Made by a program: the position numbers and the translations under genes. From a virus (Duplodnaviria; Heunggongvirae; Uroviricota; Caudoviricetes), in the IMG/VR virus record IMGVR_UViG_2029527006_000005: a stretch of DNA of 64,000 bases; one strand, given 5' to 3'. This document shows positions 1 to 64,000 of this stretch, in pieces. How positions within the stretch are numbered: the stretch's first letter is position 1; every line of letters starts with the position of its first letter. The notes beneath the pieces are model-generated. The model saw nothing but the letters and a program-made list of their open reading frames with translations, had not been told where the DNA came from and did no database searches.

Positions 1-316
1 CATAAAATTCCTCAAATGAATTAGAAATATCATTGAAAGAAAGTTGTAGTACTTCAGATTCAAAGTCGTAGTTTAAATCCACGTCCTTATCACCAGTACT
101 TCTATTGTAATCCATGATTCCCATATAAAGGGTTTTACCCTGTGCCATATATAGTGACTGCTTGAGTGCACCTTCAGGAACGGGTACTTTATTGTGAATT
201 CGACCTTGTTCATACAAGCATGGATAACCATCTGTGTTTACCCAATTTGTAATTACAAAGGTTCCATTATCTTTAATAACATCGTTGAAGTACTTCAAAT
301 AATCTTGTCGAGTCAT
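1..316 (-). CDS. hypothetical protein, N-terminal 105 aa of a gene continuing past the window start
   Basis: minus-strand ORF with ATG at 314-316 (MTRQDYLKYFNDV...) stays open to position 1; not in the ORF track because there is no in-window stop. Confidence 0.4.
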   Translation of the reverse strand, partial: MTRQDYLKYFNDVIKDNGTFVITNWVNTDGYPCLYEQGRIHNKVPVPEGALKQSLYMAQGKTLYMGIMDYNRSTGDKDVDLNYDFESEVLQLSFNDISNSFEEFY

Positions 317-469
317 ACAATCTCCAGATGAAAAAAAGCCAATAGTAGATGATTTTACTATTGGCTTAAGGGCATAATACAAGATTATGCATTTTGGTAG
401 TTTGGGGAATATCATCACTACCGGAGAGATATTTTAAGTATTTATAAAAATGCCCCGGTACGGATGTTA

Positions 470-724
470 TTACCAACCAGTACTGAACTTTTCAGGTACA
501 CGTTCTTGGAAAGGCTTAACGTACCAACGATCATCTTCAGCTTCATAAGAAGTGAGTTCAGTTGGAATAACATGCTGTGAACCATCAACCCGGCTCCTTA
601 CGTGGAATAGTTTACCACTTTTATGAACATAGATACGTTCATTACTACGGAACTCTGGAAGTTCAACATAAACGCCATTGTTCCATGACTTTTGTAAATC
701 TTCTAAAATTTTGGAAAACTTCAT
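470..724 (-). CDS. hypothetical protein (84 aa)
   Basis: track ORF 470..814 trimmed to the internal ATG at 722-724, which is preceded by AGGAG; the longer N-terminus is a read-through of the tRNA-Gly gene. Confidence 0.5.
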   Translation of the reverse strand: MKFSKILEDLQKSWNNGVYVELPEFRSNERIYVHKSGKLFHVRSRVDGSQHVIPTELTSYEAEDDRWYVKPFQERVPEKFSTGW

Positions 725-741
725 TTTATTCTCCTTTAAAT

Positions 742-816
742 TGGTGCGGGTGGAGAGAATCGAACTCTCATCCAATGGGTGGAAGCCATTGATAATAACC
801 ATTATACGACACACGC
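742..816 (-). tRNA. tRNA-Gly (anticodon UCC)
   Basis: cloverleaf on the reverse complement: acceptor GCGTGTG/CACCCGC (one mismatch), anticodon stem CAATGG/CCATTG with loop CTTCCAC, T-arm GAGAG-TTCGATT-CTCTC, encoded CCA. Confidence 0.65.
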
Positions 817-851
817 GATTTTATTTTTTATAAGAAACATTTCTTGAAATT

Positions 852-1322
852 CTAGATATTTGCATATGATGCACACCAAAAAACTTCACCCAAATATCTA
901 CAGGTTTCACCATTTTTACGACGCATTCGAATTTCAATAACTTGTTCATCAGTTAGCTTACTATTTGTATTAGATGAACCTCTTTGTGCGGTAGCTAAAC
1001 CAGTTAGATAAGCATGTTGTGTATTTTCAGAATCGGTTGCCCATTCTAAATTACTTAAATTATTGTTTAATTTATTACCATCAATATGATTGACCGTTCG
1101 TTTTTGTTCTGGATTAGGTATAAATGCATCTGCAACAACTCTATGAATTTTAAAACATTTACATATTCCAGTACGTCCACCTATTCTAGTGGAAACTGTG
1201 TAATAACCATTCTTACTTATTGTTTGTTTTAAAACTTTTTGTGTTCGTTTACTGAACAATCTTCCTTGGTTGCTAACTTGAAAATATTCCTCATAGCCAA
1301 CAACATCTTTCCATTCTTCCAT
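852..1322 (-). CDS. HNH homing endonuclease
   Basis: motif NHIDGNKLNNNLSNLEWAT (HNH_3 type) and an N-terminal NUMOD/AP2-like region; typical phage mobile endonuclease. Confidence 0.8.
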   Translation of the reverse strand: MEEWKDVVGYEEYFQVSNQGRLFSKRTQKVLKQTISKNGYYTVSTRIGGRTGICKCFKIHRVVADAFIPNPEQKRTVNHIDGNKLNNNLSNLEWATDSENTQHAYLTGLATAQRGSSNTNSKLTDEQVIEIRMRRKNGETCRYLGEVFWCASYANI

Positions 1323-1635
1323 ACATATTCCATTAAAAAATGTAAGGCCACCTTTACCAATAAATGACTTCTTACCCGTTTTCTTCCAACTCTACGTGTA
1401 CACCCTAGTAGTGAGTTAGGATGTGATGGACTCGTGTCAGCTATAAAAGCTACTAGGGATATGGGTCACTAATTCCCTCACCATGTCTAGTACTGGCAAC
1501 AACCGCTCTAGTATTTTAATTCTTCTTTAATGCTGCGTTAATGAATTCCGACAATTGTTCTTTTGTCATTATCGGTTTTATCGGTCTATTAAGATTCTTT
1601 TTGCGTTTCATAATATCCTCTTTAATTAATAGGTG

Positions 1636-1824
1636 CTACATTTTATTTACATCAAAACGTAGCCAAAATACGTACCGAAAAGAGCGAAGCAACAATGCAA
1701 CATAGCAACTTTTCAACTGAGCAATCGAGTTTATAACCGTTTCCACAACCAAGCAAGATTTAATATCTGTAATAGTATACGGAGCAAACTCTTTTTTCAT
1801 CAAATGTCTCTCAAGGAGTAACAT
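1636..1824 (-). CDS. hypothetical small protein (62 aa)
   Basis: ORF track only; weak. Confidence 0.25.
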   Translation of the reverse strand: MLLLERHLMKKEFAPYTITDIKSCLVVETVINSIAQLKSCYVALLLRSFRYVFWLRFDVNKM

Positions 1825-1894
1825 TTAATACCATGTAGTATTAGATTTCTCTAATATGCTCTTTCCGGTAAGGGAGGTCAGCGGTTAAGCGACA

Positions 1895-2494
1895 TTATAG
1901 AACTTGTAGTGCCTTAAGCAATGGCTTGTGCTTATCATCAATCTCTACTTGTAGTAGGTTGTTGATATACGCTAGCTTATCGCTAACAGTCTCTTGCTCT
2001 TGTTTGAGTTCAACATAGACTTCGTTGAAATCATTGTGATCTTCTACTGCGTAACCAGCAACTTGTACTTCACTGTTTGAGTACATAGAACCTGAGTTCT
2101 TTGCTGCGTCCTGTACTTGACGTTTGATATTAAGTACACGCTTCTCTTGTGAATCTTTGCTTGGTGCGGTGAACTGTGCTAGTACACGCATTTTGGATTC
2201 AATTTGAACCTTACGGTTTAGTAGAGAATCGATACTGTCACCGTCCACAACTTGGCTATTAAGTGCCTGTACTGCTGCACGAATTTCGCTGATGACTTCT
2301 ACAACGATTAGGGATTGCACCACTGATAGTTTGTTAGAGTTTTCTACTGCTGAAATCACTGCTAGAATCTCTTCTTCGTCTGCACTGTGGTGTAGCTTTG
2401 CAGCACCAACACGTACTGATAGATGAGATTGTAGGTCTTTAACAAGACGGTGTGCTTTACGTAGACTTAGTTTCATATATTTTGGATTCTCCAA
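1895..2494 (-). CDS. hypothetical protein (199 aa, coiled-coil-like)
   Basis: long minus ORF packed tightly with its neighbours. Confidence 0.55.
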   Translation of the reverse strand: MENPKYMKLSLRKAHRLVKDLQSHLSVRVGAAKLHHSADEEEILAVISAVENSNKLSVVQSLIVVEVISEIRAAVQALNSQVVDGDSIDSLLNRKVQIESKMRVLAQFTAPSKDSQEKRVLNIKRQVQDAAKNSGSMYSNSEVQVAGYAVEDHNDFNEVYVELKQEQETVSDKLAYINNLLQVEIDDKHKPLLKALQVL

Positions 2495-2513
2495 TTAGCA
2501 AATTTACAATTTA

Positions 2514-2729
2514 TTAGGATAAGACAATGATATCGACTAATGCTTTGCTCGATTCAACATCAATGCAATCACTAAAATCTTCACCACTTTCTTCAACGAT
2601 ATCACCAGCTTTATAACTACTTACTGATGTACAACGCCCTAGAGCGTAATCGTCATATGGACAGGATTGAATAACAATCTCTGCGTCGGGATTCTTTTCA
2701 ATCACAGCGAGCAATTCGTTAGCTTTCAT
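2514..2729 (-). CDS. hypothetical protein (71 aa)
   Basis: ORF directly downstream of conserved promoter copy P1. Confidence 0.5.
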   Translation of the reverse strand: MKANELLAVIEKNPDAEIVIQSCPYDDYALGRCTSVSSYKAGDIVEESGEDFSDCIDVESSKALVDIIVLS

Positions 2730-2744
2730 ATCTTTCCTCTTGTA

Positions 2745-2785
2745 CGTATATTATATCACATAAACTTGATTTTGTCCCAAGTTTT
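2745..2785 (-). promoter_or_regulatory. conserved sigma70-like promoter (copy 1): CTTGGGACAAA-N-TGTGATATAAT on the minus strand
   Basis: plus strand reads attatatcaca(2750-2760)...tgtcccaag(2773-2781); extended -10 TGaTATAAT, -35-like GGGACA, 17-nt spacer. Confidence 0.6.
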
Positions 2786-2787
2786 TA

Positions 2788-3036
2788 TCATTTTCCGTTA
2801 AAAACATTTCTCGTTGCATTACGCTCGTCTTCAACATTGATAAGATTTTGAGACACCATACAGCCTTGAATATATCCAAGCCAACGGTGCTTCTTCGTTT
2901 CTGACATAGTATCAGATACCAATTCGTCAAGCATCCACGCTAGGTGGTGTCTCGATGTGGGATGGTCTGGATCATTTTCAGATTTAGTGTCCAGTACTTC
3001 TAAGTACCTTTGGCGTAGATCATCGTAGAAATTCAT
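2788..3036 (-). CDS. hypothetical protein (82 aa)
   Basis: ORF track. Confidence 0.45.
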   Translation of the reverse strand: MNFYDDLRQRYLEVLDTKSENDPDHPTSRHHLAWMLDELVSDTMSETKKHRWLGYIQGCMVSQNLINVEDERNATRNVFNGK

Positions 3037-3305
3037 TGATCGTATATTCCTGCGGTAAGTAGTAGATCGGCCATACCATGTGGACCCAACTTACGGTTGG
3101 AGTTGATCACAATAGTATAAGTGGGATCTTCATCGATGTTCTTCTGTACTGAAGTCCATGAACCAAATAGATGTTCATATCCGGGAACCATAATAGTACC
3201 TGCACCATAACCTTCACTTACTGCTTCAGCAACATCTTTCATTACGAGCGGCATAGGCACACCCGGTGGGGGTTGAATGCCAATTACAGTTAATAATGTG
3301 TTCAT
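3033..3305 (-). CDS. hypothetical protein (90 aa)
   Basis: ORF track; 4-nt overlap with the upstream gene. Confidence 0.5.
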   Translation of the reverse strand: MNTLLTVIGIQPPPGVPMPLVMKDVAEAVSEGYGAGTIMVPGYEHLFGSWTSVQKNIDEDPTYTIVINSNRKLGPHGMADLLLTAGIYDQ

Positions 3306-3319
3306 GATAACCTCATTTG

Positions 3320-3407
3320 TGGTGGGAGAGGCAAGGACTCGAACCTTGCATTGTCACTAGGACTAAGACACTGGAGATGCCTATGTATACCTTTCCATCA
3401 CTCTCCC
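3320..3407 (-). tRNA. tRNA, class II length (88 nt), isotype undetermined
   Basis: reverse complement has acceptor GGGAGAG/CTCTCCC, T-arm CAAGG-TTCGAGT-CCTTG and encoded CCA; anticodon arm could not be folded by eye. Confidence 0.5.
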
Positions 3408-3409
3408 GT

Positions 3410-3480
3410 TGGTGGACATGCTGGGAGTCCAACCCAGCCTCGGATTCGCCCTAACGGGAGAACCCAATCACGCAATCTGC
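3410..3480 (-). ncRNA. tRNA-like element or small stable RNA (non-canonical)
   Basis: T-arm-like CTGGG-TTGGACT-CCCAG followed by CATGTCCACCA, but no matching 5' acceptor strand; lies immediately after the preceding tRNA. Confidence 0.25.
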
Positions 3481-3481
3481 C

Positions 3482-3655
3482 CTAGTTTAAGAATGATAAT
3501 TCTTGACTGCATTCAACAAGTACAATCGAAATATCTTCAGGTTTAGTGAATTCTGCAAGTAATATTTCACGAGCATCAGTTGCTGTATGTGCCCGGACAA
3601 CCGTTAAGCCCGGAACAATACCTTCACCCTTTACACGAAAGATATAGTTAATCAT
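3482..3655 (-). CDS. hypothetical small protein (57 aa)
   Basis: ATG (3653-3655) overlaps the stop of the upstream gene (ATGA); MINYIFRVKGEGIVPG...; below the track cutoff. Confidence 0.3.
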   Translation of the reverse strand: MINYIFRVKGEGIVPGLTVVRAHTATDAREILLAEFTKPEDISIVLVECSQELSFLN

Positions 3656-3933
3656 AGTTTATTCATCGCTACAATTTCAATCTCGCAATAATCAGGCTTA
3701 TTCGATGAGTGACTGAATTCAGTACTCTGAATGTGCCGCTGTACATCATAGATAGAATCAAAACTACCATCATCCAACCATGCAATACATGATTCATTAA
3801 CAGTTTCAGTACTATACTTCCAGCCTAAACCACTACCATCAGGGACTTTATCATGAACCTTATAACTATAACGTATAAAATACTTACTCATCTTCCCATA
3901 CCTCTTCTGGAATGTGTGGCGGTTGATAACCAT
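3652..3933 (-). CDS. hypothetical protein (93 aa)
   Basis: ORF track. Confidence 0.5.
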   Translation of the reverse strand: MVINRHTFQKRYGKMSKYFIRYSYKVHDKVPDGSGLGWKYSTETVNESCIAWLDDGSFDSIYDVQRHIQSTEFSHSSNKPDYCEIEIVAMNKL

Positions 3934-4135
3934 TTAGTTCTTTAACTTCTTCTTCGAACCAAATAAAATTACCCTGTGAATCAGTACCGTAAAAACGTTT
4001 ATGAAGTTCATCGTACTTGTAACCTTTAGCACGTGCTTCATCATAAAACTGTTTCAAGTTCACGTATACTCCATAGACTTCAGTGCGTTCTGAATCAATG
4101 TAATCAGTTTCTTTCAAAATCACAACGACTTGCAT
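3884..4135 (-). CDS. hypothetical protein (83 aa or shorter)
   Basis: ORF track; its start overlaps the upstream gene so the true start may be internal. Confidence 0.4.
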   Translation of the reverse strand: MQVVVILKETDYIDSERTEVYGVYVNLKQFYDEARAKGYKYDELHKRFYGTDSQGNFIWFEEEVKELNGYQPPHIPEEVWEDE

Positions 4136-4551
4136 TAGTAACGCCTCCTGTCAACTGAAAACTTATTAATCTCTTCTTTAGCTAAACCTAAAAGAAGTTC
4201 AAGTTTATGTACTAACTCATATGGTAACACATTATCACTCATTGTGCTAGCTTGAAATCCATCTTCTTCAGAATGTGGTACGTAGTACTCAGAAGTACGG
4301 TTAAGATTTCTTAATAATTGTACCATCACCAATGGACTTAGGGGATTATTATTCTGTTGAAGTACTACCTCTTCTTCTTTAGTTGGCTCCAAATCAGGAA
4401 GAGATATAGTATTTGTAAGACGATCAAACGTAATACGCTGACTTGCACTCCTGATGAATAAACGGTGTGGTGCACCGCTTACGAAGCCGAAAGTGAAGTC
4501 TTCAGCAAACATCATATCATCAAATAACTTTCTGTACAACTCAATGTTCAC
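4135..4551 (-). CDS. hypothetical protein (138 aa)
   Basis: ORF track. Confidence 0.5.
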   Translation of the reverse strand: MNIELYRKLFDDMMFAEDFTFGFVSGAPHRLFIRSASQRITFDRLTNTISLPDLEPTKEEEVVLQQNNNPLSPLVMVQLLRNLNRTSEYYVPHSEEDGFQASTMSDNVLPYELVHKLELLLGLAKEEINKFSVDRRRY

Positions 4552-5041
4552 GATTCATCTCCGCAAAAAACATTTCACGTGCACGTTCTACTACATCAAT
4601 GTAGAACCCCAAGTCAGTACAGGAAAGCTGGAATCTTTCTTCCTCGGAATTATACGTGTATTCCGCATCACTGAACCAGAATCCATTATACTTCAATAAA
4701 ATCTGTGAGTCAACTGCATCATGCAATTCATCACGATAATATTCAGGTGGAACACCGTACTCACTAGTGTTGAAGTGAAACATCTGGTAGATGCTCAATT
4801 CTTTAAAATCCGGGAGATAATGGAAATGGTAATTTTCAGTGAATAGATGTACTTCATTTGAATTGGAACTATTACAGTACTCACTGAAGTACTGTTCAGT
4901 GTCAACAGTGTCACGATATCCGTCTTCACCATCGTCTACCCAAACAAAAAAAGATGGCTCATCTAAGAAACCATCTTCCAAATTGTCTAAATCTTTACTT
5001 AGGTGTTCAAACATACCTTTTTGTCTGATCAGTTCTTTCAT
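4541..5041 (-). CDS. member of the EEE-FFQ-ST small-protein family
   Basis: C-terminal SEEERFQLSCTDLGFY matches the motif shared by at least 14 other ORFs in the window. Confidence 0.55.
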   Translation of the reverse strand: MKELIRQKGMFEHLSKDLDNLEDGFLDEPSFFVWVDDGEDGYRDTVDTEQYFSEYCNSSNSNEVHLFTENYHFHYLPDFKELSIYQMFHFNTSEYGVPPEYYRDELHDAVDSQILLKYNGFWFSDAEYTYNSEEERFQLSCTDLGFYIDVVERAREMFFAEMNREH

Positions 5042-5044
5042 AGT

Positions 5045-5461
5045 TCAGTACCTCATATTAGATATATTAGTCCACACTTCATGAACTTCTGACCGTTCTG
5101 TGAGTTTTTGCATCTCATTATAAATTTCAATAATTATAGTGATTTCATCACGAGATATATAATTATTAAGTTCTTTTAAAATATCAAATGTAAACCCAAA
5201 TGGTAAATCTATTCTACGGGTTGAAGAATTACAAAGAGAAAGAACTATTTTAGTTCTTAGAAGAAATATAGTACTGTATTCTTCTTCTGTTCCATTATAT
5301 AACTTAAAACGCCATATTAAATTTCCATCATATGGACTCATTACATTACTGTACTCTACTAAATGTAGATTTTCATGTACAGTAAAATGCCAGTTATGTA
5401 AGTCTCTTAATGTTTCAGTACTCTTAATATGAAAATATAAATCTATTAAATCATTAATCAT
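5045..5461 (-). CDS. hypothetical protein (138 aa)
   Basis: ORF track. Confidence 0.5.
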   Translation of the reverse strand: MINDLIDLYFHIKSTETLRDLHNWHFTVHENLHLVEYSNVMSPYDGNLIWRFKLYNGTEEEYSTIFLLRTKIVLSLCNSSTRRIDLPFGFTFDILKELNNYISRDEITIIIEIYNEMQKLTERSEVHEVWTNISNMRY

Positions 5462-5689
5462 ATAGTACCTCTTTAATTAAAATAAATCACTCAAGGCATA
5501 GCCAGTCGTTCCCAATCTTTACCACATAACCCTTGCATTTATCTTTCAGGTAGCGACCCTGATACATCCACGATGTTATGAGATTCCCTTATATTATACT
5601 TCGAAATATAATATATTGATGAGTGATTTAAAATCGTGTGAACATCAACAGTAGATGGGACTGATGACCTCGGATGCCGAAGCAGTTGC

Positions 5690-5735
5690 CTGATGTTCGT
5701 GGTAGGAAGTCTTGGATTCGAACCAAGTAATCGAG
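5690..5735 (-). other. isolated tRNA-like T-arm plus CCA element inside a 470-nt non-coding stretch
   Basis: reverse complement CTTGG-TTCGAAT-CCAAG-ACTTCCT-A-CCA with no matching 5' acceptor strand nearby. Confidence 0.25.
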
Positions 5736-5943
5736 CGATCAACCTCAACCTAACCCCACGCATACTGTCTCCATTCCAAATCGCTTCTAGACGCTTTCTG
5801 GACTCTCTGAGAGTAATTGCCGGTTCAACCTATTGTAATGCTACTAACTCGGCTCCCCATTACCGTACTTGGACTTGACCTTATTACAGGTTGGTGTGTA
5901 TGCTTAACCGCTTATACACTAGCTTTTTGCTTTCACATTGTAG

Positions 5944-6015
5944 TACTCTATAACAGAATCGAACTGTTCTTTCTGGCGTGAAAGGACAACGTCCTAACCG
6001 ATAGACGAATAGAGT
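5944..6015 (-). ncRNA. tRNA-like element (perfect acceptor and T-arm, non-canonical D/anticodon region)
   Basis: acceptor ACTCTAT/ATAGAGT, T-arm AACAG-TTCGATT-CTGTT, internal hairpin CTTTC-ACGCCA-GAAAG with a 6-nt loop; no encoded CCA. Confidence 0.35.
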
Positions 6016-6017
6016 AG

Positions 6018-6094
6018 TGGTACGGCGTACTGGATTTTAACCAATAACACCCGGATTAAAAATCCGGTGCTCTAAACAATTGAGCTAACACCGC
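6018..6094 (-). tRNA. tRNA-Lys (anticodon UUU)
   Basis: reverse complement GCGGTGT-TAGCTCAATTGTTTAGAGCA-CCGGA-TTTTTAA-TCCGG...; acceptor pairs; encoded CCA. Confidence 0.75.
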
Positions 6095-6096
6095 AT

Positions 6097-6173
6097 TGGC
6101 AGTCCTGACGGGCTACGATCCCGCGACCTCTCGCGTGACAGGCGAGTATTGTGACCAACTCAACTACAGGACT
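6097..6173 (-). tRNA. tRNA-Asp (anticodon GUC)
   Basis: acceptor AGTCCTG/CAGGACT, anticodon stem CTCGC/GCGAG with loop CTGTCAC, T-arm CGCGGGATCGTAGCCCG, discriminator G plus CCA. Confidence 0.75.
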
Positions 6174-6189
6174 AAATTTATGAGGATTA

Positions 6190-6855
6190 TCAATCCTCAT
6201 CTTTTCTCAAACGATCATGTTCTTCTCTGTGACAATTTGCACATACTAAAACACATTTATCTAATTCCGGTTGCATCGTCTTAAATGAGCGTGTAGAACC
6301 AGTTTTGGATATTGAGAAATCTTTTTGCGTAGGATCTAAATGGTGAAATTCAAGGGCTGCTATGCATTTATCATAACCGCACATGGTGCATTTACCACCT
6401 TTATATTCTACTGCTTTCAATTTAAGTTGTCTGCGATGTTCGGTAATTTTCGCATTCTTACATGGCTTACATACGTATCTACCATTATTATATGGTGAGT
6501 ATTCACATTGGTGAATATCACAGAACTTACCTTTATTGCTGACAACTTTATATGAATTTTCTTTTCCAAGAGTAATAGATTCAGATGATGTTCTTATTTG
6601 AATTCCGTTACGCTTAAGTACTGAGAGTATTGTATTTCTCGCACAAGAAAATTGTTTTCTAATTTCATTGGCTGATTTCCCAGAATTATACAAATCAATG
6701 ATTTCTTGTTCTGGTAGTTTCTTCCTCAATGTCTCCGCACGTTTTCGTTTGGATTCATCTGAGTGTACTCTCGTTTTATTAAAATGAGATAATGAACAAC
6801 TTCTGTTACAAAACTCATCATTTGTGGTGTGTTTACCACAATGTTTACATTCCAT
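6190..6855 (-). CDS. HNH endonuclease with zinc-ribbon and HTH modules
   Basis: C-terminal EFHHLDP...CANCHREEH HNH motif and multiple CxxC pairs; central NSGKSANEIRKQF...RNGIQIR HTH-like segment; sits between tRNA genes. Confidence 0.7.
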   Translation of the reverse strand: MECKHCGKHTTNDEFCNRSCSLSHFNKTRVHSDESKRKRAETLRKKLPEQEIIDLYNSGKSANEIRKQFSCARNTILSVLKRNGIQIRTSSESITLGKENSYKVVSNKGKFCDIHQCEYSPYNNGRYVCKPCKNAKITEHRRQLKLKAVEYKGGKCTMCGYDKCIAALEFHHLDPTQKDFSISKTGSTRSFKTMQPELDKCVLVCANCHREEHDRLRKDED

Positions 6856-6921
6856 GTATTAACCTCTGACATAATAAATCTTTTCTTTATTTATGTCAAT
6901 GGATCATTTAAGGAATGTAAG

Positions 6922-7010
6922 TGGCGGTTCCTGCTGGATTCGAACCAGCGGTGGAGATTTCTCTCGACAGCTTAACAGGCTGGCATCATCGGCCTCTCGA
7001 TCAAAGAACC
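6922..7010 (-). tRNA. class II (long variable arm) tRNA, anticodon loop reads CTGTTAA (GUU?); possibly Tyr/Leu-derived
   Basis: acceptor GGTTCTT/AGGAACC, T-arm GCTGG-TTCGAAT-CCAGC, variable hairpin GAGA-GAAA-TCTC, encoded CCA; the anticodon assignment is uncertain. Confidence 0.55.
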
Positions 7011-7013
7011 TTG

Positions 7014-7094
7014 TGGTCGGTGTGAGAGGATTCGAACCTCTGAAAACCCCTCCGTCCCAAACGGAGTGCTCTGACCAGACTGAGCTACACACCG
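7014..7094 (-). tRNA. tRNA-Pro (anticodon UGG)
   Basis: acceptor CGGTGTG/CACACCG, anticodon stem CTCCG/CGGAG with loop TTTGGGA, T-arm AGAGG-TTCGAAT-CCTCT, CCA. Confidence 0.7.
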
Positions 7095-7222
7095 ATACTG
7101 AAATCCATTTTTGTTTTTTTATATCCGAAAAAAGTAATTGCTGTTGGATTTCGTTTTACTAGAATCTATTTTGTTTTCACCATTGAATTTTGAATTTAAT
7201 TGCTGTTAGATTCTAAATTACA

Positions 7223-7528
7223 TTATAGCTGAATATTTCCAACTTGTAAAGTCGTTTTCTTAGCTTCCGCTGGTACTGGCTCGTTTACTGGAACATCCTC
7301 TATATTGTTTGTTGTGGACTCTTCAGGGACTTCATCAAGAAGAGTACCGTTACGCATTTTGATTAGTACTTCAGGAATGATACCCTTCTGTACGTCATCA
7401 TACATTGAAACTACTGTTTCTATACAAGCACAAAGTTCACGTACTTTGTACTGATAACCTTGAGGAAGAGGTTTGACAACTTCAAGTACTTCCTCAAGTT
7501 TTTGTAATAATTCTTTATGTACTGACAT
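7223..7528 (-). CDS. hypothetical protein (about 101 aa)
   Basis: track ORF 7223..7615 trimmed to the ATG at 7526-7528, which follows AGAGGT. Confidence 0.45.
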   Translation of the reverse strand: MSVHKELLQKLEEVLEVVKPLPQGYQYKVRELCACIETVVSMYDDVQKGIIPEVLIKMRNGTLLDEVPEESTTNNIEDVPVNEPVPAEAKKTTLQVGNIQL

Positions 7529-7648
7529 AGTTACCTCTAAGGGGTAGTAATATACCTTTGGGTCTTTCGGGATTACTCGATTACGTCCGGTACTACAAAC
7601 CCTTATTCCCAACATAAAGGACGCCTATGAGCTTAACCAGTATATTAC

Positions 7649-7897
7649 TTATTCTTTAGCCAAACGAATCTCATTGCCAGTTTTGTAAGCAATAACTCCG
7701 TCACCTAGATCATTACGACCTTCGACTAGATTACTAGCATCTACTGTCTTGGTATGAACACCGTCAGCCATAGCTGCTACTGACATAATTGTTGATACAA
7801 GTTCTTCGATTTTAACTGCGTACTGTTCAGGTAGGTCTTGAGTTGCATCAATAATACCTTGTGCGTATGCTGCTAGTGTTTCTAAACGTTCGTTCAT
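7649..7897 (-). CDS. hypothetical protein (82 aa)
   Basis: ORF track. Confidence 0.5.
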   Translation of the reverse strand: MNERLETLAAYAQGIIDATQDLPEQYAVKIEELVSTIMSVAAMADGVHTKTVDASNLVEGRNDLGDGVIAYKTGNEIRLAKE

Positions 7898-7905
7898 ATA
7901 TAGCC

Positions 7906-7989
7906 TTTAATTAATGGTGTGGGATGATGGATTTGAACCACCGTACCAATCGGAGTGGATTTACAGTCCACCACATTTAACCGCTCTGC
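7906..7989 (-). tRNA. tRNA-Tyr (anticodon GUA)
   Basis: acceptor GTGGGAT/ATCCCAC, anticodon stem GTGGA/TCCAC with loop CTGTAAA, long variable arm, T-arm GGTGG-TTCAAAT-CCATC, CCA. Confidence 0.7.
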
Positions 7990-8007
7990 CAATCCCACAT
8001 TGTTATT

Positions 8008-8379
8008 TTATTTATTTCTCAATTTCCATAGTACTTCAGAGAGATATTCATAGAATTCCCAAGAGAATCCGATATCTTTAGTAGTACTCATTTGGAAATG
8101 TTCTTCTTCTGACTGTGGCATTTCAAATTCACAACGATCATAGATATCATCTTCTGAATCACCAGTTTCGAACATTACATCCAAAACAAAACTTATGTCC
8201 CAAGTTTTACGATTAAGAGCAATTACAAATCTTACACTTGCTGTATCTTCGTTACTACGCCACTTCAATATTAAATTATCGAGGTATTGTATTTTATTAT
8301 ACGAAGAACTCATGTTAGTACCATTTAGGAAGTTTTTAATTTCGCGGAGTACTACTTTTTCAAAATCATCAAATGTCAT
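8008..8379 (-). CDS. EEE-FFQ-ST family protein
   Basis: C-terminal SEEEHFQMSTTKDIGFSWEFYEYL; tandem paralog of the next gene; trimmed to an internal Met to avoid overlap. Confidence 0.55.
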   Translation of the reverse strand: MTFDDFEKVVLREIKNFLNGTNMSSSYNKIQYLDNLILKWRSNEDTASVRFVIALNRKTWDISFVLDVMFETGDSEDDIYDRCEFEMPQSEEEHFQMSTTKDIGFSWEFYEYLSEVLWKLRNK

Positions 8380-8381
8380 AA

Positions 8382-8738
8382 TTACTCCATACGAAGTATA
8401 TCTTCTAAGTACTGGTAGAATTCCCAACTGAAGTACATATCTTTTACTGTACTCTCTTGAAAGTATTCTTCTTCAGACTCAGGTATATTTGATACCCAAA
8501 ATGATGTTCTGTCATTACCATCATCCATTTTCAGTACTATATCAAAGATAATTCTTCTGGTAATATAGTTGTATGATAACTGTACTTCAGCATCGCTATT
8601 ATCTTTTGGGGTTCTGAATGTTAAAATTATGAGTCTGAAAAGATCATAATTAGTATCTCTGTCTTTACGAGCAGGACCACAATTAAAGAAGTAATCGATT
8701 TGTTCTCTGAACATTACTTCCAATTCAGGACGTGTCAT
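8382..8738 (-). CDS. EEE-FFQ-ST family protein
   Basis: C-terminal SEEEYFQESTVKDMYFSWEFYQYL. Confidence 0.6.
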   Translation of the reverse strand: MTRPELEVMFREQIDYFFNCGPARKDRDTNYDLFRLIILTFRTPKDNSDAEVQLSYNYITRRIIFDIVLKMDDGNDRTSFWVSNIPESEEEYFQESTVKDMYFSWEFYQYLEDILRME

Positions 8739-8799
8739 AGCTAGAATCCTTTTTTTATTTTCTAAGCATGAAATTTGATTGCTGTAAGATTCTGTAATA

Positions 8800-9075
8800 C
8801 TATAGTTTATCAGTTATAGTGATAAAAAATTCAGTCATTTTTAAACCTTCATATTTTATTGATGATTCTATATTTTCATCATCACTTATTGTGAAAGTTG
8901 CAGTGTTTGTTTGCGTCTGACGACATGACCATGATTTAGCATAATAACCATATTTTTCTTTGATTTTCTTTTGAATTTCATAACAAATTGTACGGTCATC
9001 AACTTCATCATTAGAGTCATGAATATATTCAAAATTTGTTCCATCTTCACTAATATTAAAAAAATATTTATGCAT
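8800..9075 (-). CDS. hypothetical protein (91 aa)
   Basis: ORF track. Confidence 0.5.
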   Translation of the reverse strand: MHKYFFNISEDGTNFEYIHDSNDEVDDRTICYEIQKKIKEKYGYYAKSWSCRQTQTNTATFTISDDENIESSIKYEGLKMTEFFITITDKL

Positions 9076-9090
9076 TTATTATTCCAGATT

Positions 9091-9183
9091 TGGAGGTAGA
9101 TGTGAGATTTGAACTCACGAGCCGCTATTAACGGCTGCCAATTTTCAAGATTGGTGCAATAAGCCAGCCTCTGCCAATCTACC
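9091..9183 (-). tRNA. tRNA-Ser (anticodon UGA)
   Basis: acceptor GGTAGAT/ATCTACC, anticodon stem ACCAAT/ATTGG with loop CTTGAAA, long variable arm CAGCCGTTAATAGCGGCTCG, T-arm GTGAG-TTCAAAT-CTCAC, CCA. Confidence 0.75.
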
Positions 9184-10006
9184 TAGGTTTAGTCCAATAC
9201 CCTCGTGGGGGTTTTGATATATTATATTTTTTACAACGCTTTTCAATGGCTTTATCACTAACACCATACATCTTAGATAATGTTGATGCTGGATATTTCC
9301 ATATCATTTCTGAAAGTTCATCTTTTGAAATTTCAAATTTTTGTTGTGATTTTTTTGCACAAGTTTGAGAACAAAATTGTTGATCTCTGTGTTCGTGCAT
9401 ACGTTCAAATATAACACCACATGATTTACATGTCAAGCTGTGAATTTGAACTATTCTCTTTTCTTTGGGTGGTAATTTGGGTTTAACCAACTTACGTTCT
9501 TTCTTGACCGGAGTTATATTATTGTACAGTGATACAAAATTATCACCATATATACTTTTAACTTGGTCTAAAATTTCTATCATTTCGTATTTTGTCAGTA
9601 CTGTAATATATGGAAAATTATATTTTTTTATATAAGAAATTTCCGTTTCGTAACCTTTTATCTCAATTACGCTTTCATTATTAATGATGAAATCTGGAAT
9701 ATATTCATGTGACTCACCATCGATCGATGTATAAAACAATTTCTCTCGATCATATCGTTTCACTTCAATTTTATGATATTCACAATATAAAATATATGCA
9801 AGTTCCCATGAGCTATCACAAAAAATTCCTTTATACCACCCTTTCAAACCACGACCAGAACCTTTACGATAACCACCATGATTGGAAGACGATATATTTT
9901 TATTTGGATTTAATTTGCAAAATGCCTGGTGGGTTGCAATACCACGATCTTTAAATCCTTTATTACAATATTGACAATTTTTCATAAACATACCATTCGA
10001 ACTCAT
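9179..10006 (-). CDS. putative PD-(D/E)XK-type homing endonuclease with N-terminal zinc finger and C-terminal HTH
   Basis: CQYCNKGF...HQAFC; SSWELAYILYCEYHK...YIPDFII...VIEIKGY (D...ExK pattern); C-terminal ELSEMIWKYPASTLSKMYGVSDKAIEKRCKKYNISKPPRGYW is shared with the HNH gene at 25668..26186. Confidence 0.55.
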   Translation of the reverse strand: MSSNGMFMKNCQYCNKGFKDRGIATHQAFCKLNPNKNISSSNHGGYRKGSGRGLKGWYKGIFCDSSWELAYILYCEYHKIEVKRYDREKLFYTSIDGESHEYIPDFIINNESVIEIKGYETEISYIKKYNFPYITVLTKYEMIEILDQVKSIYGDNFVSLYNNITPVKKERKLVKPKLPPKEKRIVQIHSLTCKSCGVIFERMHEHRDQQFCSQTCAKKSQQKFEISKDELSEMIWKYPASTLSKMYGVSDKAIEKRCKKYNISKPPRGYWTKPR

Positions 10007-10224
10007 ATATGTTTATTTATCAAATCGTCTTGATTTTTAATTAAAAACTGGATTCATTTTGTTTGTACTATACAGGCCGCTACTGCTTATCTTTCACCTA
10101 TAAAGCCACCGTAATTTTCCGCACGTGTTCTGCGTTATATGCCCGAAGACATAACATACTTCATATAATTGTTTGAAGGTTTGCTGTATGAATCCGCTTG
10201 CTAGCGTTTTTTATCTTTCGATAA

Positions 10225-10262
10225 TTATATTATATCACTATTTTTCACTGTTTGTCCCAAGT
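10225..10262 (-). promoter_or_regulatory. conserved sigma70-like promoter (copy 2)
   Basis: attatatcac (10229-10238) ... tgtcccaag (10253-10261); 18-nt spacer. Confidence 0.55.
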
Positions 10263-10277
10263 AATTTTTAAATTTTC

Positions 10278-10556
10278 TTAGTTATTTTCGGAATCTTTTA
10301 ATAGTTCCTGATAGTGTGCGTATTCTTCTTCGTTTAGTTCAATACCTTGAGCAATACATTGTTCATAGTACTGAATATCATTACCTGTGCTATGTAGCTC
10401 ACCTACATACACAGTACTGGAACGAATAGGAATGGCATATGTACCATCAATTGATTCTAGTACTGTGTTAAGATCCCCGATTGCCGCACCTGTTTCTGTG
10501 CACTGTTCGATAAAATTATCGAGGTCTTTGAAATTGTCTTCGTTTAAATATTCCAT
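10278..10556 (-). CDS. hypothetical acidic protein (92 aa)
   Basis: ORF between two promoter copies. Confidence 0.5.
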   Translation of the reverse strand: MEYLNEDNFKDLDNFIEQCTETGAAIGDLNTVLESIDGTYAIPIRSSTVYVGELHSTGNDIQYYEQCIAQGIELNEEEYAHYQELLKDSENN

Positions 10557-10581
10557 TTTATTTTCTCCCTGTTGTTGACTC

Positions 10582-10618
10582 TATTATTATATCACAAAAT
10601 TATGCGTTTGTCCCAAGT
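10582..10618 (-). promoter_or_regulatory. conserved sigma70-like promoter (copy 3)
   Basis: attatatcaca (10586-10596) ... tgtcccaag (10609-10617); 17-nt spacer; overlaps the 3' end of the upstream gene. Confidence 0.6.
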
Positions 10619-11110
10619 TTTTTGCATGATTTTCTTATAATTATCATGTGCTTTCTGGACAATCAAATCAACATACTGTTTGTACTCGTCAAATATAATA
10701 ATCTCACCCATCAATTCAGCTTGGAAACGTTCTTCTTCAGTATCGTAGTAAGGTACAATCATATGTGAACCATCTAAATGGTTCTTGGGGCGTTCGGATG
10801 CTAGAAACAATGCTTCATTAGCGTTGTGGATTGTTGAATACGTTCTGTATGTACTTTCTAATGTCAAAAAATCATCCATTACATTAGGTACGTACATAAT
10901 GAGTTCCCCATTTTGAATTTCTACAACATTAAGAGGTGAACTTTTACCACCAGTACTATTACTATAATTGTAGTCCAATGTTTGGATACGATATAAAATC
11001 GTTGTTTTTCCAGTACGGTCAGTTTTAATTTCAGTTTGTACTGGCTCATCACTAAGAGCATACTTCTTTAAGATATACATGTACTCTTGATTAGTCATAT
11101 AGTACTCCAC
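10592..11110 (-). CDS. EEE-FFQ-ST family protein (divergent)
   Basis: C-terminal YYDTEEERFQAELMGEIIIFDEY. Confidence 0.5.
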   Translation of the reverse strand: MEYYMTNQEYMYILKKYALSDEPVQTEIKTDRTGKTTILYRIQTLDYNYSNSTGGKSSPLNVVEIQNGELIMYVPNVMDDFLTLESTYRTYSTIHNANEALFLASERPKNHLDGSHMIVPYYDTEEERFQAELMGEIIIFDEYKQYVDLIVQKAHDNYKKIMQKTWDKRIIL

Positions 11111-11114
11111 ATTT

Positions 11115-11143
11115 ACTTAAAAGTGTTGGGGCTTATGCCCCAA
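11115..11143 (-). terminator. rho-independent terminator
   Basis: hairpin TTGGGGC-TTAT-GCCCCAA (11126-11143) followed on the minus strand by CACTTTTAA; directly after the stop of 11147..11632. Confidence 0.5.
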
Positions 11144-11146
11144 CGT

Positions 11147-11632
11147 TTACCCTAGAATAACTTCTTCAGTCTTGCTGTCTTTAGTCTTCTTAGGTTGCTT
11201 TCCCTTACCATCAGTAAGTTCAAGTTGATAAATCTGTTTGATATTTTTAATACTTGGACGCTTATTGCGTAGGTCGTAAGTACCTTCCTTACCATTGATA
11301 CGGTAGATGTTACCGTAGGAATAGAACTTATTGGAAGTCCAGATTTCAATCTCTGGTTCATTACGCCAATGAATTGCGGATTCGTAAGAATCGTATTTCT
11401 CTTTAGGGTAGAAACGTAAAGTATGTTCTGTGCGTTGAACGTAGTACAGTTCAGCCTCTACTTTACCAAGCAAGATATCAATCTTGTCATTGGTTTCTTT
11501 TCCGTACTTGAGAGAACCCATTAGTACTTGCAAGCTAATGAAAGTGGTGCTTCCCATGCTAATAGTACTGAGTAGAAGCCCAATACCGAATAGGCCAACC
11601 AAACTGACACAACCAACAATGAATAACTCCAT
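11147..11632 (-). CDS. membrane-anchored protein (161 aa, N-terminal TM)
   Basis: hydrophobic N-terminus MELFIVGCVSLVGLFGIGLLLSTI. Confidence 0.55.
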   Translation of the reverse strand: MELFIVGCVSLVGLFGIGLLLSTISMGSTTFISLQVLMGSLKYGKETNDKIDILLGKVEAELYYVQRTEHTLRFYPKEKYDSYESAIHWRNEPEIEIWTSNKFYSYGNIYRINGKEGTYDLRNKRPSIKNIKQIYQLELTDGKGKQPKKTKDSKTEEVILG

Positions 11633-11633
11633 T

Positions 11634-11876
11634 TTAGGCTCCTACGATTTGCTGAATGTACTGTTCAGACATGGAAATGAATTTTACCTCTAGACCACGA
11701 ATTTCATAGTTAAGAGATGTGATAGTACTTGAGATTGAAGATAGTTCTTTACCTTCTTCTTTGGTACGTTCTTCTTTATCGTTTAGTACATGCCATGCTG
11801 ACCATTTCTCATCACGAACAACTTTTAGGTCTTGAATACGATGGTAAGTACTTCTTAATTCTTCAGTAGTAATCAT
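11634..11876 (-). CDS. hypothetical protein (80 aa)
   Basis: ORF track. Confidence 0.5.
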   Translation of the reverse strand: MITTEELRSTYHRIQDLKVVRDEKWSAWHVLNDKEERTKEEGKELSSISSTITSLNYEIRGLEVKFISMSEQYIQQIVGA

Positions 11877-11930
11877 GACATATCCTTCTATTTGAATTAA
11901 AATGCCACCACATTGTGGTGGCTTAACGTA

Positions 11931-12146
11931 TTACTTACGTTTGTTTTTGCGAGTTAGATCGTGTAGCTCGCTTTTGAGTTCATTCTTCCACTCTAGAAGA
12001 TGCACAAAAGTGATCTTCTTAACATCGGGACCAGAATGCTGATCAAGCATCGCTTCAACCTGAGAAAGTTGGAACTTGATGTAGTTCACAGTACGGTCTA
12101 GGTCAGAGATATCAGCTAGGCGGGTTTCGGTTTTAGTGTTAGACAT
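11931..12146 (-). CDS. hypothetical protein (71 aa)
   Basis: ORF track; downstream of promoter copy 4. Confidence 0.5.
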   Translation of the reverse strand: MSNTKTETRLADISDLDRTVNYIKFQLSQVEAMLDQHSGPDVKKITFVHLLEWKNELKSELHDLTRKNKRK

Positions 12147-12226
12147 ATTTGTAAAATCCTTATTTTACGTTTTTCAAAGTACTCTCAACATGAGAGCGGT
12201 AAGTTTACGCTTTACATCCGTCGATG

Positions 12227-12263
12227 ATTTATTATATCACATAATCAAGCGTTTGTCCCAAGA
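12227..12263 (-). promoter_or_regulatory. conserved sigma70-like promoter (copy 4)
   Basis: attatatcaca (12231-12241) ... tgtcccaag (12254-12262); 17-nt spacer. Confidence 0.6.
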
Positions 12264-12277
12264 TTCTGTGAAAAATT

Positions 12278-12362
12278 TGGGAGCGAAGGAAGGAGTCGAA
12301 CCTTCACGGTAGCTTTCCGACCTCAGTTATGCACATGCCTTGTCTACTGAATCGCCTGAGAA
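12278..12362 (-). ncRNA. tRNA-like element (T-arm, acceptor-like 3' end and CCA; non-canonical body)
   Basis: reverse complement ...GAAGG-TTCGACT-CCTTC-CTTCGCT-C-CCA; a 5-bp stem CTCAG/CTGAG encloses 30 nt; no canonical cloverleaf found. Confidence 0.3.
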
Positions 12363-12374
12363 CAACGCTCATTA

Positions 12375-12404
12375 TTACTTAAAATCGGGGGTTTGTCAAC
12401 CCCC
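12375..12404 (-). terminator. rho-independent terminator
   Basis: hairpin GGGGGTT-TGTC-AACCCCC (12387-12404) followed on the minus strand by GATTTTAAG; just after the stop of 12414..12935. Confidence 0.5.
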
Positions 12405-12413
12405 TTGAAACTA

Positions 12414-12935
12414 TTAGTCAGAACAGGTAACGATGATCTTGCCCTGTACTTTAGTAGTACCTAGTGGGAAGTCTTCTGCGTTTACGTTGATTTTAGGTTG
12501 CAAATCAATAGTACCGCTCTGGGTGGAAAGACGCTGTTCGTTACGAGCTACGTTCCACGCTTGTTCAGTAAAGCCAGCACCGTTCACACTACTGAATAGT
12601 GAAGAGGTACTTGTACTGGTGTTTAGTAGGTCATTACTGAAAGTAAAGCGGTTTGCGTTATCAGTAATCTTAGCTTCCGAAATCTTCCAAGAGATTTGGT
12701 TAGCGTTAGTTTTAAACGCAAAGCGTACTGCACCATCTTGAGAAGCTGATTCACCAGCAGCCAAGATGCGACCGATTTGGGTAGAACCATTTGCAAAGCC
12801 AATACCACAAGTTTTAACATTGTTGGTACGCTGGGCTTCCCATACTTGTTCGGAAGCCGAATAGTTAGGATTAGCAGACGCAGAAGATGATAATACTAAA
12901 GCAATAGCTGCACCGATGATAGCAATTTTTTTCAT
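12414..12935 (-). CDS. secreted protein (173 aa, cleavable signal peptide)
   Basis: MKKIAIIGAAIALVLSSSASA signal peptide; Ser/Thr/Asn-rich; Cys pair (KTCGIG ... VTCSD), fimbrial-subunit-like. Confidence 0.55.
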   Translation of the reverse strand: MKKIAIIGAAIALVLSSSASANPNYSASEQVWEAQRTNNVKTCGIGFANGSTQIGRILAAGESASQDGAVRFAFKTNANQISWKISEAKITDNANRFTFSNDLLNTSTSTSSLFSSVNGAGFTEQAWNVARNEQRLSTQSGTIDLQPKINVNAEDFPLGTTKVQGKIIVTCSD

Positions 12936-12936
12936 G

Positions 12937-13302
12937 TTATTTTCCTACAGTTAATGTACGTTGTTCCATAAGCTGGAGTCTCTTTTCCAACTCTTTGATT
13001 TTCATTTCTTTCTCTTTAACAACAAGGTCATACAAGCGGTTACAGTCTACTTTAGAACCACTATCCCCGATAGGAATAGAGATACCGACATAACCACCTT
13101 TATCACTTGTTTGGAAACCATAATCACTGGAGTCACTACCATATACCCCTGCGTTTACAGTTGTTTGAGCTTTTGATGTTTCACACATCATATCACCCGA
13201 TTGAATCCGGTCACGACTTTCAGCGGTATTGTTTGCAATGTAAGGCATATCTGCAAATGCTGAAGTACTGAACAGTAGTCCTGCAAAGATTATCTTTTTC
13301 AT
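12937..13302 (-). CDS. secreted protein (121 aa) with C-terminal coiled coil
   Basis: signal peptide MKKIIFAGLLFSTSAFA; KEKEMKIKELEKRLQLMEQ. Confidence 0.55.
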   Translation of the reverse strand: MKKIIFAGLLFSTSAFADMPYIANNTAESRDRIQSGDMMCETSKAQTTVNAGVYGSDSSDYGFQTSDKGGYVGISIPIGDSGSKVDCNRLYDLVVKEKEMKIKELEKRLQLMEQRTLTVGK

Positions 13303-13637
13303 TATAGCACCTTAATCACCAAACATACTTCTTGCTGGAACTGATTTGCTTGCCGCATACGCAGTGAGCAAATTGTAACTTTATCGTTCTCAATCAAACC
13401 GTTCGGTACGATGATTGGAAACTCTTCAACCGAACCCGGATACACCAACTGTTCATTACCCAATGGAATCCCATTTAAGGTAAACTTGTAGTATGCATCA
13501 TCAGGTGTGCGTAAATGCGTGATGATCATTGTGTCATTCACACCTTTACTTACAGTGTACTCTTCAGGCCAAAATTCATGTGCTTGTACTGAAGTACACA
13601 ACACACATCCCAGAACTACGCTTAAAAGTTTTTTCAT
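13302..13637 (-). CDS. secreted protein (111 aa)
   Basis: signal peptide MKKLLSVVLGCVLCTSVQA. Confidence 0.55.
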   Translation of the reverse strand: MKKLLSVVLGCVLCTSVQAHEFWPEEYTVSKGVNDTMIITHLRTPDDAYYKFTLNGIPLGNEQLVYPGSVEEFPIIVPNGLIENDKVTICSLRMRQANQFQQEVCLVIKVL

Positions 13638-13664
13638 TTTAAATCCTCATCGTTTTCTTGATGT

Positions 13665-13701
13665 GAATATTATAAGGGATTGGCGTTACCCTGTCAATCC
13701 C
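13665..13701 (-). promoter_or_regulatory. consensus sigma70 promoter TTGACA-N17-TATAAT with hairpin spacer
   Basis: minus strand TTGACAGGGTAACGCCAATCCCTTATAAT; tgtcaa at 13692-13697, attata at 13669-13674; spacer contains a GGG...CCC inverted repeat. Confidence 0.55.
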
Positions 13702-13714
13702 TATTTTTAAATAT

Positions 13715-13889
13715 TTTACGAATTCTGTTCTTTTTCTTTCCGTGCTGCCGATTTTACATTGTAGTCAGCTACATAATGACGCACGATTAGTACTGCAAGA
13801 ATACCCATCACTACCCAAATGATTAGTGCTTGTTGACCCATAATAGCTAGAATTGCCAGTACTGCTAGAGTTAGAATTGCTACAATCAT
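13715..13889 (-). CDS. small hydrophobic membrane protein (58 aa)
   Basis: MIVAILTLAVLAILAIMGQQALIIWVVMGILAVLIVRHY...; start preceded by AGAGGT; below the ORF-track cutoff. Confidence 0.4.
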
Positions 13890-13890
13890 A

Positions 13891-14121
13891 TTATACCTCT
13901 TTTTTGATAATGTTAATGATATCTACCTGCTCTAATCCAAAACGTTTTAGTGCAGCTTCTACATCGTACAAATTTACATACGGACTTAAGAATTCAACTT
14001 TCTCATGTGAGGTTGAGATAGATGATCCAGTACTGTCCATTAAGTGTTTAATGAACTGATGATAATTATCAATGTTTCCACTGTAATAATTGTCATTGAT
14101 TGCAAATAGTTTCACACACAA
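13891..14121 (-). CDS. hypothetical protein (76 aa)
   Basis: ORF track. Confidence 0.45.
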   Translation of the reverse strand: MCVKLFAINDNYYSGNIDNYHQFIKHLMDSTGSSISTSHEKVEFLSPYVNLYDVEAALKRFGLEQVDIINIIKKEV

Positions 14122-14405
14122 ATCCTCTTCGGTTTATGCTCGGTGTATCCATTTTGTTGTAGGACACGGCGAACTTGAACAATGTTAGAATCACGGATAC
14201 TCCAAGTTTCTTTGAAAGTTTCCGCTTCATTGTTTTCAATGATAACATTGTCAGTACTACTCGTTGTGCGAAAAGTATCTCTGATAATCTGCTGAACATC
14301 AGAAGGATCACGTGAGAACTCATTACCAACGAAGATGTGTTCTTGAACTACATCCTCATTGTTGAAGTATGATAACACAATAATCTTGGTCATGTCAATC
14401 CCCAT
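14112..14405 (-). CDS. hypothetical protein (about 98 aa)
   Basis: track ORF 14112..14459 trimmed to an internal Met to avoid a 65-nt overlap. Confidence 0.4.
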   Translation of the reverse strand: MGIDMTKIIVLSYFNNEDVVQEHIFVGNEFSRDPSDVQQIIRDTFRTTSSTDNVIIENNEAETFKETWSIRDSNIVQVRRVLQQNGYTEHKPKRICV

Positions 14406-15216
14406 ATTCATGTTTCGTAAGATTTGGCACTGGAAGGAACTCATCAACATCCATACCATCTTTGACGAGGATTGCTCCAGTGAATCTCATCATATCACGT
14501 AGACGACAATTGTCAACCACATTTTCTAACAAAGCCGTATATTTGTCGTAATCCTTCATAAAGAACTTGGTTCCCAAGAGTTCACGTCCACTACGTTTTA
14601 CGTACCCAACAACTTCACCATGATAACGGATAACACCAGTTACTGTACCATAGACGAAATAATCTTTAGATATATCTTCAAACACGTTGTCAATGCGTAG
14701 CACATTGGGGTCTAAAGAGTTCAAGTACTGAGATACTTTTTCTTCAGTTACGTAATCAAATTCTGGAATACCACCTAAGTACTCTATAATCTGTTCCACT
14801 AGTATTTCATTTTGACTCGTACTGAGTACTGGTGAATCATCTAGAATATCAAAAGACATAGGTTCTAACAATGCTTGTTTAACTTTAGATGCCTCGAACC
14901 AAACAGTACCGTTCATATGAACAGCCACTTCAGGCCAATCCATCTCAAAGGCAGCAGTATCATCAAATTCATATTCCCAGATATCCTGGGGTCTGGTAGC
15001 AGGAATGAATTTTGGTTCTTTATCACTTTTACCAAAAAAGATATATACCTGCTTATAGATACCCAAATCTGATTCTTCATCAGTTGGGCATTCATTAATA
15101 GGAAAAGCCATTACCCACTGTGCAGTATCCAACGCCTTATTAATCTGACGCTGAATATTGCGATCTGAATTGTTTAGCGATGTTTGGATACGGCGTAGTA
15201 TGGTATTCTCAATCAT
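14395..15216 (-). CDS. hypothetical protein (273 aa)
   Basis: ORF track. Confidence 0.55.
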   Translation of the reverse strand: MIENTILRRIQTSLNNSDRNIQRQINKALDTAQWVMAFPINECPTDEESDLGIYKQVYIFFGKSDKEPKFIPATRPQDIWEYEFDDTAAFEMDWPEVAVHMNGTVWFEASKVKQALLEPMSFDILDDSPVLSTSQNEILVEQIIEYLGGIPEFDYVTEEKVSQYLNSLDPNVLRIDNVFEDISKDYFVYGTVTGVIRYHGEVVGYVKRSGRELLGTKFFMKDYDKYTALLENVVDNCRLRDMMRFTGAILVKDGMDVDEFLPVPNLTKHEYGD

Positions 15217-15653
15217 TTTTTAAGCTCTCTGCGTGGTTCACGTTGTGCACGGTATTTCTCCGCAGCTTCTTTCATCAAAGCCTGACGATGCTCATGCAAT
15301 TGTTCGTGATAACGATTGTTCCAAATGAACTCATAAGCCCCAGCGTCATGCTGATAGAACTTCATTGGTGACGTAGGTAGGGCAGCAGGATCTAAACCAG
15401 CAGGGAAGAACTTATTGAAAAGATTCTTCATATCCTTATCCATTTCGTTACCAAGTAGTGAATTAGCATACATGTGTGTATGGTTCACAAAGATTGGTTG
15501 GTCGCGTTCGTGGAAGTCATCATGTCCAATTAGTGATAGCAACTGAGTACGCATCTCGTCTTCGGACTTCATATACGGAGAGTAAATGCCAGCAATTACA
15601 TGAGGACAACCCTGATCGTGAAATTCATAGAAAATAGATACACCCTTTTGCAT
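15213..15653 (-). CDS. hypothetical protein (146 aa)
   Basis: ORF track; 4-nt overlap. Confidence 0.55.
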   Translation of the reverse strand: MQKGVSIFYEFHDQGCPHVIAGIYSPYMKSEDEMRTQLLSLIGHDDFHERDQPIFVNHTHMYANSLLGNEMDKDMKNLFNKFFPAGLDPAALPTSPMKFYQHDAGAYEFIWNNRYHEQLHEHRQALMKEAAEKYRAQREPRRELKK

Positions 15654-15654
15654 A

Positions 15655-15882
15655 TTACTTCTCCAATAAGTTGAAAGTTTTATCCAGTACTACAAAGGTC
15701 AATCTTAGCATAGGAATTGCAATGATACAACCAACAATACGAGATGCCATATCTAGTTCTGGATAATTCATAAGTTGAATCAAAGCATTTGGTGAAATAC
15801 CTGCAATGACTGTTAATGTAATCATTATAATCGTAACAATAAGGTATGTCAAGCCTTTTAGGAATTTAATCAAGTTTAACAA
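15655..15882 (-). CDS. small two-TM membrane protein (75 aa)
   Basis: LTYLIVTIIMITLTVIAGI and IVGCIIAIPMLRLTFVVL hydrophobic segments. Confidence 0.5.
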   Translation of the reverse strand: MLNLIKFLKGLTYLIVTIIMITLTVIAGISPNALIQLMNYPELDMASRIVGCIIAIPMLRLTFVVLDKTFNLLEK

Positions 15883-16552
15883 TCCTCATATTACTTTCTA
15901 GATGGTCGTTGCGTTCCTTGTACGTATTGAAGTGATGTGAATACGAACGATTACCCCACTTGGAACGTTTTTCATCATCTTCAGATTCACAAGAACGGAC
16001 ATAATTAACAATCATGTCAATGACTTTCTGTGCCTCTTTTTCTGATTTGAAAATAGTTACAGTACTTCTTGATGGGCCAAAATCATAGGACGCACTATAG
16101 TACTTTTTGGTTTTAGCACTACGGTAATAAACAATACCGTCATCAGGATCACCGTACTCAATCGCATAGCCACTTTTCTTAATAGGCTTATCCATTTTCT
16201 CAGGGTTGACTGCAATCTTAAGTACTTCAATAACGTATAACTCTGCATCCGGGTAATTATCTAACCACTCGGACTTAAGAAGGCTTTTAGCTGCGTTTTC
16301 AGCAGTTTTCTTTTGTGCAAGCAATGCGATATTATCAATATCTTCGCTTACACTACCTCGCGTTGTATTAGTAACGTATTCTTTCGAACCATCACTATCA
16401 ATTAACATTAATCCCCACATGTTTTTATCCTCATTTGTATAAATTTTATAACCAGCATATGTACCATTAACAATAATAGTTAGTACTGCAAGTACTAAAA
16501 GAGCACTCACTGGAATGTACATATTTTCTTTTAAATATTTCCAAACTTTCAT
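15866..16552 (-). CDS. membrane-anchored protein (228 aa)
   Basis: N-terminal TM VSALLVLAVLTIIVNGTYAGY. Confidence 0.55.
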   Translation of the reverse strand: MKVWKYLKENMYIPVSALLVLAVLTIIVNGTYAGYKIYTNEDKNMWGLMLIDSDGSKEYVTNTTRGSVSEDIDNIALLAQKKTAENAAKSLLKSEWLDNYPDAELYVIEVLKIAVNPEKMDKPIKKSGYAIEYGDPDDGIVYYRSAKTKKYYSASYDFGPSRSTVTIFKSEKEAQKVIDMIVNYVRSCESEDDEKRSKWGNRSYSHHFNTYKERNDHLESNMRIVKLD

Positions 16553-16570
16553 GAGTGCTCCTATATCAAG

Positions 16571-16975
16571 TTATTTTAGTTTCCACTCTACTTTTTCGTC
16601 GTGGTAACCACCTTTGAACTGTTGCATTGGTTTTGGTGCTGCTGGGATGTGAATATCGTTATCGAAATAATACACATCAATGCGTTCAACCATGCGTGCA
16701 TGGTCGTAGTCGTATTGTACTGGACAACCACAAATACTACGTACAAAATCTTCAACACACGTATACGCATCATTTTCTACAATTGAATCCAACCAGTTGT
16801 CCCATTCTTCATCGGTACAGTCTTTGGCAATCATATCAATTTCAAGATGCTTCTGAATGAACTCAAAAGAGATAATATCAGCTTTATATGCAGTATGCAA
16901 GCGGGAAAGGATCTCTTCATGCTGGATTGGATCATTACCCATATCATCAGCCATGTGAGTAAACCAACGTGCCAC
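16571..16975 (-). CDS. hypothetical protein (134 aa; GTG start)
   Basis: ORF track. Confidence 0.5.
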   Translation of the reverse strand: MARWFTHMADDMGNDPIQHEEILSRLHTAYKADIISFEFIQKHLEIDMIAKDCTDEEWDNWLDSIVENDAYTCVEDFVRSICGCPVQYDYDHARMVERIDVYYFDNDIHIPAAPKPMQQFKGGYHDEKVEWKLK

Positions 16976-17120
16976 GTAAAGAAGTTGGGTCTACTTCATT
17001 TTTAGATTCAAGTCCTGTCCAGTGACAAGTATCGTAATCATCACCATCATTTTCCCAAGAAGTAATGCTTACTGCATAACCTTTAGGAATTGTTGTACCA
17101 CTGCGGAATAGGTCAGTCAT
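16947..17120 (-). CDS. hypothetical small protein (57 aa)
   Basis: ATG 17118-17120 overlaps the stop of the upstream gene (TAATG); MTDLFRSGTTIPKGYAVSITSWENDGDDYDTCHW... Confidence 0.3.
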   Translation of the reverse strand: MTDLFRSGTTIPKGYAVSITSWENDGDDYDTCHWTGLESKNEVDPTSLRGTLVYSHG

Positions 17121-17755
17121 TAGATAAAATCCTTAGTTAGTTTAGATACTTCATTGCTTAGATCTTGGTACTTAACCTTCCAAGCCTTGTAGTACTCATT
17201 TAGTTGTTGATCTTTCTTGTGCATAGCTTCTAAAGCTGCACATACTTCTTTCATGCAGTACTGCAATTTTGCAGCCACTTCTAATAAACGGAATGGTTTC
17301 ATGTCATCATAACCAATCAGTGTAAGCACCTCAAATTCGCGATAGGCGGCTCCCAATTCGTTTAAAAGATTTACCTCACCCTCCGGGAAAGAGAAGCGAT
17401 ACAAGTCCTCGCAGATGGCCTTACAGCGTTTTTCGGCCTTATCTACCTTTGGTCCAGTTTGTTGGAAGAAGATTTCAGAAGGTGGATACTTCTTCACGTT
17501 TTCAATCCATTCCTTCAGTACTGGTGACATTGGTGGTTCTGTACGCTGAACGGTAATCGTAGCGTGGAATTGCTGATAACGTTCAAAGTACCGGGTACGG
17601 GTACACACATTACCTTCAGGTGTTTTAACACGAGTGTCAGTACTGTTACGGAAGTCGAAAGAGGATGTAATGAATTCTTGATCACATCCTAACCAATTTG
17701 ATACTTCACCAACAATGCGGTTGATGTTCACTGCATTAAAATTCTGACGGATCAT
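17120..17755 (-). CDS. hypothetical protein (211 aa)
   Basis: ORF track. Confidence 0.55.
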   Translation of the reverse strand: MIRQNFNAVNINRIVGEVSNWLGCDQEFITSSFDFRNSTDTRVKTPEGNVCTRTRYFERYQQFHATITVQRTEPPMSPVLKEWIENVKKYPPSEIFFQQTGPKVDKAEKRCKAICEDLYRFSFPEGEVNLLNELGAAYREFEVLTLIGYDDMKPFRLLEVAAKLQYCMKEVCAALEAMHKKDQQLNEYYKAWKVKYQDLSNEVSKLTKDFI

Positions 17756-17763
17756 GATTGCTC

Positions 17764-18165
17764 CTAGTAGTCGATATCGGCGGCGTTGAATACACCTAGA
17801 GATGTTTTACCACGTAGTTTAGGGGAAATGACATATTTTGTCAAGGTTCTTTTTCCATACCAGCTTTCATATTCTTCAGGCGTTACGTATGGATTGACAA
17901 AATCATATTCACGCTTCTTGTGTAATTCCTTTGCCTGTACTTTGAGTTTCTCTAGTTCTTCGGGAGGTACATCAAAGGTTCGGTTCGTTTGACACCATTG
18001 GCCTCGGAGGGCGTTGAAAAGGAATTCTTCAGTTTCTTTCACTAGTGTAATTTTGAAAGTTTCTTTTTCTATGTTCATGTAATCATCTACATAACCATTC
18101 CAGATAACAATCTCTGGATTACCTTCAATCTCTTCTAGCATTTTAATTAGTTGATTCTTTCGCAT
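17764..18165 (-). CDS. hypothetical protein (133 aa)
   Basis: ORF track. Confidence 0.55.
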   Translation of the reverse strand: MRKNQLIKMLEEIEGNPEIVIWNGYVDDYMNIEKETFKITLVKETEEFLFNALRGQWCQTNRTFDVPPEELEKLKVQAKELHKKREYDFVNPYVTPEEYESWYGKRTLTKYVISPKLRGKTSLGVFNAADIDY

Positions 18166-18213
18166 TTTACTTTCCTATAGATAAAAGAAAAGGAAAGCAA
18201 TATGCTTTCCTTA

Positions 18214-18294
18214 GTAGTGAGCCATCGGTGAGTCGAACACCGTACCTTACCCTTATGAGGGGTCTGCTCTAACCGGAGCGTGAGCTAATGGCCC
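18214..18294 (-). tRNA. tRNA-Met-like (anticodon CAU; could also be Ile2 or fMet type)
   Basis: acceptor GGGCCAT/ATGGCTC, anticodon stem ACCC/GGGT with loop CTCATAA, T-arm CGGTG-TTCGACT-CACCG; CCA not encoded. Confidence 0.6.
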
Positions 18295-18302
18295 TAATTG
18301 TT

Positions 18303-18503
18303 TTATGCTAGCTGAATATTAAAAATATACAGTTCGTGACCTTTGAAGTACTTCGAACCTAGTTCAGCAGCTACTTGGTATTTATTCAGACCCGAAACAC
18401 GTTCTTCACGCATCTCACCATCAACACTGTATTGCACATTAAAGTAAAGTGCTGGCATTATTAACGCTCCTGAAATAAACGGCCTTTTGTATAAGTATCC
18501 CAT
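18303..18503 (-). CDS. hypothetical protein (66 aa)
   Basis: ORF track. Confidence 0.4.
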   Translation of the reverse strand: MGYLYKRPFISGALIMPALYFNVQYSVDGEMREERVSGLNKYQVAAELGSKYFKGHELYIFNIQLA

Positions 18504-18694
18504 GCATCATATTCGTTGGTATCATTGACTTGAATCATTTTACCGTTGAATTCAAATTGTACCTTACAATCGGGGTGAATGTCAAGAAATTCTTTTGCAG
18601 TGCGGAACAGTGTCCAGAAATCGGACGCTGAATAACCAGACAGCGTTATTTCTGGGAAGTGTTGCGATAGTTTAGACATTACAAATCTCCCCAA
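18461..18694 (-). CDS. hypothetical protein (77 aa or shorter)
   Basis: ORF track; overlaps its neighbour. Confidence 0.4.
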   Translation of the reverse strand: MGRFVMSKLSQHFPEITLSGYSASDFWTLFRTAKEFLDIHPDCKVQFEFNGKMIQVNDTNEYDAWDTYTKGRLFQER

Positions 18695-18864
18695 TTGGAA
18701 TGTGAAGTACCTACTTTGATTTCTTTTTCAGTGATGCGTTCGAAATCATTAAATCTGTTAGTGCGTGGGTGTTCATCCAGCATAATATTATATGCTTCTT
18801 CTTTCGAATTAGCAATTACAACTACAGAACCGTACACACCATGATCTAAAGTATAAAATTTCAT
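18679..18864 (-). CDS. hypothetical protein (61 aa)
   Basis: ORF track. Confidence 0.4.
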   Translation of the reverse strand: MKFYTLDHGVYGSVVVIANSKEEAYNIMLDEHPRTNRFNDFERITEKEIKVGTSHSNWGDL

Positions 18865-18872
18865 ATCTATCC

Positions 18873-19229
18873 TTAAAACTTAACTGGATGTGGAACTTCA
18901 CCGACGAAGTAAGTTGTTTTGATTTTATAGAACAAACGATCCTTCTCAGCAGTAAAGGAGAGTACTGGACTATCAAACTTACTAAGTAGTGCTGCTTGAC
19001 TGTAATGGTACTTAAAGTACAGTTTAAGTTGCATCAGAGCTTCTTCCAGTACTTTAAGAATTGCATCTTCAGCCATAAACAGTTCAGCCATTGCAACACG
19101 TTTCATGAATGGTAGTTGTTTTCTGACTTGTTGTGCTAAACGCAGCTTTTTAATTTCTGGAACGATTTCGTTCATCCAACCTTTTGCCACTACGTTGTTC
19201 TCTTGTACTTGCTGAATTGTCAGTGCCAT
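18873..19229 (-). CDS. hypothetical protein (118 aa)
   Basis: ORF track. Confidence 0.5.
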   Translation of the reverse strand: MALTIQQVQENNVVAKGWMNEIVPEIKKLRLAQQVRKQLPFMKRVAMAELFMAEDAILKVLEEALMQLKLYFKYHYSQAALLSKFDSPVLSFTAEKDRLFYKIKTTYFVGEVPHPVKF

Positions 19230-19318
19230 TGTTGATTCCTCTTAAAAATACTCTCACCAGTTGATGAGAGTATAATACTACAGGTCAGGACGCTCGTCAA
19301 GCATTTTCATTCCCCATT

Positions 19319-19597
19319 TTACAAACGGCTAAGAATCTCATTACAAATGTTAACCAAGATATCGGTTGAAACCGATGAATCCATTGGTGAAGCACTTCCA
19401 TCTTTCAAATTAATACCCATAGGTGAAGGTGGAACTAAACGTGTACGTTCCCACGTTCCCTCTCTTAGAGCTTTAGTGATAATACCTTCTACTTCATCAT
19501 AAATTTCTGCGTCAAAGACGGAATGTTCAAGATGAATAATAATTTCTTTAGTACTTTTCTTTGCCTTTCCTAAATCTGTAAAATGAACAAATGACAT
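19319..19597 (-). CDS. hypothetical protein (about 92 aa)
   Basis: track ORF 19319..19654 trimmed to the internal Met (MSFVHFTDLGKAKK...) that follows GGAG. Confidence 0.45.
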   Translation of the reverse strand: MSFVHFTDLGKAKKSTKEIIIHLEHSVFDAEIYDEVEGIITKALREGTWERTRLVPPSPMGINLKDGSASPMDSSVSTDILVNICNEILSRL

Positions 19598-19611
19598 TGT
19601 GTACTCCGTTT

Positions 19612-19758
19612 TATTGTAAGATGTTAGAAACAACCTTCCACGCAATAATAACAACCGCAGTGACTAGTACTGCATAGATTGCACGTTTCGGCATGTCTTT
19701 ACCAATGCTTTCAGGGTCTACTGCTTTCTGTGTATCTGGATCAATCTTGATTGACATT
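19612..19758 (-). CDS. small membrane protein (about 48 aa)
   Basis: MSIKIDPDTQKAVDPESIGKDMPKRAIYAVLVTAVVIIAWKVVSNILQ; below the track cutoff. Confidence 0.3.
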
Positions 19759-19957
19759 ACCAATCCCCTTTTGTCAACTGAATCATGTGCAGTTTCCAGT
19801 ACGTCTTTCCACGTGCACGTAGTTTTGATGTTGCCTTTGCAATATCCTTCAATGAAGGATTTTGAAGATTTTGAACATGATTGTAAACGTTAACGTTTAC
19901 AGTACTGTCATCACCAAGAACATCAGTTTTAGTGAAGATTGTGTGTGAATTACGCAT
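19757..19957 (-). CDS. hypothetical protein (66 aa)
   Basis: ORF track. Confidence 0.4.
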   Translation of the reverse strand: MRNSHTIFTKTDVLGDDSTVNVNVYNHVQNLQNPSLKDIAKATSKLRARGKTYWKLHMIQLTKGDW

Positions 19958-20156
19958 TGTTCACCTTCTTAGATTCTGGTACAGTTTTCAGTACTGAGAT
20001 TCCTAGTTCAAGAATTGGAATCCCATGATCATCGTATGGTACTACGCAGTTCAAGTCGTAATGGTCACCGTAACGAACAATTTCAATTACTGCATCATCC
20101 GGGTAACCATCCAACTGTGCTAACAGTTCACCTTTAGTCATATTAGTGAGCTTCAC
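19950..20156 (-). CDS. hypothetical protein (68 aa)
   Basis: ORF track. Confidence 0.45.
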   Translation of the reverse strand: MKLTNMTKGELLAQLDGYPDDAVIEIVRYGDHYDLNCVVPYDDHGIPILELGISVLKTVPESKKVNNA

Positions 20157-20331
20157 GACTTTCGGGTTCTACTGGTTTCTGTGGCTCATTATGAAGACCA
20201 CGTTTAGGATCGTAGCGGTCGTACACTGGAGTAGTACCACCTGCTTTGATACTTTGTTCTTTACGAACGTCCCATGCTTTTAGTGCTTCTTCGAATGGGG
20301 TAGTAAAAGATTTCAGAATACGTTTAAACAT
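20143..20331 (-). CDS. hypothetical protein (62 aa)
   Basis: ORF track. Confidence 0.4.
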   Translation of the reverse strand: MFKRILKSFTTPFEEALKAWDVRKEQSIKAGGTTPVYDRYDPKRGLHNEPQKPVEPESREAH

Positions 20332-20334
20332 AGT

Positions 20335-20577
20335 TTACTCCTTAAATTCGCTAAGTGCAAGTGTTAATAGCTTTGCAAGTTTTTCAGCTTCTTCTAAGTC
20401 AAGAGTGAAGCCTAATCCTGCTGAATTAAGTTTGAGGTTAATGCGTTCCTCATACTGTGGGTACATTGTAGCACACATACCCTTCCTGTCAAGCACATCA
20501 TCTTCATGAGTGAGCTTTATTTTCACTAAAGTGAAGCGGTCTGTATCTGGACCGGATGCGGTACGTTCTATTTGCAT
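20335..20577 (-). CDS. hypothetical protein (80 aa)
   Basis: ORF track. Confidence 0.45.
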   Translation of the reverse strand: MQIERTASGPDTDRFTLVKIKLTHEDDVLDRKGMCATMYPQYEERINLKLNSAGLGFTLDLEEAEKLAKLLTLALSEFKE

Positions 20578-20996
20578 GGTTTTAATACCGGTTTAGCTGG
20601 ACGATGTTTTAAACCTTCACCGTGGTATGCTTCAATGCCGTACTTGATAGCATCTTCAGTACTCAAGCGGTATACCCACTTGTGCTGAATAATACTGCGT
20701 ATAATGTGATCAAAATCAGCACCGTTAAGGTGATACACAGTTTTAGTGATGGTGTCAATCTCTTCGGCATTGAAGTGATCAGTTAATTTCAAACTCTTAG
20801 TAGCCATACCAGTGAACTCATAACGCTCCGGGTTACGATGTAGTTCTTTAGCCCAAACACGCAGAACACGCTGAGATGAACGGTTCCAGCAGCGACGGGC
20901 GGTATCCAGAGCATCTACCAGAGATTCGGGGTTGCCGGGTTCCATCCAGATAGCTATCATATGTTTTGCACGACGCATTTGAATTTTAGATTTCAT
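20568..20996 (-). CDS. hypothetical protein (142 aa)
   Basis: ORF track; immediately downstream of the consensus promoter at 21026..21062. Confidence 0.5.
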   Translation of the reverse strand: MKSKIQMRRAKHMIAIWMEPGNPESLVDALDTARRCWNRSSQRVLRVWAKELHRNPERYEFTGMATKSLKLTDHFNAEEIDTITKTVYHLNGADFDHIIRSIIQHKWVYRLSTEDAIKYGIEAYHGEGLKHRPAKPVLKPCK

Positions 20997-21025
20997 TTCG
21001 TATTTCCTTAATCAGTTGTCGATGG

Positions 21026-21062
21026 AGTTATTATAGGGGATTTCACATCCCCTGTCAAGACT
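21026..21062 (-). promoter_or_regulatory. consensus sigma70 promoter TTGACA-N17-TATAAT with hairpin spacer
   Basis: minus strand TTGACAGGGGATGTGAAATCCCCTATAAT; tgtcaa at 21053-21058, attata at 21030-21035. Confidence 0.55.
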
Positions 21063-21068
21063 TTATTT

Positions 21069-21221
21069 CTACAATGAGTCACGTAGATCAGAAAGTTTAT
21101 CTTGAAGTTCGATGTTTGTATCTTCATCAAGTTCCTGTGATTCGTTGATGCTCAAGTAAAGAGCATTCAAGATCTCGTCGATTTCTTCTTTAGAAAGATG
21201 TACGTTATTTTGCTTTTGCAT
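21069..21221 (-). CDS. hypothetical acidic small protein (50 aa)
   Basis: MQKQNNVHLSKEEIDEILNALYLSINESQELDEDTNIELQDKLSDLRDSL; below the track cutoff. Confidence 0.3.
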   Translation of the reverse strand: MQKQNNVHLSKEEIDEILNALYLSINESQELDEDTNIELQDKLSDLRDSL

Positions 21222-21556
21222 TACTTATGCCCCTTTATTTTACAGTTAAAGTACTTGTAGTTTGTCATTACATGAAACTCTTCAGGTACTTTAGTCATGT
21301 GATTCAACGGTATGTTCTTATGTGTCTTTTGACGGATAATCTTATAAATTGTCAAAGGAGCAACATTGTACATTTCAGCAAGTTCATTCTTATCACGGCG
21401 ATCAAAATGATGCAAGAGCTTAATCATGATAATGTCATGTGGCGTAAACTTAGAACGATGGTGAGTAGGCTCTACGTACACACTAGGAGTACTGGACATA
21501 TTCACAGCCGTTGCAAGTGCAGCACCCTTCAGATTGATCATGGTTTTAGTTTGCAT
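21221..21556 (-). CDS. putative HTH DNA-binding protein (111 aa)
   Basis: NELAEMYNVAPLTIYKIIRQKT resembles a helix-turn-helix. Confidence 0.4.
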   Translation of the reverse strand: MQTKTMINLKGAALATAVNMSSTPSVYVEPTHHRSKFTPHDIIMIKLLHHFDRRDKNELAEMYNVAPLTIYKIIRQKTHKNIPLNHMTKVPEEFHVMTNYKYFNCKIKGHK

Positions 21557-21753
21557 TAATAAGCCTTTTTGATCGTAACGATTTCGATTTTCAAGTCTTC
21601 ACGGTAATTGCGATCATCACCGAAGATTTGCCCTAAACGTACTGCTGCGTTCAGTTCAGAAGATGCGGGAATCTGATAGTTACGCTTAACCCCGTTTTTC
21701 AGAAACTCGATCAGATACAGTGCAGTAGTCTCTTTTTCAGCTTTCATGCTCAT
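21556..21753 (-). CDS. hypothetical protein (65 aa)
   Basis: ORF track; ATGA overlap with its neighbour. Confidence 0.45.
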   Translation of the reverse strand: MSMKAEKETTALYLIEFLKNGVKRNYQIPASSELNAAVRLGQIFGDDRNYREDLKIEIVTIKKAY

Positions 21754-21953
21754 TTTTTAGTTACCTCGTAACCAAGATTAATTAAGTACTCAATCGCTAA
21801 ATCCTTGATGATATCAGGATTAGTGATGTTCCACTGTTCATGTGATTTTTCAATTTCTGAAATTTTCACACGGAACCCGACGATACGGGTTTCTTCATCA
21901 CAACGGGAAGACCCGCCCGGATGGTTAATTACGCTTTCGGATTTCATGAGCAT
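21750..21953 (-). CDS. hypothetical protein (67 aa)
   Basis: ORF track. Confidence 0.45.
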   Translation of the reverse strand: MLMKSESVINHPGGSSRCDEETRIVGFRVKISEIEKSHEQWNITNPDIIKDLAIEYLINLGYEVTKK

Positions 21954-22201
21954 TGTACCTCGTAAACATGATAATGTCCAGAATCGCCATCTTCAAAATC
22001 AACTTCACCGATGCGAATGCTGTCACTTGTGTTGCAATTCCAACAACCTTCAGAAATGTATGGATGTTCAGACCAACCCTCTACTACCCCGTACATGTTT
22101 ATTGTAACATACCACACACCACGAGGTACAGGAATTTTTACATTATTAATTACAACAAAATATGGCGATACATCGGTACGGTAGATCATGATTTTCTCCA
22201 A
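21944..22201 (-). CDS. hypothetical protein (85 aa)
   Basis: ORF track. Confidence 0.45.
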   Translation of the reverse strand: MEKIMIYRTDVSPYFVVINNVKIPVPRGVWYVTINMYGVVEGWSEHPYISEGCWNCNTSDSIRIGEVDFEDGDSGHYHVYEVQCS

Positions 22202-22407
22202 TTCTTAATGCAATCAAATACGCCCATGAGGAAGATAACAGGCCAGACCAATGACCACAACACCCAAGAACGGAACAACTTATAAGTACTATAATGGAAG
22301 TACTCTTTAGGGTAGTTTGAAATTTCAACACCCTTCTTGGCTTGACCATACCAGTACCAATCGTTCAGTACACTAATGATCATACCAATGATATATGAAA
22401 TTAACAT
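22186..22407 (-). CDS. small two-TM membrane protein (73 aa)
   Basis: MLISYIIGMIISVLNDWYWY ... SWVLWSLVWPVIFLMGVF. Confidence 0.45.
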   Translation of the reverse strand: MLISYIIGMIISVLNDWYWYGQAKKGVEISNYPKEYFHYSTYKLFRSWVLWSLVWPVIFLMGVFDCIKNWRKS

Positions 22408-22763
22408 TCTTCTTCCTCATCATCTTTCTTTGGACGTTTGATTTCTTTCCCAAGTTTGTATGATACATGGCAAACTTTGAAAAGTCCAGATTTAATTGCT
22501 TCTTTATGCTGGAATGCAGTACTGCTTTCCAAATGCACAGACAGTAGGCATTTGTTAATAGTACATACCACACCGAGCGTACATGAATCCCAACAATCAT
22601 CTTCACTCTTAAGTACTGATATAATGTCAACATCCACTTCAAACACACCAAAGACGTTGCAATCAGTGATGAACATCATGCGATCCATTGCTGCTGACTC
22701 AGTGCAATAGAATGCCAGAGGCATACGGTTTGGTTTGTACACTACTGCGAACTGTTTCATCAT
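22401..22763 (-). CDS. hypothetical Cys-rich protein (120 aa)
   Basis: ORF track. Confidence 0.5.
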   Translation of the reverse strand: MMKQFAVVYKPNRMPLAFYCTESAAMDRMMFITDCNVFGVFEVDVDIISVLKSEDDCWDSCTLGVVCTINKCLLSVHLESSTAFQHKEAIKSGLFKVCHVSYKLGKEIKRPKKDDEEEEC

Positions 22764-22856
22764 TTACCCTTCTTAAAATCAACGAATACTACGTTGCTGT
22801 TTTTATTAATCATCGCCTTTAAGCGAGCCTTAACTTCTGGTGGTAGTACTTTACCA

Positions 22857-23351
22857 TTATTTGGACGTGGATTCAAGTTCTAATCTCCCAAAATAAGTAT
22901 TACGGATTTTTAGTAGCATTTCAGCTTCCTGTGCTCCAAACATGCCTAAGCTGTTAAGTAGTGAGTACTGGAAGATTGCTGGTTCAAGGTCAGTATACGG
23001 TATCTCTGGGAGATATGCAACCTGTTTTTTCGTGTCAGTAAATCTACTTATTGGATCAGTTGGGAACTCACCATCTATACGCCAACGTTCGAATATGAAA
23101 ACGTCTTCGTATAGTACAAACTCATAACGTTCACAATGGAAATGGAAGTCCATTTTTATTTCTAAGAACGGCAACGTATGGTAAGTATTGAAACGCAGGG
23201 TCATACCATTACTACCACCACGATTACCAGCATGACCAGACATACGATCACGGTCATATGTGAATAGTCTACTTACCGTGTTCGGATGGTTCACTGCTCT
23301 TAAATATTTCAAGACTGTATTCATGATTTCTCCAAATGAAAAAGCCCCCAA
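22857..23351 (-). CDS. hypothetical protein (164 aa)
   Basis: ORF track. Confidence 0.5.
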   Translation of the reverse strand: MGAFSFGEIMNTVLKYLRAVNHPNTVSRLFTYDRDRMSGHAGNRGGSNGMTLRFNTYHTLPFLEIKMDFHFHCERYEFVLYEDVFIFERWRIDGEFPTDPISRFTDTKKQVAYLPEIPYTDLEPAIFQYSLLNSLGMFGAQEAEMLLKIRNTYFGRLELESTSK

Positions 23352-23387
23352 TTAAGGAGGCCATTATATCAAGTCTTATTGTACATG

Positions 23388-23780
23388 TCAATCAAAACGC
23401 ATAGACAATTCATCACGTCCAGAATCGATGATTCGAACTTCTTCTAGTGTTTCAAAGTAACCCATCCAGAACGCATAGATTTCATGCAATTCAGTACTGT
23501 CCTTTGAGGTTCGAACATTCAATGCAAACTCAAAACTATCACTGAATCTGGATTTAACACACCAAGGCTTGGATTGAATATCTAGTTTAATCAAATCTCG
23601 TTTTACTTTATCACGTTCAGAACTGTACTGCTCGTTTAGTTTCTTGTGCTGTGCAATAAATTGCAATGCTTCTTTGGCACTTTCAAGATCTGCAAACTCT
23701 ACATCATCAATTATGGTTGTTTCGTTATATGTACCAAAAGTGTTGCCAGTACGGTAATCTACTTCTAATTTGTAACTCAT
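23388..23780 (-). CDS. hypothetical protein (130 aa)
   Basis: ORF track. Confidence 0.5.
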   Translation of the reverse strand: MSYKLEVDYRTGNTFGTYNETTIIDDVEFADLESAKEALQFIAQHKKLNEQYSSERDKVKRDLIKLDIQSKPWCVKSRFSDSFEFALNVRTSKDSTELHEIYAFWMGYFETLEEVRIIDSGRDELSMRFD

Positions 23781-24235
23781 TTATCGCTCTCCACTATGTA
23801 AGCAATTTCATTATATTTGTCTACTACTCGCATGAACCAATGTTCACCGTCTGGTACTGCACTCAAATCATGTTCAGTACTCGCTTGGAAGAATGATGCT
23901 TCATCCTTAATATCCAAAGTGTTGAATACAGCAAAGATAGGAACAATATCATAATTTTCATCAGTAGTGAAAAATTCAATACAATTACGTGCAACACGAA
24001 TTGATGTATCAATCGTTCCACTAGCCAATTCAATCCAAACATCATCTTTCTCAAAATTCATATGAGCACTAAAGATATGTTCAACACCATCGGCTTTAAG
24101 TACAAACTGTTCATATGGTTCCCATTCGTCAAGGTTTCCAATATCAAATAAGTACTCTTTACATCTAACAATGTTCAATAACGTTTGTAGTGCTTCATCG
24201 TAAAAACACAACTCATCTGTGTAATTTGATTTCAT
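23777..24235 (-). CDS. EEE-FFQ-ST family protein
   Basis: C-terminal DIKDEASFFQASTEHDLSAV; trimmed to an internal Met to avoid a 160-nt overlap. Confidence 0.5.
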   Translation of the reverse strand: MKSNYTDELCFYDEALQTLLNIVRCKEYLFDIGNLDEWEPYEQFVLKADGVEHIFSAHMNFEKDDVWIELASGTIDTSIRVARNCIEFFTTDENYDIVPIFAVFNTLDIKDEASFFQASTEHDLSAVPDGEHWFMRVVDKYNEIAYIVESDK

Positions 24236-24809
24236 CTGCATTCCAAGTATATTGCGTAGCTCCCACAGTTGACGGACCTGTTGGATTCGAGGGATCGAAC
24301 CTAGATTTAAGTACGGACGTAGTAATGACATTTGATTTTCCTGATGGTTTAACCATTTGAGATAATGAATCAAGAAGATCCTGATCTATTTGTTGCATCA
24401 TTTGATATGTCATACGTTGCGTCATTTGGTTGTACATTTGATCCATACGTTCTTGACTACGACGAAAAAGGGAAATACCCAATGAAGTTAGTTTATCTAT
24501 GTGTCTTGAAATAAATGCAAAATCATCAAGTGTTACATCTCCAAAATCATAAAGTGTTGTGTATTGAAAGAATTCTTCTTCATTAAATGCACGGTAAAAC
24601 ATTGGTTCTGAAATAGTCTTGTCTTCATATTCATAGTACATATTCTTGTGGTTAATCCACAAATTATTACCGATATGGATTTGAATCATCGAACCATCAA
24701 ACTTGGTGAATTCATTATATACATTACTGTAAAATAAATCACTATGTTTATCACTCGATAAATCTCCCATAAGTAATACTATTTTATCTAAAACATTATT
24801 TCTATTCAT
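24213..24809 (-). CDS. EEE-FFQ-ST family protein
   Basis: C-terminal FNEEEFFQYTTLYDFGDVTLDDF. Confidence 0.5.
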   Translation of the reverse strand: MNRNNVLDKIVLLMGDLSSDKHSDLFYSNVYNEFTKFDGSMIQIHIGNNLWINHKNMYYEYEDKTISEPMFYRAFNEEEFFQYTTLYDFGDVTLDDFAFISRHIDKLTSLGISLFRRSQERMDQMYNQMTQRMTYQMMQQIDQDLLDSLSQMVKPSGKSNVITTSVLKSRFDPSNPTGPSTVGATQYTWNADEIKLHR

Positions 24810-25218
24810 AGTACAAACTCCAAATTTTATTAAACACTTCAATGTCTTCCATCGTAAGGTCGAAAGTTTCTTGTACTGTGCTTAACATGAATAAATCTTC
24901 TTCGCCGCTAATAGTGTCTAAATCAAAAATAGACCAAATCTCACCCACTCGTACACCACCATCAGGATTATAAAATATACTTACTTCTCTATTAGACCTA
25001 ATGTTCGTACAGACATACCCGCTCACTTTCCCTTCTTGATATTCTTCAAATCGAGATATTATTTCTGTACTGAAATCAGTACACATACAATCGTGAGTGC
25101 GTGTAATATCTATAATTGGAACAAACTCTTCAAATTGAACATCAAGCAATTGATCAGAAACAATAGGATCAAGTAATCTCTTACACTCCCGGATATGATG
25201 CAAGATATTTTTCCGCAC
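24802..25218 (-). CDS. EEE-FFQ-ST family protein
   Basis: C-terminal SGEEDLFMLSTVQETFDLTMEDIEVF. Confidence 0.5.
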   Translation of the reverse strand: MRKNILHHIRECKRLLDPIVSDQLLDVQFEEFVPIIDITRTHDCMCTDFSTEIISRFEEYQEGKVSGYVCTNIRSNREVSIFYNPDGGVRVGEIWSIFDLDTISGEEDLFMLSTVQETFDLTMEDIEVFNKIWSLYYE

Positions 25219-25666
25219 GTATTTTGGCCTCTTCTAGTACTTCCATAACAAATGCATAAATTGCTGCATGTAATTCACATGTAAGGAAACGATGGTCGTT
25301 AATTAATGAATCCTGAAAGAATTCACCACCATCTATAATAGCAGGAATATAATAAGGATCATCACTCTCATCTATTTCATTGTCGGTCCATTGTGTTGCG
25401 AACTGAATTTCAATTACATCTGGTTGGTCACTCTCATAGAACCACAATAGAAGTACGTTTTTATATTCTATTTCAACATAAAATGTGCTTCTTTCTGGAT
25501 GATATTTTGCGTAAATCTGATTTGCCTTTCTAGGGCGAATAGTTGTATACGCATCATCATAGGGGTTTTCAATGCAGTAAATATATGCTTTTACGAGAGA
25601 GTCGATTACTTCTTCTCGTTTAGCGAGGAATTGTTTGAATTGATTTATAGGTAAAACGTTTGACAT
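25181..25666 (-). CDS. EEE-FFQ-ST family protein
   Basis: C-terminal IIDGGEFFQDSLINDHRFLTCELH; close paralog of 35817..36221. Confidence 0.55.
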   Translation of the reverse strand: MSNVLPINQFKQFLAKREEVIDSLVKAYIYCIENPYDDAYTTIRPRKANQIYAKYHPERSTFYVEIEYKNVLLLWFYESDQPDVIEIQFATQWTDNEIDESDDPYYIPAIIDGGEFFQDSLINDHRFLTCELHAAIYAFVMEVLEEAKIRAEKYLASYPGV

Positions 25667-25667
25667 T

Positions 25668-26186
25668 TTATTTCCTCAAAAAATATCCGCGTGGCATTTT
25701 AGTTACACCTAGCTTATTACAACGCTTATGTATTGCAACATCGGAAACTCCAAATATTTCAGCAATTTTGGTTACCGGATAGTTATAAACCAACATTTGT
25801 AATTCATCTGCACTTACTTCAAATTTTTTACGCGATGGATCATTAATATAACAATCAACTGAACAATATGTTCGCATATCAGAAGTCCAAAAAGAGAATA
25901 TTTTTTTGCAAATCTTACATTCTAATTCAGTAACAGAACCATTACTATGTAAGGCGGTATGTTCACTTTCTGTTAATATCTGTAAATTTGAAGGATCATT
26001 GTTTAACTTATTTTCATCAATGTGGTGTACGTGAAGGTTAGTAGTTAATTTTATTCCATAATGCTGTTGAGCAACATATCTATGTACGTAGACCTTACCA
26101 GAAGCATTTGCCATTTCGTGGGTTGGGTCATATACATAGTAATATCCAACACCCGTATCGATTCGTGCTTTTGATAGATCTAACAT
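25668..26186 (-). CDS. HNH homing endonuclease with C-terminal HTH module
   Basis: VHHIDENKLNNDPSNLQILTESEHTALH; C-terminal DELQMLVYNYPVTKIAEIFGVSDVAIHKRCNKLGVTKMPRGYF. Confidence 0.8.
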   Translation of the reverse strand: MLDLSKARIDTGVGYYYVYDPTHEMANASGKVYVHRYVAQQHYGIKLTTNLHVHHIDENKLNNDPSNLQILTESEHTALHSNGSVTELECKICKKIFSFWTSDMRTYCSVDCYINDPSRKKFEVSADELQMLVYNYPVTKIAEIFGVSDVAIHKRCNKLGVTKMPRGYFLRK

Positions 26187-26200
26187 ATATTTTCCTTAAT

Positions 26201-26282
26201 TGGTCCGGGCGGCAAGATTCGAACTCGCATACTCCAATTACTCGATTAACGACGGGTTAGAAGCCCGTTGAGATACGCCCGG
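26201..26282 (-). ncRNA. tRNA-like gene (aberrant; possibly Arg-UCU derived)
   Basis: acceptor CCGGGCG/CGCCCGG, T-arm GCGAG-TTCGAAT-CTTGC, CCA, hairpin ACGGG-CTTCTAA-CCCGT, but no recognisable D-arm; its 5' end coincides with the predicted TSS of promoter copy 5. Confidence 0.4.
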
Positions 26283-26286
26283 TTTA

Positions 26287-26323
26287 TTTTATTATATCAC
26301 ATTAACTGATTTTTGTCCCAAGA
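26287..26323 (-). promoter_or_regulatory. conserved sigma70-like promoter (copy 5)
   Basis: attatatcaca (26291-26301) ... tgtcccaag (26314-26322); 17-nt spacer. Confidence 0.6.
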
Positions 26324-26342
26324 AAAATGCCGCATTGCGGCA

Positions 26343-26678
26343 TTATTTGTTTAGTACATGATAAACGGTTTCAATAGCTAAAATATACTGTTTCTCTTCT
26401 TCAGTGAATTTTCTGATATCAGTATAAACGTCATCATTCTTATGGTAATCAGTAAATGAATACTTTTCCCATACCTGACGATACCAGTTAATTTCAGCAT
26501 CTTTAGGAAGTGTTGGATCGTTCTCACGGAAACGTCCTTCCAATAAAGATTTAAGTACTTTAATGATATCATCGACCTTCATATGAGGTAATGCTTCTTT
26601 AACTAATGTTTCAGGATGAATGTCAATTTTTACTTCTTTGACTTCAGTTACTGTTCCTGTGATTTTCACTTTGCTCAT
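26343..26678 (-). CDS. hypothetical protein (111 aa)
   Basis: ORF track. Confidence 0.5.
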   Translation of the reverse strand: MSKVKITGTVTEVKEVKIDIHPETLVKEALPHMKVDDIIKVLKSLLEGRFRENDPTLPKDAEINWYRQVWEKYSFTDYHKNDDVYTDIRKFTEEEKQYILAIETVYHVLNK

Positions 26679-26889
26679 TTACAACTACCTCACATTCGGT
26701 AATAGTTAAATATGGTCTATCTTCCTGCCAATTTGCACCGTACTGAAATTCCATCTGGTCTACAGTATCGGCACGATGGCGAAACATAGTTTCATAGATA
26801 ATTGTTTTATCTAGGGTGTTGTACCCGGTATAAAAAGTATTATTCTTTGGCATGTTGTACAAACTCTCCTTGTTTTGTAGGATCTTCAT
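26644..26889 (-). CDS. hypothetical protein (81 aa or shorter)
   Basis: ORF track. Confidence 0.4.
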   Translation of the reverse strand: MKILQNKESLYNMPKNNTFYTGYNTLDKTIIYETMFRHRADTVDQMEFQYGANWQEDRPYLTITECEVVVNEQSENHRNSN

Positions 26890-27211
26890 GATTTACGTAG
26901 CACTCGTAATTCATGCCATGATCTGCCTTGATTTTATATAGAACGTCAAAGCGTCTGATATCACGTACAGTCACTTTAATCACTTCACCGTATCCGGTAA
27001 ACACAGAATCGTTTACAACGCTCTCACTGCGGAAATAGACCCTATCTCCGACCTGTGGGTAAGTACTTTCAAAAGCAGCCGTTGCCTTGGCTTCTCTGGC
27101 GGCACTCTCACGCTTGTATTCAGTCATGGATTTGGTTTGAAATTTAAGATACAGTTTATATGCAATATCATTATTACGTGCATGTACGTGTGCGTCGAAT
27201 AGTTCCATCAT
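26840..27211 (-). CDS. hypothetical protein (123 aa)
   Basis: ORF track. Confidence 0.5.
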   Translation of the reverse strand: MMELFDAHVHARNNDIAYKLYLKFQTKSMTEYKRESAAREAKATAAFESTYPQVGDRVYFRSESVVNDSVFTGYGEVIKVTVRDIRRFDVLYKIKADHGMNYECYVNHEDPTKQGEFVQHAKE

Positions 27212-27597
27212 TTCACCTCTTCAATAAGCTGGAAGAAATGTTCAGTACCTTGTCCATTAACCCACAAATAACGTAAGTTAAATTCAGGTAGGTCTAAGTA
27301 CTCTGCACCTGCTTCCCAATAGAAAGTTGGGTCGTAACCAATGTTCTCACGTTCAGCAAAGTAATGGAAGAACATCTTAGATGGTGGTTGGATATCACCA
27401 TCGTAGATATGAATATATGGACAACGAAGTTGAGTTAACAAATCAACAACATATTGTGCTTCAATCTCGTAAGTTTTATTTTGAAGGTACTCTTCATACT
27501 CTTCAGGATAGAAACCATACAGACCTTTATATATATCACGAGGGTCCATAGCATCAATTGCAGCTAATGCTTTTGTCAGCCATTCAGTCTGATTCAT
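27208..27597 (-). CDS. hypothetical protein (129 aa)
   Basis: ORF track. Confidence 0.5.
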   Translation of the reverse strand: MNQTEWLTKALAAIDAMDPRDIYKGLYGFYPEEYEEYLQNKTYEIEAQYVVDLLTQLRCPYIHIYDGDIQPPSKMFFHYFAERENIGYDPTFYWEAGAEYLDLPEFNLRYLWVNGQGTEHFFQLIEEVK

Positions 27598-28058
27598 TAA
27601 TCAACTCCACATGGTGTAATGTTTACGTACTGGAAGAATCTGTTCTGAAGTTTCTGTACTTCTTCAATATCTTCCAAAGTAAGACCTTTAAAATCATGAA
27701 CCGTACTTTCTTGAAAATACTGTTCTTCGGTCATATTATATTTGAATCCGAGATTCATGTTACCTTCCCACGGATTCTTACCAATGCCATCATACCAGTA
27801 CTTAATATGAAAACCGGGCTTCCACGGTGTCATACACAATTGGTATTCCACCAGCAAATCGGAATCGCGTACTTTAATCTGAGCAAAACGTTCACCAACA
27901 TATACTTCAATACATGAATCATATCCCTGTCCTTTTGGGTTAGGAACACTATCAGTGTAGTATACATCATTATAACCTTTTGTTTCTAGTTCAGGTTTGG
28001 AATTCAAGTACTCGTGAGCTTTCGCTACTACTTCCATAAGTGTTAGTACTTTACTCAT
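27597..28058 (-). CDS. EEE-FFQ-ST family protein
   Basis: C-terminal MTEEQYFQESTVHDFKGLTLEDIEEV. Confidence 0.6.
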   Translation of the reverse strand: MSKVLTLMEVVAKAHEYLNSKPELETKGYNDVYYTDSVPNPKGQGYDSCIEVYVGERFAQIKVRDSDLLVEYQLCMTPWKPGFHIKYWYDGIGKNPWEGNMNLGFKYNMTEEQYFQESTVHDFKGLTLEDIEEVQKLQNRFFQYVNITPCGVD

Positions 28059-28345
28059 TACATGCTCCGTAGAAATTCTTCGTTGTCTTTTTCATTGCAC
28101 CAGCGACTAGTACAGACTACCGCGTGTGCAAGAATAGAAGCACCAGCACGACCACCACCGAGTAAGTACTGAGATAGTACTCCTAGGAGGTTGAATACTT
28201 TTTCATGCTCGGACTTCATTTCAAAACTAACTTTCCAAGCCTGATATTCTTCTTCAGAAATATTCACATCTTGGTCCGGGAGTTCTGAAAGAATCTTCTT
28301 AAGTACTGCTGATTCTTCATTCATCGCTTTCACCATAACGTTCAT
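28058..28345 (-). CDS. hypothetical protein (95 aa)
   Basis: ORF track. Confidence 0.45.
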   Translation of the reverse strand: MNVMVKAMNEESAVLKKILSELPDQDVNISEEEYQAWKVSFEMKSEHEKVFNLLGVLSQYLLGGGRAGASILAHAVVCTSRWCNEKDNEEFLRSM

Positions 28346-28384
28346 CTAGGAAATCGTCATCACGATCTAAAGGTTCTTTATTGA

Positions 28385-28636
28385 TCATAGGAAAATAAAA
28401 TCCTCCAATTCTTCTGGTGCTTCGTTGATGGTAATAAGGTCAAGTTGTCCTTTCTTCATGTACAGTTTGAATACTTTGGCATAATTACCAAATACATCTT
28501 CCGGTTCCTGAATAGTATCAGTTACCACTGTCATATGCACACCAGCACATAATTTCTGAAATAGATGACGGTAAATGTTCAAATAACGAAGGTCATCACC
28601 ACTAATCATTTTACGTGCACGAACAACATTTGCCAC
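28385..28636 (-). CDS. hypothetical protein (83 aa)
   Basis: ORF track. Confidence 0.45.
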   Translation of the reverse strand: MANVVRARKMISGDDLRYLNIYRHLFQKLCAGVHMTVVTDTIQEPEDVFGNYAKVFKLYMKKGQLDLITINEAPEELEDFIFL

Positions 28637-28639
28637 TTA

Positions 28640-28936
28640 TTATACCTCTTCTGATTTTTTAGTCATATCTGCGTAGTAAGTAAGATAACACTTTTCGTAC
28701 TGCTCGTCAAGCCCATCCAACTCCACCCATGTAATTTTTGAGTTCGTGGTCAAACCACCACGCATGAGGGAGATGAAATATTGACCATTTTTTGCATAGA
28801 CATGTCCAGTACTTTCACGTACATACAAGTCTAGTTCTTTGTATCCAGAAGTTGTCTTTACCATTACACGTGCAGGGTATAGGACAACTTCATTAAATGG
28901 ATTCACCTTAGTATTGTGTTTAATTGCTTCGAACAT
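28640..28936 (-). CDS. hypothetical protein (98 aa)
   Basis: ORF track. Confidence 0.45.
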   Translation of the reverse strand: MFEAIKHNTKVNPFNEVVLYPARVMVKTTSGYKELDLYVRESTGHVYAKNGQYFISLMRGGLTTNSKITWVELDGLDEQYEKCYLTYYADMTKKSEEV

Positions 28937-28945
28937 AATTGTTCC

Positions 28946-29320
28946 TTAGTCGTCTGGGTGACCGTAAATTAGACGTAAGTTACCTTTCGCATCAAAGTAA
29001 CGGGTTACTACCCCTTTGCGGTCGCCTTGATTACGTTCCCAATTAATTTGAGTAATCTTCTCCCCATTAGGGCAAGTATAGAACTTATTACCAGTACGTT
29101 CTTCAGTATTCAAAGAACAAGTCTTCATAAGTTCTAGGGCTTCAGCGTACAAGCCAGTATCGTTATGTTGTGGTTCAGATGCTTTGTTAGCACGTCTTGC
29201 TTGCTCAACAAGTACATCGTTTGGTGCAGAGACATTAATAATGTAATGAATGCCATTACCAGTAATCCACAACATTAACATAAAGAATACAGCCAAACCA
29301 CTATTACGTTCAAGTCTCAT
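28946..29320 (-). CDS. signal-anchored/secreted protein (124 aa)
   Basis: N-terminal hydrophobic segment LAVFFMLMLWITG. Confidence 0.45.
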   Translation of the reverse strand: MRLERNSGLAVFFMLMLWITGNGIHYIINVSAPNDVLVEQARRANKASEPQHNDTGLYAEALELMKTCSLNTEERTGNKFYTCPNGEKITQINWERNQGDRKGVVTRYFDAKGNLRLIYGHPDD

Positions 29321-29760
29321 TAATAAACCCTCACACGTTTGAGTGCCTTAAGTTCCTTAGTAGTAGGGAATACCACTAAGCCAGTATTGGTTAAACCGTC
29401 GAAGAAATTAATCCCGAAGTCATAGATAGCAAACGCATCCACTCCTTCATCTTTCAACTTCGACTTGACCTTCATCATATCACCTTCGTCTTTTAAACGC
29501 AAGACAATTTTACGACGACCGCTATCAAACCACGTTTGGAACTCTGCAAGTTCTTCTTGGGTCGCTTCAGTACTGCGATGATTCCAAACAAGATCCATCG
29601 CATGTCCTACCTGTGCAGCTAGCTTACCTTCAGGCATCTCCAAATCTTTTCTTAGGAGGATGAATACCTTCCCTTGAATTTCCGATTTTTCAATTCCTGC
29701 CATTTGAGCCAACTCTCGTGTCTCCGGTCTTTGTGTGCTTGATCCCGTTCTTTGATCCAT
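29320..29760 (-). CDS. PTH2-family peptidyl-tRNA hydrolase-like protein
   Basis: KVFILLRKDLEMPEGKLAAQVGHA and VDAFAIYDFG...GLVVFPT resemble the archaeal/eukaryotic Pth2 fold; the N-terminal 19 codons overlap the upstream ORF so the true start may be the internal Met (MAGIEK...). Confidence 0.55.
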   Translation of the reverse strand: MDQRTGSSTQRPETRELAQMAGIEKSEIQGKVFILLRKDLEMPEGKLAAQVGHAMDLVWNHRSTEATQEELAEFQTWFDSGRRKIVLRLKDEGDMMKVKSKLKDEGVDAFAIYDFGINFFDGLTNTGLVVFPTTKELKALKRVRVY

Positions 29761-30197
29761 TTGTATACGTCCTCAATGAAGTAATCTTTTAAGGCTTCCA
29801 TCTTAACATAATCTTCATGTAAAGGGAAGAACTTATCTTGTATTGTACTCTCCATGAAGTGAAATCCTTCATCGATGGCAAATGGGTACATTTTCTCACG
29901 CTCAACGCCCGGAATAAATTCAGGCTCTTTGAACATCTTACATAGCGTCATCTCTTCAAAGTTATAACGCAACCCTTCACGGCGAGTACCGTTAGATATT
30001 TTCAAATCTCTCTGGAAAGTAATAATTTTATTGTTAGTATCCACAATAACACGCAAACTCTCATACATAATACCACGATAAAAGTAATTCCCTTGATTGT
30101 TAGTAGTACGTTTCATTGAGTTCGGTGTTATGTTACGAAGTAATGCTTTCGCAGTACTAGGAGTACCACGAAAAATTGCAAATTCATTATCCTGCAT
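29652..30197 (-). CDS. EEE-FFQ-ST family protein (divergent)
   Basis: FAIDEGFHFMESTIQDKFFPLHEDY. Confidence 0.45.
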   Translation of the reverse strand: MQDNEFAIFRGTPSTAKALLRNITPNSMKRTTNNQGNYFYRGIMYESLRVIVDTNNKIITFQRDLKISNGTRREGLRYNFEEMTLCKMFKEPEFIPGVEREKMYPFAIDEGFHFMESTIQDKFFPLHEDYVKMEALKDYFIEDVYKWIKERDQAHKDRRHESWLKWQELKNRKFKGRYSSS

Positions 30198-30633
30198 TCA
30201 ACTCTACCTCACCCACGTATGCTGCTTCATCATACAAAGCCATTAGGCGAATGAATAGGTCGTGTGTTAGATCACCAACATTTTCAACTAAACTACGCTG
30301 GAAGAATGAATCTTCACGATAGAGATCATCTAACTCGTGTAATGTGAATTTAACATTTTCATGCAATTCGGTATTGTCGAGTGATTGAATTAGTTCGTAA
30401 TGGTTGATTTGGTTTTTGGTAATAAGAATACGTTGTGAATTACTGAAAGTAGTGCCAATGCGATCAAATTCATACAACCGCACAATCCAAGTATCTCCAG
30501 TTTTACGAAGATTTATTTTTAGTCCATCTTCTTCTTCAGATAACCAAATAGAATTAGTTGCACGATTTCGTACTACCATCCAAGTATGAAAATCAGTCTT
30601 CTCAAGTTTTACTACCATATCTTCAATATTCAT
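30187..30633 (-). CDS. EEE-FFQ-ST family protein (divergent)
   Basis: DDLYREDSFFQRSLVENVGDLTHDLF. Confidence 0.45.
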   Translation of the reverse strand: MNIEDMVVKLEKTDFHTWMVVRNRATNSIWLSEEEDGLKINLRKTGDTWIVRLYEFDRIGTTFSNSQRILITKNQINHYELIQSLDNTELHENVKFTLHELDDLYREDSFFQRSLVENVGDLTHDLFIRLMALYDEAAYVGEVELNAG

Positions 30634-30692
30634 ATTTTCTCCAAAAATTTATTCACAACCAATTATAGCAGATAAAAAAATAAAGTCAACGC

Positions 30693-31106
30693 TTATTCAA
30701 GATGTTGATAATCGAAATGCCACTTAATTCGATTAAGTCGGTCTATATCTTCAAAACGGATCATTTTTGTGTCAATGATCATGCTCAATTGGAATAGTTC
30801 GCACTCGTCGTCAATCTGATAAAAAGAATAGTCTTGGTTATTGGGAATGTAGATTACATCATGGATGTAGGAGAATTGATTCAAACAAAATTGAATTATA
30901 TTATCACGGAAGTAGATAGAAGTGTTTTTGAATTTCAAAACCATTTCATAAGAAGTCATTTCTACTATTCTAGATGATACATCTTCGTATATGATTTTAT
31001 TAGAAGTTTCATATACATTTTTGAAATTGCGTTTTTTATTATATACTGCTTTAATTAGTTCAGTACAGTTCTGATACAATATCAGTTGTTTATTGAGGCT
31101 GTCCAT
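30693..31106 (-). CDS. EEE-FFQ-ST family protein (divergent)
   Basis: QIDDECELFQLSMIIDTKMIRFEDIDRL. Confidence 0.45.
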   Translation of the reverse strand: MDSLNKQLILYQNCTELIKAVYNKKRNFKNVYETSNKIIYEDVSSRIVEMTSYEMVLKFKNTSIYFRDNIIQFCLNQFSYIHDVIYIPNNQDYSFYQIDDECELFQLSMIIDTKMIRFEDIDRLNRIKWHFDYQHLE

Positions 31107-31479
31107 AATTTGTCACCATATGGTCTATAGTTAAATGTTCTAGTATAAGTTTAAGTTGACCAAATACTTTAGGAGTGATGTAATCACTTTCTTTAGTACT
31201 GATCTGTTTAAAATAAGTACGTACACTTCTTAGAACTACGTTTAGCTTCGGACTTGGTGTAGGTACTTCCTCATATACTACCCAATCCATCCCCGGATCA
31301 TATGTTAGTATATAAGCCCCAATGTTATTTTCGCGATGGTTGAGCTTGATCTTTAGTTTACCAGAAAACTTATTGTATTCGATAAGGATTTCACCATTTT
31401 CAATATATGATGCACCTTGGGTGGTAATTTTAATCAAGTCAACTGATGGTACAGAAAAGAAGCGGTTAACATCTATCAT
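31090..31479 (-). CDS. hypothetical protein (129 aa)
   Basis: ORF track. Confidence 0.5.
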   Translation of the reverse strand: MIDVNRFFSVPSVDLIKITTQGASYIENGEILIEYNKFSGKLKIKLNHRENNIGAYILTYDPGMDWVVYEEVPTPSPKLNVVLRSVRTYFKQISTKESDYITPKVFGQLKLILEHLTIDHMVTNYGQPQ

Positions 31480-31494
31480 ATATCCTCCGAAATA

Positions 31495-31528
31495 ACTTAA
31501 AATAAAAGCCCCCTCATTTGAGGGAGCT
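31495..31528 (-). terminator. rho-independent terminator
   Basis: hairpin AGCTCCCTCA-AAT-GAGGGGGCT followed by TTTTATTTT on the minus strand; directly after the SPFH gene stop. Confidence 0.6.
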
Positions 31529-31538
31529 TGTTTAGTTG

Positions 31539-32375
31539 TTACTGTCCTGCTGGAACATTAACAAATGGTACTGCTTGACTACCCATCATGGTTGGTAGTT
31601 TACCGTCCCATTTTTCGATAGCTTTTAGGTCTTTAACATCTGCGTTTTTACGTAGTGCATCACCTAGGATTTCAATACTTTTCGCTTCTGCTTCAGCTAG
31701 TAGTAGTTTAGCATCTGCTTCACCTTTTGCTTGTGAACGTGCCATATCTGCTTCAGCATTCTTCTGTAGTACTTCTTGTTGACGTTGTAGTGTCTTCTGG
31801 TTCGCAGTTACTTTTGCGTTAATGGAAGCATCAACTGATGGTGGATATGCTGGTTTACCCATCCAAGATAGACTTAGAATTTGAATACCTACTGGACCCA
31901 TTTCAGCTTGAATATCTGCTAGTGCATCGTCTAGTAGTTTAGCTTTGCCACCATCAATGAACTGATCAGTACTCATTTTACTACCAAGACGTGTTAGTGA
32001 GTCACTAATCTTCTGACGTAGGTCAGTATCAGTAATATCATCTACACCTTTACGGTAAGTCTGGAATACAGTTTTAACTTTGTTTGCATCCACTTTATAT
32101 GACACACCGATTTTATAACCGATTGTAGTACCATCACGCATCTGGAATACAAATTCTTCGTCGTAGGATTTCATTTGTTTGAACATTGGGAACACATAAA
32201 GATCAGTGTTAATACCAGTCCATACACGGCCTACGCCAACTACTTCACCCACACCCTTGTCATCGCCTAGTTTGTTAACTTTAATACCAACAAAACCCGG
32301 TTCAACACGATCACAGCCTGTTAGAGCTAGTGCACCAAAAACAAGACCAACTGCTAGAATAATTTTCTTGAACAT
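31539..32375 (-). CDS. SPFH/band-7 (prohibitin/HflK-like) lipoprotein
   Basis: lipobox LALTGC; SPFH-like core followed by an Ala/Glu/Lys/Gln-rich coiled coil (ADMARSQAKGEADAKLLLAEAEAKSIE). Confidence 0.75.
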   Translation of the reverse strand: MFKKIILAVGLVFGALALTGCDRVEPGFVGIKVNKLGDDKGVGEVVGVGRVWTGINTDLYVFPMFKQMKSYDEEFVFQMRDGTTIGYKIGVSYKVDANKVKTVFQTYRKGVDDITDTDLRQKISDSLTRLGSKMSTDQFIDGGKAKLLDDALADIQAEMGPVGIQILSLSWMGKPAYPPSVDASINAKVTANQKTLQRQQEVLQKNAEADMARSQAKGEADAKLLLAEAEAKSIEILGDALRKNADVKDLKAIEKWDGKLPTMMGSQAVPFVNVPAGQ

Positions 32376-32572
32376 TATTTGAATACCTTTTTGTAAATTA
32401 CATAGATTGATGGGATACTTAGTACAAAAATACCAAATCCAATCACGTTTAGAATAGTATCAGGTGCTGATACCAATTTGGGTACTTCTACAAACATTAC
32501 AAGGATTACGTAAAGAACGATTCCTAATCCTGTAAACCATTTCATCATCAAACTTGACATTTTTTTCTCCAA
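32375..32572 (-). CDS. small two-TM membrane protein, possible NfeD-like partner of the SPFH protein
   Basis: GIVLYVILVMFV and VIGFGIFVLSIPSIYVIY; start/stop overlaps the SPFH gene. Confidence 0.45.
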   Translation of the reverse strand: MEKKMSSLMMKWFTGLGIVLYVILVMFVEVPKLVSAPDTILNVIGFGIFVLSIPSIYVIYKKVFK

Positions 32573-32681
32573 AAGAAAGCCCGTTCATATTGTAACACAT
32601 GTTCGGGCAAAAGTCAATAACAAAATTAAAGGGAAATGTCGCTATCCAAAATGGAGAAAATGAAAAGCGACGGTGGATTAT

Positions 32682-32758
32682 TGGTGCTAACGGTAGGACT
32701 TGAACCCACAAAATGCCTCATTACAAGTGAGGTGCTGTACCAATTGAGCCACGTCAGC
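32682..32758 (-). tRNA. tRNA-Thr (anticodon UGU)
   Basis: acceptor GCTGACG/CGTTAGC, D-arm GCTCAATTGGTACAGC, anticodon stem CCTCA/TGAGG with loop CTTGTAA, T-arm GTGGG-TTCAAGT-CCTAC, CCA. Confidence 0.75.
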
Positions 32759-32810
32759 AAAAATGACAAAGAACGAGCGTTTCGGAGGTGCTTGTTGTTC
32801 CCTGTCATAC

Positions 32811-32847
32811 TTCTATTATATCACATTATCAGTGATTTGTCCCAAGT
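32811..32847 (-). promoter_or_regulatory. conserved sigma70-like promoter (copy 6)
   Basis: attatatcaca (32815-32825) ... tgtcccaag (32838-32846); 17-nt spacer. Confidence 0.6.
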
Positions 32848-32849
32848 TT

Positions 32850-33392
32850 TTATTCTTTTTCTTGGATTTCTTTAAGAATTCGATCTGCAAGTTCACGTAG
32901 CTTAGTATAAACATAAGCACCATCTTGCTTCTCGATTTTTAACTCATGGGTAGCTGCATAAAGCAACTCTGCCATAGTTAGGTCTTGGCGTAGCCAGTTA
33001 CCATTCTTGAAGATAGTTAGTACACAATAAGGTTGTGGAGAATCACCAGTTTGGTCACATACCAAAATGCTTTGTACTGGTTCATCATCATAAGTACACA
33101 ACTCTGCATTCACATCAGTCATGTACTGTCGAATATCCATATTAGCTTTAGTGTTGATAGCAAAGATTTTACCATCATCAGTACTGTTAATATTCAACTC
33201 AATATCATCACCTAGCTTACGTACTGCTAGGGTATATAGAAGTAGTTCATAGCCATCGTACTGATTTTCAGTACCGCTAGCATTCTTTACTTTAATTACA
33301 CAATTTTTACTACTAGTCTCAGTACTAAAACCTTCTTTATCAGATAAGAAGGTTTCAATTTGACCGATTAGTGCTTGTACTTCTTTAATCAT
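32850..33392 (-). CDS. hypothetical protein (180 aa)
   Basis: ORF track. Confidence 0.55.
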   Translation of the reverse strand: MIKEVQALIGQIETFLSDKEGFSTETSSKNCVIKVKNASGTENQYDGYELLLYTLAVRKLGDDIELNINSTDDGKIFAINTKANMDIRQYMTDVNAELCTYDDEPVQSILVCDQTGDSPQPYCVLTIFKNGNWLRQDLTMAELLYAATHELKIEKQDGAYVYTKLRELADRILKEIQEKE

Positions 33393-33393
33393 A

Positions 33394-33747
33394 CTAATTC
33401 CTTTTAACCCTTAAAATAGGGTGTACATCTAGTTCTGCTTTTTGTAATTCTTCAGCCGATTGTTCGGGACTCATATCTCGGCATTTTATCCAAGTGTCTC
33501 TGCGAACCATCCGGGCTTCTTGTTGCATCACCTTGAATTCTTCAAGTTGCAACGGGGTGAAGCGTACTAATACGTCTTCAGTCCAAATTTGCACAGTACC
33601 GGAATCCCAATCAAATCCGTCATAAATTGCACGGATTTTAGTACATGGTGTCCCGCCTACTGTGTCTTGTGATGATTTTACTGGAATAACCACCTCTTTG
33701 TCAAGAGGTAATTGTTCTAAAATTGCAATCAATTCACCAACTCGCAT
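33394..33747 (-). CDS. hypothetical protein (117 aa)
   Basis: ORF track. Confidence 0.55.
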   Translation of the reverse strand: MRVGELIAILEQLPLDKEVVIPVKSSQDTVGGTPCTKIRAIYDGFDWDSGTVQIWTEDVLVRFTPLQLEEFKVMQQEARMVRRDTWIKCRDMSPEQSAEELQKAELDVHPILRVKRN

Positions 33748-33749
33748 AT

Positions 33750-35003
33750 TTATTTCTCACCTTCTTCAATGAAGTCCACGATGAAATTAACATCGAACAA
33801 TGAACTTGAAAGGTACTGACCTAGGATTGAATATTTAGAGGCGTTGAACTCGACAGCAGTCATTTCTACACCATCAGGATATTCTAACACAAGATCATTG
33901 ATTAGTGCAAGTGCTACTGCACCTCTTTCTGGTCGATAATCATCTTCTGCACGTTCTTTCATGCGTTGCAATGATACATCAAATTTAGCACTGATTTTTG
34001 CTACAGCAACATTTTCTTCATCTTCAGATTCTTGTTGTAAGTTCATTAGTTCTGAACCCATTTTCACAAGGAATGATGCATGTTCAGTTTTATCGTATTC
34101 CTGTCCAGCAGTCATTGGTGGTAGAATAGGAATCTGGAATGCATTCAATGCACACACAACAAATGTTAGTTCACACATACTTCGAATTACATCTAATTCG
34201 TTTTGACCTTCTAGTACTTTACCAGTAATTTCATTGTACTTAGTGTTGATGTTTGATTTACTTGCAGAGTTCTTATATGAATACTCAACTCGATTAGAAT
34301 GACTTTCTAGGCTAAATTGTGCCATACGCACAGCCTTATCATAGATTTCTTCAGCAGTAATGATTTGACCAAACTTATTGGTTTCGCCAATACTATCACC
34401 AAAAAGATCCATATACTCGGTAACCTTCTCTTCGAATTCTCTTGAATTACCGGAAAGTTCTTGTACTTTATTATCAAAGTATTCTTGTAGTGAAACATCT
34501 TGGAAGTGATTATTGAAATACATTTCATGTCGGCGTTGCATCATTAAATTATACACACTTTCATGAATAGGGAAATATCCCATGAACTTACGTCGAGATA
34601 AATCTGAAGTACTGTCAAGATTCATATTACCAAAGTGAATCAATTCTCCAATCTTTTCCCAATCCAAATCTTCTGCTTTCAAATCATAACCATCTCGATC
34701 TGATACATAAGTTTTATTTGCGGGCATTGGAGTACTGGTATAGTTCTCTTTAATGATTGCTAGATTGTATTGGGAATTGAAATTATCAACCATTTCAAAA
34801 TTACCATAATCTTCATATGTTGCATCCATTGGTAAACCCAAGAATGTAAAATAATCATAGCAATAGCAACCGAAGCCTTTATGCATATCTGTTGAATATT
34901 GAGAATGAAGAGATGTTGTACTTACAATTGGGATCAATTTAACTCGATCTCCGGGGTTAATACTGCACTTACTTACTGCACATGATGCGTTAAAGCTACC
35001 CAT
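33750..35003 (-). CDS. hypothetical protein (417 aa)
   Basis: long ORF; no recognisable motif. Confidence 0.6.
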   Translation of the reverse strand: MGSFNASCAVSKCSINPGDRVKLIPIVSTTSLHSQYSTDMHKGFGCYCYDYFTFLGLPMDATYEDYGNFEMVDNFNSQYNLAIIKENYTSTPMPANKTYVSDRDGYDLKAEDLDWEKIGELIHFGNMNLDSTSDLSRRKFMGYFPIHESVYNLMMQRRHEMYFNNHFQDVSLQEYFDNKVQELSGNSREFEEKVTEYMDLFGDSIGETNKFGQIITAEEIYDKAVRMAQFSLESHSNRVEYSYKNSASKSNINTKYNEITGKVLEGQNELDVIRSMCELTFVVCALNAFQIPILPPMTAGQEYDKTEHASFLVKMGSELMNLQQESEDEENVAVAKISAKFDVSLQRMKERAEDDYRPERGAVALALINDLVLEYPDGVEMTAVEFNASKYSILGQYLSSSLFDVNFIVDFIEEGEK

Positions 35004-35026
35004 ATAAAACCTCGTATTTTTTAAAA

Positions 35027-35250
35027 TTATTTGGAAATTTCACCAATCGCTGCTATTTCATCAATATAAATCGTGACATTCCAATATTCAGTATTGGATG
35101 GATGTGGAATAACTGGTATGCGAACTACTATATAATTATTCGATTTAAATGAAATAAATTTACCAGATATTGGTGAATCTTTTCCTCTCAAATATACTAT
35201 AACCCGATCAATTTCAGGTTTTAAACTTTCAATTACTTTAATTATAGACA
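35027..35250 (-). CDS. hypothetical protein (about 74 aa)
   Basis: track ORF 35027..35356 trimmed; its first 35 codons translate the tRNA (VGSNPTSS = T-arm); the internal ATG at 35248-35250 follows AGGAGA. Confidence 0.45.
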
Positions 35251-35271
35251 TTTTTTTTGTCTCCTGTTCAG

Positions 35272-35362
<91 letters not shown>

Positions 35363-35366
35363 GTAA

Positions 35367-35403
35367 TTATATTATATCACATTTTTCTTGCTTTGTCCCA
35401 ACT
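35367..35403 (-). promoter_or_regulatory. conserved sigma70-like promoter (copy 7)
   Basis: attatatcaca (35371-35381) ... tgtcccaac (35394-35402); 17-nt spacer. Confidence 0.6.
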
Positions 35404-35830
35404 TTCTGACATATAAATTTGCCATCAATGGTTCAAACAAATTATATAAAGTTAATAAGTCCTGGTATACTTCAATATCAATACCTATCTTCTTTAGTAC
35501 TCTACTAGTTGGTGTAGTCCAATTACCATATGATTCTAAGTCTTCATCACCTAGAGCTTCACCTATCAGTACTTCACCCTTAGAATCAATGCTAACAAAC
35601 GGACATTCTACAGTACGGTTTTCAACATAAAAAACCATCATATAGCTGGTGGGTGAATAACTAAGGGCAAGATAATTTCTAGAAGTGAAATAGTACGTAC
35701 AGCTTACGCCATACGTAGTACTGAAATCAGGCCATACAGAAATGGATTGATAAATTCTATCATCAACAAACTCTCCGTTGAATTCGGAGAGTAATTGAGA
35801 TATTAGACTTTTTGTTTTACTTAGCTGCAT
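35372..35830 (-). CDS. hypothetical protein (152 aa)
   Basis: ORF track; its 3' end overlaps promoter copy 7. Confidence 0.5.
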   Translation of the reverse strand: MQLSKTKSLISQLLSEFNGEFVDDRIYQSISVWPDFSTTYGVSCTYYFTSRNYLALSYSPTSYMMVFYVENRTVECPFVSIDSKGEVLIGEALGDEDLESYGNWTTPTSRVLKKIGIDIEVYQDLLTLYNLFEPLMANLYVRKLGQSKKNVI

Positions 35831-36221
35831 CTAATAGTGCCAAAATATCACGAGTTGCAACAATGTAATCATATGTAATATGATGATAGTTGTTAATCAA
35901 TGAATCTTGGAAGAATTCGCCTTCATCAACCGATGCTGGGAATTCTTGATTGAAACCTTCTTTACCATTCATCTTAGGTACATTTACGCTAATTGTCTGA
36001 GTACCACCATCGTACTTAACCATGATACCATCAGTGCAGATCATGATGCACGGCTTAAGAACTCCGCTTTTGGATTCTGGAGCAGCAACGATAGAAGAAT
36101 ACACAGTACCTTCATTATCACGATAACCGAGAACACTGACCTTTTCGGTGGTTTCGTTCTGGTCAACAATAATACGAGTACTCAAGAATGGAATTTTTTT
36201 AATTTGGTCATTGATATTCAT
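35817..36221 (-). CDS. EEE-FFQ-ST family protein
   Basis: SVDEGEFFQDSLINNYHHITYDY; paralog of 25181..25666. Confidence 0.55.
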   Translation of the reverse strand: MNINDQIKKIPFLSTRIIVDQNETTEKVSVLGYRDNEGTVYSSIVAAPESKSGVLKPCIMICTDGIMVKYDGGTQTISVNVPKMNGKEGFNQEFPASVDEGEFFQDSLINNYHHITYDYIVATRDILALLDAAK

Positions 36222-36421
36222 TTTATTTCCTTAGTATTCGCCATGTATTTTTCCATTGAGCGAATTGCGTTAAAAGTACGGAATTCTTTGAAACGTTCAT
36301 CAACTAGGAACGATGCTTGAAATGGATGCGAACATACTTCACATTCATTTGTTCTGTACTGATACACATGTTTACAATGTGGACAGTACAGTTTATCTTC
36401 ATAGACTTTTTCTTTGTTCAT
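36218..36421 (-). CDS. zinc-ribbon small protein (67 aa)
   Basis: CPHCKH...CEVCSH. Confidence 0.45.
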   Translation of the reverse strand: MNKEKVYEDKLYCPHCKHVYQYRTNECEVCSHPFQASFLVDERFKEFRTFNAIRSMEKYMANTKEIK

Positions 36422-36915
36422 TAAAACTTCCGCTGAATTAATTTCTGACCATCATCACGGTCACGGAAATCCACATCACTACTGTAATGATAGACAAAGT
36501 GTAAGTTACGTTGTTCATCCATTTTGTACACATTGTGCATTTTAGGATATCCAACACGAACGTACTTATTCGGTACTGCAAACATTTCAGCCCATTTACG
36601 CAAAGCAAACATATTATGATGTTCACCTAAACGCCAATTAAGATGCATATTGCCATCGTGAAGATCATAATCGCGATTGAATGCTTCCATACATACGGCG
36701 TTGTGGTTGTTATAAGCCAATCCAGCTTTGTAAGTACTTTCATCGATTTCTAGGGCTTTCATACGAGAACATTCTTGATATTTCACCCAAGGATTTTCAT
36801 CAGTATAAATTTCTTTAGCATCTTCTAAAGTACTCTCATCCGATAGAGCATAATAAGTAAAATCAGTACGACCTGTACCACTAGCATCTGTTTCATTTAC
36901 CATATAGTATTTCAT
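36421..36915 (-). CDS. hypothetical protein (164 aa)
   Basis: ORF track. Confidence 0.55.
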   Translation of the reverse strand: MKYYMVNETDASGTGRTDFTYYALSDESTLEDAKEIYTDENPWVKYQECSRMKALEIDESTYKAGLAYNNHNAVCMEAFNRDYDLHDGNMHLNWRLGEHHNMFALRKWAEMFAVPNKYVRVGYPKMHNVYKMDEQRNLHFVYHYSSDVDFRDRDDGQKLIQRKF

Positions 36916-37157
36916 GAGTTATCCTTGTTGAAGTTACCATTACAATGCCATACTAAACTGCATACAATCAATTCAATACTGAGTAGTACGAGCATGAAAA
37001 TATGACCATAGATTTTTACATCTTGGGGTACGAAAAGATTAATTACACCTACAATAGCATTGAGTATTGCTACGCTCATAATGATACGCAATGGTGTATT
37101 GAGACTTTTGAACCAATTTAGTACTGGCATGTTATCACCTGTTTTATTCGTTGTCAA
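36912..37157 (-). CDS. small two-TM membrane protein (81 aa)
   Basis: LRIIMSVAILNAIVGVINLFV and IFMLVLLSIELIVCSLVW. Confidence 0.45.
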   Translation of the reverse strand: MTTNKTGDNMPVLNWFKSLNTPLRIIMSVAILNAIVGVINLFVPQDVKIYGHIFMLVLLSIELIVCSLVWHCNGNFNKDNS

Positions 37158-37350
37158 GTTTTTCTACGAATTCGAAGCAACCGCAGTATTTGCAACCTGC
37201 TGGCTCGTTATCTTCGTAGGAATCAAAATGTCGATAGTAGACATGACCACAAGTACACATACGGTGATCACCGTAGTTTGGATTGTAGGCCATATCAATC
37301 ACAATACGTTCAGTGATGATGTATGGTAGTTCCTCATTCTTCTGAGTCAT
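37144..37350 (-). CDS. small Cys-rich (zinc-binding) protein (68 aa)
   Basis: CTCGH...CKYCGC. Confidence 0.45.
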   Translation of the reverse strand: MTQKNEELPYIITERIVIDMAYNPNYGDHRMCTCGHVYYRHFDSYEDNEPAGCKYCGCFEFVEKLDNE

Positions 37351-37579
37351 TGTTTTCTTCCTCTAATTGTCTTGCAATATCTTCTTCGTACTTGCGTTCT
37401 TCCATTTCTTCAACGGATTGCATGATACTAGAGCAAATCTCATAGAGTTGATCATATGCACGGCGTTCGTATTGGTTTAGTTCATCAGGATCGAAATCCT
37501 CTTCCCACATACGTTCTTTGATTTCTTCCATTGCGGTAACTGTATTTTCGAACATACAGTATGACATGTTAATTCCCAT
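37334..37579 (-). CDS. hypothetical acidic protein (81 aa)
   Basis: ORF track. Confidence 0.45.
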   Translation of the reverse strand: MGINMSYCMFENTVTAMEEIKERMWEEDFDPDELNQYERRAYDQLYEICSSIMQSVEEMEERKYEEDIARQLEEENNDSEE

Positions 37580-38543
37580 GTGTCAAGTCCTCTGCTAGTT
37601 TAAGTATTCTTTCTTTTTTGGCAATCTTATCTACCCATTCAGCAGGGATACCATCAAGACCATAGAAAGCACCTGCAATCTGTCCTGTAATCGCCGCCAC
37701 TGTATCAGCATCATCACCTAAGTTTGCTGCAAGTAGGATTGCATCTTTGAAGTTTTTAGTACTATAGAAGCACCACAAAGCAGCTTCTAGTGAATCAAGC
37801 ACATATCCAGTAGAATGAATATCATCGCGTTCTTTATTCTTATATGATCCACCCATGATAGTTAGTATTTCGCGTGAAGTTACAATACCTTCCCAGACTT
37901 TTTCCGGGAATGAAAGTAATGAACGTTTTGACTGTTCTTCATCAGGTTCAACCCCATCCAATTCAATACGACCATTAATTGCACGGTTAAGTAGTACTGC
38001 AAACGCAATACACGATTCACGACATAAAGTACTAGCATGTGTGGTTGAACTGCTTAAATCAGCAGCATATACTAATGTAGAAAAGTCTTCAACTGTATTA
38101 GTATTGTAATAGATTGGAATTGGAGCCAAACGCATAAGACTACCATTTCCAGAATCTAGAAAATGTTCATTATTACGCAAAATTCCATCACGTATGTAAT
38201 TCATCAATGCATTACGTGTTGTCCCACCAATATCAAAACAATGACCATTAGAACTGCAATACCCATTTTTGTACCAATCAACATAATTTATTAGTTGTTC
38301 TTCTGACCATTTGATACTATCTTGAATATCATTTACATCGTAGTTTTCTAGTAAAGCATAGCCTAAGCACAATGCCATACTTGTATCATCAGTCCATTGG
38401 CCGGGATCTAATTGAAAAGGTCCACCACCAACCATATCAGTGATGTTCTCGTAATCCCGTTCTTTGAACTCTAAGGTAGTCCCAACTGCATCACCTACTG
38501 CTAATCCCATTAGGCAACCTTGCGTTCGATTTAGTTTACTCAT
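37569..38543 (-). CDS. ADP-ribosylglycohydrolase (ARH/DraG family)
   Basis: GCLMGLAVGDAVGTTLEF, GNGSLMRLAPI and LGDDADTVAAITGQIAGAFYG are hallmark ARH motifs. Confidence 0.8.
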   Translation of the reverse strand: MSKLNRTQGCLMGLAVGDAVGTTLEFKERDYENITDMVGGGPFQLDPGQWTDDTSMALCLGYALLENYDVNDIQDSIKWSEEQLINYVDWYKNGYCSSNGHCFDIGGTTRNALMNYIRDGILRNNEHFLDSGNGSLMRLAPIPIYYNTNTVEDFSTLVYAADLSSSTTHASTLCRESCIAFAVLLNRAINGRIELDGVEPDEEQSKRSLLSFPEKVWEGIVTSREILTIMGGSYKNKERDDIHSTGYVLDSLEAALWCFYSTKNFKDAILLAANLGDDADTVAAITGQIAGAFYGLDGIPAEWVDKIAKKERILKLAEDLTHGN

Positions 38544-38863
38544 TATATGTCTCCCATTGTATCATAGATGGATTTGACCAATTCCAATTGTGATTTAATT
38601 TGTTCCTTTAGATCTAATATAGATTCAGTAGCAGAAATATCACTATAACCACGAATGAGTTCATCGTTGGAATTAGTTAAATTACTTACTGAACGATAGT
38701 TTTTATGTCTATACGAATATGTCAAATAAAAGTGTTCGTGACTAACTGAAATATCATCAGTATATGGATGACCTGCTTCTTTCCATCCGGGAAATAACGA
38801 ATTAACTTCATTTAAGAGTTCAGTTATTGTTATCATTTTTATTCCTATTATCTGATTAGCCAA
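38543..38863 (-). CDS. hypothetical protein (106 aa)
   Basis: ORF track; first gene after the long leader. Confidence 0.5.
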   Translation of the reverse strand: MANQIIGIKMITITELLNEVNSLFPGWKEAGHPYTDDISVSHEHFYLTYSYRHKNYRSVSNLTNSNDELIRGYSDISATESILDLKEQIKSQLELVKSIYDTMGDI

Positions 38864-39427
38864 TCTTACGATTGTCTAAGAATTTTCGATTCTCTTACTC
38901 ACTTCGTTCGTATCGTATCTCAATTCATTTTGTACTGTTAATACTGACGAGGTTTGTTGAGGCAATTTCATCCCCCACAGGGGGAATGAAGACAATAAAA
39001 AAGTACTAATTAAAGTACTGAATATTGTTCTGACGCTGGTGGCATCGGAATTTTCGAATCGTGAATTTCTCTGAATTTTAGACGTAACTATAGCGTACTA
39101 AAATTGGTCAAAGAACGAAAGCGGGTTGCTCTGTTTCTCTCTATCACGGTCATGTGCAACGGTCGTAGTCTTACTACACTCACACAAAGCCTATTCGAAC
39201 AAGCTCTGTGTGCAACGCCTAAGCGTTTCCCTTAGCATATTGGTGAGTGACCTCATATGTCTATCTTGGAGCCTTAACGTGCCTTACGTTGCTCTTTATA
39301 GTGCCACATTGCCGCGAACGGGTTTCATCTGCACTTCGCATGTGTGGTCATGCTCATCGTCCCTTTACGTTTTCAAGGGTTTCGGTTTAATACGTCTGCA
39401 TATAGCAGCCACAATTGTTACATCTAA
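38864..39427 (-). other. 560-nt untranslated leader, candidate structured ncRNA
   Basis: no minus-strand ORF between promoter copy 8 and the next gene; contains a perfect 10-bp hairpin TTCATCCCCC-ACA-GGGGGAATGAA (38967-38990). Confidence 0.35.
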
Positions 39428-39464
39428 ATTTATTATATCACATTATTCGCCATCTGTCCCAAGT
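39428..39464 (-). promoter_or_regulatory. conserved sigma70-like promoter (copy 8)
   Basis: attatatcaca (39432-39442) ... tgtcccaag (39455-39463); 17-nt spacer. Confidence 0.6.
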
Positions 39465-39943
39465 TTTAACGCCCTCCTGATATCCTCTAATGTCTCAGAG
39501 AACCAATCATGTCCGTCAAATGGATTAATGACTCTACCATGCATGTAGTAGTAATGACAGAACGGTAAAGTACTGGAAATTAACATCTCTTGTAGTTTAG
39601 GATTCTGTGCAATTTTACATATAATCGCACCTTGCATCACTTCTATTGTTTCTTCAGTTAAGTATTTCTCAGTTCGATCGGACTCATAACTTTGTCCTTT
39701 AACTTTAGCATAAGAACCACTTAGCGTTCTCAAATCTTCATGTTTCTGTCCGGTTAAGTACCAATAGTAAAAGCCTTCCACTGAGTTGAATTTACCATAC
39801 TCTGTATACACGAACGGGGAGAATGCAAAATTTGATAGCATCCTCCCCAATTCGGTACGACCTTTACTATATGTATTAATGTGGGTAAATCCATCATCGG
39901 TTGGATCAAAGTATTCATACTTTTCCTGTTCCCATTCAAACAT
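39443..39943 (-). CDS. NADAR (YbiA/DUF1768)-like protein
   Basis: LSNFAFSPFVY...FNSVEGFYYWYLTG parallels YbiA FSNFAAWPI...SEHYFQAQKF; C-terminal region also aligns (ICKIAQNPKLQEMLISST / RAKFEQHAELRALLLAT). Confidence 0.5.
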   Translation of the reverse strand: MFEWEQEKYEYFDPTDDGFTHINTYSKGRTELGRMLSNFAFSPFVYTEYGKFNSVEGFYYWYLTGQKHEDLRTLSGSYAKVKGQSYESDRTEKYLTEETIEVMQGAIICKIAQNPKLQEMLISSTLPFCHYYYMHGRVINPFDGHDWFSETLEDIRRALKLGTDGE

Positions 39944-40572
39944 TATTCAGTATACCTATTATTTGTTAAATCATCTAGGATTGAATTTTTATATTGCGTC
40001 AAAACATTAACTAAATCAATCTCACCTGTATATTTTATAATAAGCCTTTCAGTTATTTCAATTTTTGCATTTTGCCATGCCCGATGTGCATCAAACTCAC
40101 TATAAAAACATCCAAGGTGCTTCTTTTTATGGTTTTCATGAATACACGCATGATAATGCTTATCTCGGTTTTCAACGTATGAAACACCAATAGCATATTC
40201 ACCCCGGCCTTTCTCACTTTTTAAAATTAAAGTGTTTATTTCATGAGGGACAAAAATGCATGTTTGTGGTGAATAATGTTTATTACCGGGAATTAAAAGG
40301 TCTTTGTCAATATCACGATCTTTATAATTTTGCTTCACTACCCATGATTTAAAATTAGTAAAGGATTTCCAATCTTCATGAATAGTAGTTCCGATATATG
40401 ATGGAAATTTATCTAGAAATTTTTCACTATAACAACGCTCTAAAATATTTCTCCATGTGGTGTATATAGGACACCTCCATACTTGTTTCGATTTACCATT
40501 CACAACTTCGGATTTTGCTATTGGTTCAGGGGAGTCATTGACTCCCACACCGTATATTAGTTTCTTTGGCAT
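39943..40572 (-). CDS. putative DNA-binding / HNH-like protein (209 aa)
   Basis: basic N-terminus KVWRCPIYTTWRNILERCY; HYHACIHENHKKKH; weak resemblance to phage mobile-endonuclease accessory domains. Confidence 0.3.
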   Translation of the reverse strand: MPKKLIYGVGVNDSPEPIAKSEVVNGKSKQVWRCPIYTTWRNILERCYSEKFLDKFPSYIGTTIHEDWKSFTNFKSWVVKQNYKDRDIDKDLLIPGNKHYSPQTCIFVPHEINTLILKSEKGRGEYAIGVSYVENRDKHYHACIHENHKKKHLGCFYSEFDAHRAWQNAKIEITERLIIKYTGEIDLVNVLTQYKNSILDDLTNNRYTE

Positions 40573-40940
40573 TATTCCTCTGTATGTTCTTCTGTACCTT
40601 CAGGTAAGCCACGGACGCGTTTCATATTAATGAATACACCGTTCTTATCTTGGAAATTACATTCCCCGTTATACCATGAGTACTCACTGTTTGCTGCTTT
40701 GTGAATAGTCTTCTGTACCGTACAGTCGTACATATTCACGATATGACCTCTGTGGTCATTTAAAGTTAAACACAACATCACAATACTGAAAACTAGACAA
40801 GTCTTCCAGTAATCAGCAAAGAAGCCGAAAGCTGATGTAGTGTTTGTTTTGTAATAAAGACCTTGTAGTAATGCACAACCGCGAAAAATGAAGTACAGTA
40901 CATACAATGTCACTAGCACGATCAATGCAATCCAGATCAT
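40572..40940 (-). CDS. polytopic membrane protein (122 aa)
   Basis: MIWIALIVLVTLYVLYFIF and CLVFSIVMLCLTL. Confidence 0.5.
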   Translation of the reverse strand: MIWIALIVLVTLYVLYFIFRGCALLQGLYYKTNTTSAFGFFADYWKTCLVFSIVMLCLTLNDHRGHIVNMYDCTVQKTIHKAANSEYSWYNGECNFQDKNGVFINMKRVRGLPEGTEEHTEE

Positions 40941-41489
40941 TTATTCACCTCTTTGAAATAAGTGTAGTTTAGTAAACATGTCATAGAAAAAGTGAATGTC
41001 AAAAGGCACTGATTTTTCAACCGTGCTTTGTTGGAACACCTTCTCTTCAAAACCCATTATATCAAACCATTCGTCTTCGATCAAGATTTTTTTGTCACCG
41101 ACAAGTACTTTCATTAATTTGGCTTTGGAACCTCGGTCATTCCACTCCAAATCAATCATTCGTAGTTTATCGTCTTTGATTCGAATATTCAAGGCAATTT
41201 CGTAATATATTGGTTTGTATTCGCTGCCAAATTTCATTGAGTCATAGTTACTGAAGAAATCATGAGAATCATTAAAATCTCTAACTAGTTCTATCCTGAA
41301 CTGTTTATTGAATACTACAAGTTCTCCATCAGTTGTAACATTTACACCATTGATTGTGAACTGGTCTGAACCAATATTACTGAAAGACGAAAAATCAAAT
41401 GCTTCAATTATAGCTAATGTAGCTTCGATTTCTGATTGTAACTTTTTTCGCATAATATTATTAAGCGACGTGAGGTATACCTTACTCAT
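40941..41489 (-). CDS. EEE-FFQ-ST family protein
   Basis: MGFEEKVFQQSTVEKSVPFDIHFFYDMF. Confidence 0.5.
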   Translation of the reverse strand: MSKVYLTSLNNIMRKKLQSEIEATLAIIEAFDFSSFSNIGSDQFTINGVNVTTDGELVVFNKQFRIELVRDFNDSHDFFSNYDSMKFGSEYKPIYYEIALNIRIKDDKLRMIDLEWNDRGSKAKLMKVLVGDKKILIEDEWFDIMGFEEKVFQQSTVEKSVPFDIHFFYDMFTKLHLFQRGE

Positions 41490-41953
41490 ACAAACTCCTT
41501 TAAAAAATCTAAACTGTACTCACTTACTAAATCATTTTGAAAGATAATTTCTTCTAACTCATCGAGTGGTAAAACTACATTGAATAAAGTTAAAGTCTCT
41601 TCCTCAATATAAACGTAGAAACAAATGTTTCCATGTCTATCAGTAGCAGTAACCGACACTAGTTTGTTTTCTGAATTATAGTACATTCGTATTGAAAGAT
41701 CGTAAGAACTATACATGTACTCAATTCTTGCACAATCCCCTGCTGCACTAACATATAGATCGGTAGCACCGCGATACCCTTCAAGAGAACGAATTATAAT
41801 AGGTACTGGTTCTTCTCTTGAAGATGTTAGTCTAAGGCGACCATAAACATTAACGTCGTTAAGTTGTTTTTTTATATTTCTAATTATACCCAACGATGTG
41901 TGGAAATAATCATTGGTAAAACAATCATGTGGTAAATTATTCAAATAAACCAT
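41486..41953 (-). CDS. EEE-FFQ-ST family protein (divergent)
   Basis: LDELEEIIFQNDLVSEYSLDFL. Confidence 0.45.
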   Translation of the reverse strand: MVYLNNLPHDCFTNDYFHTSLGIIRNIKKQLNDVNVYGRLRLTSSREEPVPIIIRSLEGYRGATDLYVSAAGDCARIEYMYSSYDLSIRMYYNSENKLVSVTATDRHGNICFYVYIEEETLTLFNVVLPLDELEEIIFQNDLVSEYSLDFLKEFV

Positions 41954-42557
41954 TAGTATATACCGCCCTTAGTTCTAATAAATCTAAAAATCTAATCTTT
42001 GGATTATCACTAACTAAATCGGTAGTGAATGCATCTGGGTTATCATGGGAGTAAATCACTCCATCAACCATAATATTACCATTCTCTAGAAATAACATAG
42101 TACTGTGTACTGTATATCCCTCTTCTTGTTTCCATGTGTCATAGTCTGATGTAACTGATATTGACATTCCTCGATCTGTTTTCTTTAACCATTTAATACT
42201 TCTAACTTTAGATTTCCAATCAATATGAATTTTAATCATAAAGATTGGTTGTTTTGTTACGTGACTTGAAATCATAGCTTGTGGTTGGATTGACCATCCA
42301 CCAGAGGATGTAATCATAGTACCGGGTTGGGCTTGCATTTGGGACATAGCAATAGCTTGTTGAGGGGTAAGGTATTCGCTGGTGCTTACTTCGCGACTGC
42401 ATTTGAAGATGTATCCACCGTATTCTTCGGCTCGGTGAAAACTAAATTCGGGGGATGTGAAAATCTTAGTACCCATTATAACGTTTTGACCAACTCCTTG
42501 TATCTTTTCTAATGCTCGATGTGTTTCTAATAACCAAATATCAAATTCTGTTTTCAT
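41937..42557 (-). CDS. hypothetical protein (206 aa)
   Basis: ORF track. Confidence 0.55.
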   Translation of the reverse strand: MKTEFDIWLLETHRALEKIQGVGQNVIMGTKIFTSPEFSFHRAEEYGGYIFKCSREVSTSEYLTPQQAIAMSQMQAQPGTMITSSGGWSIQPQAMISSHVTKQPIFMIKIHIDWKSKVRSIKWLKKTDRGMSISVTSDYDTWKQEEGYTVHSTMLFLENGNIMVDGVIYSHDNPDAFTTDLVSDNPKIRFLDLLELRAVYTNGLFE

Positions 42558-42565
42558 TTTGTACC

Positions 42566-42595
42566 TATAAAAAATGCGAGTACCGAAGTACTCGC
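42566..42595 (-). terminator. rho-independent terminator
   Basis: hairpin GCGAGTAC-TTCG-GTACTCGC followed by ATTTTTTATAGG on the minus strand. Confidence 0.6.
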
Positions 42596-42606
42596 AAGTA
42601 GTTTAA

Positions 42607-43167
42607 TTATTTCTTCAAGCTAATTGGCTCTTGAATACCCGTTTCCATTGCGGTGCGGGTTTGTGCATCTGACACAACTACACAGTAGTGTGCTTTTTCT
42701 TTAGATGGGAACTGAGTACTGTCAATTATTTTCTTGTTCCAGAAGCCATTTAGGAATTTATCATATGATGCACACTGATCAATCTTCATCTTCTGGGTAT
42801 TACTGAACTGCTTACGTCCACCTTCAATCGTTGCTAGTAGTTCTTGGTAAATTTTACTATCCAAGTTCGGGATGTGCTGTTGGATAAAGGACATTACCTG
42901 CTTCTCTGATACACCCTGCTTACCATTGAAGTACTCGCCAATTACACTACGTAGGTCTGAAACATAGATATCGGAGATTTGAGTTTTCTCTTTAATAGTG
43001 AGAGTATAAGTACTCAAATCGTTTTCAGAAGCATCGTAGTAACGTTTGATGTTACTTTCAAATTCAACCGCCTGATCGTGCTTACCACTGTACATTCCCA
43101 CGACACCAGCTACGCCCAACACGACAACAACCAGTAGTGCGATAACTGCAATTAGTGCGTTTTTCAT
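42607..43167 (-). CDS. LemA-family membrane protein
   Basis: N-terminal TM, length about 186 aa and overall profile (SDIYVSDLRS..., ELLATIEGGRKQFSNTQKMKIDQCASYDKFLNGFW) resemble LemA. Confidence 0.5.
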   Translation of the reverse strand: MKNALIAVIALLVVVVLGVAGVVGMYSGKHDQAVEFESNIKRYYDASENDLSTYTLTIKEKTQISDIYVSDLRSVIGEYFNGKQGVSEKQVMSFIQQHIPNLDSKIYQELLATIEGGRKQFSNTQKMKIDQCASYDKFLNGFWNKKIIDSTQFPSKEKAHYCVVVSDAQTRTAMETGIQEPISLKK

Positions 43168-44261
43168 AAATCGTTATTCCTCATAAAGAAGCCAATACAA
43201 ATTGAGATTAGTAGTAGCACTACACTACATGCTACGATGATTTCCTTCTTAGGTTCAAGTCTGTACTTCATGTACTTGAACTCTTCATTCGGGAGTCTTT
43301 CGTATTTCTGAACAGTAGTATATACCTGTTTTTTCAACAAGTCAAGCGACATTTTCTCGCTCAACGCATCAATACGCAAGGTTGCATGAAGCATTTCGTT
43401 TTTCATACCACCAGCAAACGATGTACTGTAAAACTTAGTAACATCACCACTATCGTTGATACCGAAGAACATGAGTACATCATTCTTCTTACCACCACGC
43501 CATTTGGTCATGGTTGCATCTACAAACTGTGGATCTCTGTCATTGTACAAAACAACCGTGATGTTCAACTGCTTACGAGAACCTTCAGTTTTCAACACCT
43601 CTGATACGTACTCATTATAACCCTTTGACGATACACGTGTCAAGTTCACAATGTGATTAGTACGGTAATAATCGTAAACTCCCGGATAGTCTGGAATACC
43701 TTTTTGGTATTCTGGGTCGTACTTAGTTTTAAAATCTTCTGGTGCAAACAGTGACTGCTCATCAGCAAACAAGTAATTTGTGTACTGATGTGGTGCAGAA
43801 GCAGGTTCACCAATGCGTACTACACGGTAACGTTCAGGCATGATATCACCACGTGCGTTCACACGACGAATCTTAATCTCACCTACAGTACTTTCAACAT
43901 ACCAGTCAAACTCTGAATAGTAATCGAAAACTTTATATGAGACACATGTTTCAGTTTTGTTACCTTTACTGTCTGTACTTGAAGTACAACGCTGGTGAAC
44001 GGTATAGTTTTCACAAGAACTGTACTCAGTACAGATTTCTGTATGTTTGTACTTACCTGTTACTTCACCATTCAGTACTTCAACGTCTTGTAGATCACTG
44101 TATAGAAAATAGTAGTTCGTTCCTAGTATTGCTGCTGCACCAATGATGATTGCAATTAGATGAATACCGACTTCTTTGGGCGTAATATGATACGAGAACA
44201 TCATCTTCATTGTCACCATTACTAAAAATGCTGGAATGAAGAGAATAGCGAAGTCTAACAT
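43164..44261 (-). CDS. polytopic membrane protein (about 366 aa)
   Basis: two N-terminal TM segments, large extracytoplasmic domain and a C-terminal TM (IIVACSVVLLLISICIGFF); translationally coupled to the LemA-like gene; start trimmed to an internal Met. Confidence 0.5.
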   Translation of the reverse strand: MLDFAILFIPAFLVMVTMKMMFSYHITPKEVGIHLIAIIIGAAAILGTNYYFLYSDLQDVEVLNGEVTGKYKHTEICTEYSSCENYTVHQRCTSSTDSKGNKTETCVSYKVFDYYSEFDWYVESTVGEIKIRRVNARGDIMPERYRVVRIGEPASAPHQYTNYLFADEQSLFAPEDFKTKYDPEYQKGIPDYPGVYDYYRTNHIVNLTRVSSKGYNEYVSEVLKTEGSRKQLNITVVLYNDRDPQFVDATMTKWRGGKKNDVLMFFGINDSGDVTKFYSTSFAGGMKNEMLHATLRIDALSEKMSLDLLKKQVYTTVQKYERLPNEEFKYMKYRLEPKKEIIVACSVVLLLISICIGFFMRNNDL

Positions 44262-44316
44262 GGTTAATCCTCTTAATGTGGGTGAGCTAAGATTATAGCC
44301 CACCCGATCAGTACTG

Positions 44317-45000
44317 TCAACTTTTTTTCTTTTGTAGGCAGTACGAAATTTGTAGGGCTTCACGAGCCGCATCATAGAGCGGGTGATGCAACTCTAAGTT
44401 AACAAAGCCGTGTTCTACGCGTGTTGTAGTCTCAAACCGTCCTAGATAGTCTTTGACGATGCTATCCATTTCTTCCCGCTCTGCATCACTTAGTAGGTCT
44501 TTGATACTTCTGGCGTTCTGTGGAGCATTGTATTTCCACATTTTAGCATTACCATACATAAGTCTGTGGTTAGCTTGAAGAATGCTACAATCGAAGTGGC
44601 AGCCATTACCCCAAATCTTACCATCATATTCATCGTACTCACCATTAATGAACCAATCAACGGTTACTGATGGATCGACTAGTTTATGTGTTTGGTACGG
44701 TTGAGTACTGAGCTTGAGTTCTGCCATTTCTAATGGGAAAGATTTCTTCATTTCATGTAGTGCACGAGGATATTCTTCTGCACACATATCAAACCAGAAT
44801 GACATACATGAAGCAGAGATCTTAAGACCTTTGTCAATCTGTGGTTGGAGTGGCATTTGAACATACATCCATTCCAACTGATAGGTTTCTGGCACTTCTG
44901 GCACTTTAACTAATGCGTAGTTAGGAATGGCGATATCATACCCGCTATTCTCTGGTACTGCAAGAGATTCAATATCAATCGCCACATCACGTCTAATCAT
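44317..45000 (-). CDS. dexA: DEDD (DnaQ-like) 3'-5' exonuclease, DexA-like
   Basis: Exo I motif VAIDIESLAV; 227 aa, the same length as T4 exonuclease A. Confidence 0.55.
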   Translation of the reverse strand: MIRRDVAIDIESLAVPENSGYDIAIPNYALVKVPEVPETYQLEWMYVQMPLQPQIDKGLKISASCMSFWFDMCAEEYPRALHEMKKSFPLEMAELKLSTQPYQTHKLVDPSVTVDWFINGEYDEYDGKIWGNGCHFDCSILQANHRLMYGNAKMWKYNAPQNARSIKDLLSDAEREEMDSIVKDYLGRFETTTRVEHGFVNLELHHPLYDAAREALQISYCLQKKKS

Positions 45001-45007
45001 TTACACC

Positions 45008-45220
45008 TCACTTTATAAAATCTACTTCTTTTGCACTATATGAGTGAACATCTGAATAAAAACTGTACCGAGAACCAATATTGTCGTCAATAAAGGATGC
45101 AGTAATTTCGTGTTCGTGGCAGTATTCAAACCATGCTTTCATGGATGTGAATAAGCCGAAGAAACGTTTTTCTTCAACACCATATTGATGCTCAAAGAAT
45201 TCAACTAGTACTGGTTTCAT
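45008..45220 (-). CDS. hypothetical protein (70 aa)
   Basis: ORF track. Confidence 0.45.
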   Translation of the reverse strand: MKPVLVEFFEHQYGVEEKRFFGLFTSMKAWFEYCHEHEITASFIDDNIGSRYSFYSDVHSYSAKEVDFIK

Positions 45221-45231
45221 TTGTTTCTCCT

Positions 45232-45270
45232 AACAAAAAGGAGGCATAACGCCTCCTTTATTTTTATTAT
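45232..45270. terminator. bidirectional rho-independent terminator
   Basis: hairpin AGGAGGC-ATAAC-GCCTCCT with T-tracts on both strands. Confidence 0.6.
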
Positions 45271-46466
45271 TTCTTGTGAGTTTTATCAGCAATCTCTAGT
45301 AGAGAGTTTTTCAAATCTTGATTCATTTTTTCCATTTCAAGTTTTGCTTTCTCACGTTCTGCTGCACCGCTCTGCTCAACCATAATGGTATCGTTAATAC
45401 CTTTGAGCATAGTGTTCTGTACTTTACGTAGTGTATCCAAATCTACCACTCCACGTTGGTTAGCTTTAGCGGAATCAACCATGTTCTTAGCTACGGTATC
45501 TGCGTTATTAGATAGTAGTAGGTTAGTCTGGTCATCAATCTTCGCACCAAGCTCGTTATCTTTACGCTGTGCGTCACTGATTAGACCTAGGCTCATCTGG
45601 GTCTTCCACGCTGGAATAGTCGTGGTGATTAGTGTCTGGTACTTCTCATGTGTGTTGGTGTTTACCTTACGCATGGACATAATCTGTGGAGCCATTAGTT
45701 GAGATAGTGTAATCAAGCGACGTACCTTATCTGCCTGTTTGTCAAGTGCTTCGACAATTAGTTTCTGTTCTTCGAATTTCTCAACTTCAATGCTGTCATC
45801 TTGACGCATAGTATTAAGAATTTCTTCTTGTGGTGCTTTAACTTCTTCAATGCTAGCAAGTGCCGTTTTTAGCTCTTTGAGATGGTCGATGTTAGCAGTG
45901 TAAACACTTTCCAACCAACGACCTTCATCTTCCATACGCACTACGCCACCATCAAGAGTCTTAACGATTTCTTGGATTTGATCATAGCTGGTATTAAGCT
46001 GGTCTGTTACCTGACGTTTTGCGTCACGGAAGAGACTCATCACTTTACCCCAAACGCCCTTCTGTGGTGTACCGAGTGATTCAATGTCAACGCTGCGGGT
46101 TAACGCAAGAATGTTGTTAACACTTTCACCGAACTCACCGCTATCAGCGACTTTAACACGGTTTAGGATCTGGTCGTTGAGTACAGAAATGCTTGCACCA
46201 GCATCCATACCAAACGTGTGAATGTTAGAAACAGTTAGTGCAACGCTTTCGCCTTTAGCAGAAGTCAGTGCTGGAAGCTGTTTTTCAGTCTGTTCGAAAA
46301 CATCATTCTGTACTACGTCTTTCTCTTTAACTTTAGTCGCTTTCTTTGTTGCTGGCTTACGAGTACGAGTTTTAGTAGCTGGAGTGATATCTTTCTCTGA
46401 CATTATGAATTCCTCATGTTTGTTTAATAAGTAGTGCTGCTTGTCTATGTGAACATTATACAGCAC
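45267..46466 (-). CDS. TelA/KlaA-like toxic-anion-resistance family protein
   Basis: about 390 aa, predicted all-helical, with TelA-like segments (e.g. HLKELKTALASIEE, ADKVRRLITLSQLMAPQIMSMRKVN); a basic N-terminal extension rich in K/T/R. Confidence 0.55.
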   Translation of the reverse strand: MLYNVHIDKQHYLLNKHEEFIMSEKDITPATKTRTRKPATKKATKVKEKDVVQNDVFEQTEKQLPALTSAKGESVALTVSNIHTFGMDAGASISVLNDQILNRVKVADSGEFGESVNNILALTRSVDIESLGTPQKGVWGKVMSLFRDAKRQVTDQLNTSYDQIQEIVKTLDGGVVRMEDEGRWLESVYTANIDHLKELKTALASIEEVKAPQEEILNTMRQDDSIEVEKFEEQKLIVEALDKQADKVRRLITLSQLMAPQIMSMRKVNTNTHEKYQTLITTTIPAWKTQMSLGLISDAQRKDNELGAKIDDQTNLLLSNNADTVAKNMVDSAKANQRGVVDLDTLRKVQNTMLKGINDTIMVEQSGAAEREKAKLEMEKMNQDLKNSLLEIADKTHKK

Positions 46467-46490
46467 TACGATATGGTGTCAACAACAATT

Positions 46491-47627
46491 TTAATCTTTT
46501 TTCGTTGCCATGTTACGAATGATTGTAACAGTGTCATCGTCTAACTTAGAGTTAACGCTGTCTTGGATACGAATTACGAGAAGTGGTAGCAATACGTTCT
46601 GGATTTCGTTGAAACGTTCCATATCCATATTGAATTTCTTCTCTGCACTCATCATTGATACGCTAGTTAGATTAGCAGTTAATGACATTTTCATCAAGCG
46701 TTCTTGACGAACATCAAACTCATATGCGTCTTCAATGGTAGCAACGGCAAATTTGCAGCCTAGAACAGCCTGAGCCAAGTCTTCTTTGATCTCCGCAGCG
46801 ATGGCTTGGATTTCATCAAAGTTCGTCTGGAGTCCACTGAAGCGGCGTGAATCGATACGCACTGCTTCAGTTAGACGTGCAATCACGGAATCCATGTTTG
46901 CCTTGTCAACTTTAAAATCAGTATTACCAAAAACTTTTTGGAAGAAGCCCGGATTAACAGGGAAAATATCTTCCAGTACTGAACCAATGTTATTCATAAC
47001 ACTGTGCAAGTACTCACTATGTGAACTGATAGCTGATGCCATTTTAATCTGGCGTTCAGTCATACCACGCATTTTAACAGTTACTTCGTGGTTGGCAATC
47101 TGGAAGTTATCAACCCAATCAAGTACTACCATTGGTTTTGCAACTTCATCACCACCTTTGAACATCATTTCAACTGAAAGAATGCGGTTATCATCTTCAG
47201 TTACCGGAACACGAACCAATTCTGGCGGCGGTGGTACTTCGATGAGCATAGGAGTTTCAGTACTAACAACTGCCATGCGTTTCTTACCTTCTAAGTACTC
47301 CTGATACTCTTTCTGGAGTGGTGGTACTGGAAGGTTCTTAATACGACGATCATCGCTACCAGTTGCGAAGCCGATTTCATCAATCATGACTTCGAGCATA
47401 CGGAGGCGTGTATTGTCAAAGTAAATGTCGTTCAAATCCAGTACACGAACATCAAAGATTGGTTCGCCAGTAGGATCGTATGTACGACTTACGATAACGG
47501 TGTAGCAGTACTTGCGGTTTGCAGAACGATCATATTCTTTTAGAAAGGCGTTCCGCACGTACTTGTAATCAAATTCTGCAATTTCGATTTCTTTTCTGTT
47601 TTCAATAAAGAAGTATTTGCCTTTCAT
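46491..47627 (-). CDS. hypothetical protein (378 aa) downstream of the TelA-like gene
   Basis: long ORF; proline-rich stretch IEVPPPPELVRVP. Confidence 0.55.
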   Translation of the reverse strand: MKGKYFFIENRKEIEIAEFDYKYVRNAFLKEYDRSANRKYCYTVIVSRTYDPTGEPIFDVRVLDLNDIYFDNTRLRMLEVMIDEIGFATGSDDRRIKNLPVPPLQKEYQEYLEGKKRMAVVSTETPMLIEVPPPPELVRVPVTEDDNRILSVEMMFKGGDEVAKPMVVLDWVDNFQIANHEVTVKMRGMTERQIKMASAISSHSEYLHSVMNNIGSVLEDIFPVNPGFFQKVFGNTDFKVDKANMDSVIARLTEAVRIDSRRFSGLQTNFDEIQAIAAEIKEDLAQAVLGCKFAVATIEDAYEFDVRQERLMKMSLTANLTSVSMMSAEKKFNMDMERFNEIQNVLLPLLVIRIQDSVNSKLDDDTVTIIRNMATKKD

Positions 47628-47640
47628 TTGGGTTCCTTTA

Positions 47641-47669
47641 GCAATTAATAAGGGAGCGGGTTGCTCCCT
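47641..47669 (-). terminator. putative terminator hairpin
   Basis: AGGGAGC-GGGTT-GCTCCCT; only a weak U-tract on the minus strand. Confidence 0.35.
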
Positions 47670-47712
47670 TGATGACAGTGATTATACTATTTCAGTACTT
47701 TGGTGTCAAATA

Positions 47713-48129
47713 TTATTTGTAGAGTTTTTTACGTTCTGCACCACGTGCTTTACGGCGTTCTACAAATTTAGCTGCTTCTTTTTCCCGGCGAGCTTTAGCA
47801 CGTGCTTCAGCTTCTACTTCAGCTTTTTCTAGAGCGACGATTTTAGCCGCTTCAGCTAGGGTTGCTGCTACATCAAACTTAGACGCTAGACCGTGGATGA
47901 TTGTAGTTAGACCTGCGAAATTGTAATCTTCGTCACCGTAGTGAACGACTGCAAATTTTAGATCGTGCATCGGCACTTTGTGTTTGGACTTAGTTTTCAC
48001 ATCGTGATTGTCGGAGACAGTTTTGTAAACAATTTCAACACCCTGTTCCACGGTAATAGAAGCAGCGATTACGCCAGTTGCAGTGAAATGATGACCGTGA
48101 GTGTAGAAGAATTCAATTTTAGTGCTCAT
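47713..48129 (-). CDS. hypothetical protein with basic Ala/Lys/Arg-rich C-terminus (138 aa)
   Basis: ORF track. Confidence 0.5.
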   Translation of the reverse strand: MSTKIEFFYTHGHHFTATGVIAASITVEQGVEIVYKTVSDNHDVKTKSKHKVPMHDLKFAVVHYGDEDYNFAGLTTIIHGLASKFDVAATLAEAAKIVALEKAEVEAEARAKARREKEAAKFVERRKARGAERKKLYK

Positions 48130-48205
48130 AGGTATATCCTCTTTTTGATGAATTTTTTAAACGTGTGTACTGCAATAAAGTGAGACTAGTATATCTCGTC
48201 CAGAT

Positions 48206-48263
48206 GGGGTTGTCAACCCCTAAAAACAAAAAGAGCGTAATATTTCTTTACGCTCTTTTTTTG
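48206..48263. terminator. double-hairpin bidirectional terminator
   Basis: GGGGTTGTCAACCCC plus AGAGCGTAA-N8-TTACGCTCT followed by T8; the second hairpin contains the stop of 48248..49045. Confidence 0.6.
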
Positions 48264-49045
48264 TTCCACACAAATGTTTTGATTGGCTCAAATCTTTCTG
48301 GTAAGACGGGCAAATCGTACATAGTGGCATTTCTAAATTTTACAATATATGACTTCTGAAGTACTACGATAGCTTTTTTCATCGCTGCGTTAGCACGTTC
48401 TTTCCAGAAGTACTGGTACGGTTCCGGGCATCCGATGTGTTCAAGTTTGAACATACCTAATGCAACCTGCATCAAGCGTTGTGGAGCCTCTACTCTACCA
48501 TCAGCCAACATAGCACCATGTTGCTGTGCAGTCCATCCGGGAATACCCGGTAAGGAACAAAACAAATCGAAGTCCTTAATGGTCTGGAAATGTTTAGAGT
48601 TCTTTATCTGGTTGTGTATTACCGCTTCCTTCACTGTCTTGTACAAAGAGAAATCTAAGTACACTGCGTCGTTTCGAAATAGTTTATCTAACTCTGCATA
48701 AGTCTCTGGTACTGGTAACTCTGGCATATATGTTCCGAAAACTTCTATACAGAAGATTTTCCATAATCCCTTAGTGAACTCTACTTCTTTATCGTAGTCT
48801 TCTTGTTCAAAAAAGAATTTGTTTCTGAGGTTCTTTTCATTTATGTATACCTTACGTGCTAAGTATGACTTGAGTACTAACTCAGTTCCTACATCAACAC
48901 GTCTGATATCATCATAACCTCTACCTATGCGGTTTATTTCATAAGTCCTAACGTACAAACGTTTACTTAGACCTACTCTGCCAGATTTTTGATTACTGCA
49001 TTTTGTTGTTTCATGTAATGCTATTAAATTTGTTAGTACTCTCAT
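48248..49045 (-). CDS. hypothetical protein (265 aa)
   Basis: ORF track. Confidence 0.55.
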   Translation of the reverse strand: MRVLTNLIALHETTKCSNQKSGRVGLSKRLYVRTYEINRIGRGYDDIRRVDVGTELVLKSYLARKVYINEKNLRNKFFFEQEDYDKEVEFTKGLWKIFCIEVFGTYMPELPVPETYAELDKLFRNDAVYLDFSLYKTVKEAVIHNQIKNSKHFQTIKDFDLFCSLPGIPGWTAQQHGAMLADGRVEAPQRLMQVALGMFKLEHIGCPEPYQYFWKERANAAMKKAIVVLQKSYIVKFRNATMYDLPVLPERFEPIKTFVWNKKRA

Positions 49046-49725
49046 TAGCGAAGTACGAAGTATTGACCTTCACGGTTGCCTACAATGTACTGCTTACCAG
49101 AACGGAGCACATCAAATCCTTCACCTAGTATACTACTCAATCTTGTATTGTCAAGCTGAGTTTTATCATTGAGAAGACCCTTGACAAAAGATTCGGATAC
49201 AATACCACTTCCAAGCTGGAAGTGCAATGGACCGTACATTGTATTGAGTCGAATAGTCTCTTCTAGAATATCAACACTTACGCCAGCAGGATCAAAGAAC
49301 TCTGTGATTCTATCTGGTTGTACTAATTCCATCTTTTGAGTGATAATATCAAAATCAACATCAATTGGATCGTTCACTCCGTACAACTGAATTTTCCAAC
49401 CCGGATTAGGGCAGATGTTCTCAATTGTTTTGAGTAATAGTAGTAGTTTTTGTGGGAATTCACCATCACGTTCAAACTCAGAGAATACAATGTATCGACC
49501 GTCTACGTTAGGTGTTTCGCTAGCTTCTGTGTCAATTACACCTACTGGTGATTTCTCAATAAATGAGCTTAAGTCATACGCTGCGTCAAAGTTATCTAGT
49601 ACTTGAAACGCAACGACAACGTTGTTTTCTCCAATCTTAGAAGTGTATTCATCTACACTGAAAATTGGGTGAATTAAATCTTTTAGCATAGCAGGACGTA
49701 ATGCACGTTCATTTAGTTTTTTCAT
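49045..49725 (-). CDS. hypothetical protein (226 aa); a sliding-clamp (gp45-like) identity is possible but unsupported
   Basis: size and N-terminus MKKLNERALRPAMLKDL loosely recall T4 gp45 (MKLSKDTTALLKNF); nothing beyond that. Confidence 0.5.
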   Translation of the reverse strand: MKKLNERALRPAMLKDLIHPIFSVDEYTSKIGENNVVVAFQVLDNFDAAYDLSSFIEKSPVGVIDTEASETPNVDGRYIVFSEFERDGEFPQKLLLLLKTIENICPNPGWKIQLYGVNDPIDVDFDIITQKMELVQPDRITEFFDPAGVSVDILEETIRLNTMYGPLHFQLGSGIVSESFVKGLLNDKTQLDNTRLSSILGEGFDVLRSGKQYIVGNREGQYFVLR

Positions 49726-50297
49726 TACATACCTCCCATTGGGTTGTTATTACCTTGACCGAATTCGTCATCCATCTCTTGGACTTCTTCTTCGTTTTCC
49801 ATGCTCATATCTGGCTCTGGTTGTTCTTCATCTTCCATCTCTGCGTTCTTATTAAAAGTACTAGCAATTAGTTTGTACTCATCGAAACTTTCTGGGTTTA
49901 CAATGCGACGTGGAATTTGGAATTTGTAGAGGATAATTGGAATGCGTTCGTCTTTAGGTAAAGAGACTGAACCACTTTGAGTGCCTACTGCTTCCATATC
50001 ATTACGGCTACGTGGGAAAGCAATTGGAGTATTCTCGAAATCTCGCTTAATATAAACTTTAGTTCCCTGCTGTTCTAGTACCTTAGTTCCCATAGGATCT
50101 GGGAAAGTATCATGGTCGTACTTAAAAGTAACTTCCACCCAATACTTACTAACGATTGGTCCCTCTACTAGCTCACCGTAAATCCAGTTCTTGTAAGCAA
50201 ACAAGTCCATATCGTCGAAGTACTTCTCTACCCCTAAAAGGATATCTAGAAGTCCATCTTGATCGTACAAGTTTTGAATAGCTGAATTTTCTTCCAT
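49725..50297 (-). CDS. hypothetical protein with highly acidic C-terminal tail (190 aa)
   Basis: EMEDEEQPEPDMSMENEEEVQEMDDEF. Confidence 0.5.
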   Translation of the reverse strand: MEENSAIQNLYDQDGLLDILLGVEKYFDDMDLFAYKNWIYGELVEGPIVSKYWVEVTFKYDHDTFPDPMGTKVLEQQGTKVYIKRDFENTPIAFPRSRNDMEAVGTQSGSVSLPKDERIPIILYKFQIPRRIVNPESFDEYKLIASTFNKNAEMEDEEQPEPDMSMENEEEVQEMDDEFGQGNNNPMGGM

Positions 50298-50340
50298 GTT
50301 ATGTTCCTTTAATGTTACATAATTATATTCTTATTTACTG

Positions 50341-50375
50341 AATTTCAAAACAACAAAAGGGGATTACTCCCCTTT
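50341..50375 (-). terminator. putative terminator hairpin overlapping the gene stop
   Basis: AAAGGGGA-TTACT-CCCCTTT followed by TGTTGTTTTG on the minus strand. Confidence 0.4.
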
Positions 50376-50984
50376 AGACATTTCAGTAACTACACTGTGT
50401 ACAATTCCAGCCCAATTATCCACAAATTTGAAATCAGTACGTACCTTGTACTTCTCATTGTGTGGGCGTTTCAACATAATACCGGGAATACCCAATACCA
50501 ATGCAGTTTCGATATTCATAATGTAATCGTCTACTAAACAAACTACATCATACTGTGCTTGAAGCTGTGAAAGTACACCACGTTTAGATTCATACATTTC
50601 TACAATGTGAATCTCATCAAATACATTAGGGAATACGTTATGAATATTCACCTTCCGAAGTACTTCACCATGACCAAATGTTCCTGACTTAGTTAGTACT
50701 GCAAATACTGCATCCGGGTATGTATGACGCAATGCACATAGTAAAGACTGTGCACCTTCCAGTGGTTTTAGTAGACCAAATTCAAATGAAGTTTGGTTAA
50801 ATTGTTTGATTACTTCTTGTACTTGGACTGAACTTAGTCCCAACCATTTTTCCAACCCATATTCATGTGGGTATTCAGTTTCAGTTACAATATCAAATTT
50901 ATCTTTAACGTACTCACGTAGACCACCTAAGTGGTCTAGTAGGATTTCATCGCAGTCAAATACAATTACTTTCTTTTTTGTCAT
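50364..50984 (-). CDS. HAD-superfamily phosphatase / 5'(3')-deoxyribonucleotidase-like
   Basis: motif I VIVFDCDEIL (DxDx[TV]); about 200 aa. Confidence 0.5.
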   Translation of the reverse strand: MTKKKVIVFDCDEILLDHLGGLREYVKDKFDIVTETEYPHEYGLEKWLGLSSVQVQEVIKQFNQTSFEFGLLKPLEGAQSLLCALRHTYPDAVFAVLTKSGTFGHGEVLRKVNIHNVFPNVFDEIHIVEMYESKRGVLSQLQAQYDVVCLVDDYIMNIETALVLGIPGIMLKRPHNEKYKVRTDFKFVDNWAGIVHSVVTEMSKGE

Positions 50985-51940
50985 TACCAGTTTCCTGTGC
51001 AGATTAGATCAATTTCACATAGCAATGCACTTAGGTTCAATTCGCGGTCCGATACAGACGCTTGCTTGACCATTGCATCACGGATTTTAACGATAATCTT
51101 CATACGAGTGATTTCGTCATCAGAGAACAATTTAGCATTCTGGGAGAGGTATGTAAAGAACCCATCCATTTCATCTTCTGGGATGTTCTGGACGATGAGT
51201 TCACGCATCTCACGAATACTGCCGTTCTTTAGTGCATCAATAATAAGGGAACGATAGTTAGCTGTGCTATCCACGCTATCCTCAAGTTTTAGTAGCTTAC
51301 CATCAACGATGCTGCTTTGCAAGGTGTTTAGTGTTTTACGGAAATCAGGATAGGTTGCATTGATGTATTTGTCAACTAAAGCTAGTGATTCTTCAGTACT
51401 CAAATCTACTTCTTCAGCTAGTAGGACGTTAATAATACGGGTCATGTATTCTTCACGGTCATGCTTTTCGATAGTGATGTTTTGTACACGAGATAGAATA
51501 GGTTTTAGAATCTTGTGTGGTTCGTTAGAAGTTAGAATGAAACGTGCGTTATCCGCATAGTCTTCCATTGTACGCTTTAATGATGCTTGTGCCTTTTGGT
51601 TCATTTGTTCCATTTCTTCTAGAACAAAGATACGGTACTTACCACTTGGTGTTAGACGTGCAGATGGTTCGATTTTATCACGAACTGCATCAATACCTTC
51701 ATCTGACATGTTAAGGATCATAACATCAAAACGGTCGATAATACCATTGGCTTCTAGTCCGTTAATTAGAACGTTAATTGCGGAAGTCTTACCAGTACCT
51801 GCTGGACCGAAGAAACCAATGTGTGGAATATCACCAGTACGAACCCACTCTTCCATCTTTGCTTGGAAAGCTGGGTTTTTGAATACGTAGTTTTCCATAT
51901 CTTGTGGGCGATACTTTTCTGTCCATAGTGCATTACTCAT
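50984..51940 (-). CDS. gp44: clamp-loader ATPase subunit (T4 gp44-like, AAA+ RFC family)
   Basis: WTEKYRPQ, Walker A GPAGTGKTS, SRC-like SRV motif, arginine finger region; 318 aa. Confidence 0.85.
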   Translation of the reverse strand: MSNALWTEKYRPQDMENYVFKNPAFQAKMEEWVRTGDIPHIGFFGPAGTGKTSAINVLINGLEANGIIDRFDVMILNMSDEGIDAVRDKIEPSARLTPSGKYRIFVLEEMEQMNQKAQASLKRTMEDYADNARFILTSNEPHKILKPILSRVQNITIEKHDREEYMTRIINVLLAEEVDLSTEESLALVDKYINATYPDFRKTLNTLQSSIVDGKLLKLEDSVDSTANYRSLIIDALKNGSIREMRELIVQNIPEDEMDGFFTYLSQNAKLFSDDEITRMKIIVKIRDAMVKQASVSDRELNLSALLCEIDLICTGNW

Positions 51941-51949
51941 AAATTACTC

Positions 51950-52225
51950 CTAAATTGTCCAATCTTCATTTGGGTATAACATTGCTTGAAATAGATCACC
52001 ATTCATTTCTAGTTGACTCAATAGAAAGTCAAAGCTATTAGAACGGTTGGGTAGTTCACTACCACGTGCTTTATCTTGTGCCATTTTTACAAAGAGAACT
52101 CTGAACTGATCATGATTTACTTCGTAAACTAATTTTCTGTTCCTAGGATGTTCGAATACGAATCGTCCCGTTTTGGATTCTAATTGTACTAAATTAAAAT
52201 CTACTTTACCGTCTTCTGTTATCAT
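51950..52225 (-). CDS. hypothetical protein (91 aa)
   Basis: ORF track. Confidence 0.45.
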   Translation of the reverse strand: MITEDGKVDFNLVQLESKTGRFVFEHPRNRKLVYEVNHDQFRVLFVKMAQDKARGSELPNRSNSFDFLLSQLEMNGDLFQAMLYPNEDWTI

Positions 52226-52232
52226 TATGTAC

Positions 52233-52265
52233 CTTCAAAAATAATGCCCGAAACAATTCGGGCAT
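52233..52265 (-). terminator. rho-independent terminator
   Basis: hairpin ATGCCCGAA-TTGT-TTCGGGCAT followed by TATTTTTGA on the minus strand. Confidence 0.6.
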
Positions 52266-52269
52266 AAAC

Positions 52270-52596
52270 TTATTTTCCAAGTCCAATAAAACCTTTTGGA
52301 CGATCTGGTGATGCACATAGTACACCTTTTGGATAATCAACTAGATTCATCTGAATACCGTCAACGGTAATAGTACGTGACCATCGACCATGTTCAACTA
52401 AAATCCATTCACCTTCTTGAATATCTACAATACCTTCACCAACGCTATATACCTTAGCCCATCGACTATGGATACCACGTAGTTTACCATCATCATCTGA
52501 TAGTACAATACCACCAGCGGTTTTCTGTTCACCACTGTCTAAGTTAGTTACTAGTACTTTGCCTTTACACGCAGTAAGAACTTTTGACTCCATCAT
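52270..52596 (-). CDS. GroES/Cpn10-like co-chaperonin (functional analogue of T4 gp31)
   Basis: GKVLVTNLDSGEQKTAGGIVL ... KVYSVGEG ... has the GroES fold signature. Confidence 0.6.
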   Translation of the reverse strand: MMESKVLTACKGKVLVTNLDSGEQKTAGGIVLSDDDGKLRGIHSRWAKVYSVGEGIVDIQEGEWILVEHGRWSRTITVDGIQMNLVDYPKGVLCASPDRPKGFIGLGK

Positions 52597-52601
52597 ATGT
52601 C

Positions 52602-52994
52602 TTACTCCCCGTCTTTAGACGCACGTACACGGCGTGGGGCAGCTTTCTCTTTAACTTCAGGCTGAGGTACTACTTCTTGTGCAGGAGCCTCAGAACGAGC
52701 TACAGGCTCTTGTTCAGGCATTTCAAACATAGTGTCGTCAAAGCCGTCATCAACTTTAGCGGTCTGTACTTGTACAGAATGGCTTGTGTGCTCTGGAATG
52801 AAATCTGGGAGTTGCATTCTGCGTTCACGTTCTTCGAGAAGTTCTTCACGAGTTTTGATGATTGTACCACCTTGGCCGATTTTATCACCACGTGCGTTCA
52901 TGTTCGCATTGCCTAGTGCTGTATCGTGCTGGTTTTGATATTTCATCATTTCAATATCAATTGTCTGACCACGATAAGATGTGTGTTTTGCCAT
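52602..52994 (-). CDS. hypothetical protein (130 aa)
   Basis: ORF track. Confidence 0.5.
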   Translation of the reverse strand: MAKHTSYRGQTIDIEMMKYQNQHDTALGNANMNARGDKIGQGGTIIKTREELLEERERRMQLPDFIPEHTSHSVQVQTAKVDDGFDDTMFEMPEQEPVARSEAPAQEVVPQPEVKEKAAPRRVRASKDGE

Positions 52995-53021
52995 AGCATA
53001 TATCCTTATATTAACACGTTA

Positions 53022-53540
53022 TTACCATTTTAAGAACTCGTTTACATCTAGCTCATATTTAAGACTGTCAACTAAATGTAGTCCGAGCAAGTACAAACAA
53101 TAGCTACTCACTGAACTACCACGACCTAAGCCCCAGAAGATTTTATTCTCTTCAAGGTAGTCTACTAACCATATCATACAACGTAGTAGTTTGTTCATAT
53201 TATAGCTCTCGTATAAAGCGAGTTCTTCCAGTACTCTAGCCTTTTGTGCATCAGTTTCGCACAACCCTAGAAAGTACTCTTCTAAGTTCAAATTATCATA
53301 AGCTGGATCGTACTTCCATAGCTCATGGTTTTTATCGTGCTCAATAGTATAATCGAGCATTCGATATTCTAATCCAAATTTCTTACAGTTATCGTTGAAC
53401 TTTTCACGTTCGAATTCATCCATCTCCATTAATTTGAGATATTGCAAATCCGCACCGCAATTCATAGCGTATACTACTGCATTAAGATTGCAGTGTACTT
53501 CACCATCCTGATTTATATATCTGTTTCCTTGGACCTTCAT
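53022..53540 (-). CDS. DNA polymerase III alpha (DnaE)-like fragment protein
   Basis: LRCMIWLVDYLEENKIFWGLGRGSSVSSYCLYLLGLHLVDSLKYELDVNEFL aligns with E. coli DnaE [52 protein letters not shown]; the ORF ends just before the catalytic PDFDxDF motif. Confidence 0.55.
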   Translation of the reverse strand: MKVQGNRYINQDGEVHCNLNAVVYAMNCGADLQYLKLMEMDEFEREKFNDNCKKFGLEYRMLDYTIEHDKNHELWKYDPAYDNLNLEEYFLGLCETDAQKARVLEELALYESYNMNKLLRCMIWLVDYLEENKIFWGLGRGSSVSSYCLYLLGLHLVDSLKYELDVNEFLKW

Positions 53541-53808
53541 GTTTCTTCTTGTCTTCCTCTTCTTTATTCAAATAAGATTCAGTATCAAATACGCAACTAT
53601 CTTCATCTTCAAGTTTTTCAATTTCTTTACGAGAAGAACGTGTGAGACTTTCTTCATCACACGCTTCAATGATTAAGTACATACGAGTGAGCATGTCATG
53701 TGACATACCCGCTGCACGTGCTTGAGATATTTTAGTACTCATATCGAAAATCTTTTGTTGAAGTTCTTTATCTGTCATGCCAGATGGATCAAAAAATGGA
53801 TCAAACAT
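53500..53808 (-). CDS. hypothetical acidic protein (102 aa)
   Basis: ORF track; 41-nt overlap with the DnaE-like ORF in another frame. Confidence 0.4.
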   Translation of the reverse strand: MFDPFFDPSGMTDKELQQKIFDMSTKISQARAAGMSHDMLTRMYLIIEACDEESLTRSSRKEIEKLEDEDSCVFDTESYLNKEEEDKKKHEGPRKQIYKSGW

Positions 53809-53819
53809 ATTATGTCTCC

Positions 53820-56201
53820 TTACTGTTTGCCAACTAATGGTATAATGAATTTGTCCTGCACATACAAGTCATAGTCTTGTGTGTGGAATGTAAATTCAAC
53901 ACCATGTACCTCGAATTCGGTATTTACTAAAGTACTATGCTCGTTAGTTTGAACTAGCTTAGTAAAGAATGATTCAGCTTGACCGGGATTGAAGTAAGCA
54001 ACTGGTAGGATTGGCATAAACTGTGGAGTTAAGCCATATTCTTCATATGGGTGATTCATAAAACGAGGAACTGTATCTGTCATTTCATCGGATAGACCGG
54101 GGATGGCAGGAACAACTAAACCGCGATTTCGAAAATCATCTGGATCAGTATAAAGGTTTGTCACATCTTCACCCACTTCTTTAAAAATGTTTTGGCGTAA
54201 ACCAAACACTTCTGAGAACATTTCATTGTCGGTCGCGGTATATGAATGTGGATTCATACTGACACTAACACGTGTTCCTGATGGATGCAACTCACGATAC
54301 AATAGATCATACACCACATTCCCAAGATTGTCAAGGGCTGATGTGATTTTATAATTACCCATTACTAGACTGAAAACACCATCCGGTACGGGAGCACCAT
54401 GTTCAGGGTCTATAATAACATTGGAGAGAATCTTTTTCAAGGGTTTTATTCCGGGGAACTGATAGTTCTGTGAAATGAAGTTCTCTTTCAATAGCATTCT
54501 AGGAAGCTGTTGAACACCATAACGATCATCACTTTCTCTGTAGTAAGTTTTATTCAAATAGAAGTTAGAGGTTGCAACACTAGCAAACCATGCACGTTCG
54601 AAATTCTTACTAGGTGCAATATGTGCAGTTTGATAGTTCTGTCCAAATCCACGAATTATAGTTATATTGAATCGTTTTGTAACAGTAGCACCACCTTTAT
54701 CATTGGCGATTACGTCAAACTCTAATTTAATATCATCATTTGCTGAAAAGTCTTGGCTTCTTGCATATGCAGTGCCAACCATATAACCATCAGCAGTTAA
54801 ATCCATATTGTACTTACGAATATCATCAGGAGATGATTCATAGTTAATCCGATAAGTTACTAATGTACCACTTGCTTTAATTTTAGGATATACAGTATGA
54901 CCAAAATACTCACCAACATGAATTCTACCTAAGTTTGCATCTGTTTCAAAATCAATACCACCGCCAGTACTGGCATTTATTAATGCACGGAACATTCTAG
55001 ATTTGTTTATAAGATTTGCACCTAGTGCTAAATCATATACACCTAAATCATTCCACATAGAAGGTTCAAAAATTGCATATTCATTACTATCAATGTATTC
55101 TGATTTTATCACATAAGGATAAACAATATTGTTTTTCAACTGATATAAGTGTCCGGGCTTTGCACCACCACGAATATAACTAATGTCATTAGGACACACC
55201 CACATTTGATATGCTTTGAACCGCTTCCCTACATAGAATGCATCTCTAGGTGAACTATAGAATGCAGTAATAGGAACAATCTTAACTTGGAAATAACCAT
55301 CAATTGGATCTGATTCGTATGTCATTGTTTGAAGAAGTTGACCGTTAGCATTAAAACGCATACCAGTACTTACTAAGTTACCCAAAGTATCCATTATGAC
55401 AATATCAGTTTCTTCAGTTATTGCAGTGGTTTTTGGAATTAAAATTGTACCGCTACCGGTAATATTATCAGTGGGTATTTGTCCTTTAGTAATACGTTCA
55501 ATTTGGTAACTAGGATAGAATACACGATCTGACCTGTCATCTGGGTATGTGAAATCTTTTGAGTCATCGTATTTTCGTACTTGACCAAAGGCATCAACAA
55601 ACAAACGACTGTCCGAACCAAAACCAACTGCACCAATTGTGTACTTTTCACCTCTAGCAATAATACTAGGCGTGACCCAAATTTCATTAGTATCGTTATA
55701 TACGATATCAACAGTAGAAGTAACAATATCTCCAGCAGCTTCTTGGTTGGAAATTTGACCGTCAGTGATTGTTACAACATCCATTGTGTTTAATGTAATA
55801 TGAACAGTTTCTGGCCCGTCCCAAACACCATCATCAATAGCTATTAATTTCATGTAATAAACATCTAGTACTGAATTATCATTTACTAGATTAAATTCTT
55901 TTTTGGTCATTTTTACTGTATGTTGACCGAACATAGTTTTAATACCAGTAGTTCCTTCGTGAATGTTCACTAAACTATTCTGATTTTCACCAACGTACAA
56001 TTCGAAATCACGTTCATCTAACGTTTCACCACTTCCAGTGAAAGTGTACGTTAGTTCTAAATGCTGATCGTCACCCAACTTGTATTGGAGGTTAGTACTA
56101 TCATCATTTTTTCTTAATTGAATGCGAACAAATAAGTGTCCACCTTCTGCGATCACTGTTGCGTCAGCTTTCAAGTCCCAACGTGGCTGGAAATTTGCCA
56201 T
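53820..56201 (-). CDS. large hypothetical protein (793 aa), candidate late/virion protein
   Basis: long ORF with beta-rich composition; T4-type late promoter TATAAATA about 30 nt upstream. Confidence 0.6.
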   Translation of the reverse strand: MANFQPRWDLKADATVIAEGGHLFVRIQLRKNDDSTNLQYKLGDDQHLELTYTFTGSGETLDERDFELYVGENQNSLVNIHEGTTGIKTMFGQHTVKMTKKEFNLVNDNSVLDVYYMKLIAIDDGVWDGPETVHITLNTMDVVTITDGQISNQEAAGDIVTSTVDIVYNDTNEIWVTPSIIARGEKYTIGAVGFGSDSRLFVDAFGQVRKYDDSKDFTYPDDRSDRVFYPSYQIERITKGQIPTDNITGSGTILIPKTTAITEETDIVIMDTLGNLVSTGMRFNANGQLLQTMTYESDPIDGYFQVKIVPITAFYSSPRDAFYVGKRFKAYQMWVCPNDISYIRGGAKPGHLYQLKNNIVYPYVIKSEYIDSNEYAIFEPSMWNDLGVYDLALGANLINKSRMFRALINASTGGGIDFETDANLGRIHVGEYFGHTVYPKIKASGTLVTYRINYESSPDDIRKYNMDLTADGYMVGTAYARSQDFSANDDIKLEFDVIANDKGGATVTKRFNITIIRGFGQNYQTAHIAPSKNFERAWFASVATSNFYLNKTYYRESDDRYGVQQLPRMLLKENFISQNYQFPGIKPLKKILSNVIIDPEHGAPVPDGVFSLVMGNYKITSALDNLGNVVYDLLYRELHPSGTRVSVSMNPHSYTATDNEMFSEVFGLRQNIFKEVGEDVTNLYTDPDDFRNRGLVVPAIPGLSDEMTDTVPRFMNHPYEEYGLTPQFMPILPVAYFNPGQAESFFTKLVQTNEHSTLVNTEFEVHGVEFTFHTQDYDLYVQDKFIIPLVGKQ

Positions 56202-56230
56202 ATTTAATTCTCCAAATATTTAAAAGCTAC

Positions 56231-56268
56231 CGTATTTATAACAATAAAGGATGCACGAGGCATCCTTT
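56231..56268 (-). terminator. putative terminator hairpin after the topo gene
   Basis: AAAGGATGC-ACGAG-GCATCCTTT (9-bp stem); weak U-tract. Confidence 0.35.
56233..56240 (-). promoter_or_regulatory. T4-type late promoter core TATAAATA
   Basis: plus strand tatttata; about 30 nt upstream of the ATG of the 793-aa gene. Confidence 0.35.
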
Positions 56269-56275
56269 AATATAC

Positions 56276-57697
56276 TTAGTCTTTTTCTGCTTTTGGTGTG
56301 CAGTCCATCTTACGTAGTTTCTTGAGTTCATCAGCATAAATGGTCCAGATCTCTTCTGGATTATCTAGAATGTCCTGATACTTATTCATTAAGTCTAGAG
56401 CTTCTTGAATCTCTTCTAGTGTCTTATTGTAGTTCTCTTGTGTCCAACGATAAGAAGCATAGTTCACGATGTTTTGGATATTATCATCGGTAGCTTGAAT
56501 ATCATCATTGAGTACTGTAACAAAATCAACTAGCTCTTGACGGTTTTGGAAGTCTTTAATCTTCGTTACCATCTCATTCTCAAAACACTTAGCTACTAGT
56601 GCTTTATAACGTACTTCTGCTTCTGCTTTAGCCAATAGATGCTCATAACGTTTCACGTAATATTTGAAACGGAAATGAACAAAGTCATGGATTAAGTCAG
56701 AAGTGTTATTGTAGACTTTTACACGACCGTTCTCACCGAGTACTACAAGTGATTGGGTCAATTTACTACTCAAACCAAAGTACTTGATTACATCACTTTC
56801 TACCCATTTAGCACTTGTGCCACGTGGTAGTTTGATAGTAATATCAATCGTATCAGTACTGTCATTGTCGTAGTCACGGATTTCACCGCTGTCCTGCATA
56901 GCAATTAGTTTCTCAATAAAAGAATCAATCTTCACACGAGGTGGTAGACCTAGAATCTTAACTGAACTTGCATCAATTACTTCTGCACGACCATAGAATT
57001 CATATTTGTTTTCATCGATTTCACCAACAATATCACTAGCACCAAGTGACACACAATAAGGAGTCATTTTCTGTAGTGGCTTTTTGTTAATTACGCGTAA
57101 GCAGTTGTCGATAATATCTTCGATGCGATAAGGTAGAATCAAACTCTTATAACCTACAGACATACTATCATTACCAAATAGTGATAATGGGATAATAGGT
57201 AGGAAGTGAGTTGGTTCCATTGTTGTACCATCATAGTTTTCTTGCATTGGTACAATGTCCATATCTTGTAGTACTAACGCTTCTGTTACTGCGGTACGTT
57301 TAACGTAAGTATAACGAGCACTAGCTGGAGTACTGTTAACCTGTGTACCGAAACCACCACGTTTACCGATGAGTGGATAGTTGTTAGCTACTGGACTTGC
57401 AAGGTTCTGTAGTGTTCCTGAAGCGGAAGTGTCACCGTGAAGGTAGATACCATCACTAATCATACGTCCTGCTGCGGATACAGTTTTAATCTCACCTGAG
57501 ATTTTACTTAGCGTGAAGATAGCCTTACGCTGTGAGCTTTTCAATCCATCAATACCGGGGATTGCACGGTCGAGAGTACTGACAGAATATTCCAATGATG
57601 ATTGGTTGATATATTCAGAACTCACGTATTTTAGTAGTGTTAGCGTTGCGTTTTCAATAGCATTACTTGCAGCCGCTTTTTTAGTTGATTTAGCCAT
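56276..57697 (-). CDS. gp52: DNA topoisomerase II medium subunit (T4 gp52-like, GyrA-like)
   Basis: TopoIIA breakage-reunion region with active-site Tyr context; 473 aa. Confidence 0.85.
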   Translation of the reverse strand: MAKSTKKAAASNAIENATLTLLKYVSSEYINQSSLEYSVSTLDRAIPGIDGLKSSQRKAIFTLSKISGEIKTVSAAGRMISDGIYLHGDTSASGTLQNLASPVANNYPLIGKRGGFGTQVNSTPASARYTYVKRTAVTEALVLQDMDIVPMQENYDGTTMEPTHFLPIIPLSLFGNDSMSVGYKSLILPYRIEDIIDNCLRVINKKPLQKMTPYCVSLGASDIVGEIDENKYEFYGRAEVIDASSVKILGLPPRVKIDSFIEKLIAMQDSGEIRDYDNDSTDTIDITIKLPRGTSAKWVESDVIKYFGLSSKLTQSLVVLGENGRVKVYNNTSDLIHDFVHFRFKYYVKRYEHLLAKAEAEVRYKALVAKCFENEMVTKIKDFQNRQELVDFVTVLNDDIQATDDNIQNIVNYASYRWTQENYNKTLEEIQEALDLMNKYQDILDNPEEIWTIYADELKKLRKMDCTPKAEKD

Positions 57698-57749
57698 TCC
57701 TTTGCCTCTTTGTTATTTCGGGGTACTTCCTGTACCCCTTCTTTAGTAC

Positions 57750-59723
57750 TTAGTCTTTCATCCATTCTTTACGGTCATCAGCACGTTCTTTGTTGAAGAT
57801 TAGGTCAAGGGTTGGACCCAAGTTACCATCATCAACAATAGCTACTGCTACGCCGTTAGTTAGTGCATCACGGAAGTTACTCTTCTCTAGAGTACCCAAT
57901 CCTTTAGCACGAGTTGCTTTCCAACCTTTCCATTCTTCTGGGTTATATTCTTCTACGTTGTGACCGTAGTAATAACGACTTTCTTTTCCTTTCTCCAAAA
58001 TAATAAAAGGAGTTTTGAAAATATACACGAATGGGTTTTCGGCATCTTCGAACAATTCAGGCCAGAACTTATATAGGAAGTTCACGACTAGTGCACCGAT
58101 GTTTTTACCATCCTCATCTTCGTCAGCACAGATATATAGTTTACCGTAGTTTAATTCATCACGGATTGCTTTCTGTCCGGGGATCAAGTTGATACTAGCC
58201 ATAATGTCTTTTAGGGCATCACTATCCATTAAGTCTTTGGTCTTTTCAGTACCGTTGACGTTCTTGATCTTACCACGAAGTGGGAGTATACCATGTTTCT
58301 TAGAATCACGTGCTGCTGACATGTTACTTACCGCTGAATCACCTTCTGCAATTAGAAGAATACATTCAGTACGGTTAGAACCAGTTGCATCAAGTAACTT
58401 AGCTACTTTAGCTTTTAGAAGTTTCTTAGCTAGACGACGATCTTCATCTGCGTCCTTCTTATTAGTACGTGCAGCAGTACGCTCAAAGATTTCTTCAACC
58501 CAATCTTTGTTTTTCTTCACTAGTTCATCAAAGAACTCAGGAGTCATAGCTTTTTTAACTGGAGCAATAACGTTCTCATTAGTTAGCTTAGATTTAATCT
58601 GTGAGTTGAACGATGGTGCGTTCATAGTAGTCACGTTATAAATCATTAGACCTTCTTCAATGTCTCCACGGTTAGGAGTCATTTTGCGTTTCTTAGCTTC
58701 TTTTTCAAGTGCAGTACTAACGCCTAGGGCAAAGAACTTTTTAAATGTTTCAAGGTGAGTACCGCCATCAAACGCAGGAGCGTTGTTAACAATACCTTGC
58801 ATGTGGAAGTTGGTATTCATATCTTTTACTGCGTTTGGCACAATATAGAAAGTACTGTCAAATCCAATGCTATCATCTTTAACATTTAGGTTCATCATTT
58901 TGTTTGCACCAAAAAGAGTTTTCTCTGGTGTCGCCTTAGTAGCAATCTTCTTGCCATTAAGGATAATCTTGTACGCTGGATTAGCAGAAGCAATCTCTTT
59001 CAAGATACTGTAAACTAAATCCATTGGGAGGTTGCGATTCTTGAACACTTCTGGACTTAGCGTGAAGCTAATTGATGTACCAGTTTTATCCGCTTGAACT
59101 TTGCGAATTGTAGGTTCTTGAATATCTAGTTCAGGGAACATAATAGTACCTTCCTTGAACTTTTGGTTGAACTTATAAATTCCATCATAGCCATCATTAG
59201 ATGCTTGGGTCTTATAAGGACGACCGTTGCGGTGAATCTCTAGCTCTGCTTTCGAACTCACACACATTGTAATGGAACCACCTAGACCGTTCTGACCGAT
59301 TGTACCTTCACGTTTTGAATCGTCAAAGTTACGACCAGTTTTGGTTTCAGTTAGTACCATAGTACACAAATGTACATCGAACTCTGGTACGTAATCAATT
59401 GGAATACCACGACCGTTATCACTTATTACAAATGATAAATCGTCTTCGTTGTAATCAATTTTTAGTACAGGATCTTTTGTACCTGCTTTTTTAAACTCAT
59501 CAAGAGAGTTATCAATGATCTCACGGAACGCTGTTATTAGTGCTGGAACCCATTCTAGGTTCACAACGTTATAACCGTCTTCTTTGAAAAGTACCACTTG
59601 GTGTTCATGAACAGAACGTGAACCTAAGTACATTTCAGTACGAATGCGAGCATGTTGATAGTCGTTTAGTCGCTGAACGTCATGTTCAGAAAGCACGGAT
59701 GAGGATTTCTTTTCTTTTGCCAT
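57750..59723 (-). CDS. gp39: DNA topoisomerase II large subunit (T4 gp39 fused with gp60-like region; GyrB-like ATPase)
   Basis: GHKL ATPase motifs (EIIDNSLDE, DNGRGIP, GLGGS), Toprim region; 657 aa implies a 39+60 fusion as in many T4 relatives. Confidence 0.85.
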   Translation of the reverse strand: MAKEKKSSSVLSEHDVQRLNDYQHARIRTEMYLGSRSVHEHQVVLFKEDGYNVVNLEWVPALITAFREIIDNSLDEFKKAGTKDPVLKIDYNEDDLSFVISDNGRGIPIDYVPEFDVHLCTMVLTETKTGRNFDDSKREGTIGQNGLGGSITMCVSSKAELEIHRNGRPYKTQASNDGYDGIYKFNQKFKEGTIMFPELDIQEPTIRKVQADKTGTSISFTLSPEVFKNRNLPMDLVYSILKEIASANPAYKIILNGKKIATKATPEKTLFGANKMMNLNVKDDSIGFDSTFYIVPNAVKDMNTNFHMQGIVNNAPAFDGGTHLETFKKFFALGVSTALEKEAKKRKMTPNRGDIEEGLMIYNVTTMNAPSFNSQIKSKLTNENVIAPVKKAMTPEFFDELVKKNKDWVEEIFERTAARTNKKDADEDRRLAKKLLKAKVAKLLDATGSNRTECILLIAEGDSAVSNMSAARDSKKHGILPLRGKIKNVNGTEKTKDLMDSDALKDIMASINLIPGQKAIRDELNYGKLYICADEDEDGKNIGALVVNFLYKFWPELFEDAENPFVYIFKTPFIILEKGKESRYYYGHNVEEYNPEEWKGWKATRAKGLGTLEKSNFRDALTNGVAVAIVDDGNLGPTLDLIFNKERADDRKEWMKD

Positions 59724-59755
59724 TATTTGCTGTCCTTGTCTCTTTGTCTCTTAGC

Positions 59756-59792
59756 CAATATTATATCACATTTTTGCTTCTTTGTCTCAAAA
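59756..59792 (-). promoter_or_regulatory. conserved sigma70-like promoter (copy 9, -35 variant TTGAGACA)
   Basis: attatatcaca (59760-59770) ... tgtctcaa (59783-59790); 17-nt spacer; 30 nt upstream of the gp39 start. Confidence 0.55.
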
Positions 59793-59793
59793 A

Positions 59794-59825
59794 ATATCGG
59801 AAACACCTTGCGATGCCTCCGATAT
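59794..59825 (-). terminator. putative terminator hairpin
   Basis: ATATCGGA-N16-TCCGATAT followed by TTTTTTGAG on the minus strand; just after the stop of the 903-aa gene. Confidence 0.3.
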
Positions 59826-59828
59826 TAT

Positions 59829-62540
59829 TTATTTAACTAGTAGAAGCCGTAATTCAGCACTTGGGCTGTTTTCATCTTCGTTCCAGTATTTGTGTACTTT
59901 TTCTGGGGTAGCACGTGCTAGTACTTCACCACCACCTACAACATACACTGTATGGTTAGTAAGTAATCGTGTCCAGAATTTTATTGCATCATCACTGTGT
60001 AATCCATCACTAAGTATAGAATATCCTGCATTTAAAATATCCATATACATTTGGTATACTACACCTTTAACGTTTGATTTAGCAGCTACCGCATTTTCAA
60101 CGAATACGTTTGGTACTCCCTGTACTGCTTTTGAACTAACATGACCACTAAGTAATGCTAGTTGGTTACCTTGTTTATCTAAAGCAATAAAACCTGAACC
60201 ATTTTTTATAATCATAACATCAAATTTTTCGTGCTCTGCAAATAGTGCCATGTTATGTTTGCCTGTCATTTTTACTGACTTGTCAACAAACTCATCACGA
60301 TCTTGATTTGCGAATGCATCAAAACGCTGTGGCATTTCATCTAACTTAACATCACGTTCAGTACTAGTACCTGCGTGAACTGGTGCTGATTTCTGATTTG
60401 GCTTAACTGGTTTCCCTTGTAAGTCATATTCTTCTTCTTCACCTAGTTGGTTAATAGTATGCTGTTTATTTTTCTTAGCTTTGTTCATTAAGTTAACATC
60501 AGTCATTTTATTAGCTTGATCAATACCATCTGCAATTTCAGCATCTTGTACTAAATCCATAAAGCCACGCATTGAAGATTCTTCAACTGGTGCTCTAGAA
60601 CTTTCTTGGACATATCGCCATACGTTGTCAAGACTATCTGGGGTTGTTGTCTTATCAAGATTTTTGAATACACGGTTGAATTGTCTGTCAGTACTTTCAA
60701 GATAAATCTCAAATAGTCGAGTCATTACATGTTCTACATCTTTATAAGAAATTCTAGTTATCCCATCATATGTTTCAGCGTTATCTATTTGAACCCCATC
60801 AGCATAACCAGCTTGCATATATAATGGAATACGAAGACCTTTAAACTCAATATATAGAGTTCCTTCATCAATGTAAGCATTTAATTTTTTACCTTCAGGT
60901 TCACCGCCCATTTTCTTAACAGCAGAATTATACCAATTACCAAATTCATCAGCAATATCTTCGATACTCATTTCTGAACCATCAACCTTGTGTTGGAGTT
61001 CATTAATGAATCGTTCGGTCATGTCAAAGTTCTTAAACCAATTAATATATTCGGTAATTATATCAGCTTTGTCAAATGGAATATCCATATTAACTGCGTT
61101 TCCATCGGATAATGCGGAGCGATCTTTCCATGCGGTGAGCATAATCTTACCATTATATTTCATGAAACGTAATATACTATCATCACTCAAATGATAAACC
61201 ATCGAAGCTAGTTTATTATATGGGTTTGCATAATCATCGCGTGGAGTACCATGTTCACGTTCTTCTTCAACATTGTATGGTTTAAGATCGTTTGTAGATT
61301 CCATTGCACGATAGATTTTAACCATTGGGTCATTACCATCTGCATCTTTGTCTGGACCGTTAGTACTAGAATGATACATACGGTTTTCACCACCATCAAC
61401 ATCTTTAGGTTCTAAATCCAATTCTGAATCTTCTTCATTATCCATTTCTTGATAATGTTTTGCAAGTCCTTTAAAAATAAGAGTCATATGTTTTTTAGCA
61501 TTAGCATCTTCTTTATAATTTTTAAGAGCTTGATATACACTACCTTGACCATGAGCTAAACGTTTAAATGCATATTGAATCGCATCTTTAATATCACGAT
61601 TCATATTACCACTTAATTCATTTCTGTCTTTTTGATTATCTAACCACAATATCCCAGCATTTATCATATCTTTAGTTTGTGGACCAAATTCAACACCACT
61701 TGCGTGGTATGCATCGTCCATGCCACCATAACCTTTCTTCATTTCAAGGTTTTTGTCTTTTAATGAACTCACTTGAGTTGTTACGATTTCTTGGAATGCG
61801 TGTTGCATTTCGTGCTCTAACGAACCCAAGAAATAATCCATACGTTCCATAGTCTTCGTAATTCCATCTGTACCGGATGTAGAAGAGAATTGAAAATATT
61901 CTGGTCTTAGGGAAAGAACAATTTCACTTGTGCGGTCATTAATTTTTTTAGCATGACCACCAGCACGACGATTATAATAGTTAGCATCGAAAGTTACAAA
62001 TACTGCCATCTTTTCGATGATTGCTTTTACTTTTTCATTCTGTAAAGACTTAGGTAATTCCCTGAAAATTGCTTCATGGTCAATTGGCATTTTAATACTT
62101 TGGTTCACATACCGTTTCATACTAGCATCATTCAGTACTTGAGCACCGTACTTCTGTTGGAAACGTTTTAGGAACGGAAGAATTTTAGATGCAACTAGCT
62201 GATCTAATTCATCATCTGTATTTTGTTGCATCTGTTGGAATGATTTATATGCAAGTGTTAATACAATTGAAGACGCATACTTTTGCATTAGTTTTAACGA
62301 ACTTGGTGGTACTGGAAAATTACCAACCCCACTAGCTTCATCTAATAGTTCTTCGTCTAGAATTTCTTCTTCTTTTACACGTTCTGGTTTCTTGGAACCC
62401 TTCTTGAGAGTTCCCGCCTTTTCGTCGGCCTTATTCCATTCTTTGGCGGTTTTAGTAGACATACCCGCTTTCTTAGCGAAATCCGGGTTATGTGCTGCCG
62501 CAGCAAAAAATCTAGCTTGTGCTTTTGATTTACTAGGCAT
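59829..62540 (-). CDS. large HExxH (zincin-like) protein, 903 aa
   Basis: HEMQHAFQE motif; basic N-terminus MPSKSKAQARFFAAAAHNPDFAKKAG; paralog of the next gene. Confidence 0.65.
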   Translation of the reverse strand: MPSKSKAQARFFAAAAHNPDFAKKAGMSTKTAKEWNKADEKAGTLKKGSKKPERVKEEEILDEELLDEASGVGNFPVPPSSLKLMQKYASSIVLTLAYKSFQQMQQNTDDELDQLVASKILPFLKRFQQKYGAQVLNDASMKRYVNQSIKMPIDHEAIFRELPKSLQNEKVKAIIEKMAVFVTFDANYYNRRAGGHAKKINDRTSEIVLSLRPEYFQFSSTSGTDGITKTMERMDYFLGSLEHEMQHAFQEIVTTQVSSLKDKNLEMKKGYGGMDDAYHASGVEFGPQTKDMINAGILWLDNQKDRNELSGNMNRDIKDAIQYAFKRLAHGQGSVYQALKNYKEDANAKKHMTLIFKGLAKHYQEMDNEEDSELDLEPKDVDGGENRMYHSSTNGPDKDADGNDPMVKIYRAMESTNDLKPYNVEEEREHGTPRDDYANPYNKLASMVYHLSDDSILRFMKYNGKIMLTAWKDRSALSDGNAVNMDIPFDKADIITEYINWFKNFDMTERFINELQHKVDGSEMSIEDIADEFGNWYNSAVKKMGGEPEGKKLNAYIDEGTLYIEFKGLRIPLYMQAGYADGVQIDNAETYDGITRISYKDVEHVMTRLFEIYLESTDRQFNRVFKNLDKTTTPDSLDNVWRYVQESSRAPVEESSMRGFMDLVQDAEIADGIDQANKMTDVNLMNKAKKNKQHTINQLGEEEEYDLQGKPVKPNQKSAPVHAGTSTERDVKLDEMPQRFDAFANQDRDEFVDKSVKMTGKHNMALFAEHEKFDVMIIKNGSGFIALDKQGNQLALLSGHVSSKAVQGVPNVFVENAVAAKSNVKGVVYQMYMDILNAGYSILSDGLHSDDAIKFWTRLLTNHTVYVVGGGEVLARATPEKVHKYWNEDENSPSAELRLLLVK

Positions 62541-64000
62541 TTATATATTCCTTAATTTATTAATCTTCTCAATGTAACTGGAGAAGTCTAATAGTACTTC
62601 TCTCGCTTCGTTAGGATTATTTACTGAACCCTGAACGAATGATTGTAGTAGGTTTATTACTTTCATAGGTGGAAGTACGAAATAGAGTTCTTCACCCGGA
62701 TCTTTAACTATTAAACGATCCTTATTATCTTCATCCAAATACAAACCTAATGGTAATCCTGCAATACTAAATTCTGCTCCCGCTTCATCATCAAATGGAA
62801 CCTTCATGAATTCTGCATAATTCAAAATACGTTCTTTAATGTTAAGTAGATTTTGTTCTGTTAAATCTTTACCTTTATCTACATAACTATCGAAGGTTGT
62901 TAGTACATCATCAGCATCAAAATATGTATTTTCGGTTATGATTCCAATAAAGTTTAACAAAGATTGAGAATCTAATGTTTCCATTTCATCATAATTACCG
63001 TGCTTGAAAGTAACTTGGTATTCACCATTACTTTTAGGAGCAACAATAACTTCCCAATTGGAATTCTTAGATTCCAATGATAACCATTGAATATCGTCAC
63101 CTTTTTGTCTACCATTAATAGTAAACTTCTCTGACTTCTTACGCATCATTTGTAATGCAGTTGCTAGTACGTTTATATTAGCTTCTAGTACTTCAGGCTC
63201 CAAATCAGAATAACGATAATCTACGCCATTTTGTTGTAACTGTTTATACACAGGAGCAACTTTGGAATAGATTGCTTTTAGGGCTTTCTGATAACCATCT
63301 GGATTATGCTTGCGTTGATAGCCTAGGAAGTCTCTAATAGTTTTGTCTTCTTGGAAAGCATCAACTAATGCATTGTTTATTGCTCGGTTCATCTTTTTAT
63401 CAAGTACACCACCAATAGAATCACGTTCTAAAATATCATTAATAGTATTAATAACATCTCCTAACTGTGGAGTATATTCAATACCACTTGTGTAATATCC
63501 TTGGGCTGCATCACCGTAGTTATCACCTCGGTCTAGTTGCTTGTTGGTCTTATTTGGATTTTTGTTGTTTTGGATAGTTTTGATAGCAAAATCTTGCACT
63601 ACGTGTTGGCACTCATGGTATACAGTACGCATAATAGCGTTTGCCGTATTGAGAGAGTTACGACCATTCAATCTACCAGTATGTACCATTAGACGAACTA
63701 TCTTTCCGTCATTAGTTATGGAACCAGCAGCTTCACTTGAGCCACCTACAATAAAGAGTTCAAACTTAGCATTGTTCTTCACTTGTTCGACCATCTCCGG
63801 TGTAATACCTTTATAGTTCAACTCATTGAAGAAACGATCATAGTCTAGATCTAAACGGATGTTCTTTCCATCTAGTTGGCTAAATGTAGCAGTACTAATA
63901 TTCTTTGCACCAAACTTCTGTTGTAGTTTACCGATAGTTTGTTTTATATCGTTTTGAATCTTTTGTTTTTCATGTTCTGGTGTATTTTCATTATTAAGCA
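62541..64000 (-). CDS. large HExxH (zincin-like) protein, paralog; C-terminal 486 aa of a gene continuing past the window end
   Basis: HECQHVVQD motif; the frame is open upstream of the track's start (which is a TTG codon) to position 64000. Confidence 0.6.
   Translation of the reverse strand, partial: LNNENTPEHEKQKIQNDIKQTIGKLQQKFGAKNISTATFSQLDGKNIRLDLDYDRFFNELNYKGITPEMVEQVKNNAKFELFIVGGSSEAAGSITNDGKIVRLMVHTGRLNGRNSLNTANAIMRTVYHECQHVVQDFAIKTIQNNKNPNKTNKQLDRGDNYGDAAQGYYTSGIEYTPQLGDVINTINDILERDSIGGVLDKKMNRAINNALVDAFQEDKTIRDFLGYQRKHNPDGYQKALKAIYSKVAPVYKQLQQNGVDYRYSDLEPEVLEANINVLATALQMMRKKSEKFTINGRQKGDDIQWLSLESKNSNWEVIVAPKSNGEYQVTFKHGNYDEMETLDSQSLLNFIGIITENTYFDADDVLTTFDSYVDKGKDLTEQNLLNIKERILNYAEFMKVPFDDEAGAEFSIAGLPLGLYLDEDNKDRLIVKDPGEELYFVLPPMKVINLLQSFVQGSVNNPNEAREVLLDFSSYIEKINKLRNI

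Follow-up and report, generated by a model that had tools for sequence, protein, structure and literature searches.

Promoters of jumbo phages and related systems

Promoters described as 'divergent RpoD-like' (Promoter 1) have been predicted in Pectobacterium phage CBB, in an analysis that gave three promoter classes for three sigma factors and made no assignment of Promoter 1 to the phage sigma (Buttimer et al. 2017, PMC5259590). Their downstream half reads t(A/G)TGnTATAAT, with an upstream box (TGAAACG) about 17 nt away, and they precede DNA-synthesis genes, a gp55-like sigma gene and a large RNA; CBB also has a canonical TTGACA class with a UP-like A-tract in its small-ORF region. The same promoter type has reportedly been noted in Cronobacter phage GAP32 (Abbasifar et al. 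2014).

Phage T4 middle promoters similarly keep a host-type -10, often with an extended TGn, and replace the -35 with a phage box (TGCTTtA), the MotA box, at about -30. They serve replication and nucleotide-metabolism genes and tRNAs, and come after a strong sigma70 early class. Bacterial extended -10 promoters (the E. coli galP1 type and many of Bacillus sigmaA) contain TGTGnTATAAT. With sigma factors of their own, coliphage phiEco32 and Salmonella phage 7-11 bring the host core to phage-specific promoters (consensus tAATGTAtA for phiEco32 gp36 and GTAAtg-N16-aCTA for 7-11 gp47), and SPO1 gp28 is a system of the same kind; in such systems a sigma70-family phage sigma, expressed from a host-type promoter, redirects the host core to a rigid phage-specific consensus (PMC8948821).

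Nine copies of a bipartite motif

We analysed a 64,000-nt stretch of DNA (the window) from a RaK2-like jumbo phage, a myovirus sharing about 80% identity with Salmonella phage 7t3 and with Klebsiella phage fENko-Kae01 (fENko). Its minus strand carries nine copies of aaaa-cTTGGGACAAA-N10-TGTGATATAAT-a, where chance predicts none. Pattern search, shuffles and weight matrix agree with the first-pass annotation of this DNA on the nine near-identical copies and their places. Exact matches to TGTGATATAAT number eight in the window, all on the minus strand and all among the annotated sites, and a search for TTGGGACAAA-N10-TGTGATATAAT allowing up to two mismatches also found eight (six exact, two with one mismatch), compared to 0.00 matches in 100 dinucleotide shuffles searched with the same tolerance. 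The ninth site is copy 2 (10229-10261), an AGTG variant with one extra base in the spacer. With a weight matrix trained solely on fENko, the eight fixed-spacing copies score 38.8-50.3 bits, and no further site in the window, or in 20 shuffles, exceeded the reporting threshold of 8 bits. The distance from GGGACA to TATAAT is 17 nt (18 nt in copy 2), as annotated. The gap of 13 nt given between cTTGGGACAAA and aTGTGATATAAT was a miscount–the true gap is 9 nt, so the literal N13 pattern has no match in the window.

By their anatomy, we consider the nine repeats to be real promoters of a discrete class, which we call class B. The -10 is perfect and its TGn extension invariant, the upstream box TTGGGACAAA spans -37 to -28, and an A-tract lies at -43 to -39. 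As the annotation had it, every copy is intergenic, co-oriented with the minus-strand genes or RNA genes before which it stands. Terminator-like hairpins occur directly upstream of copies 5 and 9. The TGTG that had been singled out as unusual is an instance of TRTGn, already familiar as the extended -10 (or '-16 region') motif, and is thus explained without a new contact. TGTGnTATAAT of bacterial extended -10 promoters is exactly this motif, but those examples do not have a conserved GGGACAAA box. The window also contains canonical promoters (class A: TTGACA-N16-18-TATAAT with at least 11 of 12 matches), 22 on the minus strand and one on the plus strand, so class B is separate from ordinary sigma70-type promoters, as had been proposed. 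One hybrid site, at window position 20492, combines TTGACA with TGTGC and TACAAT, and is conserved in fENko.

On sequence grounds, class B and the divergent RpoD-like promoters of CBB and GAP32 are orthologous. Class B shares with CBB Promoter 1 the downstream half, the distance to the upstream box, the kinds of target (DNA-synthesis genes, a gp55-like sigma gene, and the orthologous large RNA), its coexistence with a canonical TTGACA class and its status as a class known from prediction only. The two differ in the box, which is TGAAACG in CBB versus (T)TGGGACAAA here; in the register of TGrrAC relative to TATAAT, which is shifted by 1 nt; in rigidity, the window consensus being far stricter; and in the tRNA and non-coding RNA targets of the window class, which the CBB paper does not mention (PMC5259590).

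Conservation among relatives

All nine sites have positional orthologs in the relatives. Between the window and fENko, identity is 97.8% in the box and 99% in the extended -10, compared to 72.5% in the spacer and 64-65% in the flanks; judging from these values, both halves of the motif are under purifying selection and the spacer is not. Conservation of the box beyond what sigma70 needs, which had been suggested from the window, is therefore real. Across more distant clades the tRTGnTATAAT half is constant and the box varies (TGAAACG in CBB, TGGAACA in BF, tGrGACAAA in 121Q/PBECO4 and TGAAACA in XaC1), giving a family consensus of TGrrAC-N~11-tRTGnTATAAT. The composite motif was not found in 185,579 bacterial and archaeal genomes. 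Because phage clades with hosts in one bacterial order differ in the box, its reader appears to be phage-encoded.

The copies could instead belong to a dispersed repeat involved in recombination, packaging, replication or a mobile element, and only look like promoters. Their near-identity would fit, as would the position of several beside tRNAs, an HNH endonuclease insertion or paralogous RNAs. However, the likeness does not extend past the bipartite motif (information content is approximately zero beyond -43 to -6) and the spacer is free, each copy stands directly before a gene or RNA gene and shares its orientation, and positions are kept across genomes that are 20% diverged. We regard a repeat of this kind as highly improbable.

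Targets of the nine copies

All features in this section are on the minus strand. Copies 1 and 4 precede 71-aa ORFs. Copy 1 (cTTGGGACAAA-N10-TGTGATATAAT; 2750-2781, predicted +1 at ~2743) lies upstream of an ORF at 2514-2729 with the RBS AGAGGAAAG and a match to phrog_29979, and copy 4 (12231-12262, predicted +1 ~12224) is followed by a 78-nt leader and an ORF at 11931-12146 that matches phrog_15704; their fENko orthologs are at 290166 and 284585, respectively. Copy 3 (10586-10617, predicted +1 ~10579; fENko 286243) has a 92-aa ORF (10278-10556) as its target. Downstream of copy 2 (predicted +1 ~10222) are a conserved ~180-nt non-coding RNA and then an HNH endonuclease insertion and a tRNA-Ser; its fENko ortholog (286602) has the canonical TGTG and normal spacing.

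Three copies precede tRNA genes. Copy 5 (26291-26322; fENko 277221) comes directly after the terminator-like hairpin GCCGCAATGCGGCATTTTT and copy 7 is at 35371-35402. A start 7 nt past the -10, which ends at 26291 and 35371, would fall at ~26284 and ~35364, and therefore 2 nt upstream of the mature 5' ends of a tRNA-like gene (26204-26282) and a tRNA-Ser (35272-35362), respectively. The proposal that transcripts of these copies start at tRNA 5' ends is thus essentially right for the positions, although the copy 5 tRNA itself is weakly supported (35.1 bits with Rfam, and no detection by ARAGORN). The -10-to-tRNA junction of copy 7 is the same in its fENko and 7t3 orthologs. Copy 6 (32815-32846, predicted +1 ~32808), which also has orthologs in both phages, precedes a tRNA-Thr (32682-32758) with a leader of ~50 nt.

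Copy 8 (box TTGGGACAGA; 39432-39463, predicted +1 ~39425), again with orthologs in fENko and 7t3, has a large structured RNA as its target. Copy 9 (box TTGAGACAAA; 59760-59791, predicted +1 ~59753) follows its terminator-like hairpin and precedes the gene for the topoisomerase II large subunit (57750-59723). Its G-to-A box variant is also present at the orthologous topoisomerase promoters of 7t3, fENko and 121Q.

Genome-wide distribution points to a middle class

Promoters are not treated in the paper describing fENko. In its complete genome, class B sites number 33; all are on the plus strand and lie between 36 and 301 kb. There were none in the terminal repeats or in the 301-340 kb block of small ORFs, which have canonical promoters only. 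One terminal repeat has 29 class A and no class B sites, compared to 74 and 33 elsewhere (Fisher P = 1.4 x 10−4), and the 175-246 kb replication block has five class A and 13 class B sites, compared to 43 and none at 301-360 kb (P = 1.3 x 10−9). Class B sites lie upstream of genes for DNA polymerase, clamp, primase/helicase and RecA/UvsY, of nrdAB, nrdD, DHFR and topoisomerase II, of tRNAs and structured RNAs–the window has the same kinds of RNA target, and a topoisomerase gene–and of ENKO_273, a second, unclassified sigma-annotated gene that we take to be a gp55-like late sigma.

The best reading of this distribution is that class B is not immediate-early and would be a middle or delayed class, since its sites are missing from the terminal repeats and small-ORF block, are over-represented ahead of replication genes, and also stand before the late sigma gene. 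The 'early' label given to it is not borne out. The earlier interpretation is thus partly supported: promoters of a separate class with extra conservation in the box stand, but the timing, the unusual TGTG and the N13 gap do not. Counting against a middle timing, a perfect TGnTATAAT should suit host sigma70, in which case class B could be active as soon as infection begins.

A phage sigma factor as candidate reader

A sigma factor made by the phage probably reads class B. An RpoD-like sigma, of a kind that T4 does not have, is encoded by every RaK2-like relative searched; its presence in the window's phage is inferred from these relatives, since the gene lies outside the window. In fENko a class A promoter precedes this gene (ENKO_467) by ~40 nt. 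Pfam detects regions 2 and 3 in the fENko protein, and no region 4 either there or in the CBB protein; in the 121Q sigma, the homologous C-terminal domain matches Sigma70_r4. Among the only three proteins compared, SR/HR at putative recognition-helix residues goes together with the GrGACAAA box in fENko and 121Q, and CBB differs in both.

In our preferred explanation, to which we give about an even chance, the nine copies are class B promoters in a sigma cascade. The downstream half tRTGnTATAAT, a consensus extended -10, would allow DNA opening with little help from a -35, and the upstream half TTGGGACAAA (family TGrrAC) would stand in for the host TTGACA and be contacted by region 4 of the phage RpoD-like sigma on host core polymerase. 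Host sigma70 would fire class A, and hence the terminal repeats, small-ORF blocks and phage sigma gene; the phage sigma would then fire class B, and with it the genes for replication, recombination and nucleotide metabolism, the gp55-like late sigma gene, tRNAs and structured RNAs; and the gp55-like sigma would fire T4-type late promoters. Dependence on a phage sigma is proven in the phiEco32, 7-11 and SPO1 systems and inferred for class B. Those sigmas are not close relatives of the one in these phages, and their consensuses are unlike host promoters, whereas class B retains a perfect host -10.

The phage sigma is an uneasy match for a promoter in which TGTGATATAAT is the strongest feature. 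Compared to a guide sequence that we take to be that of sigma70, it lacks the residues that read the extended -10 (H455 is Y in fENko, and E458 is V) as well as the W433/W434 melting dyad; Q437 is absent from the 121Q sigma. Host sigma70, which does have H455 and E458, might act alone, with class B made up of extended -10 promoters of very high strength that fire from the first minutes on, as the 'early' label implied, and the box as a sub-optimal -35 (GGGACA, 4/6) plus flanking bases that modulate strength or are contacted by region 4 or alpha-CTD. The perfect -10, invariant TGn and A-tract agree with this, as does the conserved hybrid site, and extended -10 promoters need no -35. We nevertheless think it unlikely, if a serious contender, because it leaves unexplained why ten upstream bases are 98% conserved next to a drifting spacer, why the two T's most important to sigma70 are G in every copy, why the box changes between clades with hosts in one bacterial order, and why class B is excluded from terminal repeats with ~29 canonical promoters. 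By analogy with T4 MotA/AsiA, host sigma70 might instead read the extended -10, with the TGrrAC box near -32 serving as the binding site of a phage activator or a sigma-appropriation pair, leaving the RpoD-like sigma, whose odd region 2.4/3.0 residues would suit another -10, to serve other promoters. The position of the box is close to that of the MotA box, the gene set is that of T4 middle genes, and AsiA-type inhibition of region 4 has little effect on extended -10 promoters. However, the box is unrelated to the MotA box, TBLASTN searches of fENko and the window found no MotA or AsiA homolog (best E-value 0.14), and no third promoter class for such a sigma was found here or in the CBB analysis, so we consider an activator quite unlikely.

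Structured RNAs downstream of class B promoters

The putative transcript of copy 8 is a structured non-coding RNA of ~480 nt (38945-39425, minus strand), whose longest minus-strand ORF is at most 39 aa. It has no match in Rfam, and belongs to a multi-copy family (members of 420-560 nt) found across RaK2-like jumbo phages, with homologs at 191 places in 62 phage records. Of 73 base pairs, 34 show compensatory changes, compared to 5-9 in slid controls. The putative ~180-nt transcript from copy 2 (10040-10222, minus strand) contains no ORF, likewise has no match in Rfam, and is 83% identical to fENko 286631-286812. Its UUCG hairpin has compensatory changes between the two phages–UGUC-UUCG-GGCA in the window and UACC-UUCG-GGUA in fENko.

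A discrete promoter class with an upstream box in place of the -35 element

The window contains exactly eight instances of the 11-mer TGTGATATAAT, all on the minus strand and all at places where the first-pass annotation had placed a promoter-like motif. A ninth copy (copy 2 when numbered by coordinate; 10229-10261) has AGTG instead of TGTG and one extra base in its spacer, so the count of nine is borne out, and the motif itself is a solid observation. The composite pattern TTGGGACAAA-N10-TGTGATATAAT, with at most one mismatch, gives 8 matches in the window and none in 100 dinucleotide-preserving shuffles. We also scored the window with a weight matrix whose training sites came entirely from another phage. 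The eight copies with fixed spacing scored 39–50 bits, and nothing else in the window, nor anything in the shuffles, exceeded the reporting threshold of 8 bits. Because no other window score lies above 8 bits, these sites, which we call class B, form a discrete class and not the top of a continuum.

An alignment of 37 sites from the window and from Klebsiella phage fENko-Kae01 (fENko), a close relative, gives the consensus aaaa(t/a)cTTGGGACAAA-n5-aataa-TGTGATATAATA, with an information content of about zero outside positions -43 to -6. This, together with the free spacer, excludes the possibility that the motif is part of a longer dispersed repeat. The scan behind this set demanded only TA.AAT and G at -14, and the -10 hexamer TATAAT is unchanged in all 37 aligned sites as well as in all nine window copies; it is extended by T-17 (36 of 37; window copy 2 has A), G-16, T-15 and G-14 (37 of 37 each). 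There is no TTGACA-like -35 element at 17 ± 1 nt. The hexamer 17 nt upstream (18 in copy 2, as first annotated) is GGGACA, which matches TTGACA at 4 of 6 positions and has G for both leading T's in every copy, and TTGGGA would fall at 19 nt. The gap of N13 in the first-pass pattern was a miscount for 10 nt, and the literal pattern with N12-15 matched nothing. Taken by anatomy, selection and distribution, the reading of class B sites as promoters is well supported.

Two other identities for the motif were ruled out. A CRP site, suggested by the TGTGA half-site, would need a TCACA partner, and none is conserved, whether at -6 to -2 or at any other position; a host regulon motif is ruled out by the absence of an exact match from 185,579 cellular genomes.

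Conservation of class B sites in RaK2-like phages

The window (37% G+C, with nearly all genes on the minus strand and 11–12 tRNA genes) has about 80% nucleotide identity to Salmonella phages 7t3, Munch, SE_PL and PHA46 and to fENko; remoter relatives are 121Q/PBECO4, CBB, GAP32 and Serratia phage BF. These identities mark it as part of a RaK2-like jumbo myovirus that is itself outside the phage collection. Pfam searches with ten of the larger window proteins returned nothing informative.

The motif search in relatives that had been proposed as a check found the class at orthologous places in fENko, 7t3 and more distant phages. All nine window copies have a positional orthologue in fENko, and orthologues were found in 7t3 for the copies covered by the 7t3 region examined. 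Over the nine window–fENko pairs, identity is 97.8% in the box (the upstream conserved block that replaces the -35 element) and 99% in the extended -10, compared with 72.5% in the spacer and 64–65% in the 40-nt flanks. The topoisomerase II promoter belongs to this class in the window, 7t3, fENko and 121Q, and its G-to-A box variant TTGAGACAAA is retained in the last three. The exact motif is also present in three IMG/VR metagenomic phages that are 76–82% identical to the window.

MEME analysis of phage CBB has predicted three promoter classes: (i) RpoD-like promoters that carry an UP-like element and cluster in a region of small ORFs; (ii) "divergent RpoD-like" promoters, TGAAACG-N12-t(A/G)TGnTATAAT, which lie ahead of the gp55-like sigma gene and of genes for DNA synthesis, and which also occur in GAP32; and (iii) T4-like late ATAAATA motifs (Buttimer et al., PMC5259590). 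Class B resembles the second of these (Promoter 1 of CBB and its GAP32 counterpart) in its tRTGnTATAAT half, in having a non-TTGACA box about 17 nt upstream, in its target genes and in its orthologous positions, but the window box is TGGGACA where that of CBB is TGAAACG, and the register is off by 1 nt. TGGGACA fits the pattern TGrrAC shared by CBB, BF, XaC1, 121Q, PBECO4 and A4. The boxes are clade-specific–for example, TGAGACA in PBECO4 and A4, TGGAACA in BF, TGAAACA in XaC1, and (c/t)G(G/A)GACAAA, whose spacing is shorter by one base, in 121Q–and the family consensus is TGrrAC(a)-N~11-tRTGnTATAAT. Class B is orthologous to a class that had been predicted before in relatives, and its box is a new variant. 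We found no published mention of the TTGGGACAAA variant: literature string searches for it and for TGTGATATAAT gave unrelated papers only, and promoters are not analysed in the papers on RaK2 and fENko.

Genome-wide distribution in fENko

RaK2-like jumbo phages have genomes of 345–380 kb and are being isolated for therapy. The class B motif provides a clean genome-wide marker of one regulatory class. In the 360-kb genome of fENko, joined from eight pieces and with ends defined by PhageTerm, class B numbers 33 sites, which lie exclusively on the plus strand within 36–301 kb and point to the genes that would be switched on together. They precede genes for replication (DNA polymerase, gp45-like clamp, primase/helicase), recombination (RecA/UvsY, several nucleases) and nucleotide metabolism (nrdAB, nrdD, DHFR), as well as topoisomerase II, a ClpA-like ATPase, tRNAs, non-coding RNAs and ENKO_273, the second sigma-annotated gene. 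We take ENKO_273 to encode a gp55-like late sigma on the strength of how its record describes it, its location amid structural genes and the analogy with CBB_244; it has no Pfam sigma domain. The fENko sites thus share the targets of the CBB class (genes for DNA synthesis and that for the gp55-like sigma) and, like it, are separate from the canonical class. Within the window, one class B copy is ahead of a gene of DNA-synthesis type, that for topoisomerase II.

Canonical promoters (class A, defined as TTGACA-N16-18-TATAAT with at least 11 of 12 positions matched) are distributed differently in fENko. Each of its 19.7-kb direct terminal repeats has about 29 class A sites and no class B site (Fisher's exact test on class A and B counts in the terminal repeat against the rest of the genome, p = 1.4e-4), and class B is also absent from the block at 301–340 kb. 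The replication block at 175–246 kb has 5 class A and 13 class B sites, compared with 43 and 0 at 301–360 kb (Fisher's exact test, p = 1.3e-9). The RpoD-like sigma gene, ENKO_467, follows a class A promoter at a distance of about 40 nt. This layout is expected of a middle or delayed class and not of the earliest promoters. Given the absence of class B from the terminal repeats and the 301–340 kb block, its enrichment at the replication block and the place of ENKO_467 behind class A, the "early" label of the first-pass annotation is probably wrong.

Transcripts downstream of the nine window promoters

Protein genes lie behind four of the nine window promoters (small ORFs behind copies 1, 3 and 4, and the topoisomerase II large subunit behind copy 9), tRNAs behind three, and non-coding RNAs behind copies 2 and 8. 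At copies 5 and 7 the start site had been placed on the 5' end of a tRNA gene. The junction is indeed close, but the predicted +1 is 2 nt ahead of the mature tRNA 5' end, so these tRNAs would be almost leaderless, a property that makes them worth study.

The tRNA-like gene at 26204-26282 (minus strand) scores 35.1 bits with Rfam and was not found by ARAGORN. With 'tRNA-OTHER' genes from Klebsiella phages of ~110 kb it shares 94–95% identity, a match that suggests tRNA gene exchange between unrelated phages. A degenerate tRNA-like element at 12281-12370 (minus strand), flanked by a class A promoter (12399) and class B copy 4, retains an acceptor and T-arm (GGTTCGACTCC ... CGCTCCCA), has an 18-nt insertion in the anticodon arm, and reaches only 20 bits with the Rfam tRNA-Sec model.

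Downstream of copy 2 we predict a conserved non-coding transcript of about 180 nt (~10040-10222, minus strand; 83% identical to fENko). It has compensatory changes in a UUCG hairpin, its 5' GGAUUCAU can pair with its 3' AUGAAUCC, and it has no Rfam match. An insertion of ~860 bp (9186-10043), absent from fENko, parts this RNA from tRNA-Ser; its minus-strand ORF at 9179-10006 codes for a protein of 275 aa that resembles HNH endonucleases (phrog_15471, E = 1e-16) and is probably a homing enzyme.

A large structured RNA family

Behind copy 8 lies a predicted structured RNA of ~480 nt (38945-39425, minus strand), whose longest ORF is at most 39 aa. We found homologs at 191 places in 62 records of RaK2-like phages, with 2–4 copies per genome among the records listed. 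Family members are 420–560 nt long, and the hosts of the phages carrying them range from Escherichia to Xanthomonas. The four fENko paralogs (at 264.7, 312.0, 181.0 and 39.0 kb) are each directly downstream of a class B promoter; further homologs are on sequence pieces L038, L039 and L041-L044. The large RNA has a class B promoter in the window, fENko, CBB, BF, PBECO4, A4, XaC1 and EJP2 (the last six with their clade's own version), directly ahead of the RNA in every case examined.

RNAalifold on ten sequences predicted 73 pairs, of which 34 show compensatory double changes, with 95.6% of cells paired. Column shuffles gave 18.3 ± 2.2 compensatory pairs, and none of 500 reached the observed 34; sliding the partners gave 5–9 compensatory pairs and 39–47% pairing. 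There is no match in Rfam 15 at E ≤ 10 for the window copy or at E ≤ 5 for six homologs; the family merits study for itself. A likeness to RNase P RNA, to the hammerhead core or to group I R/S elements lacks support: the pairing partner of the GAUGA segment is the 3' end, and the 'GAA' that follows the hairpin is variable. Several deposited 'hypothetical proteins' that overlap these RNAs (ENKO_477, ENKO_278 and 7t3_0550/0551) are probably miscalls.

Candidate readers of the box

All RaK2-like phages found in our search encode a sigma70-family protein; no phage sigma gene was found inside the window. The closest solved relatives of the RpoD-like sigma (in fENko, L028 17865-18833; CBB, L027 2104-3096; 121Q, L037 468-1433) are primary sigmas. 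Pfam detects regions 2 and 3, and Sigma70_r4 is matched only by the C-terminal domain of the 121Q homolog, split by an insertion. These three proteins have an acidic N-terminus of ~75 aa and an insertion inside the region 4 helix-turn-helix, and the W433/W434 melting dyad of sigma70 is replaced in them by TA, TT or SS. The sigma that virion mass spectrometry of fENko detected is ENKO_273 and not ENKO_467, and the idea that the RpoD-like sigma is carried in the virion was rejected on this ground.

Because the box varies among phages whose hosts share one bacterial order, and because the motif is absent from the cellular genomes searched, a phage-encoded reader is the simplest explanation. The most economical scheme would map the three promoter classes to three sigmas: host sigma70, the RpoD-like sigma and the gp55-like sigma. 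The putative recognition helix is suggestive here, since among three proteins its residues go with the box sequence: fENko and 121Q have a GrGACAAA box and SR...HR, and CBB has TGAAACG and SK...SR, despite the fENko sigma being nearer overall to that of CBB (46%) than to that of 121Q (37%). We tentatively propose that TGrrAC is the -35 element of the RaK2-like RpoD-like sigma, within a cascade from host sigma70 to the phage RpoD-like sigma to the gp55-like sigma, whose regulon would include the near-leaderless tRNAs and the new family of base-paired RNAs of 420–560 nt. The reader of the box is offered as a clear, testable hypothesis and not as a result, and the class B motif gives the RpoD-like sigma a concrete target on which to test it.

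Several features of the phage sigmas count against this assignment. W433/W434 are missing from them, the residues with which sigma70 reads the extended -10 are altered (H455 to Y or H, E458 to V), and the 121Q sigma also lacks Q437; these assignments depend on the sigma70 guide sequence used. A perfect TGnTATAAT should moreover function with host sigma70 anyway, and for these reasons two rivals stay alive. That host sigma70 alone reads class B seems to us unlikely, given the variation of the box within one host order. That it does so together with a box-binding factor is a shade more doubtful still; the T4-type version of this arrangement was rejected, since no tblastn hit of T4 MotA or AsiA in the fENko genome or the window was better than E = 0.14, although remote homologs could escape such a search. 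Class B also differs from T4 middle promoters in having TTGGGACAAA as its box and no MotA box, (a/t)(a/t)(a/t)TGCTTtA, centred at -30.

Class A promoters in the window

The window contains 22 class A sites on the minus strand and 1 on the plus strand, 8 of them matching at 12 of 12 positions. Examples, all on the minus strand, are at 12399, 13697, 15852, 21058, 23391, 43643, 44320, 46482, 47709 and 48216. Many class A -35 elements lie within a G+C hairpin with a T-run after it (e.g. gggggTTGACAaaccccc and agggaTTGACAgggtaacgccaatccct), an arrangement in which the terminator of one unit would overlap the promoter of the next. Many class A sites in the fENko terminal repeat have an additional aaaaGTAC just upstream. 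A hybrid promoter at 20492 (minus strand), kept at fENko 277448, combines a class A -35 with an extended -10 of class B type (TTGACA, 16-nt spacing, TGTGC-TACAAT).

What the first reader, a model, noticed from the sequence alone, without database searches (positions are those of the whole stretch)
29320..29760. PTH2-type peptidyl-tRNA hydrolase in a tRNA-rich phage
The ORF has the Pth2 signature (KVFILLRKDLEMPEGKLAAQVGHA ... VFPT) and is of the archaeal/eukaryotic type rather than bacterial Pth. Together with the large tRNA set it suggests the phage manipulates the translation apparatus. It could rescue stalled peptidyl-tRNAs, or counter host defences that cleave or modify tRNAs.
Basis: partly seen in the sequence, partly recalled or inferred. 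Interest (0 to 1): 0.5.

Follow-up and report, generated by a model that had tools for sequence, protein, structure and literature searches.

The report
Jumbo-phage Pth2 peptidyl-tRNA hydrolase gene
The ORF is a real, conserved phage gene for an archaeal/eukaryotic-type (Pth2) peptidyl-tRNA hydrolase, which probably frees tRNAs trapped on aborted peptides during infection; the same gene has been annotated and discussed in related giant phages since 2012-2013, so the finding is correct but ordinary.

Summary
Confirmed. A 146-aa ORF lies on the minus strand at 29320..29760; gene callers prefer a 127-aa version starting at Met20 (29703). It matches Pfam PTH2 (E 6.9e-19, 68.6 bits against a cut-off of 23) and has no hit to bacterial Pth1. 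An AlphaFold model (pLDDT 94.3) superposes only on solved Pth2 structures (S. solfataricus 1xty: TM 0.86, rmsd 1.6 Å). The catalytic Lys and Asp (K46, D114) and the other family-invariant residues are kept. dN/dS against a 93%-identical homologue is 0.08.

The window is syntenic with RaK2/GAP32/Munch-type jumbo phages (about 350 kb). Their orthologues (41-61% identity) are already labelled peptidyl-tRNA hydrolase and were discussed in the RaK2 paper (2013) and the Iyer et al. jumbo-phage review (2021). The window carries 10-12 tRNA genes.

The most likely function is recycling of dropped-off peptidyl-tRNA, which complements the phage tRNA supply. A counter-defence role is possible but untested.

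There is one unexplained feature. The whole jumbo-phage clade replaces the otherwise invariant Thr of the D-x-G-x-T motif with Asn (N118), and the protein scores below NCBIfam's Pth2 equivalog cut-offs.

Verdict: new member of a known kind; low interest.

The parts
29320..29760 (-). Longest ORF of the Pth2 gene (146 aa, Met1 to TAA).
   Evidence: JGI calls exactly this 146-aa product (P0019). The Munch orthologue is annotated at the equivalent long start (148 aa).
29320..29703 (-). Alternative 127-aa product starting at Met20. This Met is conserved in the Munch orthologue.
   Evidence: P0001 (127 aa, 100% identical) is the form called in NCBI WGS AGFS01 and Logan contigs. fENko-Kae01 annotates the equivalent 129-aa form.
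29353..29670 (-). PTH2 domain (aa 31-136 of the 146-aa ORF).
   Evidence: Pfam PF01981 envelope. The AF2 model gives beta-alpha-alpha-beta-alpha-beta-beta, pLDDT 94.3. Fold match to 1xty: TMq 0.86, rmsd 1.6 Å.
29623..29625 (-). Codon AAG for K46, the equivalent of the catalytic Lys18 of S. solfataricus Pth2.
   Evidence: Gap-free HMMER alignment to 1xty. Invariant in 110/110 aligned sequences and in 267/269 fetched proteins. The catalytic role of Lys18 is from my own knowledge of Fromant et al. 2005.
29419..29421 (-). Codon GAC for D114, the equivalent of the catalytic Asp86 of S. solfataricus Pth2 and, by inferred position, Asp174 of yeast Pth2.
   Evidence: Alignment to 1xty. Invariant in 110/110 and 268/269. 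Yeast Pth2(D174A) is hydrolase-dead (PMC9892010); its positional equivalence to D114 is inferred from domain offsets, not aligned here.
29407..29409 (-). Codon AAT for N118. Asn stands where canonical Pth2 has an invariant Thr (T90 of S. solfataricus Pth2) in the D-x-G-x-T motif.
   Evidence: Thr occurs in 84/84 canonical sequences and Asn in 24/26 of the jumbo-phage clade. Overall counts are T 219, N 47, S 2, K 1.
29770..29774 (-). Shine-Dalgarno-like GAGGA, 9 nt upstream of the Met1 ATG.
   Evidence: Read from the sequence. The 44 nt following this ATG show 0 differences from a homologue that differs at 13% of sites overall.
29652..30197 (-). Upstream co-directional gene (181 aa, PHROG 22160, unknown function). 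Its 3' end overlaps the Pth2 ORF by 109 nt (Met1 start) or 52 nt (Met20 start).
   Evidence: The same overlap is present in Munch. In the last ~12 codons, substitutions are synonymous in the Pth2 frame and non-synonymous in this frame.
28946..29320 (-). Downstream gene (124 aa, PHROG 19950 'membrane protein'). Its ATG overlaps the Pth2 stop (TAATG), implying translational coupling.
   Evidence: It is conserved only in the Munch subgroup (66%) and not in GAP32, K64-1 or XaC1 (12-23%), so it is not a conserved partner.
30662..30689 (-). Candidate sigma-70-type promoter (TTGACT, 16 nt, TG-TATAAT; 11/12 matches). It sits in the intergenic gap upstream of the gene run that includes Pth2.
   Evidence: This is a consensus match only; the total number of promoter-like sites in the region is not above the shuffled expectation.
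32682..32758 (-). tRNA-Thr(UGU), the nearest upstream tRNA gene (2.9 kb from Pth2). It is syntenic with the tRNA-Thr of Munch and fENko-Kae01.
26204..26282 (-). tRNA gene 3 kb downstream of Pth2.
   Evidence: Rfam RF00005, 35.1 bits against a gathering score of 29. Not called by ARAGORN.

Best explanation
The ORF encodes a small, soluble, catalytically active Pth2-type peptidyl-tRNA hydrolase of a RaK2/GAP32/Munch-like jumbo myophage.

Inferred mechanism. The gene is expressed inside a run of small co-directional genes interspersed with phage tRNA genes. [quoted passage not shown] This returns free tRNA to the pool. It adds capacity to the host's single essential Pth1 while the phage translates several hundred, mostly short, ORFs. 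It therefore acts together with the phage tRNA genes to prevent tRNA starvation.

Shown here: family membership, fold, retention of the catalytic Lys and Asp, purifying selection, and conservation across the phage clade.

Inferred, not shown: enzymatic activity, timing of expression, and the physiological benefit.
For: - Family: Pfam PTH2, E 6.9e-19, far above cut-off. PDB sequence matches are only to Pth2/Bit1.
- Fold: AF2 model pLDDT 94.3, pTM 0.87. Its 14 significant PDB matches are all Pth2; 1xty gives TMq 0.86, TMt 0.90, rmsd 1.6 Å.
- Residues: K46, Q50, H53, W77, K84, D114 and T126 are invariant across 110 phage, archaeal and other PTH2 proteins. The Asp equivalent is needed for hydrolase activity in yeast Pth2 (D174A, PMC9892010).
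- Selection: dN/dS 0.08.
- Conservation: orthologues in 44 phage records, nearly all jumbo phages, in the same syntenic slot in Munch and fENko-Kae01.
- Not structural: the fENko-Kae01 record carries no 'identified with LC-MS/MS analysis' note for this protein, whereas many of its neighbours carry one. This fits an intracellular enzyme.
- Physiology: phage gene expression (lambda int, bar minigenes) causes peptidyl-tRNA accumulation. Extra Pth or extra tRNA each relieves the resulting block of translation (PMC2490762). This gives a direct rationale for a phage carrying both tRNAs and a Pth.
- From my own knowledge: archaeal Pth2 complements E. coli pth(ts) (Rosas-Sandoval et al. 2002; Fromant et al. 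2003), so the fold works in an enterobacterial cytoplasm.
Against: - No phage Pth2 has been assayed in the literature I could search.
- The clade replaces the family-invariant Thr of D-x-G-x-T with Asn and changes the following residues as a block, from T-E-L-P-P to N-F-F-D-G.
- The protein falls below both NCBIfam Pth2 equivalog cut-offs: 65.3 against 126 and 60.4 against 82 bits. Identical substrate and chemistry therefore cannot be assumed.
- Linkage to tRNA genes is not universal. K64-1/RaK2 and phiM12 have no tRNA within 5 kb of their Pth2.
Confidence: 0.7

Rival explanations
1. Counter-defence enzyme. The Pth2 mainly undoes host attacks on the tRNA pool. It could deacylate the N-acetyl-aminoacyl-tRNAs made by GNAT toxins (TacT/AtaT/ItaT type). 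It could also strip peptides from tRNAs cut by anticodon nucleases, so that phage RNA-repair enzymes and ribosome rescue can proceed. This rival overlaps with the best explanation: the chemistry is the same and only the selective reason differs.
For: Iyer et al. propose exactly the cleaved-tRNA and ribosome-rescue role for jumbo-phage PTH2, alongside phage RNA-repair genes (PMC7824862). RaK2 encodes a CCA-adding enzyme, PNK and RNA ligase (PMC3622015). Host Pth reverses TacT acetylation of aminoacyl-tRNA (PMC9241777). The window also carries an ADP-ribosylglycohydrolase, a plausible counter-defence gene, 8 kb away.
Against: No PADLOC match, and no defence or anti-defence signature in the neighbouring genes. 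No RNA ligase, PNK or CCA-adding enzyme was found among the ORFs scanned, which were those of at least 220 aa plus the genes flanking Pth2. The immediate neighbours have no assignable function; PHROGs gives only a generic 'membrane protein' label. No experimental link between any Pth2 and phage defence was found in the searchable literature.
Confidence: 0.2
2. Specificity-shifted Pth2 paralogue. The clade-wide change from T-E-L-P-P to N-F-F-D-G next to the catalytic Asp retargets the enzyme. Possible new targets are a subset of tRNAs (for example the phage's own), a different acyl group, or another ester substrate. It would then not be a functional equivalent of cellular Pth2.
For: Asn replaces Thr in 24/26 clade members against 0/84 canonical sequences; overall N 47, T 219. 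Scores fall below the NCBIfam equivalog cut-offs. The change is conserved under strong purifying selection, so it is not decay.
Against: All other invariant residues and the whole fold are retained. Asn and Thr are both small polar hydrogen-bonding residues. Intermediate relatives keep Thr while sharing the clade's other motifs (GHGVD, RRKI), which suggests gradual drift rather than a functional jump.
Confidence: 0.08
3. Non-catalytic protein. It would be a pseudoenzyme or a binding module, analogous to the hydrolase-independent roles of yeast Pth2 and human Bit1.
For: Yeast Pth2 has a hydrolase-independent function (PMC9892010). One conserved active-site residue differs from the canonical one.
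Against: The catalytic Lys and Asp and five further invariant positions are strictly kept across the clade. Pseudoenzymes normally lose these. The protein has no membrane anchor and no extra domain.
Confidence: 0.02

Closest known systems
Pth2 of Rak2-like jumbo phages: Salmonella phage Munch CPT_Munch_390 / AZU98332.1, Klebsiella phage fENko-Kae01 ENKO_393, Cronobacter phage GAP32_382, Klebsiella phage RaK2 ORF188 / K64-1 gp231, Pectobacterium phage CBB, Serratia phage BF
   Same: Orthologous gene, 41-61% identical. Same syntenic slot in Munch and fENko-Kae01: tRNA-Ser, 417-aa ORF, tRNA-Thr, SPFH gene, then Pth2. Same Asn-for-Thr motif. These genes are already annotated as peptidyl-tRNA hydrolase and discussed in PMC3622015 and PMC7824862.
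   Different: The phage itself is not in the GenBank phage collection: megablast of 4 kb found nothing. The best protein identity there is 61%. The exact protein exists only in metagenome or WGS contigs of about 360 kb, unnamed or generically named.
Archaeal Pth2 (S. solfataricus 1XTY, P. horikoshii 1WN2/2D3K, M. jannaschii 2ZV3, A. fulgidus 3ERJ, T. acidophilum 1RLK)
   Same: Same fold, with TM up to 0.86-0.90 and rmsd 1.6-3.3 Å. Same size, single domain. Same Lys and Asp (K18 and D86 in S. solfataricus numbering) and the G-K-x-A-A-Q-x-x-H motif.
   Different: Only 22-28% identical. Thr90 is replaced by Asn and T-E-L-P-P by N-F-F-D-G. There is a 4-residue insertion in the helix 1-2 region and an N-terminal leader of 11 aa (Met20 start) or 30 aa (Met1 start). 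It scores below the NCBIfam equivalog cut-offs. Its setting is bacterial and viral, not archaeal.
Eukaryotic Pth2 / PTRH2 (human Bit1 1Q7S; yeast Pth2)
   Same: Same catalytic domain. The catalytic Asp has been shown to be required in yeast.
   Different: The eukaryotic proteins carry an N-terminal mitochondrial outer-membrane anchor and have protein-interaction roles. The phage protein has only a short hydrophilic leader.
Bacterial Pth1 (E. coli Pth, PF01195)
   Same: Presumed same reaction (EC 3.1.1.29) and same cellular substrate pool.
   Different: Unrelated fold and catalytic residues (His20, Asn10 and Asp93 in Pth1). The ORF has no match to Pth1 models.
PTH2-fold proteins of other viruses (Agrobacterium phage Atu_ph07, Sinorhizobium phiM12/phiN3, Mycobacterium phage Myrna, Caulobacter CcrBL9, Klosneuvirus, Yasminevirus, Pithovirus, Fowlpox virus)
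   Same: Same fold, found by structure search in BFVD with E from 1e-7 to 3e-3. This shows that PTH2 is acquired recurrently by large viruses.
   Different: 12-26% identity and different genomic neighbourhoods. For example, phiM12 Pth2 lies near a RelA/SpoT-family gene and has no tRNA nearby.

Membership tests
PTH2 family (Pfam PF01981) | Profile match above the curated gathering score over most of the domain | tested here: met
   68.6 bits against 23, E 6.9e-19, profile positions 2-103 of 115.
PTH2 family (Pfam PF01981) | Pth2 alpha/beta fold: mixed beta-sheet flanked by two pairs of helices | tested here: met
   AF2 model pLDDT 94.3. The top 14 Foldseek PDB hits are all Pth2; 1xty gives TMq 0.86, TMt 0.90, rmsd 1.6 Å. 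This is a predicted structure, not a solved one.
PTH2 family (Pfam PF01981) | Catalytic Lys (K18) and Asp (D86), S. solfataricus numbering | tested here: met
   K46 and D114 align without gaps to K18 and D86 of 1xty and are invariant in 110/110 sequences. Their catalytic role comes from my own knowledge (Fromant et al. 2005) and from yeast D174A (PMC9892010).
PTH2 family (Pfam PF01981) | Invariant Thr of the D-x-G-x-T motif (T90 in S. solfataricus) | tested here: not met
   N118 stands in its place. Thr is found in 84/84 canonical sequences and Asn in 24/26 of the jumbo-phage clade. Overall: T 219, N 47.
Pth2 equivalog (NCBIfam NF003314 / TIGR00283) | Score above the curated equivalog cut-off, which licenses transfer of the exact function | tested here: not met
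   65.3 bits against a cut-off of 126, and 60.4 against 82. The protein is a divergent subfamily. It belongs to the family, but its function cannot be transferred as an equivalog by NCBI's criterion.
Pth2 equivalog (NCBIfam NF003314 / TIGR00283) | Peptidyl-tRNA / N-acyl-aminoacyl-tRNA ester hydrolase activity (EC 3.1.1.29); complementation of E. coli pth(ts) | not testable with these tools
   No experimental data on any phage Pth2 were found.
Pth2 equivalog (NCBIfam NF003314 / TIGR00283) | Homodimeric state, as in the archaeal enzymes | not tested
   Only a monomer was modelled.
Bacterial Pth1 (PF01195) | Profile match / Pth1 fold with a catalytic His | tested here: not met
   PTH2 was the only Pfam family reported at E <= 1. 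No Pth1 structure appears among the PDB sequence or fold matches.
Known anti-phage defence components (PADLOC-DB) | Match to any defence-system protein model | tested here: not met
   No match at E <= 0.01 for Pth2 or for three neighbouring genes.

The most novel reading that the evidence does not exclude
In the Rak2-like jumbo-phage Pth2 clade, the otherwise invariant active-site Thr is replaced by Asn and the adjacent loop is remodelled (N-F-F-D-G). This clade may be a specificity-shifted enzyme kept for conflict with the host rather than a plain housekeeping Pth. It might preferentially clear toxin-modified tRNAs (N-acetylated aminoacyl-tRNAs) or nuclease-damaged peptidyl-tRNAs. Alternatively it might serve the phage's own unusual tRNAs, such as the conserved tRNA-Ser(ACU), which host Pth1 may handle poorly.
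Probability: 0.12. Interest if true: 0.6.

Novelty: new member of a known kind. Interest (0 to 1): 0.2.

Why it matters
It matters little on its own. It confirms that another uncultivated jumbo phage of about 360 kb carries the Pth2 gene typical of its lineage, next to its tRNA genes.

The broader open question is why large viruses repeatedly acquire the archaeal/eukaryotic Pth2 rather than the host-type Pth1, and no phage Pth2 has been assayed.

The Asn-for-Thr active-site variant documented here gives a simple, testable handle: compare wild type with N118T. This clade infects tractable hosts (Salmonella, Klebsiella, E. coli, Cronobacter). If the enzyme proved to be a counter-defence factor against tRNA-modifying toxins, that would be a new class of anti-defence activity.

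Tried and rejected
1. Nucleotide search of 4 kb around the gene against GenBank phages found no match. The phage can only be placed by protein similarity.

2. A conserved Pth2 + small membrane protein gene pair. The TAATG stop/start overlap suggested a partner. The downstream gene is conserved only in the Munch subgroup (66%) and is unrelated in GAP32, K64-1 and XaC1 (12-23%). Rejected.

3. A second 'peptidyl-tRNA hydrolase' nearby. Munch annotates CPT_Munch_385 as one. The window's syntenic counterpart (31539..32375) is an SPFH/Band 7 lipoprotein (Pfam 2e-23), so that label is probably a misannotation.

4. Universal physical linkage of Pth2 with tRNA genes. It holds in this window, Munch, fENko-Kae01, GAP32 and XaC1, but not in K64-1/RaK2 or phiM12. 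Rejected as a general rule.

5. Giant multi-repeat 'PTH2' proteins in the representative search (P0129, 2694 aa, 14 stretches; also P0138 and P0157). P0129 looks like an insect-allergen-type tandem-repeat protein (judged by eye from its sequence; no family search was run), so the hit is spurious. P0138 and P0157 were not inspected.

6. Literature on Pth2 catalytic residues. The primary papers (Fromant 2005, Powers 2005, Shimizu 2008) are not held. The roles of K18 and D86 therefore rest on my own knowledge plus the yeast D174A result. I could not establish what is known about T90.

7. Start-codon resolution by comparing with the 93% homologue gave suggestive but not decisive evidence.

8. Inspecting active-site geometry in the model was not possible, because its coordinates are not exposed to scripts.
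Full report
**Observation**

The window has an ATG-to-TAA ORF of 146 aa on the minus strand at exactly 29320..29760. All neighbouring genes run in the same direction.

The ORF's stop overlaps the start of the next gene (TAATG). Its first 109 nt overlap the 3' end of the upstream 181-aa gene at 29652..30197.

**Family assignment**

- Pfam gives a single hit, PTH2 (PF01981), with E 6.9e-19 and 68.6 bits against a gathering score of 23, covering aa 31-136. No other family, including bacterial Pth1, appears at E <= 1.
- PHROGs places the protein in phrog_1866, which carries no functional label.
- A sequence search of the PDB finds only Pth2 proteins: P. horikoshii 1WN2, T. acidophilum 1RLK, A. fulgidus 1RZW/3ERJ, M. 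jannaschii 2ZV3, human Bit1 1Q7S, S. solfataricus 1XTY, and 24BT (deposited as 'peptidyl-tRNA hydrolase'). The best E-value is 1.1e-10, improving to 6.4e-18 with a profile of the phage clade.
- An AlphaFold2 model built on a 110-sequence alignment has mean pLDDT 94.3 and pTM 0.87, with a beta-alpha-alpha-beta-alpha-beta-beta order of elements.
- Foldseek against the PDB returns 14 matches at E <= 0.001, all of them Pth2 chains. The closest is 1XTY (TMq 0.86, TMt 0.90, rmsd 1.6 Å). The next hit has E 0.24.

The PTH2 assignment stands.

**Is it a real, functional gene?**

The identical 127-aa protein (from Met20) occurs on contigs of about 360 kb in NCBI WGS AGFS01 and in Logan assemblies. A 93%-identical homologue occurs on other contigs of about 361 kb.

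Between the window and that homologue, the Pth2 coding region has 29.8 synonymous and 12.2 non-synonymous differences, giving dN/dS = 0.08.

Across 110 aligned PTH2 proteins, the positions K46, Q50, H53, W77, K84, D114 and T126 (146-aa numbering) are invariant. They stay nearly so across 269 fetched proteins.

K46 and D114 align without gaps to Lys18 and Asp86 of S. solfataricus Pth2. From my own knowledge (Fromant et al. 2005), these are the residues shown by mutagenesis to be needed for catalysis. The yeast enzyme with the corresponding Asp mutated (D174A) is hydrolase-dead (PMC9892010). The equivalence of D174 to D114 is inferred from domain offsets; it was not aligned here.

**Start codon**

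Two starts are possible.

- Met1 (29760) has a GAGGA box 9 nt upstream. The 44 nt that follow it show no difference from the 93% homologue, against 13% divergence overall. This fits dual coding with the upstream gene.
- Met20 (29703) is the start chosen by the gene callers of NCBI/Logan and of fENko-Kae01, and it is conserved in Munch.

From about codon 26 onward, substitutions are synonymous in the Pth2 frame and non-synonymous in the upstream gene's frame. Pth2 is therefore the constrained frame there. Either start leaves the domain intact. I leave this open.

**Context**

Megablast of 4 kb finds nothing in the GenBank phage collection. tblastn finds the protein in 44 phage records, essentially all jumbo myophages of 345-380 kb:

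- Salmonella Munch/7t3/SE_PL/PHA46 and Klebsiella fENko-Kae01: 61% identity.
- Yersinia fHe-Yen9-04, Erwinia pEa_SNUABM phages, Serratia BF, Pectobacterium CBB, Cronobacter GAP32, E. coli A4/EJP2, Klebsiella RaK2/K64-1, Xanthomonas XbC2/XaC1: 37-48%.
- More distantly, Sinorhizobium phiM12-like phages and Salicola SCTP-2.

Gene order around the ORF is collinear with Munch and fENko-Kae01: tRNA-Ser, a 417-aa ORF, a 117-aa ORF, a 180-aa ORF, tRNA-Thr, a small ORF, an SPFH protein, four small ORFs, then Pth2 and a membrane protein.

Elsewhere the window encodes:

- topoisomerase II A and B subunits;
- a clamp loader;
- TelA;
- an ADP-ribosylglycohydrolase;
- an Rv2179c-like 3'-5' exoribonuclease.

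This makes it a replication/early-type region, not a structural one.

ARAGORN finds 11 tRNA genes in the window and Rfam finds 10 at gathering score, 9 in common. The nearest lie 2.9 kb upstream (tRNA-Thr) and 3 kb downstream of Pth2.

An 11/12 sigma-70-like promoter with an extended -10 sits in the gap at 30689..30662, two genes upstream. A strong terminator follows the SPFH gene at 31529..31506. These are pattern matches only.

**What is already known**

Many of these orthologues are annotated as 'peptidyl-tRNA hydrolase'. GAP32_382 carries an explicit note on PF01981 and P. horikoshii.

The RaK2 genome paper (2013) points out ORF188 as a Pth2 and remarks on the archaeal/eukaryotic distribution of the type. 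It discusses the gene together with the phage's tRNAs, CCA-adding enzyme, PNK and RNA ligase (PMC3622015).

Iyer et al. [quoted passage not shown] They propose that it hydrolyses peptidyl-tRNA linkages during ribosome rescue after tRNA cleavage, and they comment on its non-bacterial type (PMC7824862).

A structure search of viral models shows the fold in many other large viruses: Atu_ph07, phiN3, Myrna, CcrBL9, Klosneuvirus, Yasminevirus, Pithovirus and Fowlpox virus.

I found no experimental study of any phage Pth2.

**Most likely mechanism**

I take the protein to be an active peptidyl-tRNA hydrolase. It would cleave the ester between the nascent peptide (or an N-blocked amino acid) and A76 of tRNAs released from ribosomes, regenerating chargeable tRNA.

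The rationale is established bacterial physiology. Peptidyl-tRNA drop-off is frequent in early elongation and is cleared by Pth (PMC10192219, abstract). Phage lambda expression (the int gene, bar minigenes) causes peptidyl-tRNA accumulation and translation arrest when Pth is limiting. Either more Pth or more tRNA relieves this (PMC2490762).

A phage that must translate several hundred mostly short ORFs and that brings its own tRNAs would benefit from bringing a compact Pth as well. tRNA genes and Pth2 are then two routes to the same end, a sufficient pool of free tRNA.

From my own knowledge, archaeal Pth2 enzymes complement E. coli pth(ts), so the fold works in this cytoplasm. The enzymatic activity, the time of expression and the benefit are inferred, not shown.

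**Rivals**

- Counter-defence. The chemistry would be the same, but the selective reason would be to undo GNAT-toxin acetylation of aminoacyl-tRNA (host Pth does this for TacT; PMC9241777), or to process peptidyl-tRNAs damaged by anticodon nucleases (PMC7824862). Nothing in the neighbourhood supports or excludes this. There are no PADLOC hits, and the adjacent genes have no assignable function; PHROGs gives only a generic 'membrane protein' label.
- A specificity-shifted enzyme (see the next section).
- A non-catalytic protein. This is unlikely given the strictly retained catalytic residues.

**The one unexpected feature**

In canonical Pth2 the catalytic Asp is followed by an invariant motif, D-A-G-x-T-E-(L/V)-P-P. 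The Thr (T90 in S. solfataricus) is present in 84 of 84 non-clade sequences in my alignment.

In the Rak2-like jumbo-phage clade the motif is D-(F/Y/N)-G-x-N-F-F-D-G, with Asn in 24 of 26 members, including the window protein (N118, codon 29409..29407). Over all 269 short PTH2 proteins fetched, the counts are Thr 219, Asn 47, Ser 2 and Lys 1. Most of the Asn carriers are members of this clade or the window protein's own cluster. Four (P0132, P0153, P0195, P0246) are representative-library hits of unknown origin.

Somewhat more distant relatives share the clade's other motifs but keep Thr.

Consistent with this divergence, the protein scores 65.3 and 60.4 bits against NCBIfam's two Pth2 equivalog models, whose cut-offs are 126 and 82.

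The Asn is conserved under strong purifying selection, so it is a functional variant and not decay. Whether it alters chemistry or substrate range cannot be decided computationally here. I could not access the primary literature on the role of T90.

**Verdict**

The finding is correct in observation and in interpretation. It is a new member (61% identity to the nearest annotated protein) of an already annotated and discussed family of jumbo-phage Pth2 genes.

Interest is low (0.2). The residual interest lies in the untested biochemistry of viral Pth2 in general, and in the clade-specific Asn variant in particular.

Noticed in passing
window 35272..35362 (-); L003 14598..14688: The tRNA-Ser has the anticodon loop C-U-ACU-A-A, so its anticodon is ACU with an unmodified-looking A34, where bacteria normally use GCU for AGY codons. 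CCA is encoded in the gene. The same anticodon is present in Klebsiella phage fENko-Kae01. There one anticodon-stem pair is G-C instead of the window's G-U, a one-sided change that keeps the stem paired. The gene is therefore conserved.
   Followed up: partly
window 31539..32375 (-); L001 1348..2187: This 278-aa ORF has a lipoprotein-like signal and an SPFH/Band 7 domain (Pfam 2e-23). Its syntenic counterpart in Salmonella phage Munch (CPT_Munch_385) is labelled 'peptidyl-tRNA hydrolase' in GenBank, which looks like a misannotation. A strong terminator follows the gene at 31529..31506.
   Followed up: partly
window 37569..38543 (-): ADP-ribosylglycohydrolase (Pfam E 2e-70), about 8 kb from Pth2. 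It could reverse host ADP-ribosylating toxins. It is also annotated in fENko-Kae01.
   Followed up: no
window 29717..29760 (-): The Pth2 long ORF overlaps the upstream gene by 109 nt. The first 44 nt after the Met1 ATG are identical in a homologue that differs at 13% of sites overall, which suggests dual coding or an embedded translational signal. The same overlap exists in Munch.
   Followed up: partly
window 26204..26282 (-), 3320..3405 (-), 9091..9183 (-): The tRNA callers disagree. Rfam finds a tRNA at 26204..26282 (35 bits) that ARAGORN misses. ARAGORN calls an 86-nt tRNA-Gly at 3320..3405 and a 93-nt tRNA-Ser at 9091..9183 that do not reach Rfam's gathering score. These could be intron-containing or degenerate tRNAs.
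   Followed up: no
window 44317..45000 (-), 45267..46466 (-), 50984..51940 (-), 56276..59723 (-): An Rv2179c-like 3'-5' exoribonuclease, a TelA-family protein, a clamp-loader ATPase and split type II topoisomerase A and B subunits. This places the window in the replication and host-interaction part of the genome.
   Followed up: no
L004 3205..3957 (Sinorhizobium phage phiM12): In phiM12 the Pth2 gene lies about 1 kb downstream of a RelA/SpoT-family (small alarmone synthetase-like) gene. Given that toxic SAS enzymes pyrophosphorylate tRNA 3' ends, this is a possible tRNA-centred gene cluster.
   Followed up: no
protein P0129 (2694 aa), also P0138 and P0157: These long proteins scored well against Pth2 through 7-14 short stretches each. 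P0129 looks like an insect-allergen-type tandem-repeat protein (judged by eye from its sequence), so the hit is a repeat-summed false positive of the representative search. P0138 and P0157 were not inspected.
   Followed up: partly

Follow-up and report, generated by a model that had tools for sequence, protein, structure and literature searches.

The window, by which we mean the whole 64,000-nt stretch of viral DNA analyzed, belongs to a jumbo myophage of ~360 kb, whose relatives include Salmonella phage Munch and Klebsiella phage fENko-Kae01. At the locus studied here we find a copy of a repeated phage promoter, a tRNA-Thr gene, a small open reading frame (ORF), a gene for an SPFH lipoprotein, and a terminator, all present and all on the minus strand (Table 1). 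Judged by its sequence signals, the locus is two adjacent transcription units: a tRNA-Thr unit and a two-gene cassette with a promoter and terminator of its own.

Table 1. Predicted genes and signals at the locus (window positions)
Feature	Position	Strand	Basis
Phage-type promoter copy	32815..32845	-	TTGGGACAAA ... TGTGATATAAT; 1 of 9 near-identical copies
Leader hairpin then U5, in promoter-tRNA gap	32763..32808	-	-14.5 kcal/mol, z=-2.5
tRNA-Thr, anticodon UGU (TGT)	32682..32758	-	ARAGORN; Rfam RF00005, 59.2 bits
Invariant block, ~74 nt	32562..32635	-	identical in window, Munch, and fENko-Kae01 (save one A; see text)
Sigma70-type promoter P2	32589..32617	-	TTGACT-17-TACAAT, upstream TG
Imperfect inverted repeat around -10	32579..32608	-	fold -13.8 kcal/mol, z=-3.45
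Small two-TM protein, 61 aa	32375..32560	-	PHROG 1130 'membrane protein'; hydropathy
SPFH/Band-7 lipoprotein, 278 aa	31539..32375	-	Pfam Band_7; PHROG 200 'lipoprotein'
Intrinsic terminator	31497..31529 (stem-loop 31506-31529)	-	10-bp stem + U-tract; -17.1 kcal/mol, z=-5.2

An earlier note on this DNA, made from the sequence alone, had placed the sixth copy of a repeated promoter upstream of a tRNA-Thr, and both parts of that description hold. The motif, CTTGGGACAAA-N11-12-TGTGATATAAT, occurs nine times on the minus strand of the window, the copy at 32845 being the sixth from the window start, and the tRNA is called by ARAGORN and scored as such by Rfam. The promoter copies at 35401, 32845, and 26321 lie immediately upstream of tRNAs. 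Since the motif also directly precedes two other tRNAs in the window, the copy at this locus, which is retained in Munch and fENko-Kae01, is most likely the promoter of tRNA-Thr. The leader hairpin between promoter and tRNA shows covariation: the relatives build the same hairpin from other sequence (ATGATAAGGA...TCCTTATCAT). It could be the terminator of the upstream gene, or an element for 5′ processing or stability. In an Rfam scan of the locus the tRNA was the sole pass, and the sub-threshold matches to a Phe leader and to caiA are chance matches.

Between the tRNA and the small ORF lies another promoter (P2, TTGACT-17-TGtTACAAT), which is sigma70-like and has an extended -10. In a consensus scan it has 10 out of 12 consensus matches in addition to the extended -10, and it is invariant in the relatives. 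This promoter had been overlooked at first reading. P2 is part of a block of ~74 nt that also contains an AT-rich tract, an inverted repeat, and a Shine-Dalgarno site. Apart from one extra A in an A-run, its sequence is the same in all three phages (the window, Munch, and fENko-Kae01), while the flanking genes have only 76-80% DNA identity. It occurs once in the window and is found only in five phage records of this group. The inverted repeat (GCCCGAACAT / ATGAACGGGC, one copy in the window) flanks the -10 of P2 and is followed by UUUCUUUU, such that P2 overlaps a hairpin and U-tract, a candidate terminator of the tRNA transcript. The repeat may serve to terminate the tRNA unit, or it may be an operator. 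P2 itself is probably a host-type promoter giving early expression.

Downstream from the SPFH gene, the strong terminator of the earlier description is borne out: the 10-bp stem, with six GC pairs, is followed by UUUUAUUUU, and both Munch and fENko-Kae01 preserve the structure, a C-G pair having become T-A in a single compensatory change. The Munch record annotates the corresponding terminator. The proposal that tRNA and gene pair form a single operon fares less well, given that the pair has its own promoter and that the repeated promoter precedes tRNAs at three places. In Munch, moreover, the tRNA has a different sequence and lies ~130 nt farther off, and the promoter of the pair is unchanged. 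Own promoter P2, invariant block, and strong terminator together give the pair the predicted make-up of a moron-type self-contained unit. We also considered a shared cassette of tRNA-Thr plus the pair. A P1-like phage likewise has a tRNA-Thr(UGU) upstream, but the tRNAs are too divergent to support this, and within the jumbo group the different and displaced tRNA of Munch leaves the idea unsupported.

The SPFH assignment is secure. The protein matches Pfam Band_7 (PF01145) over residues 23-205 with 83.8 bits against a curated cut-off of 23.6 (E=2e-23), and PHROG 200 ('lipoprotein') over residues 1-277 (E=2e-95). A signal peptide with its lipobox leads into the SPFH core, after which come a ~65-residue helix and a C-terminal tail that is conserved. 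The signal peptide, MFKK-IILAVGLVFGALA-LTGC, has a basic n-region, a hydrophobic h-region, and, as noted earlier, a lipobox (pattern [LVI][ASTVI][GAS]C), at residues 18-21. We find a lipobox with its Cys in 115 out of 120 homologs, with Asp at position +2 in 111 and Glu in three. Asp at +2 is the enterobacterial signal for retention in the inner membrane, and a strong retention signal is described as having no basic residues beside it (PMC6469965). Here Asp +2 precedes Arg +3 (C-D-R-V), which is not the 'strong' context for Lol avoidance. Elsewhere in the family the +2 residue varies: It is Tyr in N4-like versions, and Pseudomonas-type versions have Ser-Lys. The protein is probably exported, lipid-anchored, and periplasm-facing, the lipoprotein signal peptide being the reason for placing the SPFH domain in the periplasm, and the membrane involved is probably the inner one. 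The ortholog in fENko-Kae01, ENKO_388, has been found as protein by LC-MS/MS of an ultrafiltered lysate.

An AF2 monomer model of moderate confidence (mean pLDDT 69, pTM 0.46) has strands at residues 21-95, followed by helices, including a helix at 179-243. The top Foldseek hits of this model are HflC/HflK (7vhq), prohibitin (8rrh), and erlin, all with probability 1.0, a value reached also by stomatin, flotillin, and QmcA. A profile search gives the prohibitin-2 coiled coil (3e-4) and HflK (1e-3). Such a profile is required: phmmer with the single SPFH sequence against PDB sequences found nothing. In the modeled fold and predicted topology the protein is closer to HflK/C, prohibitin, and erlin than to flotillin. 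The 'flotillin-like' label given to it earlier is not supported: signal peptide and lipobox imply export, and the proteins closest in fold are extracytoplasmic as well.

The small ORF can be read as 65 aa from a TTG at 32572 or as 61 aa from an ATG at 32560. The ATG is the more likely start because GGAG and six A precede it, and because 61 aa is the length annotated in the relatives and in a database protein of 100% identity. Of the 65-aa two-TM protein described previously, the two TM segments stand, with hydrophobic segments at approximately residues 8-26 and 35-56 of the hydropathy profile, and the length does not. The protein matches PHROG 1130 ('membrane protein'; E=2.8e-6, residues 9-65), which PHROG places in the category 'moron/host takeover'. 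The loop between the segments is predicted to be periplasmic and carries a conserved motif, P-x-[LM]-[IV]-S-[AM]-[PK]-D-T. Residues P27, S31, D34, and G41 are invariant in 22 homologs, the dN/dS of the gene is ~0.35-0.41, and its length is fixed at 61 codons. The family comprises 316 clusters; the best 150 out of these 316 are all 36-91 aa long, save two fusions to Band_7. Tblastn with the 61-aa protein was too insensitive, finding only the five closest phages, and local HMMs took its place in the search for partners in other phages.

The earlier note likened the arrangement to the bacterial SPFH-NfeD pairing. The small protein has no match at E<=1 in Pfam or NCBIfam, the NfeD domain (PF01957) is absent in the five family members scanned against Pfam, and 61 aa is too short for an OB-fold. 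The resemblance to NfeD is one of gene arrangement alone: the stop codon of the small ORF and the start codon of the SPFH gene overlap (TAATG), which agrees with the translational coupling proposed earlier and with the adjacency and co-expression typical of NfeD pairs, as a matter of arrangement and not of homology.

The same pair, with the same kind of junction, is found well beyond this phage. The overlapping stop and start recur as 4-nt overlaps in prophages, and the small gene directly precedes the SPFH gene in nine out of nine prophage loci and in most of the phage loci examined; out of 13 phages sampled, CcrRogue and an Erwinia Kolesnikvirus have no recognizable partner of the small-protein family. 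Three natural fusions join the small protein to the SPFH protein (P0081, P0228, and P0303). Homologs occur in 384 phage records, and the pair is present in N4-like, P1-like, lambdoid, Vequintavirinae, Bruynoghevirus, Burkholderia, and crAss-like phages. A partner with the same loop motif lies upstream of the SPFH gene in jumbo phages, the N4-like phages S6 and Moo19, the P1-like phage, and KB57, and also in Aeromonas, Stenotrophomonas, Pseudomonas, and Burkholderia phages and lambdoid prophages. The version described here is 55-72% identical to those of enterobacterial prophages, P1-like phages, and N4-like phages.

The genomic context of the pair differs among these phages. In lambdoid prophages it lies between the S24 repressor and the integrase, and we detect no promoter or terminator of its own around it beyond chance. 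In N4-like phages and Bruynoghevirus it is in the left part of the genome, behind a sigma70 promoter. In the P1-like phage it occupies a variable slot between tRNA genes, matching the inter-tRNA slot of plp in P1. The P1 genes plp ('putative lipoprotein') and upl were considered as a candidate for the pair and rejected: in the P1 record plp is a 125-aa gene that runs the other way, and HMMs for the two families gave no match in that part of P1. The pair is a widespread and already-annotated phage family (PHROG 200 plus PHROG 1130), described in annotations as N4 gp19/gp20-like, and we regard the identity of the genes and the conservation of the cassette as nearly certain. A literature search turned up neither a study of what a phage SPFH lipoprotein does nor an experiment on the pair in any phage. 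Papers from 2020 and 2026 call the function of the phage pair unclear, and a 2009 classification of prokaryotic SPFH proteins makes no mention of phages or lipoproteins.

The best reading of the pair is an early-expressed, non-essential module. The identities of the genes, their motifs, the coupling, the conservation, the fold class, and the presence of the ortholog as protein are observed; lipidation, an inner-membrane location, an oligomeric cage, contact with the partner, a timing, and a physiological role we infer, as follows. The SPFH protein would be exported and lipid-modified at Cys21. Only ~4 residues would separate this lipid anchor from the first SPFH strand, holding the SPFH domain against the membrane. 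The long C-terminal helices would then bring the subunits together at the periplasmic side of the inner membrane as a ring or dome, an assembly proposed by analogy because of the likeness to HflK/C, prohibitin, and erlin. The small protein would form a membrane hairpin with both ends predicted in the cytoplasm and the short conserved loop facing the periplasm. Because of the translational coupling, it would be made in roughly equal amounts; it would supply the membrane-spanning helices that the lipid-anchored SPFH protein is missing, and its loop would touch the SPFH base. Early in infection, the resulting assembly may close off part of the inner membrane.

Taken as a whole, this structural and architectural model, a periplasm-facing SPFH assembly with a small partner at the inner membrane, is one toward which we lean slightly. 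As for what the assembly would act on, quality control or turnover of inner-membrane proteins, of the FtsH/HflKC type, is our preferred client, and we put it forward with low confidence. A broader proposal, possible although doubtful in this full form, is that of a minimal, NfeD-independent SPFH system: a lipid-anchored SPFH protein and a 60-aa two-helix 'fence' protein would form 1:1 periplasm-facing cages, passed horizontally among unrelated phages (jumbo, N4-like, P1-like, lambdoid, and crAss-like), and would have spread by capturing or insulating an inner-membrane machine early, for example FtsH or the DNA entry route of a competing phage.

The earlier note had suggested lysis timing, superinfection exclusion, or an assembly platform as possible roles. 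Among the alternatives, superinfection exclusion or envelope protection, which we judge unlikely, comes first. By analogy, an early periplasmic assembly would block DNA entry or envelope damage by secondary phages, or would steady the inner membrane through the long cycle of a jumbo phage. The analogy is with small early membrane proteins and lipoproteins such as T4 Imm and Sp or T5 Llp, and the host-type promoter, the placement in early regions, and the predicted envelope location of the pair are all consistent with such a role. So is the movement of the cassette among unrelated phages with common hosts: the ~70% amino-acid identity between the version in the jumbo phage and those in enterobacterial prophages, N4-like, and P1-like phages is typical of accessory 'moron' genes. 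In Moo19 the pair even adjoins a gene annotated as P22 gp17-like superinfection exclusion, although this is a single phage and weak evidence. However, we know of no SPFH protein that excludes phage, SPFH cages cover just small patches of membrane, and the PADLOC defense models gave no match. For a prophage, exclusion would need expression in the lysogen, which is doubtful because the lambdoid prophage pair lacks own promoter and terminator signals beyond chance.

Highly unlikely, in our estimate, is an outer-membrane or surface lipoprotein serving lysogenic conversion or virulence, with the small ORF in an unrelated role. The analogy here is PM0222 of Pasteurella multocida, a prophage-encoded, HflK/C-like SPFH-type lipoprotein that was reported to occur in outer-membrane vesicles and to contribute, as a factor directed at the host, to virulence via TLR1/2 (PMC9872710), and the Arg at +3 does weaken the Asp +2 retention signal. 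Against this, the +2 residue is near-invariantly acidic in enterobacterial homologs, and a strictly conserved, coupled inner-membrane partner with a short loop fits only an SPFH base at the inner membrane. The pair also occurs in strictly lytic phages, in which conversion functions would be pointless. Most improbable is lysis control, with the small protein as a holin, pinholin, or antiholin-like protein and the SPFH protein regulating its triggering: size, two TM segments, and a basic C terminus resemble class II holins, and SPFH proteins regulate channels in other systems (stomatin), but the small protein matches no holin family, its PHROG category is not lysis, and the pair never adjoins endolysin or spanin genes in the loci examined, its position in early regions away from lysis genes arguing weakly against a part in lysis timing.

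SPFH proteins form membrane cages, as seen by cryo-EM, and the function of most bacterial members is unclear. The cassette is compact, seemingly non-essential, and widely shared among phages of Gram-negative bacteria. Since its partner protein is far simpler than NfeD, the pair is a possible model for the nucleation of SPFH cages, and it could show a phage benefit from partitioning the inner membrane. This window contributes one more instance of the family, together with a clean picture of the local transcription signals.

Among known SPFH systems, flotillin comes out lower in the fold search than HflK/C, prohibitin, erlin, and stomatin; its target coverage is low (TMt 0.26-0.29), and it sits on the cytoplasmic face of the membrane. 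PM0222 is likened to the phage protein by description only, and its outer-membrane, host-directed setting differs. The prohibitin and erlin cages of eukaryotic organelles share the fold class and the non-cytoplasmic orientation, and prohibitin-2 residues 199-259 align with the coiled coil and C-terminal segment of the phage protein, although the relation is distant and anchor, partners, and cellular context are unlike. The SPFH-NfeD operons (E. coli QmcA-YbbJ, 8z5g, and Pyrococcus PH1511/PH1510) likewise have a gene for a membrane partner beside the SPFH gene and a probable 1:1 assembly, and QmcA is among the fold matches. However, the phage partner, at just 61 aa, has no OB-fold (NfeD) or protease domain, and QmcA cages face the cytoplasm, whereas the phage SPFH protein is predicted to be exported.

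The best structural match is E. coli HflK/HflC, the cage that modulates FtsH, with which the phage protein has in common an extracytoplasmic topology and an order of N-terminal anchor, SPFH domain, long coiled coil, and C-terminal cap region. Identity to HflK/C is 15-19%, and the NCBIfam equivalogs score far below their cut-offs (hflC, TIGR01932, 20.6 versus 134.4 bits; hflK, TIGR01933, 14 versus 159.4 bits). The phage has one SPFH gene with a lipid anchor, whereas HflK and HflC are two paralogs with TM helices. The closest counterpart of all is the phage pair of PHROG 200 plus 1130, which N4-like phage records annotate as similar to N4 gp20 and gp19: It has the same families in the same order as overlapping or adjacent genes, and there is further agreement in lipobox, SPFH core, long C-terminal helix, and the loop motif of the partner. 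In lambdoid prophages the pair forms part of the leftward early operon, and no signals of its own were detected there. In contrast to these known phage pairs, the one described here is carried by a jumbo myophage and appears as a separate unit, beside a tRNA-Thr, that has both an invariant sigma70 promoter and a terminator to itself.

The gene pair at this locus, which encodes a small two-transmembrane (TM) protein and an SPFH/Band-7 lipoprotein, is a further member of a widespread and already annotated phage cassette. All genes in the window are carried by the minus strand. The features that the earlier note listed here are real and well above chance, including the tRNA-Thr, the strong terminator, and the promoter copy numbered six, which is the sixth of nine minus-strand copies counted from the window start; the second promoter is an addition. 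The proposed translational coupling is borne out by a TAATG overlap, in which the SPFH ATG and the small-ORF stop codon have one base in common. At the DNA level the region has ~80% identity to Klebsiella phage fENko-Kae01 (360 kb) and likewise to Salmonella phages Munch, 7t3, SE_PL, and PHA46 (337-350 kb), and metagenomic contigs of 360-366 kb encode proteins 95-100% identical to those of the window. The window belongs to an uncultured member of the fENko-Kae01/Munch jumbo-phage group.

Features of the locus and copies of the repeated promoter-like motif
Feature	Position	Strand	Evidence
Repeated promoter-like motif copy, CTTGGGACAAA-N11-12-(A)TGTGATATAAT	32845-32815	-	motif search
Hairpin then U5, between promoter copy and tRNA-Thr	32808-32763	-	RNA fold
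tRNA-Thr, anticodon UGU	32682-32758	-	ARAGORN; Rfam 59.2 bits
Second promoter, sigma70 type, TTGACT-17-TACAAT, TG upstream	32617-32589	-	sequence
Small ORF	end 32375; start ATG 32560 or TTG 32572	-	ORF list
SPFH ORF, 837 nt	31539-32375	-	
Terminator, 10-bp GC-rich hairpin + U-tract	31529-31497	-	-17.1 kcal/mol, z=-5.2
Starts of all motif copies	59790, 39462, 35401, 32845, 26321, 12261, 10616, 10260, 2780	-	

The locus had been described as one operon that includes the tRNA. From its sequence, however, it is best taken as two units, one for the tRNA and then a self-contained one for the gene pair, since the repeated promoter precedes tRNAs (directly, at three places, with protein genes behind the remaining copies) and the pair has a promoter block of its own that is constant in Munch, where the tRNA-Thr is of other sequence and lies ~130 nt farther from the pair. 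Read-through from the tRNA into the pair is possible. The repeated motif has an invariant extended -10 and a -35 region that is non-consensus but conserved, and a phage-encoded activator might bind at its conserved TTGGGACAAA. An extra tRNA at 26204-26282 (-), directly behind the copy at 26321, is called by Rfam only (35.1 bits; none by ARAGORN); at 35272-35362 (-) ARAGORN reports a tRNA-Ser with the unusual anticodon ACT, which Rfam confirms as a tRNA (49 bits); and an 86-nt ARAGORN tRNA-Gly(TCC) at 3320-3405 (-) is absent from the Rfam list at gathering threshold.

The pair's promoter lies in a ~74-nt block (32562-32635, -) that spans an AT-rich tract, the -35, the extended -10, and the 5′ UTR up to the Shine-Dalgarno site. 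Aligned among the window, fENko-Kae01, and Munch, the block is the same save for one extra A in an A-run; the coding DNA beside it is just 76-80% identical, and ~40% of synonymous sites in the small ORF differ between the window and its relatives. Such constraint is far beyond the needs of a promoter alone. Within the block, an imperfect 10-bp inverted repeat flanks the -10 on both sides. Its RNA form has a folding energy of -13.8 kcal/mol (z=-3.45), with UUUCUUUU behind it, and the repeat could be a terminator for tRNA-derived transcripts, an operator, or both. The sequence occurs once in the window and is confined to this phage group. The hairpin ahead of the tRNA-Thr lies downstream of the predicted transcription start, and its structure is retained in relatives from different sequence (covariation); its role is either that of a 5′ element in stabilisation or processing or that of a terminator of the upstream gene that overlaps the promoter's transcript.

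The SPFH search proposed by the earlier note gave a clear answer: by its matches to Pfam Band_7/SPFH (E=2e-23, residues 23-205) and to PHROG 200, labelled "lipoprotein" (E=2e-95), the larger product is a member of the SPFH family. An AlphaFold2 model built with 28 homologues, of moderate confidence (mean pLDDT 69), has an alpha/beta SPFH core and then one helix (residues 179-243); its Foldseek matches in the PDB, all with probability 1.0, are in order HflC/HflK, the prohibitin complex and erlin, and then stomatin, flotillin, QmcA, and major vault protein. A sequence profile matches the prohibitin-2 coiled coil (3e-4), HflK (1e-3), HflC, and QmcA. Identity as HflK or HflC themselves is ruled out by scores far under the cut-offs of the NCBIfam hflC and hflK equivalog models. 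The conserved C-terminal tail has invariant W256, G258, and P261.

The N-terminus, MFKKIILAVGLVFGALALTGC, is a classic lipoprotein signal peptide, and the lipobox reported here by the earlier note recurs, with its Cys, in 115 of the 120 nearest homologues in the database. Because the protein is predicted to be exported and lipid-anchored, its SPFH domain must face the periplasm. The first SPFH strand begins ~4 residues from the Cys predicted to be acylated, and the domain would therefore be held flat on the membrane that carries its anchor. As to which membrane this is, +2 Asp retains lipoproteins at the inner membrane in Enterobacteriaceae, in a "strong" form without adjacent basic residues (PMC6469965); the phage protein has Asp at +2 and then Arg. 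Of the 115 homologues, 111 have Asp and three have Glu next after the Cys, and this near-invariance argues that the acidic residue is a selected sorting signal. Distant homologues have Tyr (N4-like) or Glu (KB57) at +2, Ser-Lys at +2/+3 (Pseudomonas, Stenotrophomonas, and Alcaligenes phages), or Asp-Asn (Burkholderia). The inner membrane is the favoured predicted location.

The small protein had been given as a 65-aa two-TM protein, the length that a mechanical ORF list yields from the TTG. Its two hydrophobic segments (~8-26 and ~35-56) stand, but a product of 61 aa from the ATG, just upstream of which lie GGAG and six A, is likelier because orthologues and one 100%-identical database protein are annotated at that length. 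With EVPKLVSAPDT between the segments and KKVFK at the C-terminal end, the sequence is consistent with a hairpin of N-in/C-in topology whose periplasmic loop is short. The small ORF evolves as a protein, since it keeps exactly 61 codons between the window and its relatives at a dN/dS of ~0.35-0.41. It has no match in Pfam, NCBIfam, or PADLOC and matches PHROG 1130, "membrane protein" (2.8e-6). Full-length alignment and a common loop motif unite it with proteins of jumbo phages, an N4-like Erwinia phage, and E. coli prophages; P27, S31, D34, and G41 are invariant in 22 homologues. A profile search of 1.84 billion representative proteins matched 316 clusters. The best 150 of these are of 36-91 aa, save two (360 and 365 aa) that are fusions to Band_7, and include no NfeD-type protein (TM segments plus OB-fold); a third fusion (347 aa) is among the SPFH homologues. 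In these three predicted proteins (P0081, P0228, and P0303; 347-365 aa) the small protein runs directly into the SPFH lipoprotein. Either the fusions are real, in which case the lipoprotein signal peptide would become a third TM helix, or stop or start codons were missed.

By tblastn the SPFH protein occurs in 384 phage records from many lineages. In all nine enterobacterial prophage loci retrieved via the small protein, the small gene is immediately upstream of the SPFH gene with a 4-nt overlap, and the pair lies between an S24-type repressor and an integrase, the lambdoid leftward early region. In thirteen phage loci picked solely by SPFH match, with the partner sought by HMM or direct inspection, 11-12 have it: Schitoviridae from Erwinia, Shigella, Stenotrophomonas, and Alcaligenes; a Bruynoghevirus, a Vequintavirinae member, a P1-like phage, and an Aeromonas phage; and Burkholderia phi1026b, Stenotrophomonas DLP_6, and a crAss-like phage. 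In CcrRogue a larger multi-TM protein takes the partner's place, and none was obvious in an Erwinia Kolesnikvirus. In the Moo19 record the pair is annotated by its similarity to gp19 and gp20 of coliphage N4, "predicted HflC". Versions from prophages and from P1-like and N4-like phages share 64-72% identity with the jumbo-phage SPFH protein, and its gene's neighbours have no such relatives, which indicates horizontal spread of the cassette. The gene's G+C (40%, versus 30-35% in most neighbouring genes and 37% in the window) is weakly consistent with acquisition from higher-G+C phages. Phages of the P1 family vary in what lies between trnT and a CAT-anticodon tRNA: P1 has plp-upl-tciABC there (9349-11009 of its locus), and the P1-like Ro157c2YLVW has the SPFH pair (1680-3934); in Stenotrophomonas phages Piffle and DLP_6 the pair also adjoins tRNA genes.

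The record of ENKO_388, the fENko-Kae01 SPFH orthologue, is noted as "identified with LC-MS/MS", which shows that the protein is made. Virion membership does not follow, since the sample was an ultrafiltered lysate in which the 220 detected phage proteins included non-structural ones (PMC11218385). ENKO_386, orthologue of the upstream 180-aa protein (32850-33392, -; PHROG 15745, unknown function), was also detected. SPFH ORFs were already listed in T4-like phages 44RR, Aeh1, and RB43 in 2006 (PMC1524935), phages and lipoproteins are both absent from a 2009 survey of SPFH families in prokaryotes, and phage papers that mention the gene describe its role as unclear; one of them, a 2020 paper on RaK2-like and Eneladusvirus jumbo phages, states that the function in bacteriophages "is poorly understood" (PMC7760394). 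An Aeromonas phage record carries the label "putative FtsH membrane protease modulator"; the literature searched contained no functional study of a phage SPFH lipoprotein. The present analysis adds the partner family definition with its loop motif, the predicted HflK/C-like topology on the periplasmic side, a promoter for the pair that is separate and invariant, and the mobility of the cassette.

In cryo-EM structures, SPFH proteins form rings or domes through their C-terminal helices, enclosing a membrane patch, and partners such as NfeD can be integral to the cage (QmcA-YbbJ, 26 heterodimers). Since the phage SPFH protein has no TM helix and its coupled partner has a conserved periplasmic loop, the two-helix partner is the clear candidate for the membrane-embedded part and for docking on the SPFH base. 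In the proposed model the two proteins together build a cage on the inner membrane that faces the periplasm. A host-type promoter would have the cage made early, and it would set apart a client protein or a patch of membrane. We tentatively rank an FtsH-type or quality-control role first, because HflK/C and prohibitin work with AAA proteases and the cassette lies in the lambdoid early-left operon. Phage lambda keeps FtsH-directed functions in that operon. Second comes superinfection exclusion or envelope protection; the cassette is predicted to be early and envelope-located, and the Moo19 pair adjoins a P22 gp17-like gene. An outer-membrane or virulence role, modelled on Pasteurella PM0222 (PMC9872710), would come third, and lysis control by the pair ranks last.

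Among known systems, HflK/C and prohibitin, both partners of AAA proteases, are the closest structural analogues of the putative cage. The earlier note's resemblance to the SPFH-NfeD pairing holds for gene arrangement only; membership of the NfeD family does not. Its term "flotillin-like" likewise fails, since the lipoprotein signal places the SPFH domain on the periplasmic side and flotillin, which ranks below HflC/HflK, is oriented differently, as are stomatin and QmcA. HflK/C, prohibitin, and erlin have the orientation predicted for the phage protein, which is itself built of a predicted lipid anchor, SPFH core, long helix, and conserved tail.
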